Made by a program: the position numbers and the translations under genes
Origin: Hyphomicrobiales bacterium
GTDB taxonomy: Bacteria; Pseudomonadota; Alphaproteobacteria; Rhizobiales; JANPGK01
DNA length: 64,000 bases
Assembly (NCBI GenBank): GCA_031423895.1
Contig: JANPGK010000008.1
Span: 278-64,277 of the forward strand
Direction: 5' to 3'
Notes under the pieces: generated by a model
The model's input: only the letters and a program-made list of their open reading frames with translations
What the model was told of the DNA's origin: nothing
Database searches by the model: none
Part shown: positions 1 to 64,000 of the stretch, one piece after another
How the letters are laid out: every line of letters starts with the position of its first letter
How positions within the stretch are numbered: position 1 is the stretch's first letter

Positions 1-1422
1 AATTTTGGCGTGCCCGAGCTTAATTTATTGAAAGTGTATGAGGATGTGAAAGCGGCTGGGCGGGTGATTAATGCGCTGACGGCAAACGTGCCAGACAGCA
101 TCAAAGAATCTGGCCAATTCGAAGTCAACCGCTACCAATCCATGATGATTCGCGGTGCAAGCCGCGAGGCGATGGCGGCATTTGTGGCCAGCGGCGGGTT
201 TCAAACTACAGGCCGCCTGCGGGAAACGATCGAGAGTGCACAGCGTGCGGGCTATCAGCCCCCCACCTCCGAGATGTTAATGGTGATGCAGCTTGAAGGC
301 GCAGTCTATCATCGCTCGGAAGCGGGCGAAGTGACCATTCAATTCCCATGCCCAACACTGGGTGTGTGCGGCTACACACTGCAGCAGTTTAACGCGATTT
401 TTGGCGATAATGCTAAGAAAATTGCAGTGATGGATGTGCTTGAAAAAGGTGAAGATTATCGCAAAACCATGACGCAACTTGGCATGCAAATTGGGGCAGA
501 TCAAGCGAGCTATTTAGACATGTATTTCCGCACCATGCTACGCTGCGCATGGGAAGAACCCGAAGTCTTCCGCCAATTCATCACAAAATACCCTACGGCA
601 CTCACCTCAGCCGCAAATTTGATGGGGATTGAGTCGACTGCAATTCAGAATATTACGAATGAAGCGTTCCGCGCAGGTTCAACAAAAGCCAGCACTTTGG
701 CAGTTTATAATAATCAACTCAGCACCAATGCACTGTTTTTGGGTAGCCTTGCCAATTCTGTGACAGAAATCAAAATGATTGCTGGCACAGCCTACCGCGC
801 TTATTTGGGCAATGCAGCTGCACAACAAAAAGTGGCAGAGTTCACTGTGCTCACCAATGAGTTTTTGCGGTACGCGGGTGAGCACCCCAATGAAGTGAGC
901 CAAACCATGCTCAACCAATTTGCAGAATATGCAGGGCGTGTGGCAGATGGCGACATTGATGCAATTACCAGTTTGGGGGCAGATTTAGCATTTTTTACAG
1001 CTGTTACAAAAGCAATTAATGCTGGCGCGGCGGCTGGAAGAGTGAGTGCTGGGACTGCAAGTAAGATTATCAATGAAACGCTAACTACGACTATACAAAG
1101 AGGTTTTGATATTTCCAATTTGGAAAGTAAACTATCTATTTATTTGTTAAATCCATCACATCCAAAAAATCAATTCAAGGCAATTTGGTTTGAAAAGGCT
1201 CTGGGGTTTAATCAAAATAATTGGCAACAATTAGCAAATCAGCTATACTTTAATGAAAGTACTGCTGTTTTAAGAAAGACTACACAATACGGAACGGAAT
1301 ATAATCAAATTATTCCAATTACTGGAACAAATGGACGAGTAATAAATGTTGAGTTTGGATTCACAAAGTATGCAGATGGAAAAGTTACTTTTAATACGGG
1401 GATTCCAACAGAGAAAAAATGA
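1..1422 (+). CDS. C-terminal part of a large polymorphic-toxin-like protein (5' end outside window) with an exchangeable AT-rich C-terminal module
   Basis: Frame 1 is open from nt 1, so the gene starts upstream. The sequence turns visibly AT-rich from about nt 1060. The last ~110 aa contain KLSIYLLNPSHPKNQFKAIWFEKALGF, reminiscent of DUF6883-type C-terminal modules of polymorphic toxins. Immunity-like genes follow directly. Confidence 0.55.
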   Translation, partial: NFGVPELNLLKVYEDVKAAGRVINALTANVPDSIKESGQFEVNRYQSMMIRGASREAMAAFVASGGFQTTGRLRETIESAQRAGYQPPTSEMLMVMQLEGAVYHRSEAGEVTIQFPCPTLGVCGYTLQQFNAIFGDNAKKIAVMDVLEKGEDYRKTMTQLGMQIGADQASYLDMYFRTMLRCAWEEPEVFRQFITKYPTALTSAANLMGIESTAIQNITNEAFRAGSTKASTLAVYNNQLSTNALFLGSLANSVTEIKMIAGTAYRAYLGNAAAQQKVAEFTVLTNEFLRYAGEHPNEVSQTMLNQFAEYAGRVADGDIDAITSLGADLAFFTAVTKAINAGAAAGRVSAGTASKIINETLTTTIQRGFDISNLESKLSIYLLNPSHPKNQFKAIWFEKALGFNQNNWQQLANQLYFNESTAVLRKTTQYGTEYNQIIPITGTNGRVINVEFGFTKYADGKVTFNTGIPTEKK

Positions 1423-1697
1423 TGGAAAAGTTTAAGGAGAATGATTTAGCTAAACTTAAAATAGCGGTTCATGGAAAATCCCTCCAGGAACCTTATGATG
1501 ATATTTTAATACCAAAAGAAAGTGTAGGCGTAATATTATCTGTTTTTGATTATCCAAATTTACCACTGGCTTACTTATTAGAGTTTTATTTAAATGATGG
1601 GTATGTTTCTGCAACTGTAGAAGCAAAATACATTATTGGAACTTGTTATAAATCTACTAAAAATGATAAGGCAAATAGACGTAATAGTAAGAAATAA
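1419..1697 (+). CDS. putative cognate immunity protein (92 aa, possibly DUF4926-like)
   Basis: The ATG overlaps the toxin stop (ATGA at 1419-1422). Composition is the same AT-rich type. It is small and sits where a cognate immunity gene would. The family assignment comes only from a remembered pattern. Confidence 0.4.
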   Translation: MMEKFKENDLAKLKIAVHGKSLQEPYDDILIPKESVGVILSVFDYPNLPLAYLLEFYLNDGYVSATVEAKYIIGTCYKSTKNDKANRRNSKK

Positions 1698-1702
1698 ATG
1701 AT

Positions 1703-2161
1703 ATGAGCAAAATCGAAAAAATTCTTAATAATTTTTCTGAGGCAACAGGAACCAAATTGGTTGGTTGTAGCGATAAAGAAATTTTAGACATTGAAAAATA
1801 TTTTGGTGATAATTTACCTAAAGAATATGAGAATTTTATGCGAATTGCTGGGAAAAAAGCAGGTGAATTGTTCGTTGGTTCTGATGTTTTTTATCCAAAT
1901 GTATTAAATACAAAAAGAGGCACTAAAGATTTACTAGAAGAAAATAATCTTGTTGGAATTATACCAGATAATGTCTCTCCATTTTTTATGCATCAAGGTT
2001 ATATAATAAATTTCTTTCTTGATAATTCAGATGATCCTAAAGTTTATGAATTTATGGAAGGAGATGCTAAACCAAAACTTCTATATGATAGATTTTCAGA
2101 ATTTTTAAATGATAATATACAATCGTATATTAAACATTTGTCAATTTTAAAATCATCTTAA
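1703..2161 (+). CDS. SMI1/KNR4 (SUKH-1) family immunity-type protein
   Basis: 152 aa. LPKEYENFMRIAGKKAGELFVGSDVFY and the overall size match SUKH immunity proteins. It starts 5 nt after the previous ORF and is AT-rich. Confidence 0.65.
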   Translation: MSKIEKILNNFSEATGTKLVGCSDKEILDIEKYFGDNLPKEYENFMRIAGKKAGELFVGSDVFYPNVLNTKRGTKDLLEENNLVGIIPDNVSPFFMHQGYIINFFLDNSDDPKVYEFMEGDAKPKLLYDRFSEFLNDNIQSYIKHLSILKSS

Positions 2162-2390
2162 ATGCGCCAATTCCTCTCCCTCCTCCTCTCGCTCTTAATT
2201 CTTTTCAACAGCATCGTGAGCGCGCATGCGCTGCCGTGCGGGCTTTAGGCATGGTGTTCGCTGTCACCAATGGGGCGAAGCTGTTGGCGAGAATGAAGTG
2301 TGTCTATTTGCACCATAGGACACATCCCTTGCGCTTCTATGAGTATATTTGAACTATCATTCGCAGTTAATTCACATTGATTGGCGGAGA

Positions 2391-3323
2391 TCACCTCACC
2401 AACCCCTTGGCCTTTAATTTTTCGCAGGTGGACGTCTCAAGGCGTTTTGGTGTGAACCAGATATAGTCGAACAGTGGCGTTGTAAGGGATGTTTCGTTTG
2501 GGAGTTTCAAATACTCTTGCGGGTTTTTGCTGTCTTTAAGTTCAATAAATGCAACTGAAAGTGTGGTTTTGCCTGTGATGTGGGCGGGGATGGAGCGGTC
2601 TTTTCTCGCGTGGGCGCGGCCAGCGATGATGAGCGCAGGGGAATTTATTTGGGCGGCGCGGGCCATTGATTGATCACGCGCGATTTGCAGCTTTGCCAGC
2701 GGCGCAAGCGCTTCAGGTGTGAGCGTGTTGCAATGCGCGGTTTGCAGTGTGGCGTTCCATGAGTTGGTTTGTGAAGCAGTGATGTTTATTGGCGATTTCC
2801 CCGCGCGAATATCCTGCTGCTCTTGTGCTGGAATATCACCGCCAATGATTGGCCAGCGCGCGCGCATTGCGGCTTCAAACACGGGTTTATACAGGGTAAA
2901 ATCTGGCCAGCCAGAGGCGCGCCAATTCAGCGCTGCGCCCAAATTGGTGGCATCTTCAGGGCTGGATTTGATAAAATCGTCAGCGGTTTGTGTGTGGGTG
3001 CTGTCAAGCATTTCAAGTACAAGCGCGGCATTTTTGCCTTTTTCACTCAGCGCATTGATCAGAAACACCTGCCGGGCGTGATGGTCGGGGTTGCCATGGG
3101 TTTCGCCAATTATTGTTACATCAGCCGCCATAATTTTTGCAACCAATTCTTGTTGTGAGATGGCACTGCGCGCTTGGACATCCCAAATTGTGTTGAGGAG
3201 CGGATGGGCAGGCTCTGCATGAACTGGCGGCGTTTCAAGTGCGACAATAGATAGGTACAAGACCGCTAGGCGGCACATTGTGCGCAGCAGCAAAAAAAAC
3301 GGTTGCAGAAGTTGTTTATGCAT
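2391..3323 (-). CDS. ChaN-family (haem-binding, PF04187-like) periplasmic/lipoprotein
   Basis: Has an N-terminal signal sequence. TIIGETHGNPDHHARQVFLINAL and the downstream pattern are typical of ChaN-like iron-regulated proteins. Confidence 0.7.
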   Translation of the reverse strand: MHKQLLQPFFLLLRTMCRLAVLYLSIVALETPPVHAEPAHPLLNTIWDVQARSAISQQELVAKIMAADVTIIGETHGNPDHHARQVFLINALSEKGKNAALVLEMLDSTHTQTADDFIKSSPEDATNLGAALNWRASGWPDFTLYKPVFEAAMRARWPIIGGDIPAQEQQDIRAGKSPINITASQTNSWNATLQTAHCNTLTPEALAPLAKLQIARDQSMARAAQINSPALIIAGRAHARKDRSIPAHITGKTTLSVAFIELKDSKNPQEYLKLPNETSLTTPLFDYIWFTPKRLETSTCEKLKAKGLVR

Positions 3324-3373
3324 CTTAAGGTTTTATTAATATCTTCTAAAGTTGAAGTCAAGCTGAGTGCCAA

Positions 3374-5722
3374 ATGCGTAGAATGGTGATGTGGGGCGTG
3401 CTGTATTGCGTGATGTGCAGTTTTGCGCAGGCGCAAGCCATTCGCGTGGATGGCAGCACAGCCACCAGTGTGAGTGTGGCGCCAAGTGGCAAACTCACAG
3501 TGCAGATTGCTCCCAAAAATTCTGGCGGCGTCAGCCTCAATAAATATCAAAATTTTAGCGTGCCAAGTGCAGGTGCAACGCTCAATAATAGCGCGCAATC
3601 GGCCAAAGTGATTGTGAATGAGGTCACATCAACCGCGACATCAAGCATTAATGGTGTGCTCGATATTGCGGGTGCGCCTGCGCATGTGATTATTGCGAAC
3701 CCAAATGGCATATCAGTGAATGGTGGGCAATTTGTGGGGTTTGGTGGTGTGGCACTCACCACAGGCGTGCCAAATGTGAGCGGTGGCAATATTGCGCTTT
3801 CCACTACGCAAGGGCGTATTGTTATAGATGGTGCGGGGCTGACGAGCGATGGCGGGCGGCTCGATATCATCGCCAAAGATGTGGAGATTTCAGGGCCAGT
3901 GAATGCTGGTACTGGCGTATTGAACATCATCGCGGGGCATAGCATCCATAATTTTGATGCAAATGCGGCAGCAAGCGATTGGGTGAGTTATCAATCGCAA
4001 ATCCTGCCGTCTCGCACCGATATTGCTCTTACCATTTCTCAAGGCGCGGTGTTGAACGGTGGAGCAATTCGCCTGCGGGTGACAGATCAAGGCGCGGGCG
4101 TGCGCTGGGCGGGCAGTACAACAGCAGGTGCCCAAGGCGTGCGCGTGCAAAGCAATGGCGTGCTGACACTGGCAGGCGTGAATGTGCAAAGCGCAGGCAG
4201 TGTTGAATCGAGCGCCAAAGCAATTGCGACGGATGGCACAGCCCGCACAAATATCACCTCCGGCCAAAGCGGAGTGCGTTTGCTCAGCACATTGGGGGAT
4301 ATTGACCTGTCCAACATTGATATTGCTGCGGTGACGCGCGATGTGAGCAGCTTTGCGCCACTTGGCGGCATAAGTATTGAGGCGGCGCAAAATTTGCGGC
4401 TTGTGGGCACATCAGTTGCGCCTTCAACATTGAATGTGAGCGGTGATAGCCTTGCCCTCACAGCGCAAGGGGCGATGTTTATTGACTATGTGACAGCCAG
4501 TGCTGTTGGCACGCAATCGAGCATTATCAATGCTGGTGGTGTAGCAACTTTCAATAATTCCGCGCTGAATTTCAATGCGGTGTCGCTGTTGTCGCAAGGC
4601 GATGTAGCAGTAAATAGCACGAATGTAATCGCGCAAAATGGCGCGAATTTTACGGCGCCATCATTTGTCTTCACCTCTAACCCGCTTACACAAAATACAC
4701 TGCAAAGTGTTGGGGCGGGCGTAAGTATAGTGGCGCAAACCGGTGATATTCACAATAATGGCATGCTCATCAAAGGTTATGCAACAACCGCGGGGGATTC
4801 CAATAGTAAAGGCGGGCTGACCTTACTGGCGCCGAACGGCAATATTCTCAACACAAGTGTGAACGGCACTGCGCTTGGCACGTTAAGTGCGGATATTGAG
4901 GCATTAGTGTTAGAGGCTGGTGGGTATATTCGCAATTTATCAGGTAAGTTATTGTCTAATAATGCCATCACACTCACATCCACAGGTGAGGTGCGGAGTG
5001 AAACACTGATGCAAGGCACGGCAGATGTGCAAAATCGCACTAGCAGTTTGGCATTGGGGTTGGGCACAAAACAGGTCCATTCTGCATTTTACCCTGCACA
5101 ACTGATCGCTAATGAACGCGCCACAATTTCAGCTGGAGAAGATTTGACGATCAACGCGGCGTCACTCACCAATAGTGCTGGCATTGTGGAGGGGCGCAAA
5201 GTGAATATCACAACCACAGGTGATGTGCGCTCATCCAGCGTGGTGAGTGGTGATGCGTATTTTCGGCGGCGCTGCATGATCTTCTGCCGCGCAACAGGCC
5301 ACGCCAATATAGCACTGGTGGAAGGCAGGCTCACCTCGCAAGACACACTCACCATTTTGGCAGGCGGCACGATTGAAAGCCTTGGTGCAATCTTTATTGG
5401 TGGGCTCGATACGCAGTTAACGGCCGCGCATGTAAGGTTTGGCAGTGTGCTGTATCCATCGCTGATGTTCCGCCCTGCTGGTGTGCTTGGTGCGTTTCAT
5501 GGCAATGATGGGTGGGCGAGCTTGGCGTATAATGGCGGGTTTGTGTCGTCCACGCTCGGTGCAATCAACATCGCTTCGCCTGATATAGTTTATGAGGGCG
5601 TGAATGTCGCGGCGTTTGGCGGGGTGACAACAAGCTCAACAGTACTCAAGCGCACCGTGCCAATTGGTGCAGGGATTATCAAACCGCGCCCCATTGGCTT
5701 TTTTGCTGGGGTGCTGAAATGA
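3374..5722 (+). CDS. two-partner-secretion exoprotein (TpsA, filamentous-haemagglutinin-type N-terminal TPS domain), 782 aa
   Basis: Signal peptide ending SFAQAQA. TPS-domain motifs NKYQNFSVPSAGATLNN and HVIIANPNGISVNGGQF. The remainder is beta-helix-like and rich in G/A/S/T/N/V. The stop overlaps the tpsB start (ATGA 5719-5722). Confidence 0.85.
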   Translation: MRRMVMWGVLYCVMCSFAQAQAIRVDGSTATSVSVAPSGKLTVQIAPKNSGGVSLNKYQNFSVPSAGATLNNSAQSAKVIVNEVTSTATSSINGVLDIAGAPAHVIIANPNGISVNGGQFVGFGGVALTTGVPNVSGGNIALSTTQGRIVIDGAGLTSDGGRLDIIAKDVEISGPVNAGTGVLNIIAGHSIHNFDANAAASDWVSYQSQILPSRTDIALTISQGAVLNGGAIRLRVTDQGAGVRWAGSTTAGAQGVRVQSNGVLTLAGVNVQSAGSVESSAKAIATDGTARTNITSGQSGVRLLSTLGDIDLSNIDIAAVTRDVSSFAPLGGISIEAAQNLRLVGTSVAPSTLNVSGDSLALTAQGAMFIDYVTASAVGTQSSIINAGGVATFNNSALNFNAVSLLSQGDVAVNSTNVIAQNGANFTAPSFVFTSNPLTQNTLQSVGAGVSIVAQTGDIHNNGMLIKGYATTAGDSNSKGGLTLLAPNGNILNTSVNGTALGTLSADIEALVLEAGGYIRNLSGKLLSNNAITLTSTGEVRSETLMQGTADVQNRTSSLALGLGTKQVHSAFYPAQLIANERATISAGEDLTINAASLTNSAGIVEGRKVNITTTGDVRSSSVVSGDAYFRRRCMIFCRATGHANIALVEGRLTSQDTLTILAGGTIESLGAIFIGGLDTQLTAAHVRFGSVLYPSLMFRPAGVLGAFHGNDGWASLAYNGGFVSSTLGAINIASPDIVYEGVNVAAFGGVTTSSTVLKRTVPIGAGIIKPRPIGFFAGVLK

Positions 5723-7407
5723 GAATTTCATTTGCGCATTTAAGTGTATTTTGCTTTTTCTTGGGTGTCAGCCCTGTTTTGGCCCAACAAGATCTCGGTC
5801 TCGATTTGCTCAAGGCGCAAACACAGGCGCAGCGTTTGCAACATTTAGAGCGTGGGCAACAGGGCAATGCACTGGCGGGTGAGCAAGCCCCCACTGCCAA
5901 AAGCCCAGTGTGCTTTGATATTCACCACATTAATATTACGGGTGTAAATGCGCTGCCAGCGAGCCAAGTGGCGGAATTTGCCAAACCCTATCGTGGTACA
6001 TGCATGGGGCAGTTTGAGATTGAAGCGCTGATCACGAGTGTTAAAAATGCCTATATCAAGCGCGGCTTAATCACCACCCAATTGGTTGTGCCGCCGCAAG
6101 ATTTAAAATCGGGCACGCTCAACATGCAGGTGGTGGAAGGCATGGTGGAGCGGTTGGAATATTACCGCGTGTGGGATGCTAAAAATACCGCTCGCCCTGC
6201 CACACGATTGGCGCGCGACATAGCCTTTCCCTATGTGGAGGGGTATCAGCTCAATTTGCGTGATATTGAGCAAGGCATTGCACAAATCAATCGCAATTCT
6301 GCCTCGCAAGCCACGGTGGATATTTTGCCTGGCACGCAAGTGGGCACTAGCGTGGTGCGGGTGATTGAGCGCAAAACGGCACGGTTTCACCCCAGTTTTG
6401 GCTTTGATACGCGCGGCAGCAAAGATGTGGGGCATAATCGCATAAAACTTGGCTTTGAGATGCAAGATGCGATTTACCCCTTTGATGCGTGGAATTTTAC
6501 CTATTCTGGCACGCGTGCCTCCAACGCGTTGGCGGGGTCAGTGAGTTTGCCTCTGGGGTATTTCACTCTGCAGGCCAATGGTTCCTATTCCGAGCAAGAC
6601 AAGGCTGTTTCTGTGCTGGCCAATAGTTTTTCGCAAACGGGCACGGGTTCGGTGGCGATTGATCGGGTGATGTATCGCGACCAAAACATGATTTTCCACC
6701 TCAATCAATCTATGAACAGTTATTGGGGGCAAAGCAGCATCAATGCGGCGCGGCTGACACCACAACGCTTTTCATGGCTGCGCTCTAGTGCGAATGTGGA
6801 ATATTTTTTGGAGAAAACCAAATTTGTGGCCGATGTTGGGGTGAGTTATGGCCTGCCGCAAATGGCGGGTGGCTCGGCCGAGTTTGGTGGGGATCAATTC
6901 ACACCACGCGCAAATTTTAAAAAATTGGATGCAGCACTCGTGGCCATTCACAGTTTTGGCGAGAATTGACAGGCGGTTGCGCAGCTGAATGGTCAATATG
7001 CCCCGCGTGTGCTGTTCAGCCCACAAGCCTTAGGCCTCACCAGTTTTGAGGCCGTGCGTGGGTTCAGGGACATTTCACTGCAAGGTGATGTGGGCGGCTA
7101 TGGGCGTGTGGAGGTGCAAAAGAGTTTTGCGCTGATGCAGCCACTGGAAAAAGGAAAATCACCTGATTTATTATATCAAACGCAAGCTAAACTCGGCCAA
7201 AGCGCATCTCTATTTGGTTTTGTTGATGGCGGCGTGTTGCGACGCTATTCCACCCATTCAGGCGATCAATTGCTTTCCACTGGGCTAGGTGCACGCCTTA
7301 ATGGCGCCAACTTAAGCCTAGATGCCGTGCTGGCCGTGCCACTTATTCACCCTACTACGTTTAAGGGGAAACCCGAGCTTACCATGTCACTCACCTATAA
7401 ATTCTAA
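5719..7407 (+). pseudogene. ShlB/FhaC/HecB-family TpsB outer-membrane transporter interrupted by one in-frame TGA (6967-6969)
   Basis: POTRA region CFDIHHINITGVNALP...LNMQVVEGMVERLEY, and barrel motif LFSPQALGLTSFEAVRGF after the stop. Track ORFs 5719-6969 and 7009-7407 share frame 1. Together they give about 560 codons, a normal TpsB length. Confidence 0.75.
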
Positions 7408-7418
7408 AGGAGCATCCC

Positions 7419-8219
7419 ATGAACCGCATTCTTATCACAACATTACTGGCAACTGTGTGCTTCAGCGCAGCTTTTGCAACGCCACTGCAAGATGGCCTGA
7501 AAGCCATTGATGCCAAGGATTACCCCAAAGCCAGCAAGCTATTGGCAGAAGCTTTTGAAAAGGGCGAGCCAGATGCCGCATTTTATATGGGGCGATTGTT
7601 AGAGGTGGGGATTGATGGCAAAGCCGACCCACAAGCGGCTGTGGCAATGTATGCGGCGGGCGCTGCCAAAAACAGTGCGATGGCCAAAAACCGCCTTGGC
7701 GTTCTGCACATGGAAGGCACAGGTGTGTTGCAAGATTATGAGCAAGGCAAAAAGCTCATTTGTGAAGCCGCAGAAGCGGGTGACGCCAATGCGCAGTTCA
7801 ATTGTGGTGCGCTCTATGATCAAGGCAAAGGCGTGACCAAAGACACAAAAAAAGCCATGGATTGGTATAAAAAATCAGCTGAAAAAGGCAATATTGCGGC
7901 CAAAAATAGCCTCGGAATTATTTATGCTGATGGTGCGGAAAAAGACACCACAAAGGCATTCCAAGTCTGGCAGCAAACCGCCGCTGTTGGCAATCCATTT
8001 GGTTTATTTCGTTTGGGAGATGCCTATGGGCGCGGTGTTGGCACTCCTAAAGACCTTGTGAAGGCGCATGCATATCTCAATCTCGCTTCTGCACGCGGTG
8101 TGAATGAAGCACAGGCCATTCGTGCGGAGCTTGAAAAGCAACTCACACCTGAACAAATTACCCAAGCCCAGCAAATCGCCCGCAGCTGGAAACCAGTGGA
8201 GGATAAGGGAAAGAAGTGA
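7419..8219 (+). CDS. secreted Sel1-repeat (TPR-like) protein
   Basis: Signal peptide MNRILITTLLATVCFSAAFA. Contains repeated Sel1 units (AFYMGRLLEVG, NRLGVLHMEGTGV, QFNCGALYDQGKGV, AMDWYKKSAEKGN, NSLGIIYADG). Confidence 0.85.
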   Translation: MNRILITTLLATVCFSAAFATPLQDGLKAIDAKDYPKASKLLAEAFEKGEPDAAFYMGRLLEVGIDGKADPQAAVAMYAAGAAKNSAMAKNRLGVLHMEGTGVLQDYEQGKKLICEAAEAGDANAQFNCGALYDQGKGVTKDTKKAMDWYKKSAEKGNIAAKNSLGIIYADGAEKDTTKAFQVWQQTAAVGNPFGLFRLGDAYGRGVGTPKDLVKAHAYLNLASARGVNEAQAIRAELEKQLTPEQITQAQQIARSWKPVEDKGKK

Positions 8220-8296
8220 GAAAAAACGCGAAAATTAATGAGTTCTGAGCCTAAGCAATCCACGTGCATGTGGATTGCAACAGCAGCACATTCTTG

Positions 8297-8947
8297 CTAT
8301 TTGCCTTGTAACTGCTGCACAGCTGTGGTTAGCGCCGCGCCTTGATGCTTCAATAGCCATGAGCCCGACACCAGCACATTTGCGCCTGCCGCTACGCACT
8401 GTGCGCCTGTGATGTCGTTCACGCCGCCATCCACCTCAATATCAATTGCCCGATTTCCAATCATCCCGCGCAGTGCGGCAATTTTGGGCAATACCGATGG
8501 AATAAACGCTTGCCCACCAAAGCCAGGGTTTACGGTCATGGCTAAGATCAAGTCCACGTCGTCTAACACATGAGCCACGGCGCTTTCGGGAGTGGCCGGG
8601 TTGAGGGCAACACCGGCTTTTTTGCCCAGTTCTCGTACCATTTGCAGGGCGCGGTTCAAATGCGGTGTGGCCTCGGCATGCACGGTGATGATATCGGCAC
8701 CCGCCGCCGCAAATTCCGCAATGTAAGGCTCAACAGGCGAGATCATCAAATGCACATCAAACTGCATTTTTGTATGCGGGCGCAGCGCCTTCAAAATGGC
8801 AGAGCCATAGCTGATGTTCGGCACAAAATGGCCATCCATAATGTCGAAATGCAGCCATGGGCAGCCAGCCGCTTCCAACCGCTTAACATCGGCCAACAGA
8901 TTGCTGAAATCGGCAGCCAATAGGGATGGGGAAATGATAATGCTCAT
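8297..8947 (-). CDS. rpe: ribulose-phosphate 3-epimerase
   Basis: PSLLAADFSNLLADVKRLEAAGCPWLHFDIMDGHFVPNISYG and a full-length match to the Rpe pattern. Confidence 0.95.
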   Translation of the reverse strand: MSIIISPSLLAADFSNLLADVKRLEAAGCPWLHFDIMDGHFVPNISYGSAILKALRPHTKMQFDVHLMISPVEPYIAEFAAAGADIITVHAEATPHLNRALQMVRELGKKAGVALNPATPESAVAHVLDDVDLILAMTVNPGFGGQAFIPSVLPKIAALRGMIGNRAIDIEVDGGVNDITGAQCVAAGANVLVSGSWLLKHQGAALTTAVQQLQGK

Positions 8948-8957
8948 TTGAAACTTC

Positions 8958-11327
8958 CTATAGCGGCGGCGCGGCTTTTTGTCCTACCGATTGCGACACT
9001 TTTGTTTCGCCCAATGTGCGCAAATTCACGCGGAACATAATATCATGTGTTGGCACATCCACAATATTGCGCACGCGGGTGCCTTTATATTCTACCGATG
9101 CGGTGGTGCATTCATCTTGATAGGTGATGCCCATATATTCGCTGATGCGCTTATTGCTCTCTAAATTATGGTATGCCCCGCCATAAACCGACCATTGATC
9201 GGTGAGTTTATAGCGCAAATGTGCGAACAGCGCTTGATCATAAGTGTAATTGCCAAGCAATTCTTGCGGCGCTACATTCAAATACCCTAGATTAGCGGTC
9301 AGTGGGCCAAAATTACCCGACACATCAAACGCACCGCGCTGCATGGCAAATGTCTCTTTATCAAAGCGCATGCGCGCCGAGAATTTTAGCGTTTCATTGG
9401 GTTGGAACGAGAGGCGGCTGACATAATCCGACGTGTGGCTTTGCAAGCCAGAATCAAACCCAACCCGCAGCAAATCTTGTGTGCCATAGGAATTGCGCCC
9501 CATCACATGGAAGGATTCTCCGATCATCGCACCAATATTCATACCGTTATTCATTAGCAATGAATATTGCACGCCTGCATTCACGCGCGTGCCGCCTTCC
9601 ATGCGGTCATACCCTGAGAATTTATTGGTATCGAACAGGTTGGAATCGTCAAAAATAAAGCTTTGCGAATCTTCATTTGGTAATGAGCCAATGCGGCGCT
9701 CATTGGGGCGCACCACAGCTTGCACAATTGGTTCAATAATTTGCGTGCCAATATCGGACGCGCTGATGAACGGATAGCGATATTCCATGCCAAATGCGGG
9801 CATGCCGCGCAATGTGACAGCAGGTTCGTTGCGCAGTGGGTAGGGCAAAACGGCGTCATATGCAGCGTTAGAATCAACCTCGTAACGCACCAAATCGCTG
9901 CGCAGTGAGGCAAATGGCATCCAGACTTGCCCCAGAGGATCAATAAAATTCTGCTTCCAGCCCAATTGCGTGCTCAGTCGTGTGGAATTGCCTGGCATAC
10001 CATAAATGAAATTATACGCGCCCGTAGATGTGGTGCGTGCGGCATAATCGAGGCCATTGCGGGTGACGCTGGTGAAGTTTGTATCAAATGAGAATTGCCC
10101 GCCGATCAACTTTGGCAGCGAGAACACCGTGGAATAATCCACAACAGGGTGAACAAGCGGGAAGTAGCGGTCGACATCGGCACCAGAGAGCCCTGTGAAC
10201 TTCATCAATCGAGCGTCAAAATAACTGTGCTCACCCATGCCGCGCAAAAACACTTCCGATGTCAGCTCGGTATCAGGCCCAAGGCGATAATCGCGCAAAT
10301 AGCGGCGGTCGCTCAACGTGGTGCCATTCCAGCCCCATTGCCAATTTTGGTTGATATTGAATAGGCCAGAGGTGCTCACCGCACCGCGCCATTCACGATT
10401 GCCAGGGTAGCGCATGGCTTCAGGGTCGAGCTGATAAATGCCGCTGGCGCGCACCGCATATTCGCCCGTTTCAAACCGCTGGCGCCATTCCGTTTTCATA
10501 TGCAGCCCTTGGCGGCTGGTGATCATCGGCGTGATGGTGGCATCGTAATCGGGCGCAAGGTTCAAATAATAGGGTGCAGAAATAAACGCACCCAGCGCTG
10601 TTTTATAGCCATACACAGGGTGAAGCCAGCCAGAGCGGCGGCGTACGGTTGGGTCGGGCGCAGTGAAAAACGGAAAATAGCCAACGGGAAAGCCCCATAG
10701 TTCCAAGCGCGCATCGTGATAATACACAGTGCGCTCGGTTTTATTGTGAATCACCTTGGCCGACTTCACCTGCCACAGCGGCGGCTTTGATGGGTCGTCC
10801 TTGCACGGCTCGCACGCAGTATACACACCCTTAGTATATTCGGTGAGGTTGCCATCTTGCCGCTCCGCCCGCTGCGCCGCAAAATGGGTGCGATCAACAG
10901 GGTTGTCCGACTTCATGGCATTGATGAAGCCTTTTTGGAAGTTTTGGGTGATATCGGCATCATTGGCGTAAATCACTTGACCATTGGGCTCGATCAACTT
11001 CACATTGCCCACCGCCACTACGCGCTTGGTTTCGCGGTAAAATGTGATGGTGTCTGCCAAAACGGTGTGTCCTTGGCGATACACTTGCGCCGCGCCGCGT
11101 GCCACCAATGTGTTGGTGTCTTTATTATTGATCAGCTCATCAGCTTCCACCAACATTTCATCGGATGCAGGGTCTTTTTTGGGTTGATCGTCGCTCAAAA
11201 CAGCATTCAGGGCATTTGCCGCATGTGCGCTTGACGCATTCAATATGCTGCCACCACACAGCACAGCCAGCCCCAGCGCAAAACGCCAAGATACTGTGCT
11301 CAATAGGGATGCCCACGATAAACGCAT
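8958..11327 (-). CDS. lptD: LPS-assembly outer-membrane protein LptD
   Basis: 789 aa with a signal peptide, an OstA-like N-terminal domain and a large beta-barrel. It lies downstream of an LptF/G permease gene, as in other alphaproteobacteria. Confidence 0.9.
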   Translation of the reverse strand: MRLSWASLLSTVSWRFALGLAVLCGGSILNASSAHAANALNAVLSDDQPKKDPASDEMLVEADELINNKDTNTLVARGAAQVYRQGHTVLADTITFYRETKRVVAVGNVKLIEPNGQVIYANDADITQNFQKGFINAMKSDNPVDRTHFAAQRAERQDGNLTEYTKGVYTACEPCKDDPSKPPLWQVKSAKVIHNKTERTVYYHDARLELWGFPVGYFPFFTAPDPTVRRRSGWLHPVYGYKTALGAFISAPYYLNLAPDYDATITPMITSRQGLHMKTEWRQRFETGEYAVRASGIYQLDPEAMRYPGNREWRGAVSTSGLFNINQNWQWGWNGTTLSDRRYLRDYRLGPDTELTSEVFLRGMGEHSYFDARLMKFTGLSGADVDRYFPLVHPVVDYSTVFSLPKLIGGQFSFDTNFTSVTRNGLDYAARTTSTGAYNFIYGMPGNSTRLSTQLGWKQNFIDPLGQVWMPFASLRSDLVRYEVDSNAAYDAVLPYPLRNEPAVTLRGMPAFGMEYRYPFISASDIGTQIIEPIVQAVVRPNERRIGSLPNEDSQSFIFDDSNLFDTNKFSGYDRMEGGTRVNAGVQYSLLMNNGMNIGAMIGESFHVMGRNSYGTQDLLRVGFDSGLQSHTSDYVSRLSFQPNETLKFSARMRFDKETFAMQRGAFDVSGNFGPLTANLGYLNVAPQELLGNYTYDQALFAHLRYKLTDQWSVYGGAYHNLESNKRISEYMGITYQDECTTASVEYKGTRVRNIVDVPTHDIMFRVNLRTLGETKVSQSVGQKAAPPL

Positions 11328-11421
11328 GCCCTTGGTTAACTGCTTTTTAACAGTTTGTCACGCCCGATTGCCACGAAATATGCGCTTGATTCCCAACAAA
11401 GTTAATGAAATGTGAATATCG

Positions 11422-12561
11422 TTAACGCTTAGGGCTTGCCTGCACTTCTGTGCGTTGGGGCCTTTTTGGTAGGATGTGCATACGTTTCCAGCCCAAAAGT
11501 GCGAAAATACTTACCAGCAACACGACAATCGGCACGCCATAGCCTAAAAACACCCCTGTCATCGAGCGTGCGGCCATGCCCGATGCCGCAAAGCCAAAAA
11601 TCCGTAAGCTCAGCGCAATCCCCACTGCGAGCAACAAAATTTGCAAGCGATTCTGCCGCGTGGTGCGCGCTTTGCCCATAAAGGCCAGCGCTAGCAATGG
11701 CATCACAAACGCATAAAGCGGCGCGATGAACCGATCATGCAGTTCGGCACGAAATCGCCCAACCATAAACCGTGAAACTTCATCTGTGCCTGTGGGCGCC
11801 ATCAATTCCGACGTGCGGCGCTCGCGCGGTTTATAATTCAGCTTGGCTTTGTCGGAGGTAATATCAGACAAATCAATGGCATAACGCACAAATTGCACCT
11901 GCGATTCCTTCCCATCGGGCGCATTACGATACAACATCCCGTTATCCATGATCAAAAAGCTACCATTGGCGTTTTTGACAATCTGCCCCGCTTCGGCAAA
12001 ATAGCTGGTGGTAAGGTTCACATCGCGTTTATCTTGCAAAAATATCCCCGAAAGCGTGCCGCTGGGCGCGCGCGCGTGCAGGTGAAACACCACGCCTTCA
12101 TCCAGCGTGAGAAATTGCCCTGGCCGCACCGCATTGGTGATCAAATCCGCCCGCACAGCGCTCAAGTAATGCCGCAATTCCCGCTGGGCGCTGGGGCTCA
12201 CCTCAAGGCTCATCAATGCCACAAATGCCGCGATCAAGCTTCCCAACACAACAAATGGCTGCGCCAACCGCCATGGCGAAGCGCCACTGGCCACCATCAC
12301 CACCCATTCACTATCCGCCTGAAATTTATTCAACGCCGAAAGACACGCAATAAACAGCGCAACGGGCAAAATAATCATCAAAATGGTGGGCATAGTGAGC
12401 CACGTAAGGGTGAACAATAGCTCGAGCGATTGCCCTTTATTGGTCACCAAATCCAAATCGCGCAGGGCTTGACTCACCCAAATAATACTCACCAACACGC
12501 CCAAAATCGACATGAATGTAAGCGCCGCCTGCGTGAAGATATAGCGAAAGAGAAGTGACAC
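11422..12561 (-). CDS. LPS export ABC transporter permease, LptF/LptG (YjgP/YjgQ) family
   Basis: N-terminal LFRYIFTQ, six predicted TM segments flanking a periplasmic domain, and RFRAELHDRFIAPLYAFV resembling the LptF RARAELNWR region. Adjacent to lptD. Confidence 0.8.
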   Translation of the reverse strand: MSLLFRYIFTQAALTFMSILGVLVSIIWVSQALRDLDLVTNKGQSLELLFTLTWLTMPTILMIILPVALFIACLSALNKFQADSEWVVMVASGASPWRLAQPFVVLGSLIAAFVALMSLEVSPSAQRELRHYLSAVRADLITNAVRPGQFLTLDEGVVFHLHARAPSGTLSGIFLQDKRDVNLTTSYFAEAGQIVKNANGSFLIMDNGMLYRNAPDGKESQVQFVRYAIDLSDITSDKAKLNYKPRERRTSELMAPTGTDEVSRFMVGRFRAELHDRFIAPLYAFVMPLLALAFMGKARTTRQNRLQILLLAVGIALSLRIFGFAASGMAARSMTGVFLGYGVPIVVLLVSIFALLGWKRMHILPKRPQRTEVQASPKR

Positions 12562-12731
12562 GAGTTTGCCTTTTTTGTCACCACATCGTTAAACAGGAAT
12601 GGCCCATCGCGCAAGTGGTGATACGATGATTTCAACGTAAGGACACCATATTTGCTATCTAAAGACGTAAGTTACTATTCTTAATAAACATGACTAATTT
12701 TCAAATAAGTTAATGAATGTTAATATTATAA

Positions 12732-13298
12732 ATGAAAATGATGAAAGGAAAAGCCATGTCAAAAATACCTTCGATTTCTGCGAGTGATCTTGTTGGTGGG
12801 ATATATCAACCAAATAACAGTGATGAGGCAGGAAAATCAGCAGCATTAAGTGAATGGCGTCGTGCTCAAATTCTTACACAGCGTCAGAATGCGGATGGAG
12901 CAGGCGTGAATGGCAAGAAAGATAATCAGATTACACCAGATGAAGCGCGCAGTTATGTCAGCACAACCAAAGCAGAGGCTCACAATTTAGCGCAACGGCT
13001 TGGGATTTCAATGCCGAAAAGCAACGATTTGAGTAGCAAAGAAATGACTCTAAGAGCGGCTCGCGAACATAAACAAGATCAGTCAACATTCGATCAGTCT
13101 TTTACCAAAGGAGAATATGACAGAACAAGCCTAAGATTTGCTTATAATAATTACAAATATGGAGATCTAAGCAAAGATGAAGCAAATAAAATATATGCAT
13201 ATCTTGTCGATGGGGATTTAAAAAATCCGCAAGATGTGATTGGGCAATTTGGGGACGACATTCCCAATATGGCCAAATTACAAACCAAGTATGATTAA
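12732..13298 (+). CDS. hypothetical protein, AT-rich orphan (no TM, no recognised domain)
   Basis: Long ORF in an AT-rich block preceded by an AT-rich promoter-like region. The likelier start is the ATG at 12756, after GAAAGGAAAA. No family recognised. Confidence 0.5.
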   Translation: MKMMKGKAMSKIPSISASDLVGGIYQPNNSDEAGKSAALSEWRRAQILTQRQNADGAGVNGKKDNQITPDEARSYVSTTKAEAHNLAQRLGISMPKSNDLSSKEMTLRAAREHKQDQSTFDQSFTKGEYDRTSLRFAYNNYKYGDLSKDEANKIYAYLVDGDLKNPQDVIGQFGDDIPNMAKLQTKYD

Positions 13299-13388
13299 GG
13301 AGGTGCGCATCAAGATTCTTTAGCGCTTTACGCCCGCAAAAAAGCCCGCTAAGGCTTGGCTATGAAAAATCAGCTGAAAGAATTATTG

Positions 13389-14105
13389 ATGCGCCCATCC
13401 CTTCGTACGCCAGAACAAATGCGCCCCATTTCCATTGAAAAATCGGTCACACGTTATGCTGAGGGCTCGTGTTTGGTGAAATTTGGTAACACCCATGTGT
13501 TAGTGACAGCCAGCGTAGAAGAAAAAGTGCCACCCCATGTGCGCGGCACTGGCAAAGGCTGGGTGACCGCGGAATATGGCATGCTACCCCGCGCCACACA
13601 TGAGCGCATGCGCCGCGAATCCGCCGCTGGCAAACAATCGGGCCGCACGGTGGAAATTCAACGCCTTATTGGCCGCTCATTGCGCACGGTGGTGGATTTG
13701 AACGCACTTGGCGAACGCCAAATTTTGGTGGATTGTGATGTATTGCAAGCGGATGGCGGCACGCGCACCGCCGCAATTTCTGGCGCATGGGTGGCGCTGC
13801 ATGAGGCCTTCACGTGGATGGAAGCCCGCAAAATGGTGAAATCGAACCCGCTGAAGGATCATCTGGCCGCCGTTTCTTGCGGTATATACAACGGCACGCC
13901 GGTGTTGGATCTCGATTATTTAGAGGATTCCGCCGCGCAAACCGATGCAAACTTTGTGCTCACTGGTTCAGGTAATATCATCGAAGTGCAAGGCACTGCC
14001 GAGAAGGACCCATTCTCTGAAGCGGAATTTTTGCAATTGCTGGGCCTTGCCCGCATCGGCGCTGCAGAAATTATCGCAGCGCAAAAAGCGGCGGTGGGGG
14101 TGTAA
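13389..14105 (+). CDS. rph: ribonuclease PH
   Basis: [18 protein letters not shown]...[21 protein letters not shown]...[15 protein letters not shown]. The start was moved to the conserved MRP (238 aa). Confidence 0.95.
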
Positions 14106-14207
14106 TTTAATCAATCGAACGCAGAAGGTTATTCTGGTGCTCGTGATAAGTTATATTCGTGTCCTTAACCTTCCACTCTATACGACCATTTGATGACCGT
14201 CCGTTGA

Positions 14208-15029
14208 TCATACATGCCGCTGTACTTGGGCTAGTAAACTCAACGTCTTCTTGAAATATCCCTTTTTTGTATTTGGATCAAGCATAATTTTATTGCTTTC
14301 ATAAAGTTGATCCATTTTTTTTGCTGTACTGGGATTGTAGTCTCGCTTTGCGAGCCAACGCGGCTGAGCTATTGAGCCTTTGAGAACAATAAATATACCA
14401 TTTATTTCTTGTGCGTGGGCAACTAAATTTTGTTTTTTGTTTGTAAGTACAAAAATTGGTGATGCTTCATTTGATATATTTTTGTTTTGATTACTATCAT
14501 TAACATTAGAAACTTGAATTTTTTCTCGGAAATAATCTAACCCAAGAACTGGCAATATCAATTGAATTTGAGAAATAAAATATTCCATATCCGCAATATC
14601 GGCCTCTGGAAGCAAATCATACACTGGTGCGGTGGAGTTTATAATTTTTACAACTCCCGACTTCTGAACAATATTTATAAGTTTGCTTTCTAAAAAACGT
14701 GCGTGAGATTTGGTAATATTCTGATCTTTACTCGTGATCACACATGTCTTTTCCCAAAAATCTTTCGATGAATCACGGTTGTGCTGTGTTAAGCGAGCAC
14801 CCACATTGTCGCTTTCACCAATATATACTTGCGTTGCACCAGAACCTTCAGTATCATTTCCAGTAAGCAAATAAACACCAGTCTTTTTCATTTCTGGGCG
14901 CAAAATTAGCTCAGCAATTTTACTACGTGGTGAACACAATACGTGCCCTGTCCAATTCATAATCTCAGCTGTAAGAATCCCATTTGGTGATCCATCTGCC
15001 AGAAATATTTTGATGGATTTACCTTTCAC
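14208..15029 (-). CDS. GIY-YIG nuclease family protein with a split C-terminal DUF4357 domain (0-frame product; -1 frame continues to 14107)
   Basis: GIY-YIG core VYLLTG...QVYIGESDNVGARLTQH...FWEKTCVI...KSHARFLESKLI. The conserved DUF4357 tail (FTSPSTAA...NGRIEWK) is encoded in the -1 frame downstream of nt 14262. AT-rich. Confidence 0.75.
   Translation of the reverse strand: MKGKSIKIFLADGSPNGILTAEIMNWTGHVLCSPRSKIAELILRPEMKKTGVYLLTGNDTEGSGATQVYIGESDNVGARLTQHNRDSSKDFWEKTCVITSKDQNITKSHARFLESKLINIVQKSGVVKIINSTAPVYDLLPEADIADMEYFISQIQLILPVLGLDYFREKIQVSNVNDSNQNKNISNEASPIFVLTNKKQNLVAHAQEINGIFIVLKGSIAQPRWLAKRDYNPSTAKKMDQLYESNKIMLDPNTKKGYFKKTLSLLAQVQRHV
14262..14268 (-). other. A AAA AAG heptamer at the frame change of the GIY-YIG/DUF4357 gene (candidate -1 slippery site or homopolymer indel)
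   Basis: The minus strand reads aca aaa aag gga in the 0 frame. The -1 frame then reads GGG ATA TTT CAA GAA GAC GTT GAG TTT ACT AGC CCA AGT and onward to a TAA at 14107-14109. Confidence 0.5.
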
Positions 15030-15039
15030 AATTTCCCCC

Positions 15040-16704
<1,665 letters not shown>

Positions 16705-16901
16705 GTGCTGCGCCTCATTGATATATGGTGCACATGGCTAGAGGAAATTGCGGGGAAGCGCAAGATAGATTGAGCGGATATACGAATACGCAGGCGTGTA
16801 AGCCTATAGTTGAATTGTTGCACAGCGCATAAAATGATAAATTGAGGCCTGCTAATGCTATATTGGAGGCCTTTTTGGGCAAAATTGGCGCAACAACGCA
16901 T

Positions 16902-17900
16902 ATGAAAGAAACGACACCTCATCACGGTGGTGGGGCATTTAAGCAGGCTGTGCATAAGGCTAAAGCGCCAACTGCGCACAAGGATCCATTGCATTCATTG
17001 TTCAGCAGGCTCGCAACAAGCAGTGCGCAGCAAAAAAAGTTCAATATAGAAAAAATTCAGGCCGTTAACGCACTCAAAATTACATCGACACCTGATGGCC
17101 GCACCCCTAAAAGCTTTTCGTTTGTGCTGTCATACTCAAAGGATAAGACATCAAGGGCACAGTTTGAGAATTTGAACGCAAAAACAACACCCTATTTTTA
17201 TCATGACATTAGAGCATCAGAAAAATCTGATATGGTCTATGTTTTTAAGAAAACGCTCAAAGAGCATATTCTGAAATATGGCCTGCCTTTAGAAGAAGTT
17301 ATGTTTGGAGCGCATGGCGGTTCAATGAAGGTTTATGAGGAAACGCCTGTAAACAATAATAGCGATCAATCTGAAAACGTAGAAAATATGATTGATGCGA
17401 TTAAAGAGCTGCAGTCAGAATTTGGCGGAATGCAGATTACTAAGAACATTGTAATCCCAGGATGTCAGATTTTTACACGCCTAAGTGAAAAAAATGTACA
17501 TTACTTACATACATCAGCGCAGCAATTAAAATCAAAAATAGCCTCAGATACAATTGTAGAATGGGTCTGTTCTCAAAATTTAGGTCGCTTCTATGAATTT
17601 ACAGGTGATCCCTGTAAGCCCTTACAAATAAAGCGTATTTACAAACGAGATGACATATTGGCCCCGCTGGGGGCAGGATTCTCAGAGTTATTTTTGAACA
17701 CCAGAAAAGATACAGAGTGGATCAAATTTTACAATAATCACCGCGAATACAAAAATACAGATTTTGAAAAAGGTCAGAAATTGCACAAAGCATATGATGA
17801 ATGGGGTAAAAATAAACGCATTGAGGATGCAAAAAAGGCTAAAAAAGCACAAGAGCGATTTGAAGCTGTAAACTGGTCTAAAGCGGGGCTGCCTTTCTAG
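16902..17900 (+). CDS. hypothetical protein, AT-rich orphan with a caspase-like (clan CD-type) His-Gly...Cys arrangement
   Basis: The start was moved to MKETTPHH. EVMFGAHGGS (His codon 17313-17315) and NIVIPGCQIF (Cys codon 17463-17465) lie 50 residues apart, each after a hydrophobic strand. There is no confident family match. Confidence 0.45.
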   Translation: MKETTPHHGGGAFKQAVHKAKAPTAHKDPLHSLFSRLATSSAQQKKFNIEKIQAVNALKITSTPDGRTPKSFSFVLSYSKDKTSRAQFENLNAKTTPYFYHDIRASEKSDMVYVFKKTLKEHILKYGLPLEEVMFGAHGGSMKVYEETPVNNNSDQSENVENMIDAIKELQSEFGGMQITKNIVIPGCQIFTRLSEKNVHYLHTSAQQLKSKIASDTIVEWVCSQNLGRFYEFTGDPCKPLQIKRIYKRDDILAPLGAGFSELFLNTRKDTEWIKFYNNHREYKNTDFEKGQKLHKAYDEWGKNKRIEDAKKAKKAQERFEAVNWSKAGLPF

Positions 17901-17950
17901 GTTGAGCACCCCCATTTGCATTTTCCCCCATTTTCCGCCATAGGGGTGGC

Positions 17951-19495
17951 ATGAACACATCGCGCCCCAACACACCGCCTAAGAATTTTTCCAATAAAAA
18001 CGCTCAACAGGGCGGAGCCAAATCTGAAGGTGGAGGGCGGTTTATGGGCAATGCGGGTGCGCCGCCGTTTCAAAAGCGGGCGAAAATCCGCCCCAATGCG
18101 CGCTCTATCGCGGCCGATATTTTTGAAAAAGTGTTTGAAGATGGCACCCCGCTCGATGCCGCCACCGACCAAGCGCAAATGCTCAACACGCTTGAAGCGC
18201 GCGACCGCGCCTTTTGCATGGCCATTGTGCGCGCCAGTGTGCGCCATGCGGGGTGGTTGAACCTTGCATTAAAAGCACAATTGAAGCGCCCGCTGCCCAA
18301 AAATGCCACCTATGCCAAGGCGTTGCTCATCACCGCACTTGCGCAAAAGCTGATTTTGAACGTGCCCATGCACGCGGTGGGCAGTGAAACGCTGAAGCTT
18401 GCGGGGGGCAACCAACGCACGCAGCATTTAACGGGGCTCATGACCGCCATATTGCGCAATGCTGAATTTACCAGCGATTTTGCGCTCGACAATTGGCCGG
18501 GGTGGCTTGGCCATGGCTGGCGCTCGGCCTATGGCGCTGCTGCCGCACAAGAAATTGCTGCGGCCAGTATGCAGGAGCCCGCGCTTGATATTATGCCAAA
18601 ATCGCACCCGCAAGAATGGGCCGAAAAACTGGGTGGCACGTTGTTGCCCAATGGCACCATTCGCGTGGCAAGCGCCGGCAGTGTGGAGATGTTGGAAGGC
18701 TTTCATTCGGGCGATTGGTGGGTGCAAGACGCTGCCGCCACCATCCCCGTGTTGATGCTGGGCGATATTGCGGGCAAAACCGCGCTGGATATGTGCGCTG
18801 CCCCAGGTGGCAAAACCGCGCAAATGTGCGCAGCAGGTGCCATTGTCACAGCGGTGGATAAAGACAAAAAACGCATGGCGCGCTTGCAACAAAACATGGC
18901 GCGGCTTGGCTTCGCCCCCACCTGCGTGGTGAATAATGTGGTGCGGTATAAGCCTGAAATTAAAATTCAAGAAAAATCTGGCTCCCCCCTTGCGGGGGAG
19001 CTGTCGAGCCAATCCTTAATTGGTGAGACTGAGGGGGGTATTTTTCCTATTTCACAGAAAGAAAACCCCTCCCCCTACCCCCTCCCGCAAGGGGAGGGGA
19101 GGATTTTGTTCGACGCTATCCTTCTCGACGCCCCATGTTCAGCCACGGGCACATTGCGCAAGCGGCCCGATGTGGCGTGGCACCGCCGACCTGCCGAAAT
19201 CACCAGCCTCGCCACTTTGCAGGGCGATTTGATCGACCACGCCTTCACGCTGCTGAAGGATGGCGGCACGCTGGTCTATGCTGTGTGTTCGCTCGAACCA
19301 GCTGAGGGGGAAGCTGTGATTGCGGCATTTTTAGAGCGCACCCCCACCGCCGTAGTGATGCAGGATTGGGCGCAGGGCGCGCTGACAGAATTTAAAACGG
19401 AAGCGGGCTATATGCGCACATTCCCCCAAAATTGGGCGGAGCACGGCGGCATGGATGGCTTTTTCGCGGTGAAACTTATAAAGCATGTTGAATAA
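17951..19495 (+). CDS. rsmB: 16S rRNA (cytosine-C5)-methyltransferase RsmB/Sun family, carrying an in-frame repeat-element insertion
   Basis: Motifs DMCAAPGGKT, FDAILLDAPCSATG and LVYAVCSLEPAEGE. About 41 extra codons (SPLAGELSSQSLIGETEGGIFPISQKENPSPYPLPQGEGR) lie between them. Confidence 0.9.
   Translation: MNTSRPNTPPKNFSNKNAQQGGAKSEGGGRFMGNAGAPPFQKRAKIRPNARSIAADIFEKVFEDGTPLDAATDQAQMLNTLEARDRAFCMAIVRASVRHAGWLNLALKAQLKRPLPKNATYAKALLITALAQKLILNVPMHAVGSETLKLAGGNQRTQHLTGLMTAILRNAEFTSDFALDNWPGWLGHGWRSAYGAAAAQEIAAASMQEPALDIMPKSHPQEWAEKLGGTLLPNGTIRVASAGSVEMLEGFHSGDWWVQDAAATIPVLMLGDIAGKTALDMCAAPGGKTAQMCAAGAIVTAVDKDKKRMARLQQNMARLGFAPTCVVNNVVRYKPEIKIQEKSGSPLAGELSSQSLIGETEGGIFPISQKENPSPYPLPQGEGRILFDAILLDAPCSATGTLRKRPDVAWHRRPAEITSLATLQGDLIDHAFTLLKDGGTLVYAVCSLEPAEGEAVIAAFLERTPTAVVMQDWAQGALTEFKTEAGYMRTFPQNWAEHGGMDGFFAVKLIKHVE
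18982..19102. repeat. hairpin-terminated MITE/REP-like element, family A copy 1 (inside rsmB)
   Basis: Terminal GC hairpins CTCCCCCCTTGCGGGGGAG and CCCCCTCCCGCAAGGGGAGGGG are inverted copies of each other. The element is near-identical to 41045-41164. Confidence 0.85.
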
Positions 19496-19599
19496 ATAGT
19501 CATTTCCGTAATTTTAACATATTTTAACCATATCGCTTAAACTGCAATTTATCAATTTACTGTTTGATAGGGTTATTAATGTGGAAACGAGTACCCCCA

Positions 19600-21663
19600 A
19601 TGAGCACAGCTATGCGTAAAGAAATTGCGTCATTTTTCAAAGCCCGCGCCCTGAATATGGTGTCTGCGGCGGTTATTCTCATGGCAGTTGCAGGATGCAG
19701 CACCGAGAATATGCGCGTGAAACAGCCATTACTGAGTTCGAGCGATGGATATCGCCAAACCGCGCAACGCTCTGGCCCTGCGCCTGAAGCACACGCGTGG
19801 GACATCGCAAAAAACTACAATTATTCTAAAGGCCAAGCCGGTTTTGAAAATGCTTCAAGTTTTGGCAGCAGCAATCAGCAATATGCCTATCAAAAACCTA
19901 AAATGAACTCAAATTATGGTTCAAATGGCAATTTTGACGCCTATATGCCCAATTCTGATGTAACTGGTTCACTCGGCGGCGTCAATTCGCAATCACTTGG
20001 GTCGATCAACAATAGTGCACCTAGCAATTCGTGGCAAAATGCTGCGCCCGCCGCCGCCAGCACCTTGATGCGCCCTGCGCCGCGCCCACAATCTTCTAGC
20101 AGCAATGCATGGCAAACAGGTGCGCCCGCACAAAACGTGATGGGCAGCGCGGGTGCCGTGCAAGTACAGCAAGGCGATACGCTGATGAGCATATCGCGTC
20201 GCTACAATGTGCAGCCAGCGGACTTGCTGCGCGCTAATGGCCTGAGCAATGCCAGTGAAGTGCAGCCAGGCCAAATGTTGAATTTGCCGACCCAAAATTG
20301 GGGTGGTTCTGCATCAGCGGCGCCTTCAACAGGCAATGTGGTCCAAAAACTACAAAAGAATCTGCAAAAAAATGATGCCATTCAGTCGATTCAAGATGGC
20401 GCCTTGCAATTTCAAGACTCACCAAAAGCTTATCGCCCACCAGCCGTGAAATACGAGCCATGGAAGCGCTCTTCCTCTTTAAATCGCGTGCAATTGGTGC
20501 AACTGGCCGAAAATAACGCGGTGATGAGCGACGCTGCCCCCGTTGGGTTTGTGGGTGCAATTGCCCCACGCCCTTCTGGCCGCCCGCAAATGGCTGAAGC
20601 CGCAAAACCTATGCAATTGGCACAAGCTAGCCCAAGCTATGCGGTGCATGACGCCAAAGGCACCGAAAGCTATGCGGCTTTGGCCAAGCAATATGGCCTG
20701 AGCGCATCGGTTATTTCTCATGCCAATGGCGCAACACCCAGCACACAGATTGCTGCAGGGCAAAAAATTATAGTGCCTGGGCTTAATGCGCAGCAAATGC
20801 GTATGCTGCAGGCCTCAAGCGTGAGCAAACCAGCCAAACAGCAAGTGGCAATATCTACCAAAGCCGCAAATGATAATGATGTGGTGACAGGCAGCGTTGC
20901 TCAGCCACAAGCCGCAGCTGTTGAAGCTAAACCCGCGGCCAAAAAGACGGCCGTGCCAGCCCCAAAAAAAGCTACGGCGCAAAAGCCAGCCCCTAAAAAG
21001 GCGGCATCTATTAAAACAGAGACCGCAAAAGATGTTGTCACCAAATCAGCTACAAAAGCGGAGTCTAAAAAATCGGCAGTGATTGCAAAGCCAACACCAT
21101 CAAAATCCACGATTGCCAAAATGGCTACCAAAACTGTTGTCGCGTCGAGCGCCACTAAAGTGGCCAATGACAATGAACCGCTGCATACCAGCTCGGTGCC
21201 TGCAAGCGAAGCCGTAGCAAAACCAGCACCGACTGCGCCAAAAGTGGTTGGCGCCACCAGTATTTCGGATGAAACAGCCTCAAACCTCAAATTCCGCTGG
21301 CCTGTAAAAGGCCGTGTCGTTTCAGGCTTTGGCTCGAAGCTTTCGTCTGGCCAAAATGATGGCGTGAATATTGCCGTGCCCGAAGGCACTGCAGTGAAAG
21401 CCGCTGAAGATGGCATTGTGGCCTACACAGGCAACGAACTCAAAGGCTATGGCAATTTGGTGTTGATTAGCCATTCCGATGGATCTGTCACTGCCTACGC
21501 CCACAATAGCGAGATCCTCGTGAAAAAAGGTGAGAAAGTTTCGCGTGGCCAAAGCGTTGCCAAAGCGGGGCAAACTGGCTCGGTGAACCAACCGCAAGTG
21601 CATTTTGAAATTCGTAAAGGCTCAAAACCTGTTGACCCTATGAAATATTTGCCGAATGCGTGA
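19600..21663 (+). CDS. LysM-domain M23 family metallopeptidase lipoprotein (NlpD-like)
   Basis: Lipobox LMAVAGCS, two LysM units (VQVQQGDTLMSISRRYNV...; ...YAALAKQYGLSASVISHANG...) and a Lys/Ala/Pro-rich linker. The M23 core is GVNIAVPEGTAVKAAEDGIVAY...GNLVLISHSDGSVTAYAHNS. Confidence 0.85.
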   Translation: MSTAMRKEIASFFKARALNMVSAAVILMAVAGCSTENMRVKQPLLSSSDGYRQTAQRSGPAPEAHAWDIAKNYNYSKGQAGFENASSFGSSNQQYAYQKPKMNSNYGSNGNFDAYMPNSDVTGSLGGVNSQSLGSINNSAPSNSWQNAAPAAASTLMRPAPRPQSSSSNAWQTGAPAQNVMGSAGAVQVQQGDTLMSISRRYNVQPADLLRANGLSNASEVQPGQMLNLPTQNWGGSASAAPSTGNVVQKLQKNLQKNDAIQSIQDGALQFQDSPKAYRPPAVKYEPWKRSSSLNRVQLVQLAENNAVMSDAAPVGFVGAIAPRPSGRPQMAEAAKPMQLAQASPSYAVHDAKGTESYAALAKQYGLSASVISHANGATPSTQIAAGQKIIVPGLNAQQMRMLQASSVSKPAKQQVAISTKAANDNDVVTGSVAQPQAAAVEAKPAAKKTAVPAPKKATAQKPAPKKAASIKTETAKDVVTKSATKAESKKSAVIAKPTPSKSTIAKMATKTVVASSATKVANDNEPLHTSSVPASEAVAKPAPTAPKVVGATSISDETASNLKFRWPVKGRVVSGFGSKLSSGQNDGVNIAVPEGTAVKAAEDGIVAYTGNELKGYGNLVLISHSDGSVTAYAHNSEILVKKGEKVSRGQSVAKAGQTGSVNQPQVHFEIRKGSKPVDPMKYLPNA

Positions 21664-21681
21664 GGTTTGCACATAATCATG

Positions 21682-21709
21682 AAAAAGGCGTCATATTGGC
21701 GCTTTTTTT
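21682..21709. terminator. candidate bidirectional rho-independent terminator between the convergent M23 peptidase gene and acs
   Basis: AAAAAGGCGTCAtatTGGCGCTTTTTTT: an 8-bp stem (with G-U pairs) flanked by A and T runs. Confidence 0.5.
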
Positions 21710-21710
21710 A

Positions 21711-23669
21711 TCACCCCTTATTCGCCCTGTTTTCCACCAAATCCTTCACCACATTTGGGTCGGCTAAGGTAGACGTATCGCCCAAGTTGCTGAAGTCGTT
21801 CTCGGCAATTTTGCGCAATATGCGGCGCATAATTTTTCCAGAGCGGGTTTTGGGCAAGCCTGGCGCGAATTGGATCAGGTCGGGTGCGGCTATAGGGCCA
21901 ATTTCCTTGCGCACATGCGCCACGAGTTCCTTACGCAGCTCCTCAGATGATGTTTCACCCTGCATCAGCGTGACATAGGCATAAATGCCTTGCCCTTTGA
22001 TCGCGTGCGGATAGCCCACCACTGCGGCTTCTGACACTTTCCCATGCGACACAAGCGCCGATTCAACTTCCGCAGTGCCCATGCGGTGGCCAGACACATT
22101 GATTACGTCATCCACGCGCCCTGTGATCCAATAATCGCCGTCTTTATCGCGTTTACAGCCATCCCCCGTGAAATATTTGCCGGGGTAGGTGGTGAAATAG
22201 GTTTGGATAAACCGCTCGTGGTCACCATATACGGTGCGCATTTGCCCCGGCCAGCTATCAGTGAGGCACAAGCCACCTTCACATTCACCTTTAAGTACTT
22301 TGCCTTTATCATTCACAATTTCAGGTTTCACGCCAAAAAATGGTTTGGCAGCCGCACCAGGCTTTAGCGTATGGGCACCAGGTAGTGGGGTCATCAAAGT
22401 TGCGCCCGTTTCCGTTTGCCACCATGTATCTACAATGTGGCAGCGCTTTTCACCCACCACATTATAATACCACTCCCATGCTTCAGGGTTGATCGGCTCA
22501 CCCACGCTGCCTAAAATCCGCAAGCTTTTGCGCGAGGTGCGCTTCACTGGCTCATCACCCGCGCCCATGAGAGAACGCAATGCGGTGGGTGCAGTATAGA
22601 AAATGGTGACTTTCCATTTGTCCACTACATCCCAAAAGCGCGAAATGCTAGGGTAGTTCGGCACGCCTTCAAACATCAACACTGTGGCGCCATTGGCCAG
22701 TGGGCCATACACCACATAGGTGTGGCCTGTGACCCAGCCCACATCGGCCGTGCACCAGAAAATATCGTTCTCGCGCAGGTCAAACACTTGCTCATGCGTG
22801 TAAGACGCATAGACCAAATAGCCGCCCGATGTATGCAGCACGCCCTTTGGTTTGCCGGTCGAGCCTGACGTGTAGAGAATAAATAGTGGGTGCTCCGCTT
22901 CCACTTCAACAGCGGCGCATCGGGCTTTGGCGCGGCTCATGAGCTTGTCATACCAAAAATCGCGCCCCTTTTTCATTTTTACCTTATTGCCAGTGCGCTT
23001 CACCACTACCACGCTGGTAATTGTGGGGCATTTGGCAACAGCAATATCGGCATTTGCTTTGAGCGGCACAGGTTTGCCGCCGCGCAGGCCTTCATCGGCG
23101 GTGATGAGCAAGGTGGATCCACAATCTTGAATGCGCCCCGCGAGTGCATCGGGGCTGAAACCGCCAAACACCACCGAATGCACAGCGCCAATGCGCGCGC
23201 AAGCCAACATCGCCACCGCCGCTTCAGGGATCATCGGCAGGTAAATTGTAACCCTATCACCCTTTTTCACGCCTTGCTTTAGCAGCACATTGGCGAATTT
23301 ATTCACATCCTTGTGCAACTCTTTATAGGTAATTGTGCGGCTTTCGGCGGGATTATCCCCCTCCCAAATGATCGCAATTTTATCGCCCTGTTTGCGCAAA
23401 TGCCTGTCCAAACAATTTGCAGATACATTCAATGTGCCATCTTCATACCATTTAATGCGGAAATCCTCCACATTGAACGAGGTATCTTTCACAATGGTGT
23501 AGGGTTTGATCCATTTCAGGCGCTTGCCAATTTTGCCCCAAAATTTGGCGGGGTCTTTGACCGATTTTTTATAATCGCGTACGTAGCTTTCCGCTGAAAC
23601 GCGCGCCCCAGCCGCCCAGTGTGGTTTAATATCATGTTCGTGTGGATTAAAGGATTGATGTTCACTCAT
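21711..23669 (-). CDS. acs: acetate--CoA ligase (acetyl-CoA synthetase)
   Basis: 652 aa. [33 protein letters not shown] and the C-terminal [17 protein letters not shown]. Confidence 0.95.
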
Positions 23670-23886
23670 GTTTCGCTCCCATTTTTTATTTTTTCTTATT
23701 ATGGATATGAATATGCATAATCTTCAAGTGTTTTTATGCGGTGTGGTCGAATATCTCTCAATATTGTATCAACACTCTGTATCAATTGGTGCGCCGCACA
23801 TTTGTTTGGATACTGACGAAAATCCAATAGCGAACGACTATATTTTATGTCAGGTTTGAATATATCCATCTGTAAGGAATCGTGCC

Positions 23887-25458
23887 ATGGCTGAAATTGC
23901 AATTCAACGCAGTAAAAACCCTCGTATTCAGGAGCTTCTCACGCCTGAAGCGGTGCGGTTTGTGGCCGAGTTGCATGGCTTATTCGAACCAGCCCGCCGC
24001 ACACTGATGGAGCTGCGCGCCACGCGTCAGCGCTTTTTCAATGAGGGCGGCCTGCCCGATTTTCTGCCTGAAACCAAGGACGTACGCGATGGTAGCTGGG
24101 TTGTGGCGCCTATCCCCGCCGATTTGCAAAATCGCCGTGTGGAGATTACAGGGCCGGTTGACCGCAAAATGATGATTAATGCGCTCAATTGCGGCGCCAA
24201 TTGCTTCATGGCCGATTTTGAGGATTCCCTCGCCCCCACATGGGAAAATGTGATTGATGGCCAGCTGAATGTGAAGGATCGTTGGGGCGGCACACTCGAA
24301 ATTAAGGACGGCACGGGCAAGCATTATAAGCTCAATAAAGACCTTGCCACGCTCATATTGCGCCCACGCGGCTGGCATTTGATGGAGCGGCATTTTCGGG
24401 TGGATGGCCAGCCAGTGGCGGGGGCATTGGTGGATTTTGGCCTGAGCTTTTTCCACAATGCCAAGGCGCAAATTGCCCAAGGTACGGGTCCTTATTATTA
24501 CCTGCCGAAAACTGAAAATCACATTGAGGCGCGTTTATGGAACGAAGTGTTCATCCATGCGCAAAAGGTGCTAGAGCTGCCAATTGGCACTATTAAAGCC
24601 ACAGTATTGATCGAAACGCTGCCTGCCGCATTCGAGATGGATGAAATTCTATATGAACTCAAAGATCACATCGCAGGGCTGAATTGTGGGCGGTGGGATT
24701 ATATTTTTTCCTTCATCAAAACCCTCAGCGGCCATAAGGACTTTATCTTGCCTGATCGCGCACAAGTAGTTATGGGCAAAGACTTTTTGCGCGCCTATTC
24801 GCTGCTGCTTATACAAACCTGTCACAAGCGCGGGGCATTTGCTATGGGTGGCATGTCGGCCTTTATCCCCGTGAAAAATGATGAAGCCGCCAATGCGAAA
24901 GCGTTTACCAATGTGAAGGCCGATAAAACCCGCGAAGCCACTGATGGGCACGATGGCACATGGGTGGCGCACCCCGATTTAGTGCCCGTGGCCAAAGCAG
25001 TGTTTGATGAGTTGATGCCAACACCCAACCAGGTGCATAAGCTCAAACGCGAATTGGTGACCAAACAGGCGGATTTACTCAAGGTGCATGATGGCACCCG
25101 CACCGAGCACGGCTTGCGCGAGAATATCCGCGTGGGCGTGCAATATATCGAGGCGTGGCTGCGTGGGCGCGGCGCTGTGCCGCTGTATAATTTAATGGAA
25201 GATGCCGCCACCGCAGAGATTTGCCGCACGCAAATTTGGCAATGGTTGCGCTATGGCGCGCAATTAGAGGATGGCCGCGTGATCGATAAGCAATTGGTGG
25301 ATGCGCTCATTGCCGATGAAATGAATATTTTGCACACCACATTGGGCGACACCTTCACCAAGGGGCGGTTTAAGGATGCGTTGGGGCTGTTTAACGCCCT
25401 CATTTACGCGCCGCAATGTGAGGCATTTCTCACATCGCGGGCGTATGGAATGATATGA
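23887..25458 (+). CDS. aceB: malate synthase A
   Basis: RRVEITGPVDRKMMINALNCGANCFMADFEDSLAPTWENVIDGQ and GLNCGRWDYIFSFIKTL align with E. coli AceB. 523 aa. Confidence 0.95.
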   Translation: MAEIAIQRSKNPRIQELLTPEAVRFVAELHGLFEPARRTLMELRATRQRFFNEGGLPDFLPETKDVRDGSWVVAPIPADLQNRRVEITGPVDRKMMINALNCGANCFMADFEDSLAPTWENVIDGQLNVKDRWGGTLEIKDGTGKHYKLNKDLATLILRPRGWHLMERHFRVDGQPVAGALVDFGLSFFHNAKAQIAQGTGPYYYLPKTENHIEARLWNEVFIHAQKVLELPIGTIKATVLIETLPAAFEMDEILYELKDHIAGLNCGRWDYIFSFIKTLSGHKDFILPDRAQVVMGKDFLRAYSLLLIQTCHKRGAFAMGGMSAFIPVKNDEAANAKAFTNVKADKTREATDGHDGTWVAHPDLVPVAKAVFDELMPTPNQVHKLKRELVTKQADLLKVHDGTRTEHGLRENIRVGVQYIEAWLRGRGAVPLYNLMEDAATAEICRTQIWQWLRYGAQLEDGRVIDKQLVDALIADEMNILHTTLGDTFTKGRFKDALGLFNALIYAPQCEAFLTSRAYGMI

Positions 25459-25528
25459 AAATATCCAGTAGTTATACATAACACCAAGAGACTCCTTTAT
25501 TTTTCAACGCTATATGCTTTATTTTGAT

Positions 25529-25551
25529 ACAGTTATTGTCATAATAACTGT
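25529..25551. promoter_or_regulatory. perfect 9-5-9 palindrome ACAGTTATT-GTCAT-AATAACTGT upstream of the GGDEF-EAL gene
   Basis: Seen directly in the sequence. It lies 70 nt after the aceB stop and about 100 nt before the 25654 start. It could be an operator or an AT-rich hairpin. Confidence 0.3.
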
Positions 25552-25653
25552 GAATCACCGCAATTTTTGGAATTTTAATCGCAAAATTTTATTGTTTTTT
25601 TATAGGAACACTTCACACTGATGCGAAGAAATACGGATACGAGGGGGTAACGT

Positions 25654-27423
25654 ATGTCAGAATTAGCAGCACCTTATTCGCAAATAGGTGAAGACCTTTC
25701 CAGCACAATGAAGCTGAGATTGGGGGAATGTCCAGTTTTAGATTCAATCTGCGCGGTGGAATATCGTTGGGATTTAGAAACTGACGACATGCAAATTGCC
25801 GGCGATTTTAATGGCATTTTCCAAGAAACTGCGCCAAATATTCACACGGGAAGCCAATTTTCGGAGTTGCTCACAGTCGATAGTGCCGCATTGTTTCATC
25901 GCATTCGTACCGAGGTGGTGGAAAGCTATGCCAATGCGTCCACGCCTATCACGCATGTATATTGCGCTTATCCTGATGGCCATCGCCAAGCAGGGCGTGT
26001 GTGGTTTGAAAATATTGGCCGCATTTTTCGAACAGAAAATGGCCGCCCACTCATGGCCACTGGCATTGTGCGTGTGCTCTATGCAAAGCGCGTTGGCGGC
26101 AGTTCTGGCTTGGCGATTAACGACATGCAGGAACATTTGATGGGGCCTCTTGGGCGCCGCATGTTCATGGATCTGCTCAGTGATAGCCTTGAAGATGCCA
26201 AGCAAACCAATAAACCTGTTGCCGTTCTCATGGCGACTTTGGCCAATTTAGATGACATTAATAGTCAATATGGGTTCGATGCCGCCGATGAGGTGATTGA
26301 AGCTGTAATTTTAAACTTACGCAATATGATGCGCAAACGCGATTATATCGGCCGCATTTCTGGCGCGCGCATTGCGTTGGTGCTGCATAGTTGTGACGAA
26401 AAAGCGGTGCAGGTTGCTTTCGAGCGGTTTTCAAGCAATATTGCAAAAACCAAATTTGTCAGTGAAGGCAATAACATCGAAACGCAGCTGTGCTGTGGGT
26501 GCATCATTGCGCCGCAACTTGCAGCAACTGTACAAAACGCGCTTGAACGCGCTAAGCACGCCTTGGAAGATGCAAAATTGCCAGTGAATAAAGGTTTTGC
26601 AATTTATACCGCCAGCCTTGAACGTACAGTGTCTGTTCAAAAATCGAAAGAAGCCAGTGAAACATTAATTTCAGCATTGAACGAACGGCGCATTGAGCTG
26701 GCTTATCAGCCGGTACTTAATGGAAACGGTGCAGGCGTTTGGTTTTATGAGGCGTTGGTGCGACTGCGAGATAAAGAAGGTCGGTTAGTCACGGCAGGCG
26801 CTTTTGTGCCCGCAGCTGAGAAATTGGGGCTTATGCCGCTCATCGATCATCGTGTGTTAGAAATGGCGCTGCTCACACTTGATCAACACCCCGATATTAT
26901 GTTGTCGATCAATATAACACCTTCCACCACCAGCTCACTGGAATGGATGGCCACGTTAAAATCGGCACATCAAAATAATCCTAAGCTATTGAACCGTTTG
27001 ATAGTGGAGCTCACAGAAAGCGCCGTGGTTGATAATCTGGAGTGGTGTAAAGCATTTCTCACTGAGGTCAAAGCATTGGGGTGTCTTGCTGCGATTGATG
27101 ATTTTGGCGCGGGCTATACCTCATTTCGATATTTGCGCGCGTTCGATGTCGATATAGTGAAAATTGATGGGGGGTATATTATGAACCTCTCCAACAGCGC
27201 CGACGATCAAGCCTTTGTCAAAACATTGGTGACACTCTCAAAAAGCCTCGATTTAAAAACGGTGGCAGAGTGGGTTGTGAACGCGCAAGATGCAGCGTTA
27301 TTGCGCGACTGGGGCGTAGATGGCTTGCAGGGAGAATTTGTCTCTATGCCTGTGTCGAGCATTCAAGACGCCCTTCATGCTGTACTAGGGCAGGGGCATA
27401 CACCGAAAGTGGTGAATTGGTAA
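25654..27423 (+). CDS. PAS-like / degenerate GGDEF / EAL domain c-di-GMP phosphodiesterase-type protein
   Basis: The GGDEF position reads RISGARIALVL (no GG[DE]EF). The EAL domain is intact: YQPV...FYEALVRLRD, ELTESAV, DDFGAGYTSFRYL, KIDGGY, QGEF. Confidence 0.85.
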   Translation: MSELAAPYSQIGEDLSSTMKLRLGECPVLDSICAVEYRWDLETDDMQIAGDFNGIFQETAPNIHTGSQFSELLTVDSAALFHRIRTEVVESYANASTPITHVYCAYPDGHRQAGRVWFENIGRIFRTENGRPLMATGIVRVLYAKRVGGSSGLAINDMQEHLMGPLGRRMFMDLLSDSLEDAKQTNKPVAVLMATLANLDDINSQYGFDAADEVIEAVILNLRNMMRKRDYIGRISGARIALVLHSCDEKAVQVAFERFSSNIAKTKFVSEGNNIETQLCCGCIIAPQLAATVQNALERAKHALEDAKLPVNKGFAIYTASLERTVSVQKSKEASETLISALNERRIELAYQPVLNGNGAGVWFYEALVRLRDKEGRLVTAGAFVPAAEKLGLMPLIDHRVLEMALLTLDQHPDIMLSINITPSTTSSLEWMATLKSAHQNNPKLLNRLIVELTESAVVDNLEWCKAFLTEVKALGCLAAIDDFGAGYTSFRYLRAFDVDIVKIDGGYIMNLSNSADDQAFVKTLVTLSKSLDLKTVAEWVVNAQDAALLRDWGVDGLQGEFVSMPVSSIQDALHAVLGQGHTPKVVNW

Positions 27424-27445
27424 TCCATACCCTTACACATTGCAC

Positions 27446-27480
27446 AAAAAAAGCGCTCAGATATTCTAAGCGCTTTTTTT
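27446..27480. terminator. bidirectional rho-independent terminator (GGDEF-EAL gene / rpmE convergent)
   Basis: AAAAAAAGCGCT-cagatattcta-AGCGCTTTTTTT. Confidence 0.75.
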
Positions 27481-27498
27481 GTCGTTTCAATTGCGAAA

Positions 27499-27732
27499 TT
27501 ATGCGGTTGTTGCGTCTGTTTGCAAAAAGCCAAATTTGTTGTTGAATTTCGATACGCGACCACGTTTCGATATTTTTTGCTCGCCACCTGTCCATGCGGG
27601 GTGAGAGTTAGGGTCAATATCCAATTGTAGGCGCGCACCAGGCTTGCCATAGGTCGAGCGGGTTATAAATTCTGTACCATCGGTCATTACAACTGTAATC
27701 TCATGATATGCTGGGTGGCCTTCTTGTTTCAT
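27499..27732 (-). CDS. rpmE: 50S ribosomal protein L31
   Basis: [22 protein letters not shown]...[16 protein letters not shown]...RVSKFNNKF. Confidence 0.9.
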
Positions 27733-27827
27733 TGTATTGCCTTTTTGAGTCTAGGCTGCACTGTTGCACAGCAAAATAGATTGATTGCAGCTGCATATCG
27801 TTTTTTGCCTGCAGTGGCAAGCCTTAT

Positions 27828-28307
27828 TTATGGGTTTAAAATCACAATGCCCGCATTGAGCGTGAGTGCAAAGCACACCCAGGCCAAATAGGGCAATAAT
27901 AAATTGGCGGCCACGGCATCATGCATGCGAAATGCGCGATAATTGCGATAAATGGCATAGATGAGTGGCAACATCACGATCAAGGCCAATTGCGGGCTGC
28001 GTAAACCGAAAAACGCCACGCTCCACAGTAAGTTCAGCTGCAATTGATACCAAAACCACCCCAAACTGCGCCAGCTGGGGCGGGTCACACGCCACACGCG
28101 GCACGCAGCCACCGTCATCAAAATGTAGAGTATTGTCCACACTGGGGCAAACACCCAATTTGGTGGGTTATGAGGCGGTTTCACAAGGGTTTGATACCAT
28201 GTGCTCACCGAGCTGGCTGTAGCCAAACCGCCAATAATTTGCACGAGAATCACCGCAACGATTATGGCGGTGTAACCAAGCCAATTGGGTATGCGGCGCG
28301 CACTCAC
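27828..28307 (-). CDS. tspO: TspO/MBR family tryptophan-rich sensory protein
   Basis: WYQTLVKPPHNPPNWVFAPVWTILYILM, five TM helices and 159 aa. Confidence 0.85.
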   Translation of the reverse strand: MSARRIPNWLGYTAIIVAVILVQIIGGLATASSVSTWYQTLVKPPHNPPNWVFAPVWTILYILMTVAACRVWRVTRPSWRSLGWFWYQLQLNLLWSVAFFGLRSPQLALIVMLPLIYAIYRNYRAFRMHDAVAANLLLPYLAWVCFALTLNAGIVILNP

Positions 28308-29086
28308 TTGAGCAATTCCATCATTTGTTTGTGAATATATTCATTGCCGCCCACAATATTGCCCGTTTCCAGCATGGTGGGTTTGCCGTCGATATCGGAA
28401 ATAAATCCGCCCGCCTCACGGATTAGCACCATGCCAGCGGCGATGTCCCATGGCGCTAGGCCACGCTCCCAAAAGCCGTCAAATCGGCCAGCGGCCACAT
28501 AGGCCAAATCGAGCGCTGCAGCGCCAAAACGGCGCACACCCGCCACATTGCTCATCACGCGTTCAAGCTCTTGCAAATATAGTGCATGCTGGCCACGCGC
28601 GCGGTGGGGGATGCCTGTGCCGATCACGCATTCCATCAAATCGCGGCGGGCTGCCACGCGCAGGCGGCGTTCATTACAAAACGCGCCAAGGCCTTTTTCG
28701 GCCACAAATAGCTCATTCATCACGGGGTTATATACCACGCCCGCCACCAGTTGGCCTTCACGCTCGAGCGCAATTGAAATGGCAAAGAACGGAATTGAAT
28801 GCAGGAAATTGGTGGTGCCATCCAGCGGGTCGATAATCCAGCGGTGGGAAGGGTCGGTGCCTTCAATCACGCCGCCTTCTTCATTCAAAAAGCCATAGCC
28901 AGGGCGCGCTTTTGAAAGCGCCTCCACCAAAATTTCTTCCGAACGCTTATCAGCGGCGCTCACGAAATCGGCCGGGCCTTTCATCGAAACTTGCAAATGC
29001 TCCACCTCACCAAAATCGCGCGTAAGGCTTTTGCCGGCTTTAATGGCGGCGGCGGTCATCACATTCATCAAAGCAGTGCGGATCAT
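28304..29086 (-). CDS. suhB: inositol monophosphatase family protein (SuhB-like)
   Basis: WIIDPLDGTTNFLHSIPFFAISIAL motif. The start was moved to MIRTALMNVM (ATG at 29086), because the upstream 41 codons of the track ORF are a read-through of repeat element B1. Confidence 0.85.
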   Translation of the reverse strand: MIRTALMNVMTAAAIKAGKSLTRDFGEVEHLQVSMKGPADFVSAADKRSEEILVEALSKARPGYGFLNEEGGVIEGTDPSHRWIIDPLDGTTNFLHSIPFFAISIALEREGQLVAGVVYNPVMNELFVAEKGLGAFCNERRLRVAARRDLMECVIGTGIPHRARGQHALYLQELERVMSNVAGVRRFGAAALDLAYVAAGRFDGFWERGLAPWDIAAGMVLIREAGGFISDIDGKPTMLETGNIVGGNEYIHKQMMELLK

Positions 29087-29107
29087 TGGGTGTTCCTTTG
29101 GGTTTGA

Positions 29108-29220
29108 CTTCCCCTCTCCCCTTGCGGGAGAGGGTGCCTCGAAGAGGTGGGTGAGGGGGATTCTTAAATTTTCACCCTCATCCGGCCTGCGGCCACCTTC
29201 TCCCGTCAAGGGAGAAGGAT
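29108..29220. repeat. triple-hairpin MITE/REP-like element, family B copy 1 (degenerate), between efp and suhB
   Basis: Contains CCCCTCTCCCCTTGCGGGAGAGGG, a decayed GGGTGAGGG...CACCCTCATCC middle hairpin, and CCTTCTCCCGTCAAGGGAGAAGG. Homologous to 49210-49327. Confidence 0.8.
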
Positions 29221-29227
29221 TTCTTAC

Positions 29228-29791
29228 TCAATCCGCTCTACGCACATACGTAATTTCGGTAGTATCCACCACTATGCGTTCGCCAGCGCCAATAAATGGC
29301 GGCACCATAACGCGCAGGCCATTGTCCATAATGGCGGGTTTGTAGGAGGATGAAGCGGTTTGGCCTTTCACCACAGCGTCGGCTTCCACAATGGTGAGGG
29401 TGATATAATCGGGCAATTTAAAGCCAATCGGCTTGTCTTCATGCATTTCAACGGTCACCAGCATGCCGTCTTGCAGGAATGCGGCGCGATCTCCCACAAA
29501 ATCCTTCGGCAATTCCAACTGCTCATACGTATCCGTATCCATGAACACCAAGGCATCCTCTTGCGCATATAAAAATGTGAAATCTTTTTGCTCAAGGCGC
29601 ACGCGCTCTACTTTATCCTCAGAGCGGAAGCGTTCATTCAGCTTGCGGCCATCGAGCAGGTTTTTTAGCTCCACCTGAGCAAATGCACCACCCTTGCCTG
29701 GCTTTACATGCTGAGTTTTCACCACAGCCCATAAGCTGTTTTGATATTCCAGCACATTGCCGATCCGAATTTCATTTGCGCCAATTTTCAT
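29228..29791 (-). CDS. efp: elongation factor P
   Basis: [45 protein letters not shown]..., 187 aa. Confidence 0.95.
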
Positions 29792-29891
29792 GCGTGAGCT
29801 CCCGTGTATAAATTTATATTGCGCCCTCTATGCAGGGATTTTGTTGCAAAAAGCAAGTGTTAGTTCACGTAATGATGAATGCTGCACATGG

Positions 29892-30449
29892 TTAGGCAAT
29901 ATACGCCAAAAACTCAGCTTTTGTGGCAAGAATGGCGGCTTCGTCTTGCGGGGTGGGGACAAGGCATGCGCACGGAATCTCGGCGATTTCCACCCACCAT
30001 TTGGCCAATTCTGCCAGCGGCGCAATGGCGTTGCCAGGGCCTGTGGGGGCATTAACATTACCGAATAGAATATAATCGAGCCCATGTTCTGCTGCGGCAA
30101 ATGCATCATCTCGATTGCGAATATCACCGCCACCCACAATAAATTTGGGCTTTAAATTACCAGCGAATGCTTTGAGCTCAGATTCATCATGGCCATGCAC
30201 ATTCACATGAAGCCCGTCCGCACTGGTATATTGCACTGTAGCTGGAGAACCTGTCACTAACGCGGCAATATTGAGTGTTTGTGCAGCGGCTACTAGTGGC
30301 GTTGCCGCATCAATATACGCGCGAGCGTCGATTTGTTTGCCTGTAAATATCACACTTGCCACATCACGGCTTTGTGCGGCTGCGTGTAAACGGTTCAAGG
30401 CATCTTTTAAAAACACATCGAGAATAATGATACTGCGTGGGGGCTTCAT
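29892..30449 (-). CDS. thiamine-phosphate synthase (ThiE/TenI)-like family protein
   Basis: 185 aa with a TIM-barrel-like pattern: ...NIAALVTGSP...ADGLHVN...FIVGGGDIRNRDDAFAAAEHGLDYILFG... The assignment is by resemblance only. Confidence 0.45.
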   Translation of the reverse strand: MKPPRSIIILDVFLKDALNRLHAAAQSRDVASVIFTGKQIDARAYIDAATPLVAAAQTLNIAALVTGSPATVQYTSADGLHVNVHGHDESELKAFAGNLKPKFIVGGGDIRNRDDAFAAAEHGLDYILFGNVNAPTGPGNAIAPLAELAKWWVEIAEIPCACLVPTPQDEAAILATKAEFLAYIA

Positions 30450-30568
30450 TTTAAGTCCTGTTATAAATGTGTAAGAATTGAAGTTTCACTTCCATTTTTG
30501 CTAAAGTTGCTGTGGATACGTCAAAGATCACTATAATTTCCCCCAAAACATGATGTGTTTTGAGTATA

Positions 30569-32287
30569 TTACGCCACTTCATGCGCAATTGGTGCTTTTT
30601 TTGCAAGCGCCACAGCGCCTGTCTCACCCGATGGCAAAGCGAAACATACTGAATTTTCATATTTTTCAAAATTCAAGTTAATCAATTCACCATTAGCATT
30701 TTTGAGCGCACTCATCAAGCCCGCCGAAGCAAGACCGCGCCCAGCATGCGGCATATTGGTAGGACGCAATTGTGATCGCCTCGCATCAGGCTTGCCTTCA
30801 TAGGCAATCAATCCGACCATATTGTCGTTATATTTGAAGGCTTCCACGCATAATACAGGGGCTTCATAAAGCGAGCGCGCATGGATTAAGCATAAGCTTT
30901 GGCGCAGCACCGCTTCAATATTTTCCAATGTACCACGCACGATGGGCAACACATCATGTTCTAGTCGACCCGAAACTAAATCGGCTTTTTGTGCTTCATC
31001 ATACCATCGATTCAATATACGATCTGGCAATAAGGAAATTTCATCCTCAGGATTAGATTGCGCGCCGCCCTGCATTGAGGCCATAATCAACAGGCAGCTT
31101 TCCAACAAAAATTTGCCTTCAGTGCGTTTGCGTTCAGATGCCTTCACCTCATTGGCTTTATGTGTAATTTCGCGCTCCATTTTATCCATTTTATCCATTT
31201 CTTTGGAAAGATCATAAAATGTAACAATGAATCTCTTTATATTCTCATTCTTATCAACTATTTTATTTGTATTCATCAAGCAACGTTTGCTTCCAGATGG
31301 AGTAATAATTCTTACCATTGTTTGCATGTGCTCTAAATGTTGCAAATCCATAAGTCTAACAGTTTCAACCTCTTTGTCATGTTTAATTTCAATATTTATT
31401 TCAGCCATTTGTGTCATGGCTTCTTCTTCATCTAACACTTGCAGCAAAATAAACGCGGCAGGGTTGAGGTTCATTAACTCCCCTTCAGGGTTAAATTGCA
31501 GCACGGCCAATGTCGATTTTTCCAGCAATTGTTCAGCTGCTGCTAAATCTTCTGCAAATAAGTAGGAGATACGATCTGCCATGGCATCAAAATAGCGTGC
31601 GGTTTCACCAATCGAATCGGCGCGCCTCCAGTTTAACTTAAAATCGTCCGCGTTCTCAGGGTAGGTGCTGAGTGCCTTCATTCGGAGTGATAATTTTTTC
31701 ATAGGGTATATGAGCAAAAAGAAAAATACAAAAGTAGCAATGAACAATACAAACCCAGCTTTATAATAATAAAGCTTCATTTCTGCAGCAACTTTATCAT
31801 TTAAATAAATGTTTATATCTTTAACGTCAACTCGAAATACAACTGTTTCAGTTAATCCTAGCTCTTCACCTTTATAAAATACATCGAGCAATTTATCATT
31901 TTCATTATAGTAGAATTTCCCCATGCCAGCGCGCACCCCAGAAAATGTGAGTGTGGGTCTGATGCCAAAACTGTTGAGTTCTTCACCAATCGGGGTATAA
32001 ATTGTGCCGCCGCGCACGCGCGAATTGCTGATCAGCTTCTCACCTAAATCCACAACTTCTTGCCATTTTGGGTAATTAATCGTGTCGAAATGCGAAACAA
32101 TGATCGCCCGCACTTCACGATGAATTTCAGTGTGATATAGTTTTGTGTAGGCTTCTTTTTGTAAAGAAATTGAAAAATAATGGGAAAATGCAAGGCTTGC
32201 CGCCACTAGCACAATAAAAATTGCGGGCAGCGGAATGGGAATCCGCCCCTTATTAAAGGTTTTGCGAAGTACGCGCACTATATTCAT
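30569..32287 (-). CDS. membrane sensor histidine-kinase-like protein with degenerate H-box and N-box (possible pseudokinase), AT-rich
   Basis: Architecture is TM1, a ~150-aa extracytoplasmic domain, TM2 (FVLFIATFVFFFLLIY), a HAMP-like linker, a PAS-like segment, a coiled coil and a C-terminal HATPase-like G2 region (GRGLASAGLMSALKNANGELINLNFEKYENSVCFALP). The H-box position reads KFLLESCLLIMASMQGG, with no His. Confidence 0.45.
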   Translation of the reverse strand: MNIVRVLRKTFNKGRIPIPLPAIFIVLVAASLAFSHYFSISLQKEAYTKLYHTEIHREVRAIIVSHFDTINYPKWQEVVDLGEKLISNSRVRGGTIYTPIGEELNSFGIRPTLTFSGVRAGMGKFYYNENDKLLDVFYKGEELGLTETVVFRVDVKDINIYLNDKVAAEMKLYYYKAGFVLFIATFVFFFLLIYPMKKLSLRMKALSTYPENADDFKLNWRRADSIGETARYFDAMADRISYLFAEDLAAAEQLLEKSTLAVLQFNPEGELMNLNPAAFILLQVLDEEEAMTQMAEINIEIKHDKEVETVRLMDLQHLEHMQTMVRIITPSGSKRCLMNTNKIVDKNENIKRFIVTFYDLSKEMDKMDKMEREITHKANEVKASERKRTEGKFLLESCLLIMASMQGGAQSNPEDEISLLPDRILNRWYDEAQKADLVSGRLEHDVLPIVRGTLENIEAVLRQSLCLIHARSLYEAPVLCVEAFKYNDNMVGLIAYEGKPDARRSQLRPTNMPHAGRGLASAGLMSALKNANGELINLNFEKYENSVCFALPSGETGAVALAKKAPIAHEVA

Positions 32288-32364
32288 GAGTGTATTTTAT
32301 ACGTAAAACATTAATATAGGCTTGAATTCCATCAATGACGCTTGGCTATTAGCTATCAGAATTA

Positions 32365-32408
32365 CGTGGATAGATGTTAGAAATTGGCGCGCCCGAAAGG
32401 ATTCGAAC
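32365..32408. repeat. 44-bp direct repeat of the tRNA-Arg 3' end plus 20 nt of downstream flank (second copy 32446-32489)
   Basis: CGTGGATAGATGTTAGAAATTGGCGCGCCCGAAAGGATTCGAAC occurs identically at 32365-32408 and 32446-32489, separated by 37 unrelated nt. Confidence 0.85.
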
Positions 32409-32465
32409 TTCCCCGCGCGTGAGCGCAAACTAATAAATAGAGGTTCGTGGATAGATGTTAGAAAT

Positions 32466-32542
32466 TGGCGCGCCCGAAAGGATTCGAACCTCTGACCCCC
32501 AGATTCGTAGTCTGGTGCTCTATCCAGCTGAGCTACGGGCGC
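32466..32542 (-). tRNA. tRNA-Arg (anticodon ACG), 77 nt with encoded CCA
   Basis: The reverse complement is GCGCCCGTAGCTCAGCTGGATAGAGCACCAGACTACGAATCTGGGGGTCAGAGGTTCGAATCCTTTCGGGCGCGCCA. It folds as a cloverleaf with anticodon loop CT-ACG-AA. Confidence 0.95.
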
Positions 32543-32681
32543 AATTTCATTAAGTGAAGCAGCCTATACGCAAAAAATTTGGTACAAGCAAGTGCCAAAT
32601 CTCACAAAATAGCATTTGTGTTCGGGAATCCATTTCGCTAAGCTACGCGCGCAATCCATTCAAGTAGATTTAGGAGCGAAT

Positions 32682-33215
32682 ATGTGGCAATTTTTGCGGG
32701 TAATACTCTTTGCAGCGACTATCTTGGCCACACATGCCAGCGGCGCTTTGGCGTGCCATGCTTTGCCTGAAGTGGGCACCGTAGCTAAGCCAGCAGATGC
32801 CACAACGCCTCACATCACGCCCAACACACTGCACCTATGCCATGCCTGGGTGCGTCTGGCGCCGCCAGCTGTGCCCATCACCGCCGCCTATTTACATGTG
32901 CATAATAATAGTGCGCAAGATGATGTATTAATTTCAGTGAGCGCGCCAATTGCGGAGCGGGTGGAATTGCATGAAACAACCCAAATTGATGGAATCGCCA
33001 AAATGCGGGCTTTGCCAAATGGTGTGCCATTGCCAAAAGGCGCGCATGTAGAGATGAAACCAGGGGGCATTCATATTATGCTGATGGCATTAAAATCTCC
33101 GCTTTCGGAAGGCCAAAAATTACCCATCACTTTGAATTTTACCAAGCGCGCACCGCTTACGGTTGAGGCCGTTGTGCAAAAGGCAATGCCAAGTGCAGTA
33201 CTGCATCAACATTAA
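32682..33215 (+). CDS. copper chaperone PCu(A)C (DUF461)
   Basis: Signal peptide followed by [59 protein letters not shown]. The start was moved to the ATG after TAGGAGCG. Confidence 0.8.
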
Positions 33216-33243
33216 CCTTTTATATATTTTTATATAGTGTGCC

Positions 33244-33272
33244 CTTGACTCTCTACGGGGGCATACCTACAT
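33244..33272 (+). promoter_or_regulatory. candidate RpoH (sigma-32)-type heat-shock promoter of groESL
   Basis: CTTG-N18-CCTACAT compares with the alphaproteobacterial consensus CTTG-N17/18-CYTATNT (one mismatch). It lies about 90 nt upstream of the groES ATG. No CIRCE inverted repeat was seen. Confidence 0.4.
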
Positions 33273-33361
33273 GTGCTGCACCTCGCGTAAAAGCGGCGTA
33301 CGCGCTGCTGGCGAGTATACATTCAACCAAAACTGTAACGAACACACTAAAGGGGTTCACC

Positions 33362-33652
33362 ATGAAATTTAAACCACTCCACGACCGCGTTCTTGTGCGT
33401 CGCATTGAATCTGAGGCCAAAACAAAAGGTGGCATTATCATTCCCGACACCGCAAAAGAAAAGCCACAAGAAGGCGAAATTATCTCGGTGGGCACTGGCC
33501 TGCGTGATGATAAAGGCGCGGTGATTGCCTTGGCTGTGAAAGCGGGCGACAAAGTGTTATTTGGCAAATGGTCTGGCACAGAAGTGAAAATTGACGGTGA
33601 AGACCTATTGATTATGAAAGAATCCGACATTTTGGGCGTAATTGCTGCTTAA
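33362..33652 (+). CDS. groES: co-chaperonin GroES
   Basis: [44 protein letters not shown]..., 96 aa. Confidence 0.97.
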
Positions 33653-33663
33653 TGTTTATGGAC

Positions 33664-35438
<1,775 letters not shown>

Positions 35439-35588
35439 GCACTTCCTTTTCGCCACTAACGGCGGTGTTTATCGGTTACGCTGTGCTCATGTACTAAATG
35501 TACACTGCGCGCAGCGCCCCTCAAACACGTTGTTATTGACAAAAAGAGAAGCACTAGTTGTGCCCATTAGCACGCACCAAACTTAACG

Positions 35589-35620
35589 ATATGGCGGCCT
35601 TCGGGTCGCCATATTTTTTT
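35589..35620 (+). terminator. rho-independent terminator about 150 nt after groEL
   Basis: ATATGGCGGCC-ttcg-GGTCGCCATAT followed by TTTTTTT. Confidence 0.7.
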
Positions 35621-35682
35621 GGGGGGGTATTGTCATCAATCCGTATGCGGGCGCAGCCCGTTTCTTCCCCGCCAGCGCACAG

Positions 35683-35705
35683 AAAAACGGCCTCAAACGA
35701 GGCCG
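35683..35705 (-). terminator. rho-independent terminator of the 35741-36220 gene
   Basis: The minus strand reads CGGCCTC-gttt-GAGGCCG TTTTT. It sits within an ~80-nt flank that is duplicated at 36327-36405. Confidence 0.65.
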
Positions 35706-35740
35706 CATAAGGAATGATGAAGCTGTTTTATGTGGCGTTG

Positions 35741-36220
35741 TTAGGCCTGTGGGGTAGCACTATCCGTGCTAGAATTGGAGCGCTTAGAAAACAATCCTGA
35801 AACAGCGGCAACATATGCAAGTGCACCAAAACTGAGTAATTTCATGTATACTTTGGATGACAGAAAAATTTTTCCGATGTCTGTATAAAATGCTTTACGT
35901 TGTGGATTTGCGCCATCAATTGCACGTTTCCATTCTGCAGGGCTGTTTATGTCCCATATGCCTTGCAAAAATTTAGCATGCTCCGATTTATACATTGTAT
36001 GGCTTAAATTTATAGAAGTTTTTAAACTCAGTTTAAAATCGCCTATGTGCAAAGGGTCAATTTGATTAAGGGTATGGTGTGAGTGCTGTAAAATAGCATT
36101 TTCATTTACAATGGGTGTTTTATCAAAATCAACATATGAACACATTTGATTCACAAATTGTTTCATATAATTGAGGCCATCTGCTGCGGTATTAAATTTA
36201 ATAGTCATAATAATCACCAT
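35741..36220 (-). CDS. small C-terminally TM-anchored hypothetical protein, tandem paralogue 1
   Basis: 159 aa, AT-rich. It begins MVIIMTIKF and ends SKVYMKLLSFGALAYVAAVSGLFSKRSNSSTDSATPQA. Roughly 50 percent identical by eye to the 36413-36880 product. Confidence 0.55.
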   Translation of the reverse strand: MVIIMTIKFNTAADGLNYMKQFVNQMCSYVDFDKTPIVNENAILQHSHHTLNQIDPLHIGDFKLSLKTSINLSHTMYKSEHAKFLQGIWDINSPAEWKRAIDGANPQRKAFYTDIGKIFLSSKVYMKLLSFGALAYVAAVSGLFSKRSNSSTDSATPQA

Positions 36221-36370
36221 TTATTATTTACTTGAATAAGTATTGCTTCTATAATTTTCTATTGTAATAGTCAATATATTATTGGTAATTAGAGTGTTTC
36301 ATTTCCAATTTCCAATTGGGCAAATAATCCGTATGCGGGGGCTGCCCATTTTACACCCCTTAGCGCACAG

Positions 36371-36393
36371 AAAAACGGCCACAAACGCGGCCG
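36371..36393 (-). terminator. rho-independent terminator of the 36413-36880 gene
   Basis: The minus strand reads CGGCCGC-gtttgt-GGCCG TTTTT. It is homologous to the terminator at 35683-35705. Confidence 0.55.
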
Positions 36394-36412
36394 TATAAGA
36401 AATGATTATTTC

Positions 36413-36880
36413 TTAAGCCTGAGGTATGCGAGTTTCAGGTTGTTTTGAAAAAAGCCCTGAAACAGCGGCAACACATGCAAGCGCACCAATGCCTAGTAAT
36501 TTTAAATATACTTTGGACGACAAGAAAAACTTACCTATTTCAATTAAACTCGGTTTGTGTGATGCAGGCGCGGCTTCAATTGCTCGTTTCCAATCCGCTG
36601 GGCTATTGACATCCCAAACTTCTTTAAGATATTTAGCATTAAATTTTTTATTTACTTGTTTAGAAGCCTCCACGGAGGCTTTTAAATTGTTTTTGAATAG
36701 CACTAATTGATCAGAGTCAATTTCGTTAAGTGTATGTTTGGCATGCTGTAAAATTGCATCTTCGCTAACAATCGGATTTTTATTAAAGTTCACATAATCT
36801 TCCATTTGCATGATAAAATTTGTAACATACTGTATACCTTGTTCAGATGTAGTAAAACGTATAGCCATTATAATCACCAT
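36413..36880 (-). CDS. small C-terminally TM-anchored hypothetical protein, tandem paralogue 2
   Basis: 155 aa. It begins MVIIMAIRF and ends SKVYLKLLGIGALACVAAVSGLFSKQPETRIPQA. Confidence 0.55.
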   Translation of the reverse strand: MVIIMAIRFTTSEQGIQYVTNFIMQMEDYVNFNKNPIVSEDAILQHAKHTLNEIDSDQLVLFKNNLKASVEASKQVNKKFNAKYLKEVWDVNSPADWKRAIEAAPASHKPSLIEIGKFFLSSKVYLKLLGIGALACVAAVSGLFSKQPETRIPQA

Positions 36881-36976
36881 TATGTAAGTTAGATATTATT
36901 TTTTATAATATAAATATGCTAGCATTTTGTCAATAACATTTCTATACTTCAGGCTAAAATACATTATTGCAACCCC

Positions 36977-38374
36977 TCACCCCAACGTCTTCCTCCACCT
37001 CGCTGCCTGTGCGCGCACGTTCTTCGGGGCTGTGCCGCCGAAGCTGATGCGGCGCTTGATCGCGGCTTCGGCGGTGAGCACTTTGAACACATCGTTGGTG
37101 ATGGTGGGTTCGATGCTTTGCAATTGCGCGAGCGTTAATTTATGCAGTGGTTTTTTGGCATCTTCGGCCAGCTTCACCGCGCGGCCCGTGATGTGGTGCG
37201 CTTGGCGGAACGGAATGCCCAGCGCTTGCACCAGCCAATCGGCCAATTCAGTTGCGGTGGAATAGCCGCCACTTGCTGCCGCCTTCAGGGCAGGGGCGTT
37301 CACTTGAATATCGGCCACCATGCCTTCCATCACCGCAAGGCATAAGGAGAGCGTTTCTAGCGCGTCGAACGTGGCCTCTTTATCCTCTTGCATGTCCTTG
37401 GAATAGGCCAGCGGCAGGCCTTTCATCACCATGAGCAGCCCTTGGAAATGCCCCGCAATGCGGCCAATTTTGGCGCGCACTAATTCTGCGGCATCGGGGT
37501 TGCGCTTTTGCGGCATGATGGAGGAGCCGGTGGAGTATTTATCGGACAGGCTAATAAAATGAAACGGCGCGGAGCACCACACCACAATTTCCTCGGCAAA
37601 ACGGCTCAGATGCATTGCGGTGATGCTAGCGGCGGCCATGGCCTCGAGCGCAAAGTCGCGGTCGGATACGCTATCGAGCGAATTGGCGGTGGGGCGGGCA
37701 AAGCCTAGCTCCTTGGCCACAAAGTGCCGGTCAATCGGGAAGCTGGTGCCCGCCAGCGCGGCGCTGCCTAGCGGGCATTCGTTCATGCGATTGCGCGCAT
37801 CGACAAAGCGGGAATGGTCGCGCCCCAGCATTTCCACATAGGCCATAAAATGGTGCCCAAGCGTGACAGGCTGCGCGGTTTGCAAATGGGTGAAACCCGG
37901 CATCAGCGTGGCGGCATGCTCCTGCGCGCGCAGCACAAACGCCTGCTGCACCGCTTCGATCTGCTGCGCAATCGCATCCACCATATCGCGCACCCACAGG
38001 CGGAAGTCGGTCGCCACTTGGTCATTGCGCGAGCGCGCGGTGTGCAGGCGGCCAGCCGCTGGGCCGATCAACTCCGCAAGGCGGGATTCCACATTCATAT
38101 GGATGTCTTCCAGCGCGGTTTGGAAGGTGAACTGCCCGCTTTCAATCTCGCCCTGAATTTGCAGCAGCCCTTTGGTGATAGCGGCGCGATCTTCCTGTGA
38201 AATAATCCCCTGCTGCGCGAGCATAGCCGCATGCACGATGGAGGCGCGGATGTCTTGCGCATACATTTTTTTGTCAAAACCAATCGACGCGTTGATGGCC
38301 TCCATCATTTTATCACTTGCACTTTCAAAGCGGCCACCCCACATAGGGTTGGAAGGTGTTGATGTGTTACTCAT
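36977..38374 (-). CDS. argH: argininosuccinate lyase
   Basis: [38 protein letters not shown]... and [12 protein letters not shown]. The start was set at 38374; the longer track ORF to 39052 runs antisense through tlpA. Confidence 0.95.
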
Positions 38375-38393
38375 GCTGCGCTCCGAAGGATAG

Positions 38394-39008
38394 ATGATGA
38401 CCCGTAAAATTGGCTTTATATCTGCAATAATCGCATTGGCGTGTATAGCATTATTTTGGGGCACGCGCCCGCAGCCCGCGCCAATTGCTGCTGCGCCGCA
38501 GTGCCAAATGGTAGATCGGGCGCAGTTAAACGCGCTTGCAGTGGGCGAAATTGCGGGGCTGAAGGTGCTCGATGTGCCGCGCCTATTGCCTGCACTGGCA
38601 TTTGAAGATGCAACAGGGGCGCCCATTTCGCTCGCAAATTTTAAAGGCAAAGCGGTGCTCATGAACTTTTGGGCCACATGGTGCGCGCCCTGCCGTGAGG
38701 AAATGCCAGCGCTAGATGCATTGCAATCGACATTCAACCCGCAGCACGCGCAGGTGGTGGCCATCAGCATGGATGTGGGCGGAATTGACAAACCCAAAAA
38801 ATTTCTTGACGAAATTCGCGCCACGCGCCTCACCCTATATGCCGACCCAAAAGGCCAAATGATCAAGCAATTAAAGGCATTGGGACGCGGCACAGGGTTG
38901 CCCACCACGTTGCTGATCGACAAAAATGGCTGCGAACAGGGCTTTTTGCTCGGGGCAGCCAATTGGAATAATGAAAATATGCAGAAAATTATCAAATTAT
39001 TTGAATGA
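38394..39008 (+). CDS. tlpA: TlpA-family thiol:disulfide oxidoreductase (thioredoxin fold, membrane anchored)
   Basis: N-terminal TM segment and [23 protein letters not shown]. It is divergent from argH, as in many alphaproteobacteria. Confidence 0.8.
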
Positions 39009-39275
39009 GTTAACGCATTGGTTTTTAACAAGAATTTGCTATCCTGAATCACAACTTACGCGATTAATCGCAAAAAGTTATACACAGATGCGAAAATCGC
39101 CAAACTAGGGGGGTGACAGATCGAAAAACTGTATTACTCTAAACGTTAGCGCCAAAAGAGCGCATGATGTAGCACACCAGAATGCTATATACATAAATGG
39201 AAACATTCAATCGCCCGCTGGGGGCACTGACGTGCAGCAAAAATGCGCACGCAGTTTATAAAAAAGGAGGCAACG

Positions 39276-40946
39276 ATGGCCAAATCATCCGCTGCGGTTC
39301 CACACAAAGAAACATCTATGTGGAATGTCGTATTTGCATCATCACTTGGTACAGTTTTTGAATGGTACGATTTTTACCTGTATGGCTCACTTGCGGCCAT
39401 CATTGGGAAGCATTTCTTCTCAGGACTCACAGAATCGGGGCAGTTTCTCTTCGCACTCATTGCATTTGCGGCGGGCTTCTTCGTGCGGCCATTTGGTGCA
39501 TTGTTCTTCGGTCGTTTGGGCGACATGGTGGGCAGGAAACACACATTTCTTATCACAATTCTCATTATGGGGATGTCAACCTTTGTAGTGGGCATTTTGC
39601 CAACCTATGAAGCTATTGGGATTGCGGCACCAATTTTGCTCATACTCATGCGATTGCTGCAAGGCTTGGCATTGGGCGGCGAATATGGCGGCGCAGTTGT
39701 CTATGTGGCTGAACATTCCGAGCCTGATAAGCGCGGTCTTCGCACTAGCTGGATTCAAACCACAGCAACGCTTGGGTTGTTCCTCTCACTCATCGTGATT
39801 TTGCTGTGTCGCCAATATGCACCAGGGGTCACGCCGGCTGAAAAAGAGGCCGCGTTTTCATCTGCATGGGGGGGATGGCGCATTCCATTCTTGCTCTCCA
39901 TCTTCCTATTGGCAATTTCTGTGTGGATTCGTTTAAAACTCAATGAATCGCCCATGTATCAAAAAATGAAAAACGAGGGCACAACCTCTAAAGCGCCTTT
40001 AAGCGAAGCATTTGGGAATTGGAAAAACCTCAAAATTGTGTTGTTGGCATTGTTCGGTCTCACCGCAGGGCAAGCGGTTGTGTGGTACACAGGGCAATTC
40101 TACGCCTTGTTCTTCCTCACACAAACCTTGAAGGTTGAACCCTATTGGGCGAATATTATGATTGCCATTTCGCTTGCAATTGGCACACCATTCTTCATCT
40201 TCTTTGGGTGGCTGTCCGACAAAATTGGCCGTAAACCCATTATTATGGCCGGGTGTTTTATTGCTGCAGTGACATATTTCCCATTGTTCAGTGCGCTTTC
40301 AGATCATGCAAACCCTGAACTGGCAAAAGCAATTGCAACATCGCCTGTCACCGTGACAGCAAACCCAGCTGACTGCCGCTTGCAGTTCGACCCAGTGGGC
40401 AAAGCCAAGTTCACCACGCCGTGCGACGTTGCAAAGTCAACGCTTGTGAAGGCGGGTGTGCCCTATAAAAATGTTGCAGGGCCTGCTGGCGTTGCAACCA
40501 TTACATTTGGCACGGGCGCACCAATTGCATCGTACGATTCTGCTTTGCCAGACGCCAAGGAAAAAGGCGCGGCCTTCACCAAAGCCTTTGCAGAAGCCCG
40601 CACAAAAGCGGGTTATCCTGCGAAGTCGTCTCTTCAAGGCGTTAACTGGACAGTGGTTGGCATTCTCACAATTCTCGTGATTTATGTGACCATGGTGTAT
40701 GGCCCGATTGCGGCAATGCTGGTGGAATTGTTCCCAACACGCATTCGCTACACCTCTATGTCGTTGCCATACCATATTGGGAATGGTTGGTTTGGGGGCT
40801 TCTTGCCAACAACCGCCTTTGCCATTGTGGCGTCCACGGGCGACATCTACTCTGGCCTATGGTACCCAATTATTGTGGCCGTAATGACACTGGTAATTGG
40901 CATGCTCTTTATCAGAGAGAAAAACCATAGAGTTACGATTGATTAA
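39276..40946 (+). CDS. MFS transporter, metabolite:H+ symporter (MHS) family
   Basis: An AGGAGG RBS precedes MAKSS. Motifs are LGTVFEWYDFYLYGSLAAII and GRLGDMVGRKHTF. It has 12 or more TM segments with a long central soluble insert. Confidence 0.8.
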   Translation: MAKSSAAVPHKETSMWNVVFASSLGTVFEWYDFYLYGSLAAIIGKHFFSGLTESGQFLFALIAFAAGFFVRPFGALFFGRLGDMVGRKHTFLITILIMGMSTFVVGILPTYEAIGIAAPILLILMRLLQGLALGGEYGGAVVYVAEHSEPDKRGLRTSWIQTTATLGLFLSLIVILLCRQYAPGVTPAEKEAAFSSAWGGWRIPFLLSIFLLAISVWIRLKLNESPMYQKMKNEGTTSKAPLSEAFGNWKNLKIVLLALFGLTAGQAVVWYTGQFYALFFLTQTLKVEPYWANIMIAISLAIGTPFFIFFGWLSDKIGRKPIIMAGCFIAAVTYFPLFSALSDHANPELAKAIATSPVTVTANPADCRLQFDPVGKAKFTTPCDVAKSTLVKAGVPYKNVAGPAGVATITFGTGAPIASYDSALPDAKEKGAAFTKAFAEARTKAGYPAKSSLQGVNWTVVGILTILVIYVTMVYGPIAAMLVELFPTRIRYTSMSLPYHIGNGWFGGFLPTTAFAIVASTGDIYSGLWYPIIVAVMTLVIGMLFIREKNHRVTID

Positions 40947-40969
40947 TCTCGTCGTATAAAAACTAACAG

Positions 40970-40994
40970 GGGGCGCTGTAATGGCGCCCCTTTT
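40970..40994 (+). terminator. rho-independent terminator after the MFS gene
   Basis: GGGGCGC-tgtaatg-GCGCCCC TTTT. Confidence 0.7.
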
Positions 40995-41044
40995 GTGTTG
41001 AAGTTTTTATAAATTCAGTTGAATATGCGAAGGCGCTCTTTTTG

Positions 41045-41164
41045 CTCCCCCCTTGCGGGGAAGCTGTCGAGCCGATCCTATATTGGCGAGACTGAGGGCG
41101 GTAATCTTTTGATGACCGATAGAAAGAAAACCCCTCCCCCTACCCCCTCCCGCAAGGGGAGGGG
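41045..41164. repeat. hairpin-terminated MITE/REP-like element, family A copy 2 (intergenic)
   Basis: Aligns along its whole length with 18982-19102: GCTCCCCCCTTGCGGGG.AGCTGTCGAGCC.ATCC...GAGACTGAGGG...AGAAAGAAAACCCCTCCCCCTACCCCCTCCCGCAAGGGGAGGGGA. Confidence 0.85.
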
Positions 41165-41213
41165 AAAGTAAGATTCTACCCTTGCGGGTAAATTATCTGA
41201 TTGGATTCCCCCT

Positions 41214-43184
<1,971 letters not shown>

Positions 43185-43194
43185 CGGATTGAAA

Positions 43195-43611
43195 TTATTT
43201 AGCGATTCTTGCTAAGCCTTCATAAAAATCATATTTTGATTCATGCTTTTCAGCATGATCTAAATAAAATTGTGGGGATAATGGCGTGTGTTTATAATTG
43301 CCTTTATCGGCTTTAGCGCGCTCTGCCATTGTAAGATCAAATGCAACATTTTTATCGGCTGTATCCATTTTCTTGGCAGCATATGCGGCCAGTTCTACCG
43401 TAGTTACAACGCCGTCCCCTTTTTTCAAAAAGCCAGGTTTATCAGCGCTCTTTAATATAGACTTCATTTGTTTGAATTGTGCATCAGACAAAGTGCCTGA
43501 TAAATCCCCATCTAAATTATCAAAGTAACGTGAAACACGACTTTGAAAGTCATTGCCGTCAGTATTGTAAGTTTTAGAGAGTGTGCTTAATGTAATAGGG
43601 TCGTTACTCAT
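43195..43611 (-). CDS. hypothetical protein, AT-rich orphan with two weak EF-hand-like loops
   Basis: 138 aa. DNLDGDLSGTLSDAQF and KKGDGVVTTVELAAY resemble, but do not fully match, EF-hand Ca-binding loops. Confidence 0.4.
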   Translation of the reverse strand: MSNDPITLSTLSKTYNTDGNDFQSRVSRYFDNLDGDLSGTLSDAQFKQMKSILKSADKPGFLKKGDGVVTTVELAAYAAKKMDTADKNVAFDLTMAERAKADKGNYKHTPLSPQFYLDHAEKHESKYDFYEGLARIAK

Positions 43612-43815
43612 AATTATACTCCATAATATAAAGGCACTGCGTATAATCAGTGTTGCACGGTGTATTTATAGCTGTCAATTGAGCAGACACCATAGATTTC
43701 CATTGCATATGTCGTGATAAAATTTTTTAACCACATGATATTAAACATTATTTTTTTATAATAGATAAAATTTAATATTGCATATTGAGTATAGATCCTA
43801 TGCACCGTGCACTCT

Positions 43816-45462
43816 TTACCGTTTTGCCACCAATTTTAGCACCCCAAATAAAATGGGTAAACAGCATGCGATCAACACAAGTGCAGCAGGTGCGGCTTCT
43901 TCATAGGCTTCACGGTGGGTGGCGGCATAAATCAGCGTGGGCAGGGTTTCAAATCCCGCAGGGTGCAACAATAATGTGGCGGGCAGCTCTTTGATGCTAT
44001 CGATGCCCACCATAAGCCCGGCGCTCAAAACTGCGGGCATCAGCAATGGCAAACGAATGGTGCGCAGGGCGTGCGCAGGGCTTGCTCCCAATGTGTAGGC
44101 GGCCTGCTCCAAAGTGGGGGAAAGTGCGGCAATTCCTGCTTCAATCGGAGCCTGCGCCACCGATATAAACCGAATCCATAATGCGATCATCACCAGTATA
44201 GGGCTACTCACCAACAACGCGCGCACCACAGCGTCTCCATAGGTGGGGAACAGCCATTCCCAGCTGTTGCGGAGCATTGGCAAGCACAACAATAATCCAA
44301 GGCCGATCAGCGTGCCTGGCACGCCATATCCCGATGTGGCTGTGCGCAATAGCGCGCTCATGACGCGAGAGGGCGCGTGGCGCCGCATACCCAGCAGAAT
44401 AAACGCACTTACGCAACACAGCACCGCTACACCACACCCAAGCCCAATGCTATGCAGTGTTGCTAACGCGGTGAATGCAGGCAGAGATTGCCCCCATGAA
44501 GCGCGCAAAAATACAAACAGCGGCACAAAAAATACCACTAAAAACGGCACAAGGCACGGGATGATAAACAGGTAATGCGTGAATGTGTGGAGTTTTAGCG
44601 TAAGCGGTTTGGCGTTAATATTGGCATCTATGGTGAACGAAAGCGCCTTGCGGGCCTTGCGTTCTGCCGCAAGCAACCCGAAAGCTAACACCAGCACGAT
44701 CAGTGAAATTTGCGCGGCAGTGCCCAATTGCCCCTGTGCAGCCCACATATGGAATGCGCTTGTGGTAAGTGTGGTGACGCCGAGAAAACTCACCGTGCCC
44801 ACATCATTAAGCACCTCCATGCCGATCAACGCGCAGCCACCTACACAGGCAGGGCGCAGCAGCGGCAGCAACACATCTCGGGCAATTTTAGGGGTGGAAA
44901 TGCCCATAGTATAGGCGGCATTGATGCAGGATAAATCCACACGCTGCAAATATGTGGTGCAGGTGAGAAACACATAGGGGCTGAGCGACAAACCGAACAT
45001 GCACCCAGCGCCAAATGGGCTGGCCAGCAGTGCCCGCAGCGTTTGCGCGCCCCAAATATTGGCGTTTTGGTCGAGTAGCATCATCAGTCCAAGGCTGGAA
45101 ATATAGGTGGGCATGGCCAGCGGCAATACACATAAAAACACCAAGGTACAGCGCATGGGGATGTGGCAAAATTGCAAGGCAATGGCACTGCCTGCGCCAT
45201 ATAATAGCCCTGTGATGCTGGCAAACAGAAGAATTATGAAGGTATTCATGCTAGCATTTGGCAGGGTATAGGCCAGCAGATCGCGCCAGGTGGAGCTGTT
45301 AAAATTGCGCAGCGCTTCAATGATCAGTGCCAACATAGGGGCGCACACCAGTGCGCAAATAAGCAGGCCAAAGCCAAAGTTTTTTAAATGTGATGAATGA
45401 AAAACTGCACCCCAGCGACTCAATGCCCAATTGTGGGTATGATGGGGTGCAGCATGTTTCAT
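43816..45462 (-). CDS. iron(III) ABC transporter permease (two-domain FbpB/AfuB type)
   Basis: 548 aa with about 12 TM segments and duplicated permease domains. It overlaps the upstream binding-protein gene (ATGA-type junction at 45462). Confidence 0.8.
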   Translation of the reverse strand: MKHAAPHHTHNWALSRWGAVFHSSHLKNFGFGLLICALVCAPMLALIIEALRNFNSSTWRDLLAYTLPNASMNTFIILLFASITGLLYGAGSAIALQFCHIPMRCTLVFLCVLPLAMPTYISSLGLMMLLDQNANIWGAQTLRALLASPFGAGCMFGLSLSPYVFLTCTTYLQRVDLSCINAAYTMGISTPKIARDVLLPLLRPACVGGCALIGMEVLNDVGTVSFLGVTTLTTSAFHMWAAQGQLGTAAQISLIVLVLAFGLLAAERKARKALSFTIDANINAKPLTLKLHTFTHYLFIIPCLVPFLVVFFVPLFVFLRASWGQSLPAFTALATLHSIGLGCGVAVLCCVSAFILLGMRRHAPSRVMSALLRTATSGYGVPGTLIGLGLLLCLPMLRNSWEWLFPTYGDAVVRALLVSSPILVMIALWIRFISVAQAPIEAGIAALSPTLEQAAYTLGASPAHALRTIRLPLLMPAVLSAGLMVGIDSIKELPATLLLHPAGFETLPTLIYAATHREAYEEAAPAALVLIACCLPILFGVLKLVAKR

Positions 45463-46502
45463 TATTGATCAAACCCAACTTTTTCCACTAATTTTGCTGC
45501 TTCAATAATATGAGCAGAAATTTTGGTGATCGGCAGTGGGTCTGCTTTCAGTACGCCCAATTGCGCGATCACAGGGTTCACTGGCACATCGGCACGAATG
45601 GGGTATTCATACACGCTGTCGGCATAAAGCTTTTGTGCGGCAGGGCTCACCAGAAATTGCATAAACGCCTTGGCATGTACAAGATTTGGTGCGTTTTTGG
45701 CAATCGCTGCACCTGAAATATTCACATGTGTGCCACGGTCTTGCGCATTGGGCATAATCACTTTGATCGCATTGGCCCATTCTTGCTGCACAACATCCTT
45801 GGTGTTGGTTTGCATCAGCGCTACATAATAGCTGTTACCCAGTGCAATATCGCACACGCCATTCATAATCGCTTGGGCTTGTTCACGATCCCCACCCGAT
45901 GGTTTGCGGGCTAAATTGGCTTTCACACCTGCCAGCCAAGTTTCAGTCGCGGCCAGCCCAGTATTGGCGATCATCGAGGAGATCAGGCTTAAATTATAAG
46001 GGTGCAGGCCAGAGCGCACGCAAATTTTACCTTTAAATTCAGGGTTGGCCAAATCTTCATAGCGCAAATTTTCTGCGCTCACACGGGTTTTGCTCGCATA
46101 TATCAACCGTGCACGGGTCGAAACCGCCATCCATGCCCCATCACCATCACGAAATTGAGCAGGCACTACTTTTGTAATTTCAGGGTCGTTAAAATTTTGC
46201 GTAATGCCAATTGTTTTGGCTTTCACAAGTTTTGCTACATCCACAGTCAAGATCACATCGGCAGGGCTTGCAGTACCTTCAAGCTGAATGCGTTCTTCCA
46301 AACCATCCTTGGCAAAAATATGGTTGACGGCAATGCCTGTTTTGGCTTTGAAGGCCTCATACAGCGGCGCCATTAGCACAGGGTCGCGATAGGAATAGAC
46401 CGTGAGGGTTTTTTCCTGTGCATTAGTGTGAGGTATTAAAAATAGGGATATACAGATTGCGCTTATTAAGCTGCAAACGCGCGCAGCTATCGTGTGTTTC
46501 AT
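45462..46502 (-). CDS. Fe(3+) ABC transporter periplasmic substrate-binding protein (FbpA/AfuA type)
   Basis: Signal peptide MKHTIAARVCSLISAICISLFLIPHTNA followed by TLTVYSYRDPVLMAPLYEAFKAKTGIAVN...ADVILTVD. The start was moved to 46502. Confidence 0.8.
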   Translation of the reverse strand: MKHTIAARVCSLISAICISLFLIPHTNAQEKTLTVYSYRDPVLMAPLYEAFKAKTGIAVNHIFAKDGLEERIQLEGTASPADVILTVDVAKLVKAKTIGITQNFNDPEITKVVPAQFRDGDGAWMAVSTRARLIYASKTRVSAENLRYEDLANPEFKGKICVRSGLHPYNLSLISSMIANTGLAATETWLAGVKANLARKPSGGDREQAQAIMNGVCDIALGNSYYVALMQTNTKDVVQQEWANAIKVIMPNAQDRGTHVNISGAAIAKNAPNLVHAKAFMQFLVSPAAQKLYADSVYEYPIRADVPVNPVIAQLGVLKADPLPITKISAHIIEAAKLVEKVGFDQ

Positions 46503-46680
46503 TTTGTTCTCCAACACATTAAGGGTCAAGGCCTTGAGGTCGCATGTTCTCCTTAAACCCATCATAAAATAAGGTCAATCCATGCACATATGGAATTTCT
46601 CTTGCAATGCACAAAAAATTAGCAGATTATAGCCGTATTGAGACGAGACCAATGGCTCGTATGAAGGCATTTTACACCGC

Positions 46681-47082
46681 ATGATCGGCTTTGTAATCAT
46701 CACCCATGGCGATTTGGCGCGCGAATTTCGCAGCGCGCTCGAGCATATTGTTGGCCGCCAGCAGCATTGTGAAACTGTGTGCATTGCAGCAGATGATGAT
46801 ATGGACATGCGCCGCAATGATGTTGCCCAAGCCATCGTGCGTGTAGATTGTGGTAAAGGCGTGATTTTGCTCACCGATATGTTCGGCGGCACCCCCTCTA
46901 ATATTGCCATTCACTTCCTCGATGTTGGCAAAATTGAGGTGATTGCGGGCGTGAACCTGCCATTATTGGTTAAATTAGCGCAAATTCGCAAAACGCACAC
47001 CTTGGCCAACGCCGTGGTGGAGGCGCAAAATGTGGGGCGCAAATATATCCGCGCCGCCAGCGAAGTGCTTGCTGGAAAATAA
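46681..47082 (+). CDS. PTS EIIA component, mannose/fructose type (regulatory PTS of alphaproteobacteria)
   Basis: MIGFVIITHGDLAREFRSALEHIVG...ILLTDMFGGTPSNIAI, 133 aa. Confidence 0.85.
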   Translation: MIGFVIITHGDLAREFRSALEHIVGRQQHCETVCIAADDDMDMRRNDVAQAIVRVDCGKGVILLTDMFGGTPSNIAIHFLDVGKIEVIAGVNLPLLVKLAQIRKTHTLANAVVEAQNVGRKYIRAASEVLAGK

Positions 47083-47163
47083 TTTACAATTAGATATTGT
47101 ATTCTTGAATGTTTCGCAGTTGTATATCAAACGGTATTAAAATTACGTGTTCAGGAGGATAAA

Positions 47164-47673
47164 ATGATCAACCCCACCAAATCAGAGCCGTATCGTTATT
47201 GTTATTGGGGAGATGTCGCACAAAATGCCGATGGCACAATCTCTGAAGAGGGCACAATATTTGATGGTATTAAGGATTTGATCGTGATTGAACCCGCGAC
47301 GGGAAAAATTTATGTTCAAAAAGGGTCTCAAAAACCAGGTGGGAAAATTGACGATATTAATATTGATCCTACGATTGCCTATGAAACCACGTTTGACAAT
47401 ATTGAATATAAAATGCTGCTCGGTAAAACAAGTTTTTACAGTATGATCGATTGGGATGGTGATCAAAAAATGGATTATTGTACATATATGCCAGAAGAGC
47501 ATTTGTTTTTAACGAAATTATCGGATGCCAATTCTAAATTACCTAAGATTTATGAATTTGAGAACGAAGGTGACTCTAAAGAATTAAATGTGAATGATGA
47601 TGCTGAATGGGATATTGTGTTTCGGCGCGGCACAAGTTTATTAACGCTTATAAAGCATTATCATACGCAATAA
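47164..47673 (+). CDS. hypothetical protein, AT-rich orphan inserted between the EIIA(Man) and HPr genes
   Basis: 169 aa with RBS CAGGAGGATAAAATG. No recognised domain and no TM segment. Its stop is 20 nt before the HPr start. Confidence 0.5.
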   Translation: MINPTKSEPYRYCYWGDVAQNADGTISEEGTIFDGIKDLIVIEPATGKIYVQKGSQKPGGKIDDINIDPTIAYETTFDNIEYKMLLGKTSFYSMIDWDGDQKMDYCTYMPEEHLFLTKLSDANSKLPKIYEFENEGDSKELNVNDDAEWDIVFRRGTSLLTLIKHYHTQ

Positions 47674-47693
47674 GTGACAGAAAGCACCAGTTA

Positions 47694-47987
47694 ATGGCCG
47701 AAATTCCTGTAGATGCGCTCACCACAACGCTCCATATTAAAAATGAGCGGGGGCTGCACGCCCGCGCCTCGGCCAAATTTGTGCGCTGTGTGGAGCAGTT
47801 CCCTGAAGCAATAGTGTATGTCACCCGCGCGGGCGAAACCGTTGGTGGCCGCTCTATCATGGGGTTGATGTTGCTGGCCGCAGGCGTTGGCACTACCATT
47901 GAGGTGGCCACCCATGGCGAACAAGCGCAAGAAGCGCTCGAGGCCATCACTGCACTGGTGGATGATTTGTTTGGTGAGGGGGAGTGA
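47694..47987 (+). CDS. ptsH: HPr-family phosphocarrier protein
   Basis: LHIKNERGLHARASAKFV (active-site His) and GGRSIMGLMLLAAGVGT (Ser46 region). 97 aa after moving the start to MAEIP. Confidence 0.9.
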   Translation: MAEIPVDALTTTLHIKNERGLHARASAKFVRCVEQFPEAIVYVTRAGETVGGRSIMGLMLLAAGVGTTIEVATHGEQAQEALEAITALVDDLFGEGE

Positions 47988-48108
47988 GAAGCGGCGGCGA
48001 AGCCGACAAAACGATTCAGCCTGTCAAACGTAGCCTTGGCGTAGGCGGATGAATCATTTTGAGCTTCGAATGCCATGAGCTATGCGAATGGCAGGCGCAT
48101 TAAGTACC

Positions 48109-48540
48109 CTACGACACCTTGCCTACATCAGTAGATTTGTTAAACAGGCTGATACCCGCTAGCCCCACCACCAACAGGCTGACAGTTTTGATCAAGCCAG
48201 CACCTTTGCGCATAGCTTGAAAAAAGGCATTGGGAAGTTTTCTAAATAATTGCGCGGCTTCATTAGTGGGGTTGTTTTCTTTTATAGTCTCAGCCATCAA
48301 AATGGAAGTACTTTTCTCTGCATCGTTCATAATACCAAGAAATATAACCGTGTCCGAGCCCATAGCTGTGACTAGAGGTTTAATGTTTTTACCTTCATCA
48401 AGGCCTTTGCTCTTCATGTGGCTCAGCGCCGCAACTGGATTCTCAGAGTTTTCATTGAAATGAAGCACCCCCATATCAAAAAAATGCTGCATAAAATCAT
48501 TATACATTTTGCTTGTAGCAGCCTTAATTAAATCAGACAT
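48109..48540 (-). CDS. small C-terminally TM-anchored hypothetical protein (singleton)
   Basis: 143 aa, AT-rich. It ends GLIKTVSLLVVGLAGISLFNKSTDVGKVS, the same architecture as the 35741/36413 and 58601/59134 products. Confidence 0.5.
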   Translation of the reverse strand: MSDLIKAATSKMYNDFMQHFFDMGVLHFNENSENPVAALSHMKSKGLDEGKNIKPLVTAMGSDTVIFLGIMNDAEKSTSILMAETIKENNPTNEAAQLFRKLPNAFFQAMRKGAGLIKTVSLLVVGLAGISLFNKSTDVGKVS

Positions 48541-48611
48541 TGTTACAACTCCTAAATAATTGACTAAGTACCCGTAATCATATAAGTTCTGTTCGACGGA
48601 GTCAATAAAAA

Positions 48612-49202
48612 ATGCGCACAGCCACTATCAGCCGCACCACCAATGAAACGGCCTGTTCTGCTACAGTGAATGTGGACGGCACGGGCGCGTTTGAAATTGC
48701 CACAGGCGTAGGCTTTTTCGACCACATGCTCGAGCAGCTTTCCAAACACTCTCTCATCGACATGACCATCACCTGTAAAGGGGACCAGCACATCGATGAT
48801 CACCATTCGGTGGAAGATGTAGGCATCACATTGGGCCAAGCCGTGCGCAAAGCCATTGGCGATGCAAAGGGCATTTCGCGCTATGCCAATGCAGTGGTGG
48901 TGATGGACGAAACCATGGCGCGCGCCGCGGTGGATGTGTCTGGCCGCCCGTTTTTGGTGTTTAACGCCGCCTTTTCTGCCCCCAAAATTGGTACATTCGA
49001 TGTGGAGCTGGTGCGCGAGTTTTTCCAAGCCTTCGCCATGAATGCGGGCATCACGCTGCATGTGCAGGTGGAATATGGCCTCAATAATCACCACATGGCC
49101 GAGGCATTTTTCAAAGCCACAGCCCGCGCCTTGCGCACCGCATTAGAAATAGACCCCCGTGCCGCACATGCCATGCCTAGCACGAAGGGAAGTTTGTTAT
49201 AA
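48612..49202 (+). CDS. hisB: imidazoleglycerol-phosphate dehydratase
   Basis: [18 protein letters not shown]...[20 protein letters not shown]...[14 protein letters not shown]...[12 protein letters not shown]. Confidence 0.95.
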
Positions 49203-49209
49203 GACTCAC

Positions 49210-49327
49210 TTCCCCTCTCCCTTGACGGGAGAGGGTACCACGCAGTGGGGGATGAGGGTGAATATACAGGCCAATTTTCACCCTCATCCGTCGCTGCGCG
49301 CCACCTTCTCCCGTCAAGGGAGAAGGG
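49210..49327. repeat. triple-hairpin MITE/REP-like element, family B copy 2, between hisB and the DUF2628 gene
   Basis: Contains CCCCTCTCCCTTGACGGGAGAGGG, a perfect 13-bp middle hairpin GGATGAGGGTGAA...TTCACCCTCATCC, and CCTTCTCCCGTCAAGGGAGAAGG. Confidence 0.85.
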
Positions 49328-49346
49328 TAAGCATCAAGGAACTCAC

Positions 49347-49736
49347 ATGAAATCATACGCTGTATACACCCCGCCAACTGCCAACCTCACACCCACGCAA
49401 GTGGCGGAGAAAACCATATTCATTCCACAAGGATTTTGCTGGCCAGCGTTTTTATTCTCGGGGCTTTGGCTGCTCTATCGCAAGCAATGGCTGGCATTCG
49501 TGGCTTATGTTGCGGTGGTGGTATTATTCGCGTTTATGGGGCAATTCATGGGGTTAACCGAGGGCGCGCAAAGCATACTCTCGCTGCTGCTCAACCTATT
49601 ATTGGGGTTTGAGGGCCGCACATTGCAGGCACTCGACCTCGAACGCCGAGGCTATACGCGGATCGATACTGTGTTTGCGCCTCAGCACACCATGGCCGAA
49701 TATCGATTTTTCTCGAAGCAGGAATTTGCCCAATGA
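49347..49736 (+). CDS. DUF2628 membrane protein (conserved his-operon passenger in alphaproteobacteria)
   Basis: FCWPAFLFSGLWLLYRKQWLAFVAYVAV. The start was moved to MKSYAVY, because the upstream codons of the track ORF lie in the repeat element. Confidence 0.75.
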   Translation: MKSYAVYTPPTANLTPTQVAEKTIFIPQGFCWPAFLFSGLWLLYRKQWLAFVAYVAVVVLFAFMGQFMGLTEGAQSILSLLLNLLLGFEGRTLQALDLERRGYTRIDTVFAPQHTMAEYRFFSKQEFAQ

Positions 49737-50377
49737 AGCTTGTGTTGGTGGATTATGGCGCGGGCAATATTCGCTCTGCCCAGCGTGCGTTGCATGTGGT
49801 GGGCGCCGATATTGCTAATTTTGAAGTAGTGGTATCCCATAAGCCCGAGGATATTCTATCGGCCGACCGCATTGTGATGCCCGGTGATGGCGCCTACCCA
49901 GATTGCCGCGATGCGCTGGCGCATTCGGGAGCCGAGGCTGCGCTACAAGAGGCTGTCACCCAGCGCGGCGTGCCATTTTTAGGCATTTGTGTGGGCATGC
50001 AATTGCTTTCTACCATTGGGCTGGAGCATCGCCCTACCGCTGGCCTCAACTGGATTGGTGGCACGGTGAAACATCTTGAATTGCCAGACCCAACCCTCAA
50101 AATTCCGCATATGGGCTGGAACACACTTGAACAGCACCGCCCGCATCCGCTATTGGATGGAATCCCCCTAGGCCAGAATGGCCTGCATGCGTTTTTTTTG
50201 CATAGCTTTCATTTTATGGCTGATGAGACCCAAAATGTGATTGCCACCACCCACTATGGCATGCCAATAACAGCCATTGTTGCCAAGGATAATATCGCTG
50301 GCGTACAATTTCACCCCGAAAAAAGTCAAAAACTAGGGCTCACCCTATTGCACAATTTTATAGGCTGGACACCATGA
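49733..50377 (+). CDS. hisH: imidazole glycerol phosphate synthase, glutamine amidotransferase subunit
   Basis: [17 protein letters not shown]...[12 protein letters not shown]...[10 protein letters not shown]. Confidence 0.95.
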
Positions 50378-51111
50378 TTTTATACCCCGCGATCGACCTG
50401 AAAGACGGCTTGTGCGTGCGCCTGAAGCAGGGCGAAATGAGCAGCGCCACCGTGTATAACGAGCGACCATCGAACCAGGCGGCCGATTTCGATGCCATGG
50501 GGTTTGAATGGATTCATATTGTAGACCTCAACGGCGCATTTGCAGGGGTCACCATCAACGGCATTGCCATTCAAAGCATTTTGGCCAATACCAAGCTGAA
50601 AATTCAGCTGGGCGGCGGCATTCGCACCATCAAAGCGGTGGAAGATTGGGTAAATCGCGGTGTTTCCCGCGTGATATTGGGCACGGCTGCTGTGCGTACA
50701 CCCGAATTTGTGCGTGAAGCTGCCAAAGCCTTCCCGGGGAAAATCGCCATTGGGCTGGATACGCGCGAAGGCAAAGTGGCCATTTCAGGCTGGGCCGAAA
50801 TGACCGACATGAGCTATATTGAGCTGGCCAAGCATTATGAAGATTGCGGCATTGCGGCCATTATCCACACCGATATTGCGCGCGATGGCCTGCTGGGCGG
50901 CCTGAATTTAACCGAAACAAAAGCGCTGGCTGAAGCCGTTTCCATCCCTGTGATTGCCTCAGGCGGGCTTGGCTCTATGGATGACATTGAGCGCCTGTGC
51001 GCCACCGAAATGGCGATTTTGAACGGCGCCATCGCAGGCCGCGCCATATATGACGGCCGCCTCAACCCTGTGGAAGCACTGGCACGGCTCAAGGCGCGGG
51101 CGGAGCAATAA
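50374..51111 (+). CDS. hisA: ProFAR isomerase (1-(5-phosphoribosyl)-5-[(5-phosphoribosylamino)methylideneamino]imidazole-4-carboxamide isomerase)
   Basis: [22 protein letters not shown]...HIVDLNGA...QLGGGIRT...[10 protein letters not shown]...[11 protein letters not shown]. Confidence 0.95.
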
Positions 51112-51158
51112 AGGTAATAACTTTTATTGACGTCGTTCCAAACATGTGGTAGGTTGGC

Positions 51159-51449
51159 ATGGATGTTGAGTTTGACCCAAGTAAGGACGAAGCCAATATC
51201 ACCAAGCATGGCGTGAGTTTAGCGGCAGCAAAATTGTTTGATTGGTCCACGGCTATGATTGTGCTTGACCAACGGGTTGATTATGGTGAGGCACGTTTTA
51301 GCGCAATCGGCATGATCGGCAAACGTGAGTATGTTGTCATTTTTACTTATCGGGTGGAGAAAATTCGCGCAATATCTGTGCGAAAGGCCAATGAAAAAGA
51401 GAGAAGACGCTATGAGCAAAATTTATCGCGGCACCGTCGAGGAAGATAA
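51159..51449 (+). CDS. brnT: BrnT-family (DUF497) type II toxin
   Basis: VEFDPSKDEANITKHGVSLAAAKLF...EARFSAIGMIGKREYVVIFTYRVEKIRAISVRKANEKERRRY. Confidence 0.8.
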   Translation: MDVEFDPSKDEANITKHGVSLAAAKLFDWSTAMIVLDQRVDYGEARFSAIGMIGKREYVVIFTYRVEKIRAISVRKANEKERRRYEQNLSRHRRGR

Positions 51450-51693
51450 TATTGAAGAGCTGCCAGAAGAATTTTTTAAAAATGCCGTCTATGGCTGGGA
51501 TGGCCTCGCCTCATTGATCGGTGCCGATGTCGTGGCGGAGATGCGCAAGGCGGGGCGGCCGAAAGTGGCGGCACCTAAGCAATTGCAAAGTTTCAAACTC
51601 TCACAAGACGTGATTTCTGCCATCAAGCAATCAGGCAAAGGCTATAATGCGCGTGTTGAAAAAGTACTCCGCGCGGCATTTTTGGGAGAGTGA
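51412..51693 (+). CDS. brnA: BrnA-family antitoxin
   Basis: The start overlaps the brnT 3' end. GRPKVAAPKQLQSFKLSQDVISAIKQSGKGYNARVEKVLRAAFL matches the BrnA C-terminal ribbon-helix-helix pattern. Confidence 0.7.
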   Translation: MSKIYRGTVEEDNIEELPEEFFKNAVYGWDGLASLIGADVVAEMRKAGRPKVAAPKQLQSFKLSQDVISAIKQSGKGYNARVEKVLRAAFLGE

Positions 51694-51753
51694 TTGCGCA
51701 CTTTACTCTTAGAAAACGTGAAGGCGCAAGCAGAATAACCCGCGCCCCCCAGT

Positions 51754-52851
51754 TTACCCTGCTTTTGGGTAGTCGGTATAACCCTTCTGCGCCCCGCCAT
51801 AAAAAGTAGCGCGGTTATAGGGGGCAAGCGCAATGCCCGCTTGAATGCGCTGCGCCAAATCTGGGTTTGAAATATAGTATCGCCCAAACACAACTGCATC
51901 CGCTGTGCCTGTTTCCACCGCTGTTTTTGCTAGCTCTGGCGTGTAACCACCTGCCGACAAAAACACACCTTTAAAGTGTGCGCGGAACAATTCCGAGGTA
52001 CTGGGGGCGTCTTGGGCAACAGCATCATTTCCGCCTGCGCTTGTGGCGCGCGGTTCTATCATATGCACATAGGCAATGCCGCGCGCGCTGAGCTGTTCGA
52101 GCACATAGGTAAACAGCGCATTTGGGTTTTCATCCGCCATGTCGTTAAACGTGCCATAAGGCGAAAGACGCACGCCCACGCGGTCCTTGCCCCACACAGA
52201 AATTGTGGCATCCACCACTTCGAGCAACAGGCGAGCGCGGTTTTCGATTGACCCACCATAGGAATCAGTGCGGGTGTTGGCGCTGGTTTGTAGGAACTGG
52301 TCGAGCAAATAGCCATTCGCGCCATGCACTTCTACGCCATCGAAGCCGGCATCCTTCGCGCATTGTGCACCGTGCTTAAAGTCCGCAATAATGCCAGGAA
52401 TTTCAGAAAGCTCCAGCGCATGCGGCGTTTCATAAGGCGCTTGCTGCCAATCGGCCGTGAACACCATGCCAGAAGGCTTGATGGCGGAAGGCGCAACGGG
52501 CAATGCGCCGCCAATTTGGTGCGAGCTGTGCGAAATCCGCCCCACATGCCACAGCTGCGCAAAAATTTTGCTGCCCTGTTCTTGCACGGCCTTCGTGATT
52601 AATTTCCAGCCTTCCACTTGTTGCGGCGTGTGAATGCCAGGCGTGCCGGGGTAGCCTTGCCCTTGCTGCGAAACTTGCGTGGCCTCCGTGATGATCAACC
52701 CTGCGCCCGCGCGCTGCGCATAATATTCCGCATTCAGTGCATAGGGCACATTGCCCGGCTGCTGGGCGCGCATGCGGGTGAGCGGCGCCATAATAATGCG
52801 GTTTTTAAGGGTATTCGCGCCCATAATGAGCGGTTCAAATAAATCTGTCAT
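51754..52851 (-). CDS. Old Yellow Enzyme family NADH:flavin oxidoreductase (alkene / N-ethylmaleimide reductase type)
   Basis: LKNRIIMAPLTRMRA...AGLIITEATQVS..GQGYPGTPGIH...QLWHVGR...VEVHGANGYLLDQFL. Confidence 0.9.
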   Translation of the reverse strand: MTDLFEPLIMGANTLKNRIIMAPLTRMRAQQPGNVPYALNAEYYAQRAGAGLIITEATQVSQQGQGYPGTPGIHTPQQVEGWKLITKAVQEQGSKIFAQLWHVGRISHSSHQIGGALPVAPSAIKPSGMVFTADWQQAPYETPHALELSEIPGIIADFKHGAQCAKDAGFDGVEVHGANGYLLDQFLQTSANTRTDSYGGSIENRARLLLEVVDATISVWGKDRVGVRLSPYGTFNDMADENPNALFTYVLEQLSARGIAYVHMIEPRATSAGGNDAVAQDAPSTSELFRAHFKGVFLSAGGYTPELAKTAVETGTADAVVFGRYYISNPDLAQRIQAGIALAPYNRATFYGGAQKGYTDYPKAG

Positions 52852-52865
52852 AGGTGCCTCAATGC

Positions 52866-53366
52866 TTAAATGCTGCCCAAAAAGTCTTTTTTGCCCACAT
52901 CCACACCATTATGGCGCAAAATGGAATAGGCTATTGTGCTGTGAAAATACACATTTGGCAGCACAAAGCCTTGCGCATATTGCAGGCCGGTGAAGTTCAT
53001 TTCCTGCCCGCCCACTTTCAAGTGAATTTCGGCAGCTTCTTTGCCATCAATTTGCGCGGGCGTGAGCGTTTTCAAAAACGCAATGGTTTTGGCAATGCGG
53101 GCTTTGAGTTCATCAAATGTGGCTTCATCATCTGTAAAACTGGGGTTTTCAATACCCGCAAGCCGCGCACCGCCGCCCTTGGCAATATCGCAGGCAATTT
53201 GCACTTGGCGCGCCAGTGCGAACATGTCGGGCGCAAGCCGCGCGTTGATCAAAATGCTGGGGTCGATCTTCTTTTCAACCGCAAAGGCTGCGCCTTTGTC
53301 TAAAATGGCGGAAAGATTGTTCAAAGCGCGGATGGTGGCGGGGAGGGTGTGGTGGTAGAGCGACAT
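52866..53366 (-). CDS. DUF1993 domain protein
   Basis: MSLYHHTLPATIRALNNLSAILDKG...ARLAPDMFALARQVQIACD...NVYFHSTIAYSILRHNGVDVGKKDFLG. The start was moved to 53366. Confidence 0.75.
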   Translation of the reverse strand: MSLYHHTLPATIRALNNLSAILDKGAAFAVEKKIDPSILINARLAPDMFALARQVQIACDIAKGGGARLAGIENPSFTDDEATFDELKARIAKTIAFLKTLTPAQIDGKEAAEIHLKVGGQEMNFTGLQYAQGFVLPNVYFHSTIAYSILRHNGVDVGKKDFLGSI

Positions 53367-53421
53367 CAGGAGTCCTATGGTGAGCGTGAGCCCTTCATAT
53401 GGGAAGCCCCCCAGTGCATTA

Positions 53422-54843
53422 CTAGCCCCCACCTTCCAAAATCTTCTTTAACTGCTCCAGCCCTTCAATCCGCTCAATCGCCTCATGCTTGCCCTGCGCT
53501 AGGAACGCATCGAGCATGGGGTTGAAGTGGATGGCTTCATCCACCTGCGCATTAGAGCCTGCGCGATACGCGCCCAGTTTGATCAACTCTTCCATGTCGC
53601 CATATTGCGCCATCAGGTTTTTGGCGCGTTGAATGACAGGGCGATATTCCATCTCCACGCAATTGGGCATGGTGCGCGAGATGGATTTGAGCACGTTCAC
53701 AGCGGGGTAGCGGCCTTGCTCGGCAATGCGGCGCTCCATCACAATGTGGCCGTCGAGAATGCCGCGCACGGCGTCTGCCACGGGTTCGTTATGGTCGTCT
53801 CCATCCACCAACACCGTGAATAGCCCTGTGATGCTGCCCGAGCCAACCTCGCCGGGGCCGGCGCGCTCCAGCAATTTGGGCAATTCGGCAAACACGGTGG
53901 GGGTGTAGCCCTTGGTGGTGGGGGGTTCGCCCGCCGAAAGGCCAATTTCGCGCTGCGCCATGGCAAAACGCGTGACAGAATCCATCATGCACAGCACTTG
54001 CAGGCCTTGATCACGGAAATATTCGGCAATGGTGAAGGTGAGATAGGCGGCTTGGCGGCGCATCAGCGCGGGCTCATCCGAGGTGGCCACCACCACCACC
54101 GATTTGCGCATGCCTTCCGCGCCCAAATCATCCTCTAAAAATTCCTGCACCTCGCGGCCGCGCTCGCCAATCAATCCAATAACGGCCACATCGCAGGCGG
54201 CATTGCGCGCCATCATCGACATCAACACCGATTTCCCCACGCCAGAGCCCGCAAAAATGCCCAAGCGCTGGCCTTGGCAGCAGGTCACAAATGTGTTGAG
54301 CACCCGCACACCCAAGTCGAGCACGCCGCCCACACGAGCGCGTTTATGGGCTGCAGGGGGCGTGCCACGCACCAATTGTGAATGTGCGCCTTTGAGCAGC
54401 GCGCCTTTACCATCGACAGGTTCGGCCAAGCCATTCACCACCCGCCCCAGCCATGCATGGCACGGCTGCACGCTGGCCTCATGCTGCAAAAGAATAGCGC
54501 GGCACCCCATGCGCACGCCATCGAGCGCGCCAAAGGGCATGGCCAGCGCCCGCTCGCCCTGAAACCCCACAATTTCGGCATGAATATAGCGCCCTGGCGC
54601 GGTTTCAATCTCCACGCGGCTGCCCACACCCATCACATGGGTTGGCCCCATAATTTCAATGAGCAAGCCCTGCACGCCAATCACGCGGCCATACATGGTG
54701 ACACTATCAAGCTGCTCAATCTCGTTGCGCAGGCCGCTCAGGCTGTCTTTTAACTTTTGGTAGGGAATATCGGGCATGGAGGAATCATCCGCTGGTGCGT
54801 TTATCCTACGCCTTGATAGGCGAGAATTCAACACGCTGTGCAT
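53422..54843 (-). CDS. fliI: flagellum-specific (type III secretion) ATPase FliI
   Basis: Walker A is [17 protein letters not shown]. ...[30 protein letters not shown]...[14 protein letters not shown]. The start is uncertain (54843 or the ATG at 54777). Confidence 0.9.
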
Positions 54844-55011
54844 AACCCATGTTGCACTGCATAAAACTATGAGTCTGTTGAATCACTTAGCGTAAATGTT
54901 TAAAGTAATTTATATCCGTTAACAAAGCCAAATTCATGTTATATATAAATTATTTAGGGTAAAAAATCAGAAAAAAATGAATTAACACTTGCGGCGCAGA
55001 ATCATCTTTTG

Positions 55012-55019
55012 TTAACCAT
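55012..55019 (+). promoter_or_regulatory. TTAACCAT CtrA-type 8-mer in the fliI-ctrA divergent intergenic region
   Basis: An exact match to the TTAACCAT motif described for Caulobacter CtrA-regulated promoters, about 90 nt upstream of the ctrA ATG. No canonical TTAA-N7-TTAA was found. Confidence 0.35.
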
Positions 55020-55107
55020 TTAAGGGTAGCGTTAAGAATCAGTGAAGCGTGCATGTGATGCAAGCAAACACACAGATATGAAACGATTTTTTTTGGGGAG
55101 GACGCAC

Positions 55108-55803
55108 ATGCGTGTGCTTTTAATTGAAGACGACAGCGCAGTAGCGCAAAGCATCGAACTGATGCTAAAATCAGAAGGATTTAACGTCTATGCCACCGAT
55201 TTGGGCGAAGAAGGGGTGGATCTTGGCAAATTATATGATTACGACATCATATTGCTTGATCTGAACTTGCCCGACATGTCTGGTTACGAAGTTCTGCGCA
55301 CATTACGTGTTTCCAAAGTGCGCACGCCAATCCTCATTCTCTCAGGTATGGCGGGCATTGAAGATAAAGTGCGTGGCCTTGGCTTCGGCGCCGATGATTA
55401 CCTCACCAAACCATTCCACAAGGACGAGCTGGTGGCCCGCATTCACGCCATTGTGCGCCGTTCAAAAGGCCATGCACAATCGGTGATCAACACGGGTGAT
55501 CTCACCGTGAACCTTGATACAAAAACCGTGGAAGTGGCCGCCCAGCGCGTGCACCTCACCGGCAAAGAATATCAAATGCTTGAGTTGCTTTCCTTGCGCA
55601 AGGGCACCACACTCACCAAAGAAATGTTCCTCAACCACCTGTATGGCGGCATGGACGAACCAGAACTCAAAATCATCGACGTGTTTATTTGCAAACTTCG
55701 CAAAAAACTTGCGGGTTCAACTGGCAAAAACTACATTGAAACCGTGTGGGGCCGTGGCTATGTGCTGCGCGACCCAGATGAAGCCGATTTTGCTGCGGCT
55801 TGA
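55108..55803 (+). CDS. ctrA: cell-cycle response regulator CtrA (OmpR family)
   Basis: [36 protein letters not shown]...[22 protein letters not shown]...[23 protein letters not shown]...[12 protein letters not shown]...[25 protein letters not shown] precedes the start. Confidence 0.95.
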
Positions 55804-55827
55804 ATGTAATACACCTTCCCCAATTGC

Positions 55828-55852
55828 AAAACCCGCCCATGTGGCGGGTTTT
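55828..55852 (+). terminator. rho-independent terminator of ctrA
   Basis: AAAACCCGCC-catgt-GGCGGGTTTT. Confidence 0.8.
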
Positions 55853-56271
55853 GTGTGTGCAGCGTCAATGCGAGGAAATCCTTTATTGACGAAGCAATCT
55901 AGCTCTTAAGATTCTGGTTTACCGCGCTGTGTTCCACCCCATCGCAATGACACCCGCAGATCGTCATATGATATATGTTTAAAAGTTTTGCGCCCCCTTA
56001 TCCATTGAAATTCCACATGAAATACAAATTTATCCCCCACGCTTCAGGGTAGTGTATTCTATAGCCTAGGGTTAAAATCATGGCGCCTGTGCTGGTTACG
56101 ATTGGTATATGCGCGGTGGTGAGTATCCCTTAGCTCTTTGATAGGTGAATCTGTAGATTAAAACTATGCCCTCCAGCGTGGCATGGGTTGAGCCTGTTTG
56201 TGTGCATCAAACCAGCGCTCGCCCATGATGCACCCGCGCTGTGGGGGGATTTTTTGTACGCAAAAACAGGT

Positions 56272-56360
56272 GTCATTCTGAACGCGCGTAAGCGCAGTGA
56301 AGAATCTCCTTGAGGTTGAGCACAATTGGCGGGAGATCCTTCGCCTTCGCTCAGGATGAC
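56272..56360. repeat. GTCAT...ATGAC palindromic REP/MITE-like element, family C copy 1
   Basis: GTCATTCTGAACGCGCGTAAGCGCAGTGAAGAATCTCCTTGAGG...GGGAGATCCTTCGCCTTCGCTCAGGATGAC. Homologous to 58437-58523 and, inverted, to 60574-60653. Confidence 0.85.
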
Positions 56361-56382
56361 ATTGCGTTAAATATAGTTTACA

Positions 56383-56414
56383 AAAAAACGCCCACGCAAA
56401 TGCGCAGGCGTTTT
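56383..56414 (-). terminator. candidate terminator downstream of rpsP
   Basis: The minus strand reads AAAACGCCTGCGCATTTGCGTGGGCGTTTTTTT. Confidence 0.5.
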
Positions 56415-56436
56415 AAATTGAATCAATAACTAACTG

Positions 56437-56799
56437 TTACTCAGCAGCGGCTTCCGCTGGAGCGGCTTCAGCTTCAGCATTTGCTGCGGCGCGTTCAAGC
56501 GATTTTTTGCCCGGCAATGCGGCTTCAGGGTTGTTGCGTGGGGCGCGTTTGGCAAGGCCAGCAGCATCTAAAAAGCGCAAAACGCGGTCGGTCGGTTGTG
56601 CACCAACGCTTAGCCAATGTTGGATCCGGTCTGTGACCAATGTCACACGGTTTGCAGCATCACGCGCCAGCATTGGGTTATAGGTGCCTACTTTTTCAAT
56701 AAACGCACCATCACGCGGGTTGCGGGCATCTGTCACCACAATACGGTAATACGGGCGTTTTTTAGCACCACCACGCGCCAAACGAATTTTCAAAGCCAT
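56437..56799 (-). CDS. rpsP: 30S ribosomal protein S16
   Basis: [42 protein letters not shown]..., with an Ala/Glu-rich C-terminal tail. Confidence 0.95.
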
Positions 56800-56840
56800 A
56801 GTTTTGTCCTTAACTGAATCTGTGAATTGGCTCTATAACC

Positions 56841-58409
56841 CTATTTTTTACCCTTTGGCAAGCCCTGATTTGCACCAAAAGGAAACCCAGGCAATTTATT
56901 GTTGGCATTGGGGGCGCCAAGCCCTGGCAAGCCGCCCAAACCTGGCATGCCAGCACCGCCTTTGGGCATCGATTTCATGAGCTCTTGCATTTGGTCGGGG
57001 CTTGGTAATCCTTGGGGCATGCCTTTTGGCATTTGGGGCATCCCGCCACCGCCCATACCGAACATGCCGCCCAATTTGCTGGCAAGACCTCCGCCCATAC
57101 CGCCCATACCTTTGCCGCCCATCATTTTCATCATATCGGCCATTTGGCGGTGCATTTTTAGTACCTTGTTGATCTCTTCTAGCGATGTGCCAGAACCCGC
57201 CGCAATACGCTTTTTGCGGCTGAAATTCAGCAGATCAGGCTTGGCACGCTCTTTGGGGGTCATGGACTGAATCACGGCCAGCTGGCGCTTGAGGGTATTG
57301 TCATTAATATTGGCCGTTTTCATGGCGTCTTTCATTTTGCCCATGCCCGGCAACATGCCCATCACACCACCGAGGCCGCCCATGGCCTGCATTTGCTGCA
57401 ATTGGGTGGCCATATCAGCAAGGTCGAAATTGCCTTTGGCCATGCGCTGCGCCATTTTTTGCGCGGCTTCTGCATCAATGGTTTGCGATGCTTTTTCCAC
57501 CAGCGCCACAATGTCGCCCATGCCGAGGATTCGGTCGGCCATGCGCTGTGGGGTGAAGGCCTCAATTGCATCTAATTTTTCGCCAGTACCCAAAAATTTA
57601 ATGGGTTTGCCTGTGATCGCGCGCACTGAAAGCGCCGCGCCGCCGCGGCCATCGCCATCAATCCGTGTGAGAATTGCGCCTGTAATATTCACCGCTTCGT
57701 CGAACGCGCGTGCCGAAACCACCGCATCCTGCCCCGTGAGGGCGTCGGCGACAAACAACACATCGGCGGGGTTGGCAAAGGCACGAATGTCTTTCAACTC
57801 CTGCACCAGCGCTTCATCCACATGGGTGCGGCCGGCGGTATCGAGAAACACAACATCATAGCCGCCCAATTTGGCCTCGCTCATGGCGCGGCGGGCAATT
57901 TCAATGGGCTGTTGGCCAGCGATGATCGGCAATGTATCAATGCCCGCTTGCGTGCCCAAAATGGCCAGCTGCTCCTGTGCGGCGGGGCGGCGAGTGTCGA
58001 GCGATGCCAGCAGCACTTTCTTTTTCTCGCGGGTTTTTAGCCACAATGCCAGCTTGCCAGTGGATGTGGTTTTGCCCGAGCCTTGCAAGCCCACCATCAT
58101 AATCAGCGCGGGGGCGGGCACGTTCAAGTTCAGCGTGGCGCCATCGGTACCCAGCAATTCCACCATAGCGTCGTGCACAATTTTGATGACCTGCTGCCCC
58201 GGTGAAACGGACTTGATAACCTGCTGCCCCACAGCAGCGGTGCGCACGGTTTCCACAAATTGCTTCACCACCTCCAGCGCCACATCGGCCTCGAGCAAAG
58301 CGCGGCGTACTTCACGCAAGGCGGTGTCCACATCCTCCTGCCGCAGCGCCCCGCGTTTGGTGAGCGTGGCAAAAATATCGGTGAGGCGGGTGGAGAGTTG
58401 GTCGAACAT
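56841..58409 (-). CDS. ffh: signal recognition particle protein Ffh
   Basis: MFDQLSTRLTDIFATLTKRGALRQEDVDTALREVRRALLEADV, GLQGSGKTTSTGKLA, DTAGR and a Met/Gly-rich M domain. Confidence 0.97.
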   Translation of the reverse strand: MFDQLSTRLTDIFATLTKRGALRQEDVDTALREVRRALLEADVALEVVKQFVETVRTAAVGQQVIKSVSPGQQVIKIVHDAMVELLGTDGATLNLNVPAPALIMMVGLQGSGKTTSTGKLALWLKTREKKKVLLASLDTRRPAAQEQLAILGTQAGIDTLPIIAGQQPIEIARRAMSEAKLGGYDVVFLDTAGRTHVDEALVQELKDIRAFANPADVLFVADALTGQDAVVSARAFDEAVNITGAILTRIDGDGRGGAALSVRAITGKPIKFLGTGEKLDAIEAFTPQRMADRILGMGDIVALVEKASQTIDAEAAQKMAQRMAKGNFDLADMATQLQQMQAMGGLGGVMGMLPGMGKMKDAMKTANINDNTLKRQLAVIQSMTPKERAKPDLLNFSRKKRIAAGSGTSLEEINKVLKMHRQMADMMKMMGGKGMGGMGGGLASKLGGMFGMGGGGMPQMPKGMPQGLPSPDQMQELMKSMPKGGAGMPGLGGLPGLGAPNANNKLPGFPFGANQGLPKGKK

Positions 58410-58436
58410 GGGGTGTACCTATTGAATTTGGATGCT

Positions 58437-58523
58437 GTCATTCTGAGTAAGCGCAGCGCAGTGCAGGATCTCCTTAAATGTGAGCTCAATCTGTAGGAGA
58501 TCCTTCGCGACGCTCAGGATGAC
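58437..58523. repeat. family C element copy 2, immediately upstream of ffh
   Basis: GTCATTCTGAGTAAGCGCAGCGCAGTGCAGGATCTCCTTAAATG...GGAGATCCTTCGCGACGCTCAGGATGAC. Confidence 0.85.
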
Positions 58524-58600
58524 AACCACCCATAGCGCGAAATGCAGGCATGGGGAAGAGGGTTGTAAGCTGTATAGATTTATGGTAAAGGAGGCGAATA

Positions 58601-59122
58601 ATGCAATTTGTTTTAATTAAGGATGATACAATGAAAGCTGATGATTTGGCCGTTACTATTAAAACAGAGTTTTTTAAAAGCTTTGTGAGAAAAAATCCCT
58701 ATGATGCGTTTATTTCGCAAGCTGCAGACGGTAAATTTAAACTTGATCAGCAAGGCGCTGCTGAGTTTATGCGTATACCATCCATAAAAGATTACTTTTA
58801 CGAGGCGGGCATGCGCGTGGGTGCTGCAAAATCTCAGCTGAGGGTTCAGTATAAACAATCTTCTAATTTATCAGGGGAAGTTTGGCAAAAAAGCGCTGCG
58901 ATTGTGGATACTATCAGCACCCAAGCTGCGATTGTGGAGTCTAAAGGACCAACTGCTCCTATTTATAAATATATTTCGGGACTTTCATTTGCTATCTGGA
59001 AGCAGGGTTTTATTTTAGGGACTACACAATTTATGGCGCTTGTGTTGGGTGTTGGCTTGGGCTTTAAGATCATACAAAATGGTGCTTCATCATTATTAGC
59101 TGATGCAAAAGAGAAGGTATAA
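58601..59122 (+). CDS. small C-terminally TM-anchored hypothetical protein, pair member 1
   Basis: 173 aa, AT-rich, preceded by an AAGGAGG RBS. It ends FAIWKQGFILGTTQFMALVLGVGLGFKIIQNGASSLLADAKEKV. Confidence 0.5.
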   Translation: MQFVLIKDDTMKADDLAVTIKTEFFKSFVRKNPYDAFISQAADGKFKLDQQGAAEFMRIPSIKDYFYEAGMRVGAAKSQLRVQYKQSSNLSGEVWQKSAAIVDTISTQAAIVESKGPTAPIYKYISGLSFAIWKQGFILGTTQFMALVLGVGLGFKIIQNGASSLLADAKEKV

Positions 59123-59133
59123 AAGGGATATTC

Positions 59134-59604
59134 ATGGCGATTGAACACGATTTATCTGCAGCGAAATCTAGTTTTTTGAGATATTGGAATAATGTACACC
59201 CCGTAGAGGGTTTCTATAAAGATGTTAAAAATGGAGAACAAGAGTTAACGGTTCTCAATATGAGTGAATATATGAAGAAGTATCAAACTCGTTATGAAAA
59301 AAACGGGTTTGACTGCGGAAAGTTCTATAAAAAATATGCTAAAGTGAGCCCTCGCTTTGTTGCGGATCTGCAATTTTTAATGGATCAAACAGCCGCTGCC
59401 AGTGCTGTCACACATGTTAAAATGGGTTTGAGTGAAACTCCAAAGGCTGTACAGCAATTGGCCTTTAATACTGCTTTTACATATTGGAAGGCAGGTTTTC
59501 AAAAAGGTATGCTCAGTGCCTCCATCGCTCTTGCAGGGCTTGGGCTCACTTTTTTGGCCACGCAATGGGGCAAAGGCGCGGCGCAAAAGCAGGATCGAGC
59601 ATAG
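59134..59604 (+). CDS. small C-terminally TM-anchored hypothetical protein, pair member 2
   Basis: 156 aa. It ends FTYWKAGFQKGMLSASIALAGLGLTFLATQWGKGAAQKQDRA and shares the xWKxGFxxG-TM pattern with the preceding gene. Confidence 0.5.
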   Translation: MAIEHDLSAAKSSFLRYWNNVHPVEGFYKDVKNGEQELTVLNMSEYMKKYQTRYEKNGFDCGKFYKKYAKVSPRFVADLQFLMDQTAAASAVTHVKMGLSETPKAVQQLAFNTAFTYWKAGFQKGMLSASIALAGLGLTFLATQWGKGAAQKQDRA

Positions 59605-59661
59605 TGGGCGCACGCAATCATTTCTTTTGCAGTGCACCCAAAATTGGTATATAACAGTTCT

Positions 59662-60549
59662 ATGACAACGCAGGTGCAGCATCGGTTGGAGCATTTAAAC
59701 GTGCCATTTCTGAAAATGAATGGGGCGGGCAATGATTTTATTGTGCTCGATGCGCGCAAAGCGCCCCTCAATCTCACACCCGATGACATTCGCTTGATGG
59801 CCAGCCGCACCCATGGCATTGGTTGTGATCAGCTGATTGTGTTGACCCCTTCAAATGAGGCCGATGTGTTCATCACATTTTATAACGCGGATGGTTCCAC
59901 TGCAGGCGCATGTGGTAATGGCACGCGCTGCGTTGGCGCGTTGATGATGCGCGAAAATGGCAAAACCAGTACAAAAATGGCCACATCGGCGGGTATATTA
60001 GAAGCGTTTGCCACAGGCGTGCGCAATTCGGTGCAGGTTAATATGGGCATGCCGCGCCTGAATTGGCAGGATGTGCCACTTGCGCATGAGGTGAAAAATA
60101 CCGCCGAGGTGCCGTTGCGGTTTTTGCCTGTGCAGTTGCAGCATTTAGGGGAACCCGCGGCCGCTTCAATGGGCAACCCCCATGTGGTGTTTTTTGTGCC
60201 TTCGCATGATGGCGTGAACCATGCCGATCTGGGCGCGATTATGGAGCATGCGCCTCTATTTCCGCAGCGGGTGAATGTGAATTTTGCACAGGTGATCTCA
60301 AAATCGCAAATTCGCCTGATGGTGTGGGAACGCGGTGCAGGGCTGACGCAAGCCTGCGGCACAGGCGCGTGCGCTGCCGCCATTTCAGCGATGCGCCGTG
60401 GCCTCACGGGCAATAAAGTGCTGGTGCAATTGCCCGGTGGCGCCCTCACGGTGGAGTGGCAGTTTGATGGCAGCGTGCTGATGACAGGACCCGTGAGCTT
60501 TGATGGCGAGGGCATTGTGGCCACTGCATTGCGCGAGCATGCAGCATGA
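59662..60549 (+). CDS. dapF: diaminopimelate epimerase
   Basis: FLKMNGAGNDFIVLD...GIGCDQLIVL...NADGSTAGACGNGTRC...MGNPHVVFFV...ERGAGLTQACGTGACAA. Confidence 0.95.
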   Translation: MTTQVQHRLEHLNVPFLKMNGAGNDFIVLDARKAPLNLTPDDIRLMASRTHGIGCDQLIVLTPSNEADVFITFYNADGSTAGACGNGTRCVGALMMRENGKTSTKMATSAGILEAFATGVRNSVQVNMGMPRLNWQDVPLAHEVKNTAEVPLRFLPVQLQHLGEPAAASMGNPHVVFFVPSHDGVNHADLGAIMEHAPLFPQRVNVNFAQVISKSQIRLMVWERGAGLTQACGTGACAAAISAMRRGLTGNKVLVQLPGGALTVEWQFDGSVLMTGPVSFDGEGIVATALREHAA

Positions 60550-61901
60550 GTGTGGAGGATTCTACCATAGGTCGTCATCCTGAACGTAGTGAAGGATCTT
60601 CTGCCGATTGGGCTCCACTTGAGGGAGATTCTTCGGCGATGCCTCAGAATGACAGCCTCGTCGATGTCATCACCTTCGGCTGTCGCTTAAACACCTATGA
60701 GTCGAATGTGATGCAGCGTGAGGCGATTGCCGCTGGCGCTCAAAATACCGTGATTGTGAACACATGCGCGGTCACGAACGAGGCTGTGCGCCAAGCCAAG
60801 CAAACCATTCGCAAGTTGCGGCGCGAGCGGCCAGATGTGAAAATTGTGGTGACAGGCTGCGCCGCGCAAATTGAAACCAACGATTTTGCGGCCATGGGCG
60901 AGATTGACCTGCTGCTGGGCAATGCCGAGAAAATGGAGCGATCCTCCTATACGCCGCTTTCCATGGCCATTCCCGCAACTGAGCGCGTGCGGGTGAACGA
61001 CATTATGGAAGTGCGCGAAACGGCGGCGCATATGTTGGAAAGTGCTGGTGGGCGTGCGCGCGCCTTTGTGCAAGTGCAAAATGGGTGCGACCATCGCTGC
61101 ACGTTTTGCATCATTCCGTTTGGCCGTGGCCCTGCGCGCTCGGTGCCGATTGCCGAAGCGGTGCGCGAAATTCAAAATTTGGTGGAATCTGGAACTTTAG
61201 AGGTCGTGCTCACAGGGGTGGATCTCACCGCTTATGGGCAGGATTTGCCAGGTACACCGCGCCTTGGCACATTGGTGCAGGCCATTTTGAAGCATGTGCC
61301 GCAGCTGCAACGCTTGCGAATTTCCTCCATCGATGTGGTGGAGATGGACGACGCATTGGTGGAGGCCATTGTGGGGGAACCCCGCGTGATGCCGCATGTG
61401 CATGTGTCGCTGCAGGCCGGCGATAATATGATTTTGAAGCGGATGAAGCGCCGCCACACCCGCGAAGATGCCATCACGCTGTGCAATGATTTGCTCGCCA
61501 AGCGGCCAGAATTGGTGCTGGGTGCGGATCTCATCGCAGGCTTCCCCACTGAAACAGATGAAATGTTTGAAAACACGCTGGCGTGCGTGGACGAATGTAA
61601 CCTCACATTGTTGCACGTGTTTCCGTTTTCACCGCGTAAGGGCACGCCCGCTGCCCGCATGCCGCAAGTGCACGGCACAATTGTGAAAGCGCGCGCGGCA
61701 CGATTGCGCGAAAAGGCCGACGAGCGCCTGCTGGCCTATATGCAACCTCAAGTTGGAACGGCGCATGAGATTTTGGTGGAGCGCCCACATTTTGGCCGCA
61801 TTAATAGTTTTATCCCCGTGAAATTACTTGAAATTGCACCGCGTGGCACGCTCATTCACCGCAGAATCATAGGCGTAGATAACAATCAACTGGTTGCATA
61901 G
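60546..61901 (+). CDS. mtaB: MiaB-like tRNA methylthiotransferase MtaB (radical SAM), with a 5' region containing a family C repeat
   Basis: VITFGCRLNTYESNVM, the radical-SAM motif GCDHRCTFCIIP and a TRAM-like C-terminus. The start is either the ATG at 60546 (ATGA overlap with the dapF stop) or the ATG at 60639 inside the repeat. Confidence 0.85.
   Translation: MSVEDSTIGRHPERSEGSSADWAPLEGDSSAMPQNDSLVDVITFGCRLNTYESNVMQREAIAAGAQNTVIVNTCAVTNEAVRQAKQTIRKLRRERPDVKIVVTGCAAQIETNDFAAMGEIDLLLGNAEKMERSSYTPLSMAIPATERVRVNDIMEVRETAAHMLESAGGRARAFVQVQNGCDHRCTFCIIPFGRGPARSVPIAEAVREIQNLVESGTLEVVLTGVDLTAYGQDLPGTPRLGTLVQAILKHVPQLQRLRISSIDVVEMDDALVEAIVGEPRVMPHVHVSLQAGDNMILKRMKRRHTREDAITLCNDLLAKRPELVLGADLIAGFPTETDEMFENTLACVDECNLTLLHVFPFSPRKGTPAARMPQVHGTIVKARAARLREKADERLLAYMQPQVGTAHEILVERPHFGRINSFIPVKLLEIAPRGTLIHRRIIGVDNNQLVA
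60574..60653. repeat. family C element copy 3 (inverted orientation) within the 5' end of the mtaB ORF
   Basis: GTCATCCTGAACGTAGTGAAGGATCTTCTGCCGATTGGGCTCCACTTGAGGGAGATTCTTCGGCGATGCCTCAGAATGAC. Confidence 0.8.
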
Positions 61902-61997
61902 AGAAATAATATTTTAATTTACATAAAATTGTATTTAGCTGTTGCGTAATAAAACAAATAGCGATAACATTTGCACTGAAATTGGGAGGAATGCGTC

Positions 61998-62426
61998 ATG
62001 AATTTACCAAATATGGAAGTGCCTGCTGCCGTAAAAGAGGCAATGGAACAAGGGGCTCAACGTGCACAAGAGGCTTGTGTTGAAGCTCAAAAAGCCGCTG
62101 AGCAAGCCACAAGCATTTTGGAAACAACGGCTAAAACCGCATCTGATGCCGCTCTGAGCTTGCAAGCGCAAGCGATGGACGCGCTCAAAGTGAACATGGC
62201 CAATGGGTTTGATTTTGCAAATAAATTGCTGTCATGTAAATCACCGACCGATGCGATTGAGCATTGCACTGCGTTTGCCCGTCAGCAAATGGAATTGGCA
62301 ATGTCGCAATCAAAATCCGCTCAGGATTTAGGTGCTAAAGTTGCGGCCGATGTGGCTCAGCCAGCTAAAGACGGTTTGAAAATTGTCTTCAATCAAGCCA
62401 ATAAGCAAGCCAACAAAGTGGCTTAA
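61998..62426 (+). CDS. phasin family (PHA granule-associated) protein
   Basis: 142 aa, all-helical and Ala/Gln/Lys-rich, with ...NMANGFDFANKLLSCKSPTDAIEHCTAFARQQME..., typical of alphaproteobacterial phasins. Confidence 0.7.
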   Translation: MNLPNMEVPAAVKEAMEQGAQRAQEACVEAQKAAEQATSILETTAKTASDAALSLQAQAMDALKVNMANGFDFANKLLSCKSPTDAIEHCTAFARQQMELAMSQSKSAQDLGAKVAADVAQPAKDGLKIVFNQANKQANKVA

Positions 62427-62451
62427 TTGCTACAGTTGATAGCATGAATAT

Positions 62452-62485
62452 AAACGCCCGCCAGCGATGGTGGGCGTTTGTTGTT
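62452..62485 (+). terminator. rho-independent terminator after the phasin gene
   Basis: AAACGCCCGCC-agcgat-GGTGGGCGTTTGTTGTT. Confidence 0.7.
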
Positions 62486-62511
62486 AGTTGCAAACAATGT
62501 GAGGATTACAA

Positions 62512-63516
62512 ATGGTTATGTGGATGGTGCGGAGCAGCGGGGGGCGCATTACTAATGCTTTTATTGAAAGAGGATTAGTCGCTATCGGTTGGGATGCATT
62601 GCCCATGAATATTGTTGATTACAAATCACGTGAGGATATTCGAAAAGCGGTTTCATTGTCTTGGCCAGACATGAAAGAAGGTGCGATTAGTACGTCTGTA
62701 GGGCAACTCTTAAAATTTGCGAAAACTCTAAAACGTGGAGATTCAGTAGTGACATATGATTCTGCTGCACGTCAGTATTATATTGGAGAAATTATAGGTG
62801 ATCACGAGTATCATAGTAATGCTGAAAATGGCTTTACAAATACACGATCTGTCAAATGGGATCCTAAACCTATTAGCCGTGATAATTTAAGCAATACTAC
62901 AAAGAATTCTTTAGGCAGCATTCTTACAATATTTAAGGTTCCAGAATTATCGGAGCAAGAATTATTAGCGAAAAATTCAGGTCAGTTAATTCAGGAAATT
63001 AAAAATAAGAAAAATGATGAAATTGATGAGTCTTCAATTGAATTGCAGATCAACAGTGTGCAGGAGAAAGCATTTGAACTTATTAAAGATAAGGTCATTG
63101 CATTAAGCTGGGAAGATATGCAGGAGCTTGTTGCAGGCATATTGCGTGGCATGGGCTATAAAACACGCATTTCGCCTTCTGGATCGGATCGTGGAAAAGA
63201 TATTATTGCCTCGCCAGATGGATTGGGATTTGAACCACCTCGAATAGTGGTTGAGGTTAAGCATCGCAAGGGGGCTATGGGTTCGCAGGAAATTCGCAGT
63301 TTTTTAGGTGGACGTCATAAAGATGATAAAGGTTTGTACGTAAGTACAGGTGGTTTTACTAAAGAGGCCAAATATGAAGCAGAACGCGCAAATATTCCCC
63401 TGACGCTTATAGATATTGATGATTTAGTGAGTATACTGCTCGAAAATTATGAAGCTATGGATACGAACATGAAAACCCTCATTCCAATAAGTCGTATATA
63501 TTGGCCAGCTGATTAA
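62512..63516 (+). CDS. Mrr-like type IV restriction endonuclease with an unassigned N-terminal domain
   Basis: The C-terminal Mrr_cat pattern is WEDMQELVAGILRGMGYKTRISPSGSDRGKDIIA...IVVEVKHRKGAMGSQEIRSFLG...GLYVSTGGFTKEA. The N-terminal ~110 aa (GRITNAFIERGLVAIGW...) differ from the usual Mrr_N. AT-rich. Confidence 0.8.
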   Translation: MVMWMVRSSGGRITNAFIERGLVAIGWDALPMNIVDYKSREDIRKAVSLSWPDMKEGAISTSVGQLLKFAKTLKRGDSVVTYDSAARQYYIGEIIGDHEYHSNAENGFTNTRSVKWDPKPISRDNLSNTTKNSLGSILTIFKVPELSEQELLAKNSGQLIQEIKNKKNDEIDESSIELQINSVQEKAFELIKDKVIALSWEDMQELVAGILRGMGYKTRISPSGSDRGKDIIASPDGLGFEPPRIVVEVKHRKGAMGSQEIRSFLGGRHKDDKGLYVSTGGFTKEAKYEAERANIPLTLIDIDDLVSILLENYEAMDTNMKTLIPISRIYWPAD

Positions 63517-63527
63517 ATAGGCGCCCC

Positions 63528-64000
63528 ATGATCCAAGCGTTTAACACCACCACTCACCAATTTGCGCCATTTGATGCGGAGCGGGCCACAAATTTGCCTG
63601 CGGAATTGCTGTGGCTCGATTTGGATAGCCCCAGCCAGAATGAAGAAAAAGCGCTTGAGCAGCTACTCGGGTTTGAGCTCCTCACCGCCGAGGAAATGAA
63701 GGATATTGAGCCCTCTAGCCGCTTGTTTCAGGAAAATGGTGTCACCTACATGACCGCAACATTGGTGGCGAGGGGCGACACGGATGAGCCGGAAACAGTA
63801 CCTGTGAGTTTTTTGATGTTCGACAATCGCCTCATCACCATCCGCTTTGCGCAGCCGCGTGCATTTGGTGCGTTTCAGGCCCATGTGGGGCGATATCCGC
63901 AGCAATTTAATGATGGTGCCAGCCTGTTCACGGGGCTCATGGAGGCACTGATCGACCGCAATGCTGAATTGCTTGAGCGCATGGGCGCGGATTTAGACAG
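63528..64000 (+). CDS. CorA-family divalent metal transporter, N-terminal part (3' end outside window)
   Basis: Not in the ORF track because it has no stop within the window. Frame 3 from the ATG at 63528 reads MIQAFNTTTHQFAPFDAERATNLPAELLWLDLDSPSQNEEKALEQLLGFELLTAEEMKDIEPSSRLF...LITIRFAQPRAFGAF, typical of CorA/ZntB cytoplasmic domains. Confidence 0.7.
   Translation, partial: MIQAFNTTTHQFAPFDAERATNLPAELLWLDLDSPSQNEEKALEQLLGFELLTAEEMKDIEPSSRLFQENGVTYMTATLVARGDTDEPETVPVSFLMFDNRLITIRFAQPRAFGAFQAHVGRYPQQFNDGASLFTGLMEALIDRNAELLERMGADLD

Follow-up and report, generated by a model that had tools for sequence, protein, structure and literature searches.

The window analysed here, a stretch of 64,000 nt from a Hyphomicrobiales contig, opens inside a gene whose reading frame (frame 1) is open from nt 1 to a TGA at 1420-1422, which gives 473 aa in the window (Table 1). 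This 5′-truncated toxin ORF consists of a GC-normal body and an AT-rich C-terminal tip. It is followed by a short gene, ORF2, and by a gene for an SMI1/KNR4 (SUKH) protein. Beyond these lies a module encoding a ChaN-family protein, a small TpsA, a TpsB transporter and a Sel1-repeat protein.

Table 1. Features of the toxin locus and of the adjoining export-gene module (positions in the 64-kb window)
Feature	Position (nt)	Strand	Remarks
Pre-toxin body of 5′-truncated FHA/CdiA-like ORF	1..1056	+	GC-normal; frame 1
Last motif conserved in the pre-toxin family, RVADGDIDAITSLG	937..978	+	Consensus RVA-DGDxEAIG; family alignment
Linker and DUF6883 (BECR-Tox3) toxin domain	1057..1422	+	Pfam match nt 1123-1350; family alignment reaches the stop codon
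AT-rich island	1057..2163	+	Toxin tip and two immunity-type genes; change-point fit, GC3, GC profiles
ORF2, 92 aa, divergent DUF4926-like	1419..1697	+	ATG at 1419; stop 1695-1697; profile match
SMI1/KNR4 (SUKH-1) protein, 152 aa	1703..2161	+	5-nt gap after ORF2; Pfam match
ChaN-family haem-binding protein	2391..3323	-	Pfam Cofac_haem_bdg 8.6e-33; first gene of module
Small TpsA, 782 aa, TPS secretion domain	3374..5722	+	Pfam TPS 3.4e-35
TpsB (ShlB/FhaC-type) transporter	5719..7407	+	Pfam ShlB, POTRA_2, POTRA_3
Sel1-repeat protein	7419..8219	+	Pfam Sel1 5.1e-30; last gene of module

The base composition of the region changes abruptly at two places. A maximum-likelihood two-breakpoint fit over nt 1-3300 gives GC contents of 0.500, 0.285 and 0.517, with breaks at nt 1057 and 2163 and a log-likelihood gain of 77.6. 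The switch from GC-rich to AT-rich DNA that the initial annotation had placed at about nt 1060 is thus present, at nt 1057 (from 0.50 to 0.285), and the GC content recovers one base beyond the stop codon of the SUKH gene. The left boundary of the cassette is fixed to about 13 codons and the right one to 1 nt. Across the 64-kb window the median GC is 0.50 and the 5th percentile 0.40, and the island is its 1.1-kb minimum. GC3 falls from 0.50 for the body to 0.21 for the tip, with 0.18 for ORF2 and 0.13 for the SUKH gene. Comparable GC falls are seen in the profiles of relatives of the locus, at their own toxin tips. An assembly chimera can be rejected as the source of the break, because an independent Logan assembly (L001, SRR20217181) matches the region of nt 1-2161 base for base. 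No direct or inverted repeats were found flanking the island and no terminator-like site 3′ of the SUKH gene, and the rest of the 64-kb window carries no second copy of the DUF6883 domain, the body or the SUKH gene. DUS-like repeats are also absent. We infer a single horizontal acquisition that brought in the tip together with ORF2 and the SUKH gene, in the form of one cassette.

The tip is a member of the DUF6883 family, as the initial annotation had proposed. The Pfam model (PF21814) matches aa 375-450 of the toxin ORF with E=8.9e-13 and 48.9 bits against a cutoff of 27, and a profile made from 25 family members scores the tip at 147.5 bits. In 29 of 30 fetched loci, which come from many phyla, DUF6883 forms the extreme C-terminus of unrelated carriers, in keeping with the first description of this module as a polymorphic-toxin tip; in the remaining locus (L008) it lies in a frame-shifted ORF. 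All 29 carrier ORFs that were scanned match the Pfam DUF6883 model, and the carriers include RHS (7), WXG100-like/WXG100_2 (5), VgrG, PT-TG, SpvB/TcdB and TPS proteins. The closest tip, 55% identical to that in the window, ends a 2700-aa 'hemagglutinin' (RLEG12_02570) encoded on a plasmid of Rhizobium leguminosarum bv. trifolii CB782 [GenBank:CP007069.1]. This protein, with a TPS domain, five Fil_haemagg_2 matches and a C-terminal DUF6883, is a complete precedent for the architecture considered here. A word-indexed search with the whole 473 aa gave a single match, an Rhs-DUF6883 protein, and the same type of search with the tip alone gave none. There were no matches in an NCBIfam search or in a tblastn search of the tip against phage genome records, and PDB sequence searches with the tip, its profile or ORF2 as query returned nothing meaningful. 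A viral fold search with the tip matched phage 'minor capsid protein' (MuF-type) fusions, with E-values from 9e-6 to 2e-4. Phage MuF fusions are also included in a 2026 preprint (bioRxiv 10.64898/2026.08.28.747851) that describes DUF6883 as 'BECR-Tox3' and DUF4926 as its putative immunity. The present locus has the same domain family and the same downstream partner as the preprint's system. However, its carrier would be a TPS/FHA exoprotein rather than a MuF protein, and its partner has diverged beyond the reach of the Pfam DUF4926 model.

The preprint's classification agrees with the fold match of the tip. An AF2 model of the tip, computed from a two-sequence alignment only and with a mean pLDDT of 70, has helices at residues 5-16, 29-35 and 42-46 and strands at 57-62, 65-75, 81-90 and 96-103. 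This alpha-alpha-alpha/four-strand topology is that of the BECR fold, in which N-terminal helices are followed by a four-stranded antiparallel sheet; the pLDDT stays under 50 in residues 17-28, where the conserved His and Lys lie. The best Foldseek matches of the model are the 6CP9 chains, the CdiA-CT of Klebsiella pneumoniae 342 (Kp342), with TM 0.64-0.69 and probability 1.0 at an E-value of only 2e-3. The next are 6CP8 and 6VEK (CdiA-CT of E. coli 3006). The Kp342 CdiA-CT is a BECR tRNase with the active-site residues K157, Y160, H170, R252 and T255 (PMC9086364). The invariant residues of DUF6883 are K11, Y15, H21, R97 and T100. Their spacing is comparable (K/Y/H...R-x-x-T), and they may be equivalent to the Kp342 active site. 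Both domains consist of helices followed by a four-strand sheet, and the Kp342 toxin is likewise delivered by CdiA. However, there is no detectable sequence similarity between them, the identity in the structural alignment is 18-23%, and the Kp342 CdiI, with one helix and nine strands (PMC9086364), is unlike the DUF4926-type protein of ~70 aa. From the modelled fold, the tip is a predicted colicin-D-like RNase and, by analogy with the Klebsiella 342 toxin, most likely a tRNase.

Among the family-invariant residues the tip keeps K11, Y15, H21, K27 and T100, with 14 kept beside the last four of these. The substitutions S7N, G24N, K67E, W88F, R97T and L98F set it apart from 24 relatives, at each site from every one of them or almost every one. 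Since N7, N24 and F88 are common to the tip and the Rhizobium copy, they are better seen as the mark of a subfamily than as decay. R97 and L98 are retained in the Rhizobium copy. R97 may correspond to R252, a catalytic residue of Kp342, and R97T could mean an attenuated toxin. One may therefore ask whether the tip is decaying or inactive, the immunity genes alone being maintained, so that the locus would be a protection island and not a weapon. Consistent with this, unique substitutions, including the loss of two basic residues through K67E and R97T, fall where 23-24 of the 24 relatives are conserved, and ORF2 is the most divergent DUF4926-like sequence of the compared set. However, the five residues named above (K11, Y15, H21, K27 and T100) are retained, a Lys at position 95, unique to the window copy, could compensate for the missing Arg, and the 364 AT-rich codons contain neither a frameshift nor a stop codon. 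The neighbouring TpsB is also cut short by a nonsense codon in the window assembly (TGA at 6967-6969). In L001, however, this codon reads TGG and TpsB is intact (562 aa), and this is the sole mismatch between the window and L001 in 11.7 kb. We consider decay of the tip unlikely.

The start of ORF2 overlaps the stop of the toxin ORF as ATGA, exactly as first described, and on this basis ORF2 would be translationally coupled to the toxin ORF. The initial description of ORF2 as DUF4926-like holds in part. The Pfam search gave no match at E<=1, so the threshold of the DUF4926 model (PF16277) was missed, and a further scan at E<=0.01 was likewise negative. On the other hand, a profile of 26 DUF6883-adjacent DUF4926 proteins scores ORF2 at 18.1 bits (E=6e-5), where the best of 2000 shuffles reached 8.9 bits, and ORF2 ranks first against this profile among 848 ORF segments of the window. 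Moreover, in Rhizobium the stop codon of the toxin gene is overlapped by an unannotated ORF, to which ORF2 is 33% identical (E=8e-9). A word-indexed search with ORF2 found ORF2 alone. The gene pairing itself is conserved: in 26 related loci a Pfam DUF4926 ORF of 61-84 aa lies directly downstream of DUF6883, at -4 to +79 nt (for the frame-shifted L008, the distance is counted from the end of the tip). ORF2 is thus the predicted cognate immunity protein, judging from its sequence and place.

SUKH proteins are a classic immunity family of polymorphic-toxin loci. The gene that starts 5 nt downstream of ORF2 had been assigned to this family, and the assignment is well supported: Pfam SMI1_KNR4 (PF09346) matches with E=2.1e-11 and 45 bits (cutoff 25.4), and there are further matches to SUKH_6 (33.5 bits, cutoff 27) and SUKH_5. 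In PADLOC this protein reached no more than a match below threshold (E=0.017), and its closest plasmid-borne relative is only 32% identical. As in other SUKH/SMI1-KNR4 loci, the gene follows directly after a toxin/immunity pair; unlike in those, no toxin fragment precedes it, because the gap is only 5 nt. Its position inside the same AT-rich island, together with the failure of ORF2 to match the Pfam DUF4926 model, would also be consistent with the SUKH protein being the cognate immunity and ORF2 serving as accessory protein, as adaptor or as immunity to another toxin. This seems to us very improbable. Both in the 26 related loci and in that of Rhizobium, the first downstream ORF is of the DUF4926 type, and it is ORF2 that is coupled to the toxin ORF. 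In addition, none of the 27 second-downstream ORFs of related DUF6883 loci is a SUKH gene. The SUKH gene is therefore not a conserved partner of DUF6883 but a predicted extra immunity gene of the orphan type, as the initial annotation had suggested.

The body of the toxin ORF had been described as free of any carrier signature, and this is what the profile searches give: Pfam has no VENN, Rhs, PAAR or LXG match across the 473 aa, PT-VENN (PF04829) is missed at E<=1, and there is no VENN motif in the toxin ORF. The body is mostly helical, belongs to no Pfam family and has three family-conserved Cys. Its model has a pLDDT of 67, and a PDB fold search with this model returned noise only (TM <0.2). 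With the body as sole protein query, neither genome nor metagenome scans turned up a relative, and alignments of it had diverged too far to serve in pattern scans. Among 1.84e9 representatives, exhaustive phmmer searching yielded no more than 18 relatives, and these identify the carrier. In 10 of the 18 the homologous region directly follows Fil_haemagg_2 repeats, and three of them (P0011, P0018 and P0020) run from an N-terminal TPS domain through such repeats into the pre-toxin region. The body is thus the pre-toxin region of an FHA/CdiA-like exoprotein, and it precedes unrelated tips in its relatives, among them PT-HINT, GmrSD_C and Gln_amidase. The last motif conserved in the family, RVA-DGDxEAIG, is followed by complete divergence of the relatives, which makes it the positional equivalent of the VENN demarcation. 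A variable C-terminal toxin after a conserved junction, with an immunity-type gene directly downstream, is also the arrangement found here. The unrelated tips on a shared body and the GC break at the junction agree with the swappable toxin/immunity cassette that had been proposed from the layout.

Upstream of the window, a further 138 nt (46 residues) could be recovered from L001. The frame is still open there, giving 519 codons in all, and the start codon was not reached. The recovered residues include the entry motif 'ATxGxG...LNRD' of the body relatives, and none of the 519 aa available for this 5′-truncated gene matches the Fil_haemagg repeats. A somewhat different reading is that the ORF is an orphan toxin/immunity cassette, that is, a promoterless 5′-truncated module kept downstream of a main cdiA-like gene or away from it, as a silent reservoir that could be moved onto that gene by recombination. 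Orphan cdiA-CT/cdiI modules that start near the pre-toxin motif are established (PMC9086364), and four of the closest body relatives (P0012, P0015, P0005 and P0019) are indeed free-standing orphan modules of 555-759 aa. Each of these is followed by a small ORF and has a frame that ends, on the 5′ side, at a stop codon 9-39 codons before the called start; one lies in an array with other toxin fragments. Only 138 nt separate nt 1 from the upstream end of the independent Logan contig, and an assembly break at the border of hemagglutinin repeats would agree with a sequence that recurs elsewhere in the genome. Against this, the frame of the toxin ORF stays open over the whole of the 519 codons, the locus stands beside a TPS export module, like the full-length genes of two relatives (L033 and L034), and the ATGA coupling and the intact ORFs in DNA of 28% GC suggest expression. 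Taken together, an orphan cassette is possible but less probable than a gene that is presumably full length.

The adjoining module bears on the question of delivery, which the initial annotation had left open. In L033 and L034, the ChaN/small-TpsA/TpsB/Sel1 module adjoins a large toxin TpsA, and the orthologous TpsB lies one or two genes upstream of it. The ChaN orthologues are 36-39% identical to the protein in the window, the TpsA proteins of ~800 aa are 32-36% identical to the small TpsA, and the Sel1 gene is 51-63% identical to the gene at the same position. The body relatives and this linkage point to two-partner (type Vb) secretion. The TpsB of the window is paired with its own small TpsA and is a candidate exporter of the toxin. 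The idea that the 782-aa TPS protein might be a paralogue of the toxin gene, or supply its missing 5′ part, was rejected; beyond its TPS domain it is unrelated to the toxin ORF, and it shows no similarity to the toxin fragment. A ChaN protein at the tail of L032 was considered too and rejected.

In our reading, to which we give a probability of about 0.75, nt 1-2161 form the 3′ terminus of a polymorphic toxin locus, of the contact-dependent-inhibition type, in a Gram-negative bacterium; this class assignment draws on the 519 codons available. It would comprise an FHA/CdiA-like exoprotein with a DUF6883 tip, a coupled ORF2 immunity protein and a spare SUKH gene, the AT-rich part having been acquired as one cassette. 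The exoprotein would be exported by two-partner secretion, probably via the TpsB encoded 4.3 kb downstream, with the C-terminal toxin of ~120 residues, a putative colicin-D-like RNase, joined to its pre-toxin region. ORF2 may bind and block the toxin and thus protect the producer, and the SUKH protein may serve as spare immunity against a toxin that is not made by the cell here. Recombination just 3′ of the last conserved pre-toxin motif probably brought in the tip together with ORF2 and the SUKH gene, which would explain the sharp drop in GC from 50% to 28.5%.

A bolder version of this reading would treat the helical, Cys-bearing body of ~350-400 aa as an undescribed pre-toxin/translocation module. 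It would define a rare non-VENN CdiA-like lineage (18 representatives in 1.84 billion) tied to the ChaN/small-TpsA/TpsB/Sel1 genes, with one TpsB serving two TpsA substrates of very different kinds and with the R97T/K67E tip functional but altered in catalysis or specificity. We regard this combination as tentative and, taken as a whole, rather improbable. The Pfam-less pre-toxin module and the conserved export-gene neighbourhood are nevertheless candidates for polymorphic-toxin profile sets.

Comparison with known systems places the locus close to CdiB/CdiA/CdiI of the E. coli and Burkholderia types. Common to both are a hemagglutinin-repeat TpsA-type carrier (known here via the body relatives), a conserved pre-toxin region ahead of a variable C-terminal toxin, an immunity gene directly downstream, a GC drop at the swap junction, orphan modules among the relatives and a TpsB gene nearby. 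In contrast, the window locus has neither PT-VENN nor the alternative motifs ELYN, LPEN and others listed in PMC9086364. Its pre-toxin body, some 350 aa long, is a helical module that lies outside Pfam and carries three conserved Cys, and the gene order of the locus is toxin, immunity, immunity, chaN (opposite strand), small tpsA and tpsB. The locus is a clear-cut case of a type of system already known and leaves the current understanding of such systems unchanged. It is also a natural example of tip replacement in a probable two-partner-secretion effector, compact and well bounded. Furthermore, it links the putative toxin/immunity pair DUF6883/DUF4926 to a CdiA-like carrier, and this link, together with the Klebsiella 342 tRNase as structural analogue, opens a direct route to assigning an activity to two DUF families.

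Finally, the Rhizobium locus resembles the one in the window in composition as well, its GC dropping from 0.59 to 0.43 where the tip begins. The two differ in their pre-toxin regions, which are unrelated, in the SUKH gene, which is missing from the Rhizobium locus, and in the place of TpsB, which is encoded upstream of the toxin gene in Rhizobium and downstream of it in the window.

The observation on nt 1-2161, a 5′-truncated ORF with a polymorphic-toxin tip and a sharp compositional break followed by two immunity-like genes, is confirmed, and the coordinates in the initial annotation were right to within a few bases. A two-breakpoint likelihood fit placed the compositional boundaries at nt 1057 (previously about nt 1060) and nt 2163. 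GC content changes from 0.500 to 0.285 and then to 0.517 across them, bearing out the switch from GC-rich to AT-rich DNA. GC3 is 0.50 in the body, 0.21 in the tip, 0.18 in ORF2 and 0.13 in the third gene, and no other 1.1-kb stretch of the 64-kb window has a GC content as low as that of the nt 1057-2163 island. An independent Logan assembly (L001, run SRR20217181) is identical across the whole region; therefore, the GC break is real sequence. The data support a system of a known kind, a polymorphic toxin of the CdiA-like type whose toxin/immunity cassette was acquired horizontally. Directly after the stop codon of the third ORF, where GC returns to normal, begins a 28-codon ORF (MRQFLSLLLSLLILFNSIVSAHALPCGL) that resembles a signal peptide and may be the leftover 5′ end of a gene displaced on arrival of the cassette. 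Between nt 900 and 3500 there are 11 sigma-70-like promoter matches, versus 5.8 ± 2.5 in shuffles, mostly within the AT-rich cassette (such as the one at 1221-1249, 5′ of ORF2); this excess may merely reflect AT-richness. No terminator-like site was found 3′ of the SUKH gene (third ORF).

Coordinates of features in the window and in related loci
Feature	Sequence	Position (nt)	Strand	Remark
Toxin ORF, frame 1	window	open from 1; TGA at 1420-1422	+	5′-truncated
ORF2, 92 aa	window	start at 1419		overlaps toxin ORF as ATGA
Third ORF, 152 aa	window	start at 1703		5 nt after ORF2 stop
28-codon ORF	window	2162-2248	+	
Export module	window	2391-8219		adjoins large toxin TpsA
Export module	L033	1383-7489		adjoins large toxin TpsA
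Export module	L034	1407-7862		adjoins large toxin TpsA
tpsB	window	5719-7407		
Low-GC island	window	14208-15029	-	
Low-GC island	window	16842-17900	+	
Low-GC island	window	35741-36220	-	
Low-GC island	window	36413-36880	-	
Argininosuccinate-lyase ORF	window	36977-39052	-	
Low-GC island	window	47164-47673	+	
Mrr_cat ORF	window	62512-63516	+	
Toxin-type module array	L035	143-6139		Tox-REase-5 fragment; 180-aa ORF; body-like pre-toxin with GmrSD_C tip (P0012); 299-aa ORF; 640-aa ORF

The tip is a DUF6883-type module, as proposed, matching Pfam at residues 375-450 of the truncated ORF (48.9 bits, cutoff 27). A search seeded with a small alignment of the tip and an Rhs protein, the only relative present in the database, retrieved 30 DUF6883 loci from Firmicutes, Actinobacteria, Proteobacteria, Bacteroidota, Planctomycetota and other phyla. 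DUF6883 forms the C-terminal ~100 residues in 29 of them, one being a stand-alone 106-aa protein; in the remaining locus (L008) the tip lies in a frame-shifted ORF. Among the 29 scanned carrier ORFs (106 to 2379 aa) are RHS repeats (7), WXG100-like (5), VgrG, PT-TG and SpvB/TcdB types. This C-terminal position on varied carriers is the signature of a putative polymorphic-toxin C-terminal domain, in line with the original claim. In 26 loci, an ORF of 61-84 aa lies 3′ of DUF6883 at a spacing of -4 to +79 nt (counted from the tip end in L008), and all 26 match Pfam DUF4926. A 2026 preprint describes the same pairing; it gives DUF6883 the new name BECR-Tox3, classes it as a colicin-like BECR RNase and reports fusions to phage MuF (bioRxiv 10.64898/2026.08.28.747851).

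An essentially complete precedent for the window system is already present in a public plasmid record, CP007069.1 of Rhizobium leguminosarum CB782. There, a 2700-aa 'hemagglutinin' combines a TPS domain and five Fil_haemagg_2 stretches with a DUF6883 module at the very C-terminus, and this end of the protein is the closest relative of the tip (55% identity). The gene has a ShlB-type TpsB gene upstream of it and shows a fall in GC from 0.59 to 0.43 at the tip. Its stop codon is overlapped by a 74-aa ORF that had not been annotated; this ORF shares 33% identity with ORF2 (E=8e-9), carries a similar insertion, and scores 26.9 bits with a profile built solely from the 26 DUF6883-adjacent DUF4926 proteins, though missed by the Pfam DUF4926 model. 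ORF2 itself had been suggested as possibly DUF4926-like. It has no match in Pfam, NCBIfam or PADLOC, but scores 18.1 bits (E=6e-5) with the neighbour profile, ranking first among 848 window ORF segments, whereas the best of 2000 shuffles reached 8.9 bits. An insertion of ~10 residues and a basic tail at the C-terminus set it apart from the DUF4926 family. By the profile match and the likeness to the Rhizobium ORF, ORF2 is a divergent DUF4926-like protein, from a subfamily that accompanies a likewise divergent subfamily of DUF6883 on TPS carriers. The third ORF matches SMI1_KNR4, SUKH_6 and SUKH_5 in Pfam, which agrees with its assignment as an SMI1/KNR4 (SUKH) protein. The gene shares the AT-rich block with the tip and ORF2, and no toxin remnant precedes it. 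None of the 27 second-downstream ORFs in related DUF6883 loci is a SUKH gene, and no ORF resembling the window protein was found within 3 kb downstream of related carriers. These observations fit its suggested role as an extra orphan immunity gene.

In the AlphaFold model of the tip (mean pLDDT 70), which comes from an alignment of only two sequences, three helices precede a four-stranded sheet. Among PDB structures, the model is closest to 6CP9, the CdiA-CT of Klebsiella pneumoniae 342, whose four toxin chains head the list (TM 0.64-0.69, probability 1.0); E. coli 3006 CdiA-CT structures come next. In the viral library, phage 'minor capsid protein' fusions rank at the top. The Kp342 toxin belongs to the colicin-D-like tRNases, acts on uncharged tRNA-Ile(GAU), requires GTP, EF-Tu and EF-Ts, and has the active site K157, Y160, H170, R252 and T255 (PMC9086364). 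The invariant DUF6883 residues K11, Y15, H21, R97 and T100 are similarly spaced and may be equivalent. At six sites, 23-24 of 24 relatives differ from the tip (S7N, G24N, K67E, W88F, R97T and L98F). N7, N24 and F88 are common to the Rhizobium copy and the tip, and K67 is also lost in the former, which has Thr. R97 and L98 are kept there; therefore, R97T and L98F are unique to the window tip, and they may alter catalysis of the predicted toxin.

The GC-normal body matches no Pfam family, and its mostly helical model (pLDDT 67) matches no solved structure. When 1.84 billion representatives were searched exhaustively with HMMER, 18 relatives emerged (best E=4.8e-12), ten with Fil_haemagg_2 repeats directly N-terminal to the matched region; three are complete, and each of these begins with a TPS secretion domain. 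The 18 end in unrelated C-termini (PT-HINT, GmrSD_C, papain-fold glutamine deamidase or unknown). Three cysteines and an entry motif, ATxGxG...LNRD, are conserved; the latter was found in the 46 residues (138 nt) added upstream by L001, all that could be recovered. The last shared motif, RVA-DGDxEAIG (nt 937-978), ends ~26 codons before the GC break, and every sequence diverges beyond it. Given the break at nt 1057 and Rhizobium similarity from about nt 1096, the swap junction is fixed within ~13 codons. The window ORF may be a free-standing orphan cassette rather than the end of a full-length gene: four body relatives are orphan modules of this kind, in which the frame is closed 9-39 codons before the called start. 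L035, a JGI metagenome contig, carries an array of toxin-type modules, apparently an orphan toxin/immunity set belonging to this effector lineage.

For the GC-rich body, the initial annotation saw no recognisable carrier domain, and it left delivery open. The former still holds, but the Fil_haemagg_2/TPS relatives and a neighbouring TpsB module now answer the latter with reasonable confidence, supporting predicted two-partner secretion through that TpsB. Four genes make up the module: one on the opposite strand for the haem-binding protein ChaN, and the others for a TPS-domain protein of ~800 aa, TpsB and a Sel1-repeat protein. L033 and L034, two relatives on long contigs, have an orthologous module (32-63% identity gene by gene) with a large toxin TpsA immediately downstream, whereas in the window the module is downstream of the toxin cassette. 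Since it adjoins a large toxin TpsA in three genomes, a single TpsB may serve two TpsA substrates; the small TpsA, given its link with ChaN, may have a role related to haem. The remaining novelty lies in the non-VENN pre-toxin module and this conserved export neighbourhood. The sole difference from L001 in 11.7 kb is A for G at nt 6969, which turns Trp-417 (TGG) into TGA (6967-6969) and leaves 416 of the 562 aa of the ShlB/FhaC-type transporter; this may reflect a genuine inactivating polymorphism or an error in assembly.

Elsewhere in the window, other islands of low GC (0.29-0.37 in 400-nt windows) contain ORFs of 155-352 aa without a Pfam family; these may be further horizontally acquired genes. 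The argininosuccinate-lyase ORF is listed with 691 aa, but its Lyase_1 domain starts only at residue 239; either the true start lies 3′ of the listed GTG or the protein carries an unexplained extension at its N-terminus. A low-GC patch contains a 334-aa ORF with an Mrr_cat restriction-endonuclease domain (E=1e-25), probably a defence gene.

Follow-up and report, generated by a model that had tools for sequence, protein, structure and literature searches.

A PDC-S14-type candidate defence gene divided between two reading frames in a Hyphomicrobiales bacterium, probably by a one-base deletion

The slippery heptamer A_AAA_AAG is the site of −1 frameshifting in dnaX and in the IS3/IS911 insertion elements, where it is accompanied by an upstream Shine-Dalgarno-like stimulator and/or, at 5-9 nt downstream, by a hairpin or pseudoknot. 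The dnaX shift yields a shortened protein, whereas in the IS elements the shift fuses two functional open reading frames (ORFs) at a domain boundary. Slippery heptamers without stimulators raise frameshifting in E. coli to 2.1-10 times a background of about 0.055%, a yield below about 0.5% (PMC4066793), and slippage on AAG depends on a lack of tRNA-Lys(CUU) (Tsuchihashi and Brown 1992, as cited in PMC4066793). Low-level shifting may also compensate for mutation. 'Savior' indels, for example in the G-run of herpesvirus thymidine kinase, are one-base indels in shift-prone homopolymers from which a trickle of product is expected (PMC5009743), and AAA-AAA in the pDEST17 vector rescues 1-nt deletions (PMC1851650).

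The gene described here resembles the proteins that PADLOC groups as PDC-S14. The role of this family in defence is putative: PADLOC lists it only as a 'phage defence candidate' single-gene system, and the parts of the literature naming PDC-S14 that were available contained no experimental test of phage defence. Its members are labelled 'GIY-YIG nuclease family protein' or 'DUF4357 domain-containing protein' by NCBI, and have three parts, a GIY-YIG-like nuclease core being preceded by an N-terminal domain and followed by a C-terminal domain of DUF4357/RAMA-like type. The accessory domain DUF4357 also occurs in fusion with GmrSD Type IV restriction enzymes, with McrB-like proteins and with T5orf172 (PMC4619093, PMC5714182, PMC11090510). 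Type IV enzymes such as GmrSD and the McrB-like proteins share the PF14267 domain with the present gene, in which it is attached to a GIY-YIG-like core.

We examined this gene within a window of 64,000 nt, the whole stretch of DNA that was analysed (Table 1). The frame-0 protein ends in ...NTKKGYFKKTLSLLAQVQRHV, and the −1 frame from the heptamer onward reads KKGIFQEDVEFTSPSTAACMINGRSSNGRIEWKVKDTNITYHEHQNNLLRSID, closing with a TAA at 14109-14107. When the frames are joined, the trans-frame product reads ...NTKKGIFQEDVEF... across the junction, with GIFQEDVEFTSPSTAACMINGR as the junction peptide versus GYFK / TLSLLAQVQR in frame 0. The initial annotation had located the frame-0 stop and the heptamer, in its X XXY YYZ phase, as we find them. 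It also gave the end of the −1 frame correctly, but placed that end 2 nt from the rph stop by start-to-end counting; only base 14106 lies between the joined-frame TAA and the last base of the convergent rph stop, 14105. Its statement that the frame changes exactly at the heptamer can be kept only as 'near the heptamer', since stop codons and homology confine the change to about 14277-14253, with the conserved F259 just downstream of the heptamer.

Table 1. Features of the two-frame locus (window coordinates)
Feature	Position	Strand	Remarks
Ancestral PDC-S14 family gene	14107..15029	minus	307 codons with both frames joined
Frame-0 ORF, 273 aa	14208..15029	minus	GTG start, TGA at 14210-14208; N-terminal domain, GIY-YIG-like core, first half of C-terminal domain and 18 out-of-frame residues
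AAAAAAG heptamer	14268-14262	minus	phased A_AAA_AAG (aca|aaa|aag) in frame 0
A6G3 tract	AAAAAAG plus GG (14261-14260)	minus	most likely site of the lost base
−1-frame continuation, 52 codons	14107..14261	minus	conserved DUF4357 core F.EDV.F.SPS....GR.SNGR..WK
−1-frame TGA	14278..14280	minus	9 nt upstream of heptamer; upstream limit of the possible frame-change stretch
ettA stop codon and 10-nt spacer	15030..15042	minus	Shine-Dalgarno-like GAGGGGGA before GTG at 15029

As the initial annotation had stated, the gene is AT-rich and lies between rph and ettA: its GC content is 0.32-0.42, against about 0.55 in the two neighbours. The AT-rich body matches the extent of the joined ORF almost to the base, ending at the joined-frame stop. 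No flanking direct repeats of note were found around the gene, and no terminators of note, including between it and the convergent rph. The frame-0 TGA overlaps a −1-frame ATG (ATGA, 14208-14211, minus strand), and a 34-aa tail ORF (14211..14107) could arise from termination-reinitiation at this point; the overlap is probably due to chance, a Met being natural at that position of the family.

The identity of the gene was examined using PADLOC and Pfam profiles. The joined 307-aa product matched the PADLOC PDC-S14 profile PDLC04923 with an E value of 3.6e-112 and 372.6 bits (residues 1-303 against profile positions 21-314 of 320), matched four more PADLOC PDC-S14 models, and could be aligned along its entire length with 75 homologues about 310 aa long. 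It thus resembles PDC-S14 over its whole length and in all three parts of the architecture. This full-length match was obtained only with the frames joined, and the locus does not provide it as one intact ORF, as the frame-0 product stops at 273 aa. The annotated reading of one conserved DUF4357 domain encoded across two frames agrees with Pfam, in which PF14267 scored 52.8 bits on the joined protein (cut-off 38.4; residues 252-290, across the junction) and 54.3 bits on the −1-frame tail alone, while DUF4357 had no match in the 273-aa product. The SPS motif and the conserved Gly and Trp residues that had been noticed in the tail are likewise present (S267-P268-S269, G277-R278, N281-G282-R283 and W286); the second conserved Trp, W298, is replaced by His.

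The assignment of the core to GIY-YIG nucleases, also proposed initially, is upheld by hallmark residues and not by the Pfam score. PF01541 reached 18.2 bits on the gene product, under the gathering cut-off of 22.6, and gave weak matches (E up to 0.01, 4.3e-5 at best) to 64 of the 76 aligned family proteins. However, G51-V-Y53, Y69-I-G71, R79, E114 and N131 are invariant across these 76 sequences and are present in the window protein. By analogy with the I-TevI/UvrC pattern, Y53, Y69/G71, R79, E114 and N131 may have GIY-YIG-type catalytic roles. The RAMA profile also matched 19 of the 76 members. A sequence search of the PDB with the family profile returned a chance match only, and Foldseek against the PDB returned nothing significant.

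The genomic context of homologues was also inspected. Integrase, D5 primase, DUF4011 helicase, GmrSD and AAA_13 genes are found among their neighbours, and copies of the family occur on 52 plasmids and in 2 phage records, which together fit a mobile defence-type gene. One intact homologue lies in an island-like context with an integrase, a D5_N primase, a 1836-aa DUF4011/AAA_11/AAA_12 helicase and an adjoining GmrSD gene, and another adjoins an AAA_13 ATPase, a Tle1-like lipase and an HTH gene (loci L086 1-12951 and L085). In contrast, the window copy stands alone between housekeeping genes with no visible island. It is also at most 57% identical to known members, the value for its nearest homologue. 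The gene is probably a divergent, horizontally acquired copy of PDC-S14.

The neighbourhood itself holds further observations. The nearest relatives of the window RNase PH (88%, 76% and 74% identical; loci L082, L083 and L084) show the usual hrcA / rph-rdgB(-hemN) arrangement. The window rph (13356-14105) has neither hrcA nor rdgB as neighbour, the local order being rearranged in this divergent alphaproteobacterial lineage. Because the rph neighbourhood of the relatives differs, their synteny says nothing on the rph/ettA junction, at which the initial annotation had placed a single-gene insertion. Two more AT-rich ORFs flank the rph / ettA block, at 12732-13298 (188 aa) and 16842-17900 (352 aa), with GC of about 0.37-0.40 and no Pfam match; the latter holds two in-phase A_AAA_AAG heptamers. 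Further away, positions 1703-2161 of the window hold a gene of GC 0.26 for a SUKH-1 / SMI1-KNR4 protein. SUKH-1 / SMI1-KNR4 proteins are of an immunity-protein type that belongs to polymorphic toxin systems.

We then asked how the family is encoded elsewhere. The 273-aa protein is a singleton among about 15 billion proteins and is present in both NCBI and Logan. Among the best 120 database proteins, the other 119 carry PF14267 in one frame and measure 295-409 aa, mostly about 310. Homologous loci were collected as the best 80 from species-representative genomes and the best 80 from metagenomes. In 159 of these 160 loci the gene was recovered as a single full-length tblastn segment, the lone exception being cut by a contig end; this sample of the best 80 per collection favours intact copies, and the window's own genome is absent from the genome set. 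Of the plasmid copies, 45 of 52 were covered to at least 80% in one place. The T-K-K-G position aligns with a variable loop just before the F.EDV.F.SPS core, and A_AAA_AAG was present there in none of the 160 loci. Within the nine codons before the conserved Phe, one of the 160 loci has an in-phase slippery heptamer (T_TTA_AAG) and one has an out-of-phase A6 run. An exact-pattern scan of metagenome contigs, with 6 or 7 bases allowed in the tract, gave no match. The window copy is thus in two frames, unlike every other copy examined, and on these sequences the two-frame layout is not a conserved design of the family. The programmed −1 frameshifting that had been proposed initially is not supported by this comparison with best-hit homologues, whose outcome is the one that the initial annotation had itself named as refuting it.

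The position of the break in the protein was assessed using an AlphaFold model built from the 76-sequence alignment (mean pLDDT 87.8). Residues 190-300 have block-mean pLDDT values of 88-97, the frame break falls in a loop between predicted strands 248-250 and 257-259, and the PADLOC profiles PDC-S57 and DUF3780 match residues 176-292 as a single stretch. These predictions suggest that residues 190-307 may fold as a single domain, in which case the frame-0 product would carry half of this segment followed by 18 nonsense residues. From comparison with the systems described above, known programmed frameshifts do not appear to give such a two-isoform layout: a shift at this site would repair a cut in the middle of a domain.

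Conservation differs between the parts of the gene. In the frame-0 product, none of the 50 columns of residues 1-189 with at least 95% conservation has changed, the joined product agrees with the family at 55 of the 56 columns with at least 98% conservation (the exception being Y235), and the −1-frame tail keeps 11 of 11 invariant family columns and is free of stop codons. However, of the 17 tail columns with at least 90% conservation, 3 are lost (A270T, A273C and W298H), compared with a mean of 0.27 and a maximum of 2 such losses in the same tail of the 75 intact homologues. Another radical change in this C-terminal domain is Y235T, and the loss of Y235, A270, A273 and W298 sets the window copy apart from PDC-S14; in residues 1-189, five changes at conserved columns are all conservative. 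This is a weak sign that the C-terminal domain may be under relaxed constraint, and the lineage is long, so that the changes cannot be dated. That all 11 invariant residues are kept in an open tail implies that the deletion is recent or that the tail is still expressed, and the deletion is probably not ancient.

The heptamer itself is less unusual than it may seem. The 56 ORFs of the window hold 80 in-phase X_XXY_YYZ heptamers (Y = A or T). Besides the one considered here, these comprise three further in-phase copies of A_AAA_AAG in unbroken genes (17033, 17831 and 39260) and 76 other in-phase slippery heptamers, so the in-phase heptamer at this site is not above chance expectation. The same gene has five homopolymer runs of at least six bases, and an in-phase A_AAA_AAA within one of them, an A8 run (14322-14315, minus strand), leaves the frame intact. 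Adding back one A or one G to the A6G3 tract joins the frames and gives TKKGIF, similar to the SKKGIF that a homologue (P0012) encodes as TCG AAA AAG GGG ATC TTT. Both ACA AAA AAA GGG minus one A and ACA AAA AAG GGG minus one G produce the observed ACA AAA AAG GGA. A one-base loss in Lys-Lys-Gly codons therefore yields the phased heptamer automatically, and the phasing is not independent evidence for recoding.

The signals that accompany programmed sites were also sought. No Shine-Dalgarno-like sequence occurs in the 40 nt upstream of the heptamer, and no Rfam frameshift element matched, even at E up to 10. The downstream stimulatory RNA structure for which the initial annotation had suggested a search did not emerge on folding: shuffled sequences fold as well as the 151 nt around the site (z −0.9), and the sole downstream hairpin (−12.9 kcal/mol) is weak, is interrupted by internal loops and starts 16 nt after the heptamer, compared with the usual 5-9 nt. 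The 60 nt downstream do fold better than 96% of the gene's 60-nt windows; GC also rises toward the 3' end. The tRNA content of the 64-kb window is one tRNA-Arg only. The site thus has the heptamer of dnaX and IS3/IS911 in the correct phase, with the −1 frame here as a C-terminal extension, but it differs from them in having no upstream stimulator, no hairpin or pseudoknot at the proper distance, no Rfam match and no conservation among the best-hit homologues, none of which is close. With no stimulators here, full-length protein would be expected at most as an incidental, sub-percent trickle.

These observations bear on several explanations. It is very unlikely that the heptamer serves programmed or compensatory −1 frameshifting that fixes the ratio of the 273-aa and 307-aa proteins, for instance so that little of a toxic defence nuclease is made. 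The phased A_AAA_AAG does lie at the only place where the frames can join, the −1 frame opens 9 nt upstream, every invariant residue of the tail is kept, the downstream 60 nt fold comparatively well, and compensatory shifting over savior indels is a recognised category (PMC5009743). However, neither the heptamer nor the two-frame layout is conserved in the best 160 loci and 119 proteins, the phase follows automatically from a deletion in Lys-Lys-Gly codons, the ordinary genes of the window are rich in comparable heptamers, and the hairpin distance, the fold score, the missing Shine-Dalgarno-like stimulator and the Rfam result all point the other way. In addition, the break cuts a confidently modelled, profile-continuous segment and not an inter-domain linker, and heptamers without stimulators yield little in E. 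coli (PMC4066793). As in the savior cases, a one-base indel in a shift-prone homopolymer leads one to expect a trickle, but here there is no sign that the trickle is selected or matters. A variant, which we consider very improbable, is that the broken frame is kept on purpose as a 'pseudo-pseudogene', in which the deletion in the A_AAA_AAG tract makes a GIY-YIG defence nuclease, perhaps toxic to its own cell, depend on frameshifting and so limits it to a very low dose, or in which changes of tract length toggle it; if true, this would be a case of defence-nuclease dose control by compensatory frameshifting.

Phase variation via homopolymer tracts is frequent in defence and restriction genes, and slipped-strand mispairing could toggle this gene between ON (A7) and OFF (A6), the assembly having caught the OFF state. 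The well-preserved tail and the five runs of at least six bases in the gene are compatible with such a switch, which we nevertheless regard as decidedly unlikely: an A tract of 6-7 nt is short for efficient slippage, no tract is found at this site in the 160 homologous loci, the longer A8 run of the same gene is in frame, and the Logan contig passes the site unbroken, which speaks weakly against a mixed population. An artefact of sequencing or assembly, in which the true tract would be one base longer (seven A or four G) and the gene an intact, single-frame PDC-S14, is also unlikely. Homopolymers are the classic place for consensus indels, the tail is open and fully homologous with its 11 invariant residues in place, and the AT-rich stretch extends precisely to the joined-frame stop, 1 nt short of rph. 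Against this, an independently assembled Logan contig (SRR20217181) is 100% identical to window positions 8208-15156 (6949 bp, about 6.9 kb), A6 run included, although the NCBI and Logan assemblies may derive from the same reads. Of the 92 homopolymer runs of at least six bases inside the 56 ORFs, the other 91 leave their frames open, including four 8-mers, one of which is this gene's A8. No other split gene was seen in this set of ORFs, and spot checks of suspicious ORF pairs gave none either. Nor would one expect a copy in full working order to carry radical replacements at W298, Y235, A270 and A273. The sequencing error that the initial annotation had listed as an alternative is accordingly disfavored by the Logan agreement and the 91 intact runs. 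One such ORF pair, the overlap of 47164 and 47607 (47164-47987, plus strand), had been considered as a second frameshift and was rejected, as the second ORF is that of an ordinary HPr (PF00381), lengthened in frame at its upstream end, and Pfam matches nothing in the first.

The best-supported explanation is the homopolymer deletion that had been named initially as another alternative, with either A or G as the lost base. An acquired PDC-S14-type gene has probably suffered a genuine loss of 1 nt from its A/G tract, which leaves a truncated 273-aa product, with read-through at sub-percent levels at most. An ancestral ACA AAA AAA GGG or ACA AAA AAG GGG would have lost one base, and normal translation would then give a protein in which the nuclease core is kept, the conserved half of the C-terminal domain is missing and the last 18 residues are nonsense. 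The phased A_AAA_AAG would be a by-product of where in the Lys-Lys-Gly stretch the deletion fell and not an evolved signal. We infer a real mutation, as opposed to a read error, and a gene that is inactivated or crippled. A counterpoint is that few heptamers shift as readily in E. coli as this one, so that some full-length protein may plausibly be made and could be of consequence.

These findings also carry a caution for recoding screens, as a 1-nt deletion in Lys-Lys codons alone creates a phased A_AAA_AAG, and phasing on its own does not count as evidence of recoding. The appropriate annotation for the locus is a frameshifted (pseudo)gene of the PDC-S14 / GIY-YIG-DUF4357 family; neither a 273-aa protein nor a recoding event should be entered. 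Beyond annotation its importance is small, the frameshift being an ordinary one in a gene of a little-studied family of defence candidates.

Follow-up and report, generated by a model that had tools for sequence, protein, structure and literature searches.

A hairpin-ended palindromic repeat lies in frame within rsmB of a Hyphomicrobiales bacterium and shares its right-end module with repeats of many phyla

Results

The rsmB locus and its second repeat copy

The window (the whole 64-kb stretch of DNA analysed here) carries rsmB on its forward strand as an uninterrupted open reading frame at 17951..19495 in the ORF list, encoding 514 amino acids when counted from the first ATG; the public annotation places the start at 18044 and gives a protein of 483 amino acids. 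The GroEL protein of the source organism is closest to those of Hyphomicrobiales (84-85% identity). The product of rsmB was identified as the 16S rRNA m5C967 methyltransferase by its Pfam domains, by its match to the NCBI protein P0001 and by its fold match to the E. coli structure 1SQF. Pfam matches were obtained to Methyltr_RsmB-F (PF01189, E = 4e-46, in two stretches split at 383) and to NusB (PF01029), and the protein has the NusB-like N-terminal domain, the RsmB/F catalytic domain with motif I (AAPGGKT), and the cysteines of both motif IV (DAPCS) and motif VI (CS). All of the columns that are invariant across the aligned RsmB proteins are retained, including both catalytic cysteine motifs. 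The acidic residue of motif III is replaced by N329 in place of D, 12 residues upstream of the insert described below, and the protein deviates at 15 of the 117 columns that are conserved at ≥90%, the second highest count among 50 sequences. Six of these deviations also occur in the nearest relative, P0002, and the majority are conservative substitutions.

Within this frame lies the core of a palindromic repeat, 120 nt or 40 codons long (18981..19100, plus strand), which was delimited by alignment with a second copy in the window and by six-frame translation. Its left terminal hairpin (18982..19000, plus strand; full sequence CTCCCCCCTTGCGGGGGAG) has the form CTCCCCCC-TTGC-GGGGGAG, and its right-end pattern, CCCCTCCCGCAAGGGGAGGGG, is found at 19079-19099 in the same ORF, as expected from the sequence-only reading, which had placed a hairpin-ended element of ~120 nt inside the RsmB coding sequence. 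Each of the two terminal patterns is expected 0.00 times by chance (100 shuffles of the window). An internal hairpin, GTCGAGCCAATCC..GGTGAGAC (19003..19029, plus strand), was identified by folding and is specific to the subfamily found in this lineage. The right terminal module (19066..19102, plus strand) comprises the C-box CCCCTCCCCC, the bases TA, a C, the hairpin CCCCTCCC-GCAA-GGGGAGGGG and a 3-nt tail, and the element as a whole pairs a canonical right module with a variant left hairpin. The terminal hairpins are complementary to each other, which gives the element terminal inverted repeats. It is 58% GC, with hairpins built from C-runs and G-runs, and four hairpins form when the rsmB copy is folded as RNA (-64.4 kcal/mol, z = -3.5). 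On the sense strand a terminator-like hairpin followed by the U-rich AGGAUUUUGU occupies 19079-19109, within rsmB, and resembles a weak terminator, while on the minus strand a GTAG lies beside the hairpin, between it and the G-box. The minus-strand form of the module, GGGAGGGGGTAGGGGGAGGGG, may have G-quadruplex potential.

Adjoining the left end of the core is an AT-rich stretch (18950..18980, plus strand; 26% GC against 57% for the gene) that encodes KPEIKIQEKS, is extra relative to the orthologues and is missing from the second copy. This stretch may represent the target of the insertion, additional element sequence or a loop peculiar to the lineage. The sequence AAAATC (18973-18978) is the inverted complement of GATTTT (19102-19107) and both lengthen the palindrome; an element of another genome (L109) has similar ends, with the flanks AAAATCTC/GAGATTTT. 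The true rsmB insert may be 135 nt, though the second copy is without these flanks.

Alignment with the rsmB copy places the second copy at 41044..41165 (plus strand, 122 nt). It is intergenic, placed beyond the terminator that follows an MFS transporter gene and 48 nt ahead of the gene for an AMP-binding enzyme, is able to pair end to end, and carries no flanking rsmB sequence; at a length of 122 nt it would shift the frame inside a gene. The sequence-only reading had described this copy as near-identical, a description that holds for the right 45 nt (100% identity) and is too strong for the whole, which is 87% identical over 120/122 nt with 16 differing positions. The subfamily was studied from these two copies, both in the 64-kb window. 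No direct repeat of ≥3 bp flanks either of them, and no RAYT, transposase or DUF559 gene was found in the window (47 ORFs scanned, with tblastn for DUF559). The window also holds three further palindromic repeat families.

The segment is missing from RsmB orthologues and is modelled as a disordered loop

Translation and the orthologue alignment confirm that the insert lies between the CAAPGGKT and FDAILLDAPCS motifs. The alignment located a 48-residue gap at this site, present as 48 columns in each of the nine orthologues shown residue by residue (9/9); across the full 50-sequence alignment (49 orthologues), the consensus and the conserved columns are consistent with absence of the segment. 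Of the 48 extra residues, 40 are encoded by the shared repeat, in line with the ~41 first proposed for the insertion, a figure that falls short of the total excess. The other eight are contributed by the AT-rich stretch and by the IL codons on the right. A HMMER alignment to E. coli RsmB (1SQF) breaks at chain 299/302 and query 294/341, and the linker at this site is about 61 residues long here as against about 16 in E. coli, where it had been correctly anticipated to be short (~20). The nearest RsmB among 5.8 billion proteins, P0002 from the Logan assembly of run SRR33557406, is 56-61% identical, and no polymorphic relative with an empty rsmB site was found, the nearest relative being only about 60% identical. 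Taken with the second copy and with the occurrence of the right end in unrelated genomes (see below), these sequence comparisons support the proposal that what lies in rsmB here is a dispersed palindromic repeat, as opposed to sequence ancestral to the gene.

The insert is read through, as originally proposed: the 514-codon frame contains neither a stop nor a frameshift, and the 483-residue P0001 is 100% identical to RsmB, insert included. Only one of the six frames of the rsmB copy is stop-free, and it is the frame in use. The encoded peptide, GSPLAGELSSQSLIGETEGGIFPISQKENPSPYPLPQGEGR (spanning the junction as ...IQEKSGSPLAGELSSQSLIGETEGG...), is rich in Pro, Gly, Ser and Glu. An AlphaFold model of RsmB built with 50 homologues has a mean pLDDT of 90.8 and a pTM of 0.86, and its best structural match is E. 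coli Fmu/RsmB (1SQF; target-normalised TM 0.86). Values of pLDDT below 50 are confined to the residues encoded by the repeat, 310-349 when numbered on the 483-aa form. The model gives these residues no secondary structure and shows them as a disordered loop in the interval between strands 293-296 and 356-362, N-terminal to the DAPCS motif. Since the peptide is modelled as a disordered loop between two strands, the RsmB fold is predicted to survive the insertion. The rsmB copy would thus persist because its length is a multiple of three, its only stop-free frame is the one used and its peptide is accommodated as a disordered loop.

The right end belongs to a 38-nt module found in many phyla

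A scan of a genome collection with the exact 21-mer of the right end gave more than 119 loci across many phyla among the matches listed. These included Inquilinus, Acetobacteraceae, Rhizomicrobium, Nitrosovibrio, Geomonas and other Desulfobacterota, Planctomycetota and a Helicobacter isolate, and the source genome was absent from the loci among the matches listed. At many of these loci BLAST showed 34-37 nt identical to the right end of the rsmB element. The element is lineage-specific in its left and central portions, and the internal hairpin part had no match in 120 loci of other genomes or in JGI metagenomes. A profile of 145 copies defines a 38-nt module that consists of a C-box, CCCC(T/C)CCCCCC, two variable bases, a C, the hairpin CCCCTCCC-GCAA-GGGGAGGGG and GAG, outside which the sequence is random. 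The two variable central positions have the compositions A/T/G/C 57/37/29/22 and A/G/C 85/33/19 over these 145 copies. The 21-mer often occurs in +/- pairs 40-160 nt apart, and at 14 loci two facing modules separated by a spacer of 10-90 nt make up ORF-less palindromes of 77-161 nt. No consistent target-site duplication of ≥3 bp was found for these 14 full elements from other genomes.

Other searches returned little. Nothing in Rfam came near any family cut-off for the element at gathering or permissive thresholds; two subfamily-specific DNA patterns gave 0 matches in JGI metagenomes; a protein search with the 41-residue insert peptide gave no candidates; and blastn of the element against plasmids gave one weak match, probably as a result of low-complexity masking. 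No paper containing the module sequences came up in a full-text search. Judged by its sequence, the rsmB element is a REP/REPIN- or MITE-like palindromic repeat whose right end comes from a very widespread family of 38-nt modules.

Modules also lie in frame within other protein genes. From 150 modules in the fetched loci, requiring Pfam domains on both sides, we obtained a module that splits HHH_6 in DnaE2 (L118), a whole palindrome in domain III of MutS (L099), and modules in the lipoyl/E3-binding linker of an E2 acyltransferase (L038), in a Methyltransf_28 enzyme (L020), in an APH kinase (L102) and in a Helicobacter DNA methylase ORF (L022). Further in-frame candidates were rejected, their positions being upstream of the true start codons.

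Paired repeats of the same architecture flank DUF559 genes

In 3 of the 120 loci selected by the module, an ORF for a DUF559 protein adjoins modules. At one (L114) the DUF559 ORF exactly fills the spacer of a module pair, at another (L028) it lies between two modules beside uvrB, and in Helicobacter the DUF559 sequence is embedded in frame, together with modules, in the methylase ORF. DUF559 was the sole type of ORF found bracketed by modules. The right module of the rsmB element differs by a few bases from the module flanking DUF559 at L114.

To guard against circularity, an independent set was assembled by tblastn of DUF559 on plasmids and chromids, which gave 39 records, of which 16 from diverse taxa were fetched. 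Matched inverted repeats of 22-76 nt flank DUF559 in 9 of these 16 loci, with scores of 16-64 as against ≤14 for shuffled sequence, and at least one hairpin with a C/T arm lies ≤200 nt from DUF559 in 14 of 16. Hairpin density is 3.6 per kb at the DUF559 loci compared with 0.09 per kb in the window. The flanks share an architecture in which a hairpin is joined through 2-4 nt (often xTAG) to a box that repeats the hairpin arm. It is found in Sphingomonas, Sinorhizobium (for example S. meliloti LZK74_28985), Azospirillum, Deinococcus, Synechocystis and Pseudanabaena, and on one side of the gene only in E. coli (ycjD), Neisseria and Photobacterium. One hairpin beside a Deinococcus DUF559 gene (L124) has exactly the sequence of the left hairpin in the rsmB insert.

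DUF559 units occur between conserved neighbours, sufB/sufC and paaD/paaZ, and for two units relatives have empty sites. Alignment of filled and empty paaD-paaZ junctions was too divergent to give exact ends. At the sufB/sufC junction of Azospirillum lipoferum a GIY-YIG nuclease gene takes the place of DUF559, and the inverted repeats of the Sphingomonas sufB-DUF559-sufC unit had no further copies in the surrounding 50 kb. DUF559 belongs to the Vsr-like group of PD-(D/E)XK nucleases, together with the EDxHD homing endonuclease I-Bth0305I (PMC3424549, PMC3239194, PMC9403480); we found no paper linking DUF559 to repeats of this kind.

Discussion

We consider it highly probable that a non-autonomous hairpin-ended repeat inserted into rsmB, was tolerated there in frame, and would owe its mobilisation to a function acting in trans. 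According to this explanation, a repeat of the REP/REPIN or MITE kind would have landed in the loop between two parts of the SAM-binding fold, the half with motifs I-III and the strand with the catalytic DAPCS motif. Inverted pairs of the terminal module form ORF-less palindromes, and pairs of the same architecture bracket DUF559 genes. Both the mobility of the element and its way of spreading are what we infer from these comparisons. As module pairs bracket DUF559 genes, an enzyme supplied in trans is the most likely source of mobility, with DUF559 as the leading candidate, and the lack of target-site duplications is easier to reconcile with a route directed by hairpins or by break repair (homing-like) than with a DDE transposase.

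Three other accounts of the insert itself bear on this explanation. Were the 40-48 residues a loop expansion of RsmB, either ancestral or confined to the lineage, and the intergenic copy a secondary fragment of the gene, the lack of a relative close enough to date the event would be unsurprising, as would the eight extra residues that fall outside the shared repeat. However, intergenic repeats of dozens of unrelated genomes match the right 34-37 nt without a difference, the palindromic anatomy of those repeats is complete in the segment, all of the aligned orthologues are without it and the intergenic copy has none of the rsmB flanks, and we regard such an origin as very improbable. A chimera induced by the repeat during assembly of a draft or metagenome-assembled genome is more improbable still: the element is indeed repeated and its source looks like a draft contig of 129,872 bp, but rsmB is contiguous on both flanks in the same frame, and the 16 differences between the copies show that they are not a collapsed read pile. 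The remaining account is that rsmB is becoming a pseudogene: the cell could dispense with it and only for that reason would tolerate the insert, with a protein that is inactive or cut short at the terminator-like hairpin. The gene is non-essential in E. coli, and a sense-strand hairpin with a U-rich tail does lie at 19079-19109. Because the deviations at conserved columns are numerous and include the D to N change at motif III, activity may be reduced or lost. Against this stand the intact frame, the retention of every invariant column, the mostly conservative nature of the deviations, six of them common to P0002, and a core modelled at pLDDT above 90. Loss of function is unlikely, and RsmB with its insert is presumably still a working enzyme.

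As to the source of mobility, the element could be a classical REP/REPIN mobilised by a RAYT (a Y1 HUH transposase), or a MITE that depends on a DDE transposase, with DUF559 a bystander accumulating in the same intergenic sites. Two inverted hairpin units separated by a spacer, without target-site duplication, are the anatomy of a REPIN, a GTAG stands beside the hairpin on the minus strand of the rsmB copy, and REPs within genes are documented (PMC3733652). On the other hand, the tetranucleotide is variable over the 145 copies, the window has neither a RAYT nor a transposase, and matched module pairs bracket DUF559 far more often than background would give, in taxa ranging from E. coli to Deinococcus and cyanobacteria. 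This alternative is somewhat unlikely. The association of DUF559 with modules is a correlation, and instead of substrates the modules could be targets or sequences that accumulate alongside. Two readings are compatible with it, namely that DUF559 acts on the modules or that DUF559 genes home into palindromes. Because modules flank DUF559 genes, the rsmB insert may be either a miniature derivative or a homing target of DUF559 selfish elements. Extending this, we put forward tentatively, and at less than even probability, that the modules are the termini of widespread selfish elements built around small DUF559 genes, that the ORF-less palindromes are their miniatures or homing targets, and that proteins have been remodelled by them repeatedly. 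Most frames of the modules are free of stops and the peptides encoded are Pro/Gly-rich linkers, and for this reason the modules would repeatedly remodel proteins such as RsmB, DnaE2, MutS, E2 and kinases. A class of DUF559 selfish elements with a range from E. coli ycjD to Deinococcus, cyanobacteria and alphaproteobacteria, itself equally tentative, would be undescribed as far as we have found.

The rsmB case is a clean new example of a selfish palindromic repeat that survives in an enzyme, on the model as a disordered surface loop, and it adds to the examples of repeats that create variation in protein length. For annotation, the lesson is that such an insert should not be mistaken for a frameshift or a new domain. 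Its novelty is modest, and the broader pattern is of greater interest: a nearly unchanged 38-nt module is present in many phyla and lies in frame in repair and RNA-modifying enzymes. The module superfamily and its association with DUF559 are therefore the parts worth pursuing. If the link is causal, it would give a candidate role to DUF559, a large domain family with few characterised members, and would also supply a common class of bacterial repeats with its enzyme partner.

Insertions of this type have precedents in several repeat classes. Rickettsia palindromic elements (RPEs) are dispersed palindromic sequences of ~100-150 bp that lie in frame in housekeeping genes and encode peptides predicted to be compatible with the fold (PMC10969869); RPE-1, for example, sits in the truB gene (PMC3733652). 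The rsmB element is similarly palindromic and occurs both between genes and in frame in a protein gene, and the parallel with RPEs that was drawn from the sequence alone is apt as an analogy for its way of working. In contrast to RPEs, it is 58% GC, has C-run/G-run hairpins and ends in a module common to many phyla. From its base composition and hairpins it is unlikely to be a member of an RPE family. The accompanying suggestion of novelty for the lineage is weaker than was implied, because REPs and MITEs within ORFs have been documented in several non-rickettsial bacteria, including alphaproteobacteria (PMC3733652, PMC10969869, PMC5896051).

REPs are found inside genes in several species, with hosts that include DnaE2, UvrA and RNA-modifying enzymes, and RPE-4 and RPE-6 have themselves been classed as REPs (Di Nocera et al., 2013; PMC3733652). 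The module resembles REP/REPIN sequences in being a short, GC-rich, imperfect palindrome that is dispersed, mostly extragenic, often arranged in inverted doublets and without target-site duplication, and the host classes overlap, with DNA repair (DnaE2; MutS here) and RNA modification (RsmB here) common to both. It differs from them in that its head tetranucleotide does not appear to be conserved as GTAG or CGTC, an extra C-box repeats the hairpin arm, and the associated gene encodes DUF559 and not a Y1 transposase. The MITE group, including Coxiella QMITE1, intragenic ERIC, the Anabaena MITEs and Correia elements, shares with the rsmB element a non-autonomous nature, terminal inverted repeats and read-through in ORFs, and in-frame MITE fusions are listed in reviews (PMC10969869, PMC5896051). 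MITEs normally have target-site duplications and an identifiable parent IS, neither of which was seen here; no parent IS was found that combines these inverted repeats with a transposase. Since in-frame insertions of REPs, RPEs and MITEs are already published, the rsmB case is a new example of a known phenomenon.

For DUF559 the closest comparison is with homing endonucleases, as DUF559 and the Vsr-like EDxHD enzyme I-Bth0305I fall in the same nuclease fold group (PMC3239194, PMC3424549, PMC9403480). The known EDxHD enzymes reside in introns and inteins and carry NUMOD DNA-binding domains, and hairpin inverted repeats have not been described around them. I-Bth0305I is a proven homing endonuclease, whereas the module-flanked DUF559 proteins have no known activity. 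Like homing genes, however, the DUF559 units are small intruders between conserved neighbours, with empty sites in relatives.

The minus strand of the rsmB element and RsmB motif III

The 38-nt module (C-box plus GCAA hairpin) that forms the right end of the palindromic element carried in frame by rsmB can also be read on the minus strand, at 19066-19099 in rsmB and at 41131-41164 in the intergenic copy, where the order is hairpin, GTAG, GGGGAGGGG and TTTTCTTTCT. Read in this direction it is a terminator-like site, antisense to rsmB, that both copies have kept, and its four G-tracts (GGGAGGGGGTAGGGGGAGGGG) are compatible with a G-quadruplex motif. RsmB itself has asparagine at the acidic position of motif III (N329 in the 514-aa form, window ~18935-18940), where at least 90% of 49 homologues have aspartate; this residue lies 12 positions upstream of the insert.

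DUF559 units in other genomes

In Helicobacter sp. 15-1451 an N-terminal region, several GC-rich module-encoded peptides, an entire DUF559 domain (the Vsr-like endonuclease domain; residues 581-685) and a DNA methylase domain (N6_N4) all share one stop-free frame of 1032 codons (locus L022, 4903-7998). It appears that a DUF559 cassette, modules included, was inserted there in frame, in a low-GC genome. The sufB-sufC junction is occupied by a DUF559 unit between inverted repeats in Sphingomonas parapaucimobilis (L130 and L139) and by a GIY-YIG nuclease gene in Azospirillum lipoferum 4B (H49), while other Azospirillum, Sinorhizobium and Paracoccus have nothing inserted there. The junction appears to be a hot spot where small selfish nuclease genes settle.

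Other genes and duplications in the window

A two-partner secretion locus with its preceding genes spans 10-6969. The gene for a TPS-domain exoprotein lies at 3374-5722 and that for a transporter of the ShlB/FhaC type at 5719-6969; upstream of both, one gene encodes a DUF6883 protein and another an immunity-like protein of the SUKH/SMI1 kind. Positions 62512-63516 encode a restriction endonuclease of the Mrr type. Two 54-nt stretches, 81 nt apart (32358-32411 and 32439-32492), are 93% identical, and the duplicated stretch includes the 3' part of tRNA-Arg(ACG) (32466-32542, minus strand); it may be an integration scar at the tRNA gene. Two neighbouring minus-strand ORFs of ~155 aa each (35741-36220 and 36413-36880), neither with a Pfam match, are tandem duplicates together with their upstream regions, the matching stretches (35638-35979 and 36326-36639) sharing 72-83% nucleotide identity.

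Further palindromic families

Three more palindromic repeat types occur in the window. A 72-nt near-perfect palindrome (CGTCATCCTCGGGCTTGACCCGAGGATCTACT / AGTAGATGGTCGGGTCAAGCCCGACCATGACG; 33663-33734) occupies the spacer of the highly expressed groES-groEL operon. A 54-nt hairpin repeat is present in three copies (56291-56344, 58455-58508 and 60583-60636) of 70-80% identity, with the motif ..AGAATCTCC..GGAGATCCTTCGC.. and flanks GTCATTCTGA / TCAGGATGAC; ffh and dapF are close by. The remaining family, of ~105-120 nt, has one copy at 29107-29210 (minus strand) and another at 49208-49330, one lying in the gap that separates efp from an inositol monophosphatase gene and the other flanked by hisB (IGPD) on one side and a DUF2628 gene on the other. 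With terminal hairpins CCTTCTCCC-TTGA-CGGGAGAAGG / CTCTCCC-GCAA-GGGGAGAG and inner boxes GATGAGGGTGA / TCACCCTCATC, its architecture is identical to that of the rsmB element.

Follow-up and report, generated by a model that had tools for sequence, protein, structure and literature searches.

YqjD, ElaB and YgaM (DUF883) are ribosome-hibernating C-tail-anchored proteins that are conserved across proteobacteria. In Neisseria, minimal mobile elements are variable genes that are swapped at sites flanked by conserved housekeeping genes. The tail-anchored class has few characterized members in bacteria; those described include DjlC and Flk of E. coli and the TAMPs of Streptomyces (Craney et al. 2011). 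Such proteins are estimated at <1% in bacteria, and in Streptomyces coelicolor 73 candidates were reduced to 20 (PMC3087755). In E. coli, delivery to the membrane of tail-anchored proteins whose transmembrane domains (TMDs) are moderately hydrophobic needs no Sec and is in part independent of SRP (PMC6794478). The function of YqjD is reported to depend on dimerization (bioRxiv 10.1101/2024.08.16.608256).

Here, we analyze five small genes that lie at three loci, all within 24 kb, of a 64-kb window (the whole stretch of DNA that was studied). The main result is a clean negative: their products do not belong to a known family, do not form a single family and are not demonstrably effectors. [quoted passage not shown] Each product would be a type IV inner-membrane protein with an all-helical cytoplasmic N-terminal domain of ~115-135 residues, mildly basic or neutral, followed by a juxtamembrane stretch that is amphipathic and contains many aromatic and basic residues. 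A single helix of moderate hydrophobicity, in which small residues (Gly/Ala/Ser) abound, would be inserted post-translationally, leaving 10-18 polar residues in the periplasm. Two of the families, A1/A2 and C1/C2, are tandem duplicates. The helix may pack against other helices, through self-association or binding of a membrane partner, and the accessory function could be tied to inter-bacterial or phage conflict.

Five small genes at three housekeeping loci

The genes occupy three AT-rich islets of ~0.5-1.4 kb each amid GC-richer housekeeping genes. The first islet, between groES/groEL (Cpn10/Cpn60) and argH (Lyase_1 and ASL_C2), holds A1 (35741 to 36220, minus strand), a 159-aa ORF with a helical N-terminal domain, and its tandem paralogue A2 (36413 to 36880, minus strand; 155 aa). 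On a Logan SRA-assembly contig, A1 was called automatically from 36208, giving 155 aa, and A2 has an alternative start at 36868. B (48109 to 48540, minus strand) is a 143-aa singleton between HPr (EIIA-Man/PTS-HPr) and hisB (IGPD). The third islet, between ffh (SRP54) and dapF (DAP_epimerase), holds C1 (58601 to 59122, plus strand; 173 aa) and its diverged tandem paralogue C2 (59134 to 59604, plus strand; 156 aa), which starts 11 nt past C1. Pfam confirms the housekeeping neighbors that the first-pass annotation had named at all three loci; the five ORFs lie where it had placed them and the helices it had quoted stand verbatim in the translations. The AT-richness it reported is equally borne out, with a GC content of 0.35-0.42 (A1 0.36, A2 0.35, B 0.41, C1 0.39, C2 0.42) against about 0.495 for the whole window and 0.50-0.59 for its housekeeping genes.

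The five ORFs are real protein-coding genes, and separate gene calls for them are present on Logan contigs. Sigma-70-like promoters, each a consensus match only, were found for A2 (36905 to 36933, minus strand; TTGACA-17-TATTAT, 11/12 matches), inside the 97-bp gap after argH, and for B (48577 to 48605, minus strand; TTGACT-17-TATGAT, 10/12 matches), inside its 71-bp divergent gap with hisB. SD-like ribosome-binding sites precede B (AGGAG) and C1 (AAGGAGG, 6 nt upstream). The 3' flank of A1 (35638 to 35718, minus strand), with an intrinsic-terminator hairpin at 35687-35706 and a T-run, is a copy of a duplicated 81-nt unit; that of A2 (36326 to 36406, minus strand), with a terminator hairpin at 36375-36394 and a T-run, is 83% identical to it, so the unit of duplication was gene plus terminator. 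A search of the C2-dapF interval found no terminator-like site, and C1 and C2 probably belong to the dapF operon.

None of the five proteins has a family match in Pfam or NCBIfam or a sequence match in the PDB. PADLOC (best E 0.011 at 12 bits, which is noise) and PHROGs (E at least 0.096) match none of them, and neither tblastn against 50,697 phage records nor scans of IMG/VR returned a match. No relative was found among plasmids, viral and metagenome contigs, in a word-indexed search of 5.8 billion proteins or, for the C family only, in a full HMMER search of 1.84 billion representatives. As judged from these libraries, the five genes are lineage-restricted orphans. Membership of a well-known family, which the first-pass annotation had named as fatal to its proposal, turned up in no library searched, and its fallback of a lineage-specific membrane-protein family is upheld, with three families in place of one. 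The host lineage is itself unsampled in databases; HisB, S16 and HPr are singletons at the level of 90% clusters and the best match to Ffh reaches 67%. The host is a deep-branching alphaproteobacterium that, from the gene content of the window (malate synthase, acetyl-CoA synthetase, his/arg/dap biosynthesis, GGDEF/EAL, phasin, CtrA), appears to be flagellate and metabolically complete.

Other AT-rich islets of the window encode a toxin C-terminus with a SUKH-1 immunity-like gene, a PDC-S14 candidate defense gene (E 2e-92) and an Mrr nuclease, content with which a possible conflict role of the five genes would fit. A more specific reading, which we find rather unlikely, is that they are orphan immunity or anti-phage factors, anchored in the membrane, that neutralize membrane-acting toxins or trigger abortive infection and were acquired singly in AT-rich islets. 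Besides this content, the small size of the genes, their rapid evolution, orphan status, tandem duplication and independent transcription would favor it, and the conserved transmembrane (TM) helix suggests that a membrane partner is bound. However, this is purely an argument of guilt by association: the PADLOC and PHROGs results speak against it, no toxin gene adjoins any of the three loci, and the islets sit singly between housekeeping genes, with no defense island or toxin array.

C-terminal helices as membrane-anchor candidates

Each of the five proteins has exactly one Kyte-Doolittle (KD) 19-mer segment of at least 1.6, which in all cases ends 10-18 residues before the stop. The TM candidates are residues 128-145 of A1 (35786 to 35839, minus strand; LLSFGALAYVAAVSGLFS; KD peak 1.62), followed by a 14-aa tail ending in PQA; residues 128-145 of A2 (36446 to 36499, minus strand; LLGIGALACVAAVSGLFS; 2.03), with a 10-aa tail ending in PQA; residues ~115-133 of B (48142 to 48198, minus strand; GLIKTVSLLVVGLAGISLF; 1.99), with a 10-aa tail; residues ~137-155 of C1 (59009 to 59065, plus strand; FILGTTQFMALVLGVGLGF; 1.77), with an 18-aa tail; and residues 125-143 of C2 (59506 to 59562, plus strand; GMLSASIALAGLGLTFLAT; 1.64), with a 13-aa tail. 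A1 and C2 thus stand at the threshold of this heuristic criterion. The KD scan found an N-terminal hydrophobic segment in none of the five, in agreement with the signal-peptide absence noted at first pass; the N-terminal 19-mer maximum is <=0.85 in A1, A2, C1 and C2, and the second-best segment of B (1.36) is internal. AF2 models are all-helical (pLDDT 65 for C1, 47 for A1), with a continuous helix 119-172 in C1, and Foldseek returned zero matches to these models of low-to-moderate confidence. The common architecture that had been proposed is supported: a helical N-terminal domain, then one hydrophobic helix near the C-terminus and a few polar residues after it.

On a crude biological hydrophobicity scale, the five segments sum to +1.6 to +3.4 kcal/mol per 19-mer, compared with +3.9 to +14.7 for soluble proteins of the window and about -1.7 for helices of polytopic transporters. 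With KD peaks of 1.62-2.03 and sums between the soluble and polytopic controls, they are marginal to moderate TM candidates, and because the sums are positive, membrane insertion is not assured. Inspection of the sequences gave no clear positive-inside asymmetry in the flanking charges. Gly and Ala make up 0.20-0.39 of the helix and 0.10-0.18 of the remainder, a richness that opposes the AT bias of the genes.

The five proteins are probably held in the cell membrane by this one C-terminal helix. We consider it unlikely that the helices do not span the membrane and are instead buried or oligomerization helices in soluble proteins, or helices that bind the membrane peripherally. The marginal KD values and positive sums would allow this, as would uncharged stretches of merely 15-18 residues in A and B, the KD of 1.5-1.8 that soluble proteins of the window (GroEL, Acs) also reach, and the AF2 model of C1, a single long helix along which confidence falls. 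Yet the sole segment has the same placement in all five proteins, with basic residues before it and a short polar tail after it, a placement seen in just ~1% of control ORFs; the biological-scale sums lie far below every soluble control; and the conserved small-xxx-small and GxGxG patterns typify packed TM helices.

The control comprised 1.4 Mb of other alphaproteobacterial loci, in which we counted ORFs with a single KD segment of at least 1.6 that starts after residue 60 and ends <=30 aa from the C-terminus; both ORF calling and TM criterion are crude. Such ORFs number 5/60 greedy calls in the window and 16/1513 (1.06%) in the control, an ~8-fold enrichment over this crude control (binomial P = 4e-4). 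Since the genes form three unrelated families, two of them tandem pairs, the enrichment reduces to three independent events and is weaker, with P = 0.024 when each pair is counted once.

Family structure and less probable readings

A1 and A2 are about 53-54% identical (dN/dS 0.27, dS 1.33). C1 and C2 share about 18-21% identity in a collinear alignment over 145 aa (phmmer E 2e-5; tail shuffle z 6.2), with the common motif F..WK.GF..G...G.GL.F..Q.G. Conservation within both paralogue pairs is highest in the tail anchor and juxtamembrane region: A1 and A2 are 83% identical in a 30-residue window around the anchor but 53% identical overall, and the most conserved window of C1 and C2 is the tail anchor (37% versus 18% overall). 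This conservation, together with Gly and Ala kept against the AT bias, suggests that the helix is more than an anchor and points to a function of the membrane helix itself.

Between loci, hhalign gives probabilities of 0.1-0.4% for alignments that cover just the low-complexity helix, phmmer gives E > 0.3, and Smith-Waterman shuffle tests stay at noise level (z <=3.0 for tails, <=0.9 for N-terminal domains). By these measures the genes fall into three orphan families that are unrelated in sequence (A1/A2, B and C1/C2) and not one detectable family, which vindicates the caution on cross-locus homology in the first-pass annotation; the tail motif it had offered as a link, GLFSK / SLFNK, is a resemblance without statistical support. 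With three unrelated families, the common architecture would reflect convergence or an ancestry beyond detection. That all five derive from one ancestral tail-anchored gene, which spread to three loci and diverged past sequence recognition, seems to us distinctly unlikely. The proteins have size, architecture and composition in common, their helix ends are loosely alike ([GS]L.F.K), C1 and C2 are already so diverged within a single locus, and the tails of B and C2 show a weak similarity (z = 3.0). However, this z is not significant once eight comparisons are corrected for, every cross-locus pair stays below 1% in hhalign over the helix only, and the N-terminal domains show nothing above the shuffle noise.

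We regard as a long shot the proposal that the conserved, small-residue-rich tail is a functional module on which three families converged, as an element recognized by a lineage-specific route of membrane insertion or export, or as a signal for targeting host membranes. If true, an unsampled alphaproteobacterial lineage would carry in these islets a new class of tail-anchored effectors or immunity proteins.

[quoted passage not shown] The first-pass suggestion that the five proteins are translocated effectors finds no support in the 64 kb analyzed, and we judge it very unlikely. Their helices are moderately hydrophobic, like those of secreted TMD-effectors (PMC6110835; PMC12981334), the genes are AT-rich, orphan and scattered, and tail anchors of bacteria are reported to be able to target the membranes of eukaryotic organelles (PMC5525287). 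Yet the 64-kb window carries no T3SS injectisome, T4SS or T6SS gene, and its export machinery consists only of a two-partner secretion pair (TpsA/TpsB) and flagellar FliI; the FliI/YscN-type ATPase, which adjoins CtrA, is assigned by NCBIfam to FliI clade 3, above the curated cutoff, and not to SctN. The family searches in Pfam and NCBIfam were empty and no eukaryote-like domain was found in the five proteins, whose C-terminal tails show no obvious charge-based signal on inspection. Finally, the genes of the window look like those of a free-living organism (glyoxylate shunt, amino-acid biosynthesis, phasin, c-di-GMP enzymes), and the probable place of C1 and C2 within the dapF operon also speaks against this role.

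It is scarcely credible that the ORFs are spurious and the region non-coding AT-rich DNA: the lack of homologues in every search and of comparative support for B would fit, but open frames of 143-173 codons are improbable at ~38% GC (~0.93^150, or ~3e-5 per frame start, estimated from the composition), A1 and A2 are under purifying selection, protein-level motifs are kept between C1 and C2, and ribosome-binding, promoter-like and terminator sites are present. The locus could be a small model for the way in which genes that are newly acquired or newly born come to have membrane anchors, although its practical value is limited for now.

Comparison with described systems

In locus organization, though not in protein function, and as seen in one strain, the islets resemble the minimal mobile elements of Neisseria: they are small, of foreign composition and set between conserved housekeeping genes, and integrase, transposase and terminal repeats are all absent. 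The divergent ffh<->dapF-mtaB arrangement is found in many alphaproteobacteria, where the ffh/dapF gap, the one compared of the three (the others being groEL/argH and HPr/hisB), contains unrelated genes and varies in length between 254 bp and 4.9 kb. With effectors of T3SS and T4SS, including those of Legionella, the five share moderately hydrophobic segments, lineage-specific sequences and scattered AT-rich genes; they differ in that the 64-kb window showed neither a cognate secretion system nor a secretion signal or chaperone, and the organism looks free-living. Like DUF883 proteins, they are small, helical in their N-terminal part and equipped with a TM anchor at the C-terminus (a candidate in the five), but they are 40-70 residues longer and orphans, and the DUF883 profile matches none of them (Pfam hmmscan, E <= 1).

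With described tail-anchored proteins of bacteria, the five share the absence of a signal peptide, a single hydrophobic segment <=30 residues from the C-terminus, a predicted cytoplasmic N-terminal domain and a moderately hydrophobic TMD. In contrast, they have no sequence relationship with any described member, their insertion is predicted, and several unrelated examples occur here in AT-rich islets within 24 kb. Should the topology prove correct, ~8% of the genes of this stretch would be tail-anchored, against normally <1% of bacterial proteomes.

Position and composition of the five genes

Five small ORFs lie where the first-pass annotation had placed them, with translations matching the sequences it quoted: a tandem pair on the reverse strand (A1, 35741-36220; A2, 36413-36880), a singleton on the same strand (B, 48109-48540) and a tandem pair on the forward strand (C1, 58601-59122; C2, 59134-59604). 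Their AT-richness was confirmed (GC 0.35-0.42, against a window mean of 0.495 and 0.50-0.59 in the flanking housekeeping genes), as were their neighbors: groES/groEL and argH for A1-A2, EIIA-Man/HPr and hisB for B, and ffh-rpsP and dapF-mtaB for C1-C2. Downstream of argH, after 97 bp, comes A2 with a promoter-like site of its own and then A1, this pair being convergent with groEL; B is convergent with HPr and divergent from hisB over a 71-bp gap. C1-C2, between ffh and dapF, are oriented as dapF and, since no terminator-like site was found between them and that gene, are probably co-transcribed with dapF-mtaB. The divergent ffh/dapF-mtaB layout is widespread in alphaproteobacteria, where the gap measures between 254 bp and 4.9 kb and holds unrelated genes; no tail-anchored positional analogue was found in this gap in relatives. 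CtrA boxes (TTAA-N7-TTAA) are absent upstream of all five genes.

Paralogue conservation, expression signals and improbable frame length indicate that all five ORFs are genes, B having the least support. A1 and A2 are 54% identical, with a dN/dS of 0.27 and a dS (1.33) close to saturation, and their duplication unit includes an 81-nt 3' flank in which terminator hairpin and T-run are almost identical. The C1-C2 alignment is collinear over 145 residues, with 21% identity (phmmer E = 2e-5; shuffle z of 6.2 between the tails and 2.9 between the N-domains) and the common motif F..WK.GF..G...G.GL.F..Q.G. Strong Shine-Dalgarno sequences precede B and C1, good sigma-70-like promoters are present at A2 and B, and frames this long are improbable by chance at 38% GC.

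The surroundings hold further features. The ORF called argH (36977-39052, reverse strand, 691 aa) is over-extended, since its Lyase_1 domain begins only at residue 240; its upstream part overlaps a real thioredoxin-fold gene on the forward strand (38394-39008; AhpC-TSA/Redoxin, TlpA-like). Another orphan (47164-47673, forward strand; 169 aa, GC 0.36, strong ribosome-binding site, no TM) is wedged between EIIA-Man (46681-47082) and HPr (47694-47987), here about 0.6 kb apart. The ffh/C1 intergenic region contains a REP-like imperfect palindrome (58455-58514, AGCGCAGTGCAGGATCTCCT ... AGGAGATCCTTCGCGACGCT), present as a single copy in the window.

A shared tail architecture in three sequence families

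The architecture initially proposed, with one C-terminal hydrophobic helix and no signal peptide, was borne out: each protein has a single Kyte-Doolittle 19-mer of at least 1.6 (1.62-2.03), ending 10-18 residues before the stop, and an N-terminal hydrophobic segment is absent in all five. On the biological hydrophobicity scale, applied as a crude, position-independent sum per 19 residues, the tail segments reach +1.6 to +3.4, while every soluble control of the window is higher (+3.9 to +14.7) and the helices of two polytopic transporters are lower (about -1.7). Because these sums fall between the two references, we regard the segments as moderately hydrophobic, not certain, TM candidates. The absence of a signal peptide suggests a topology with the N-terminus in and the short tail out, for which the flanking charges give no strong confirmation. 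In E. coli, tail-anchored proteins with moderately hydrophobic TMDs reach the membrane without SecYEG and in part without SRP (PMC6794478), and a comparable insertion route may be assumed here.

Secreted TMD-effectors also have moderately hydrophobic TM segments (PMC6110835, PMC12981334), which would be compatible with the earlier suggestion that these are translocated effectors acting on host membranes. However, the 64-kb window encodes no host-directed secretion system, the type III-like ATPase that it does encode is a flagellar one, eukaryote-like domains were not found, and the metabolic repertoire is of a free-living or facultative type (malate synthase, Acs, his/arg/dap genes, GGDEF-EAL), so that the suggestion is not supported and we consider it very improbable. 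Rather than host targeting, we favor a function in the bacterium's own membrane.

The tail is also where conservation concentrates. In both paralogue pairs, the best-conserved stretch of 30 residues covers the juxtamembrane part plus the helix, with identities of 83% in A1/A2 (53% overall) and 37% in C1/C2 (18% overall). The Gly+Ala fraction is 0.20-0.39 in the tail helices versus 0.10-0.18 elsewhere in the proteins, AxxxA/AxxxG or GxGxG patterns recur, and the helix-coding parts are GC-richer than the remainder of each gene, that is, against mutational bias. A tail that is best conserved, Gly/Ala-rich and counter to mutational bias suggests that selection may act on helix packing, beyond hydrophobicity alone, so that the helices would either self-associate or bind a membrane partner. 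As for the N-domains, described as helical-looking, AF2 models of the whole proteins are indeed all-helical, with seven helices in A1 and six in C1, but their confidence is low for A1 (pLDDT 47) and moderate for C1 (pLDDT 65, pTM 0.60). In the C1 model the last helix runs unbroken over residues 119-172, spanning the hydrophobic segment. Foldseek searches of PDB and BFVD returned no structural neighbor better than E = 0.4 and a TM-score of 0.35.

With one explicit criterion applied to greedy ORF calls (a single Kyte-Doolittle segment of at least 1.6, starting after residue 60 and ending at most 30 aa from the C-terminus), the window scores 5/60, against 16/1513 (1.06%) in control loci that cover 1.4 Mb from other alphaproteobacteria (binomial P = 4e-4). 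The five genes are thus locally enriched as a probable tail-anchored type with a conserved anchor region, but the excess, first described as striking, becomes modest once paralogy is counted (P = 0.024 with each tandem pair taken once), and it concerns AT-rich accessory genes, a class without a proper baseline. Published estimates for the type likewise lie below 1%, as in Streptomyces coelicolor, where 73 tail-anchored candidates were reduced to 20 (PMC3087755).

The first-pass annotation had pointed to a tail motif linking the loci (GLFSK/SLFNK) while holding that homology between them was not established. This caution stands, and the resemblance itself is not evidence of homology, since neither hhalign nor phmmer nor the shuffle tests gave a link: between-locus hhalign probability was 0.1-0.4%, with only the low-complexity helix aligned; phmmer run all-against-all, other AT-rich ORFs included, joined only A1-A2 and C1-C2; and between-locus Smith-Waterman scores stayed at the noise level of shuffles, except for the B-C2 tails, whose z = 3.0 is not significant across eight comparisons. 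A single homologous family is therefore not supported, and the sequences point to three families with one architecture.

AT-rich islets and candidate conflict genes

A 300-nt GC scan locates about ten gene-bearing AT-rich islets across the window, of roughly 0.5-1.5 kb each, and A1-C2 occupy three of them. No integrase, transposase or flanking direct repeat was found at the islets in the window. Locus A is enclosed by the two copies of a perfect inverted repeat of 14 nt, TGTTATTGACAAAA (within 35531-35622 and 36925-36938); we rejected it as transposon ends and read it as promoter elements, both copies holding a TTGACA -35 box. About 45 nt after the plus-strand copy comes a strong hairpin with a T-run (35588-35622), and a short unannotated transcript may thus arise downstream of groEL; Rfam had no match on locus A, hairpin region included.

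Elsewhere, the islets contain a polymorphic-toxin tail accompanied by a SUKH-1 immunity-like gene, PDC-S14, an Mrr nuclease and more orphans, which is the sole, and weak, hint that the five genes belong to a conflict-related accessory genome. At 10-2161, a left-edge ORF ending in a DUF6883 domain (10-1422), a 92-aa ORF (1419-1697, GC 0.29) and a SUKH-1/SMI1_KNR4 immunity-like gene (1703-2161, GC 0.26) have the look of a polymorphic toxin locus, with its toxin tip and immunity genes. A two-partner secretion pair comprises TpsA (3374-5722), with a TPS/filamentous-haemagglutinin N-domain, and TpsB (5719-6969), of ShlB/POTRA type; a separate 132-aa ORF (7009-7407) corresponds to the last part of the ShlB profile, and tpsB may be split by a frameshift. 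The single PDC-S14 gene, of a PADLOC candidate defense family (14208-15029, reverse strand; GC 0.36, E 2e-92, weak GIY-YIG match), sits between an ABC-F ATPase and RNase PH, and the Mrr-type restriction endonuclease (62512-63516, forward strand; GC 0.39, Mrr_cat E 1e-25) adjoins a phasin (61998-62426). Further non-TM orphans lie at 12732-13298, 16842-17900 and 43195-43611.

The 3' end of tRNA-Arg(ACG) (32466-32542, reverse strand) and its downstream sequence are directly repeated 81 nt away, as 54-nt copies (32358-32411 and 32439-32492) that are 93% identical. The adjoining gene, low in GC, encodes a 572-aa two-TM PAS-domain protein (30569-32287), and the whole may be what remains of an integrated element.

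Relatives, host lineage and known systems

The five proteins match no well-known family (Pfam, NCBIfam, PADLOC and PHROGs, noise only at E <= 1). A word-indexed search of 5.8 billion proteins with A2, B and a C1+C2 profile returned the queries themselves only, although false negatives occur, as A2 failed to retrieve A1. The C1+C2 profile, run in a full HMMER search against 1.84 billion cluster representatives, gave C1 and C2 self-hits and no accepted relative; four long repeat proteins were judged artefacts, their scores being summed from many weak repeats. Nothing matched in a PDB sequence search, tblastn against 72,556 plasmids, 50,697 phage genomes and 2 Mb of alphaproteobacterial loci, IMG/VR scans, or a JGI metagenome scan with the A profile.

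This orphan status is to be read against a host lineage that itself appears unsampled, since HisB, S16, HPr and phasin each cluster alone at 90% identity in a set of 15 billion proteins and the best Ffh among the matches listed is 67% identical (185,579 GTDB species genomes). The best DapF among the matches listed reaches 53% (JGI metagenomes), and the sequence is seen in one NCBI contig of 129,872 bp and one SRA run only. At such a phylogenetic distance, small, fast-evolving proteins would escape recognition. CtrA, FliI of clade 3, an Ala/Glu-tailed S16, phasin and the EIIA-Man/HPr pair identify the organism as a flagellate alphaproteobacterium; the FliI ATPase gene (53422-54843, reverse strand) is divergent from ctrA (55042-55803) within 52866-55803, and a 188-aa ORF downstream of FliI has no family match.

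The annotation's fallback, a lineage-specific set of membrane proteins, fits best: the five proteins represent three new orphan families of probable tail-anchored membrane proteins from this alphaproteobacterium. Minimal mobile elements are defined by strain-to-strain polymorphism. Those of Neisseria have a similar locus organization, the likeness being limited to organization. The one C-tail-anchored family that is widespread in proteobacteria is YqjD/ElaB/YgaM (DUF883; bioRxiv 10.1101/2024.08.16.608256); the DUF883 profile matches none of the five proteins, which are therefore not members. In predicted topology, they fit the class of bacterial C-tail-anchored proteins.
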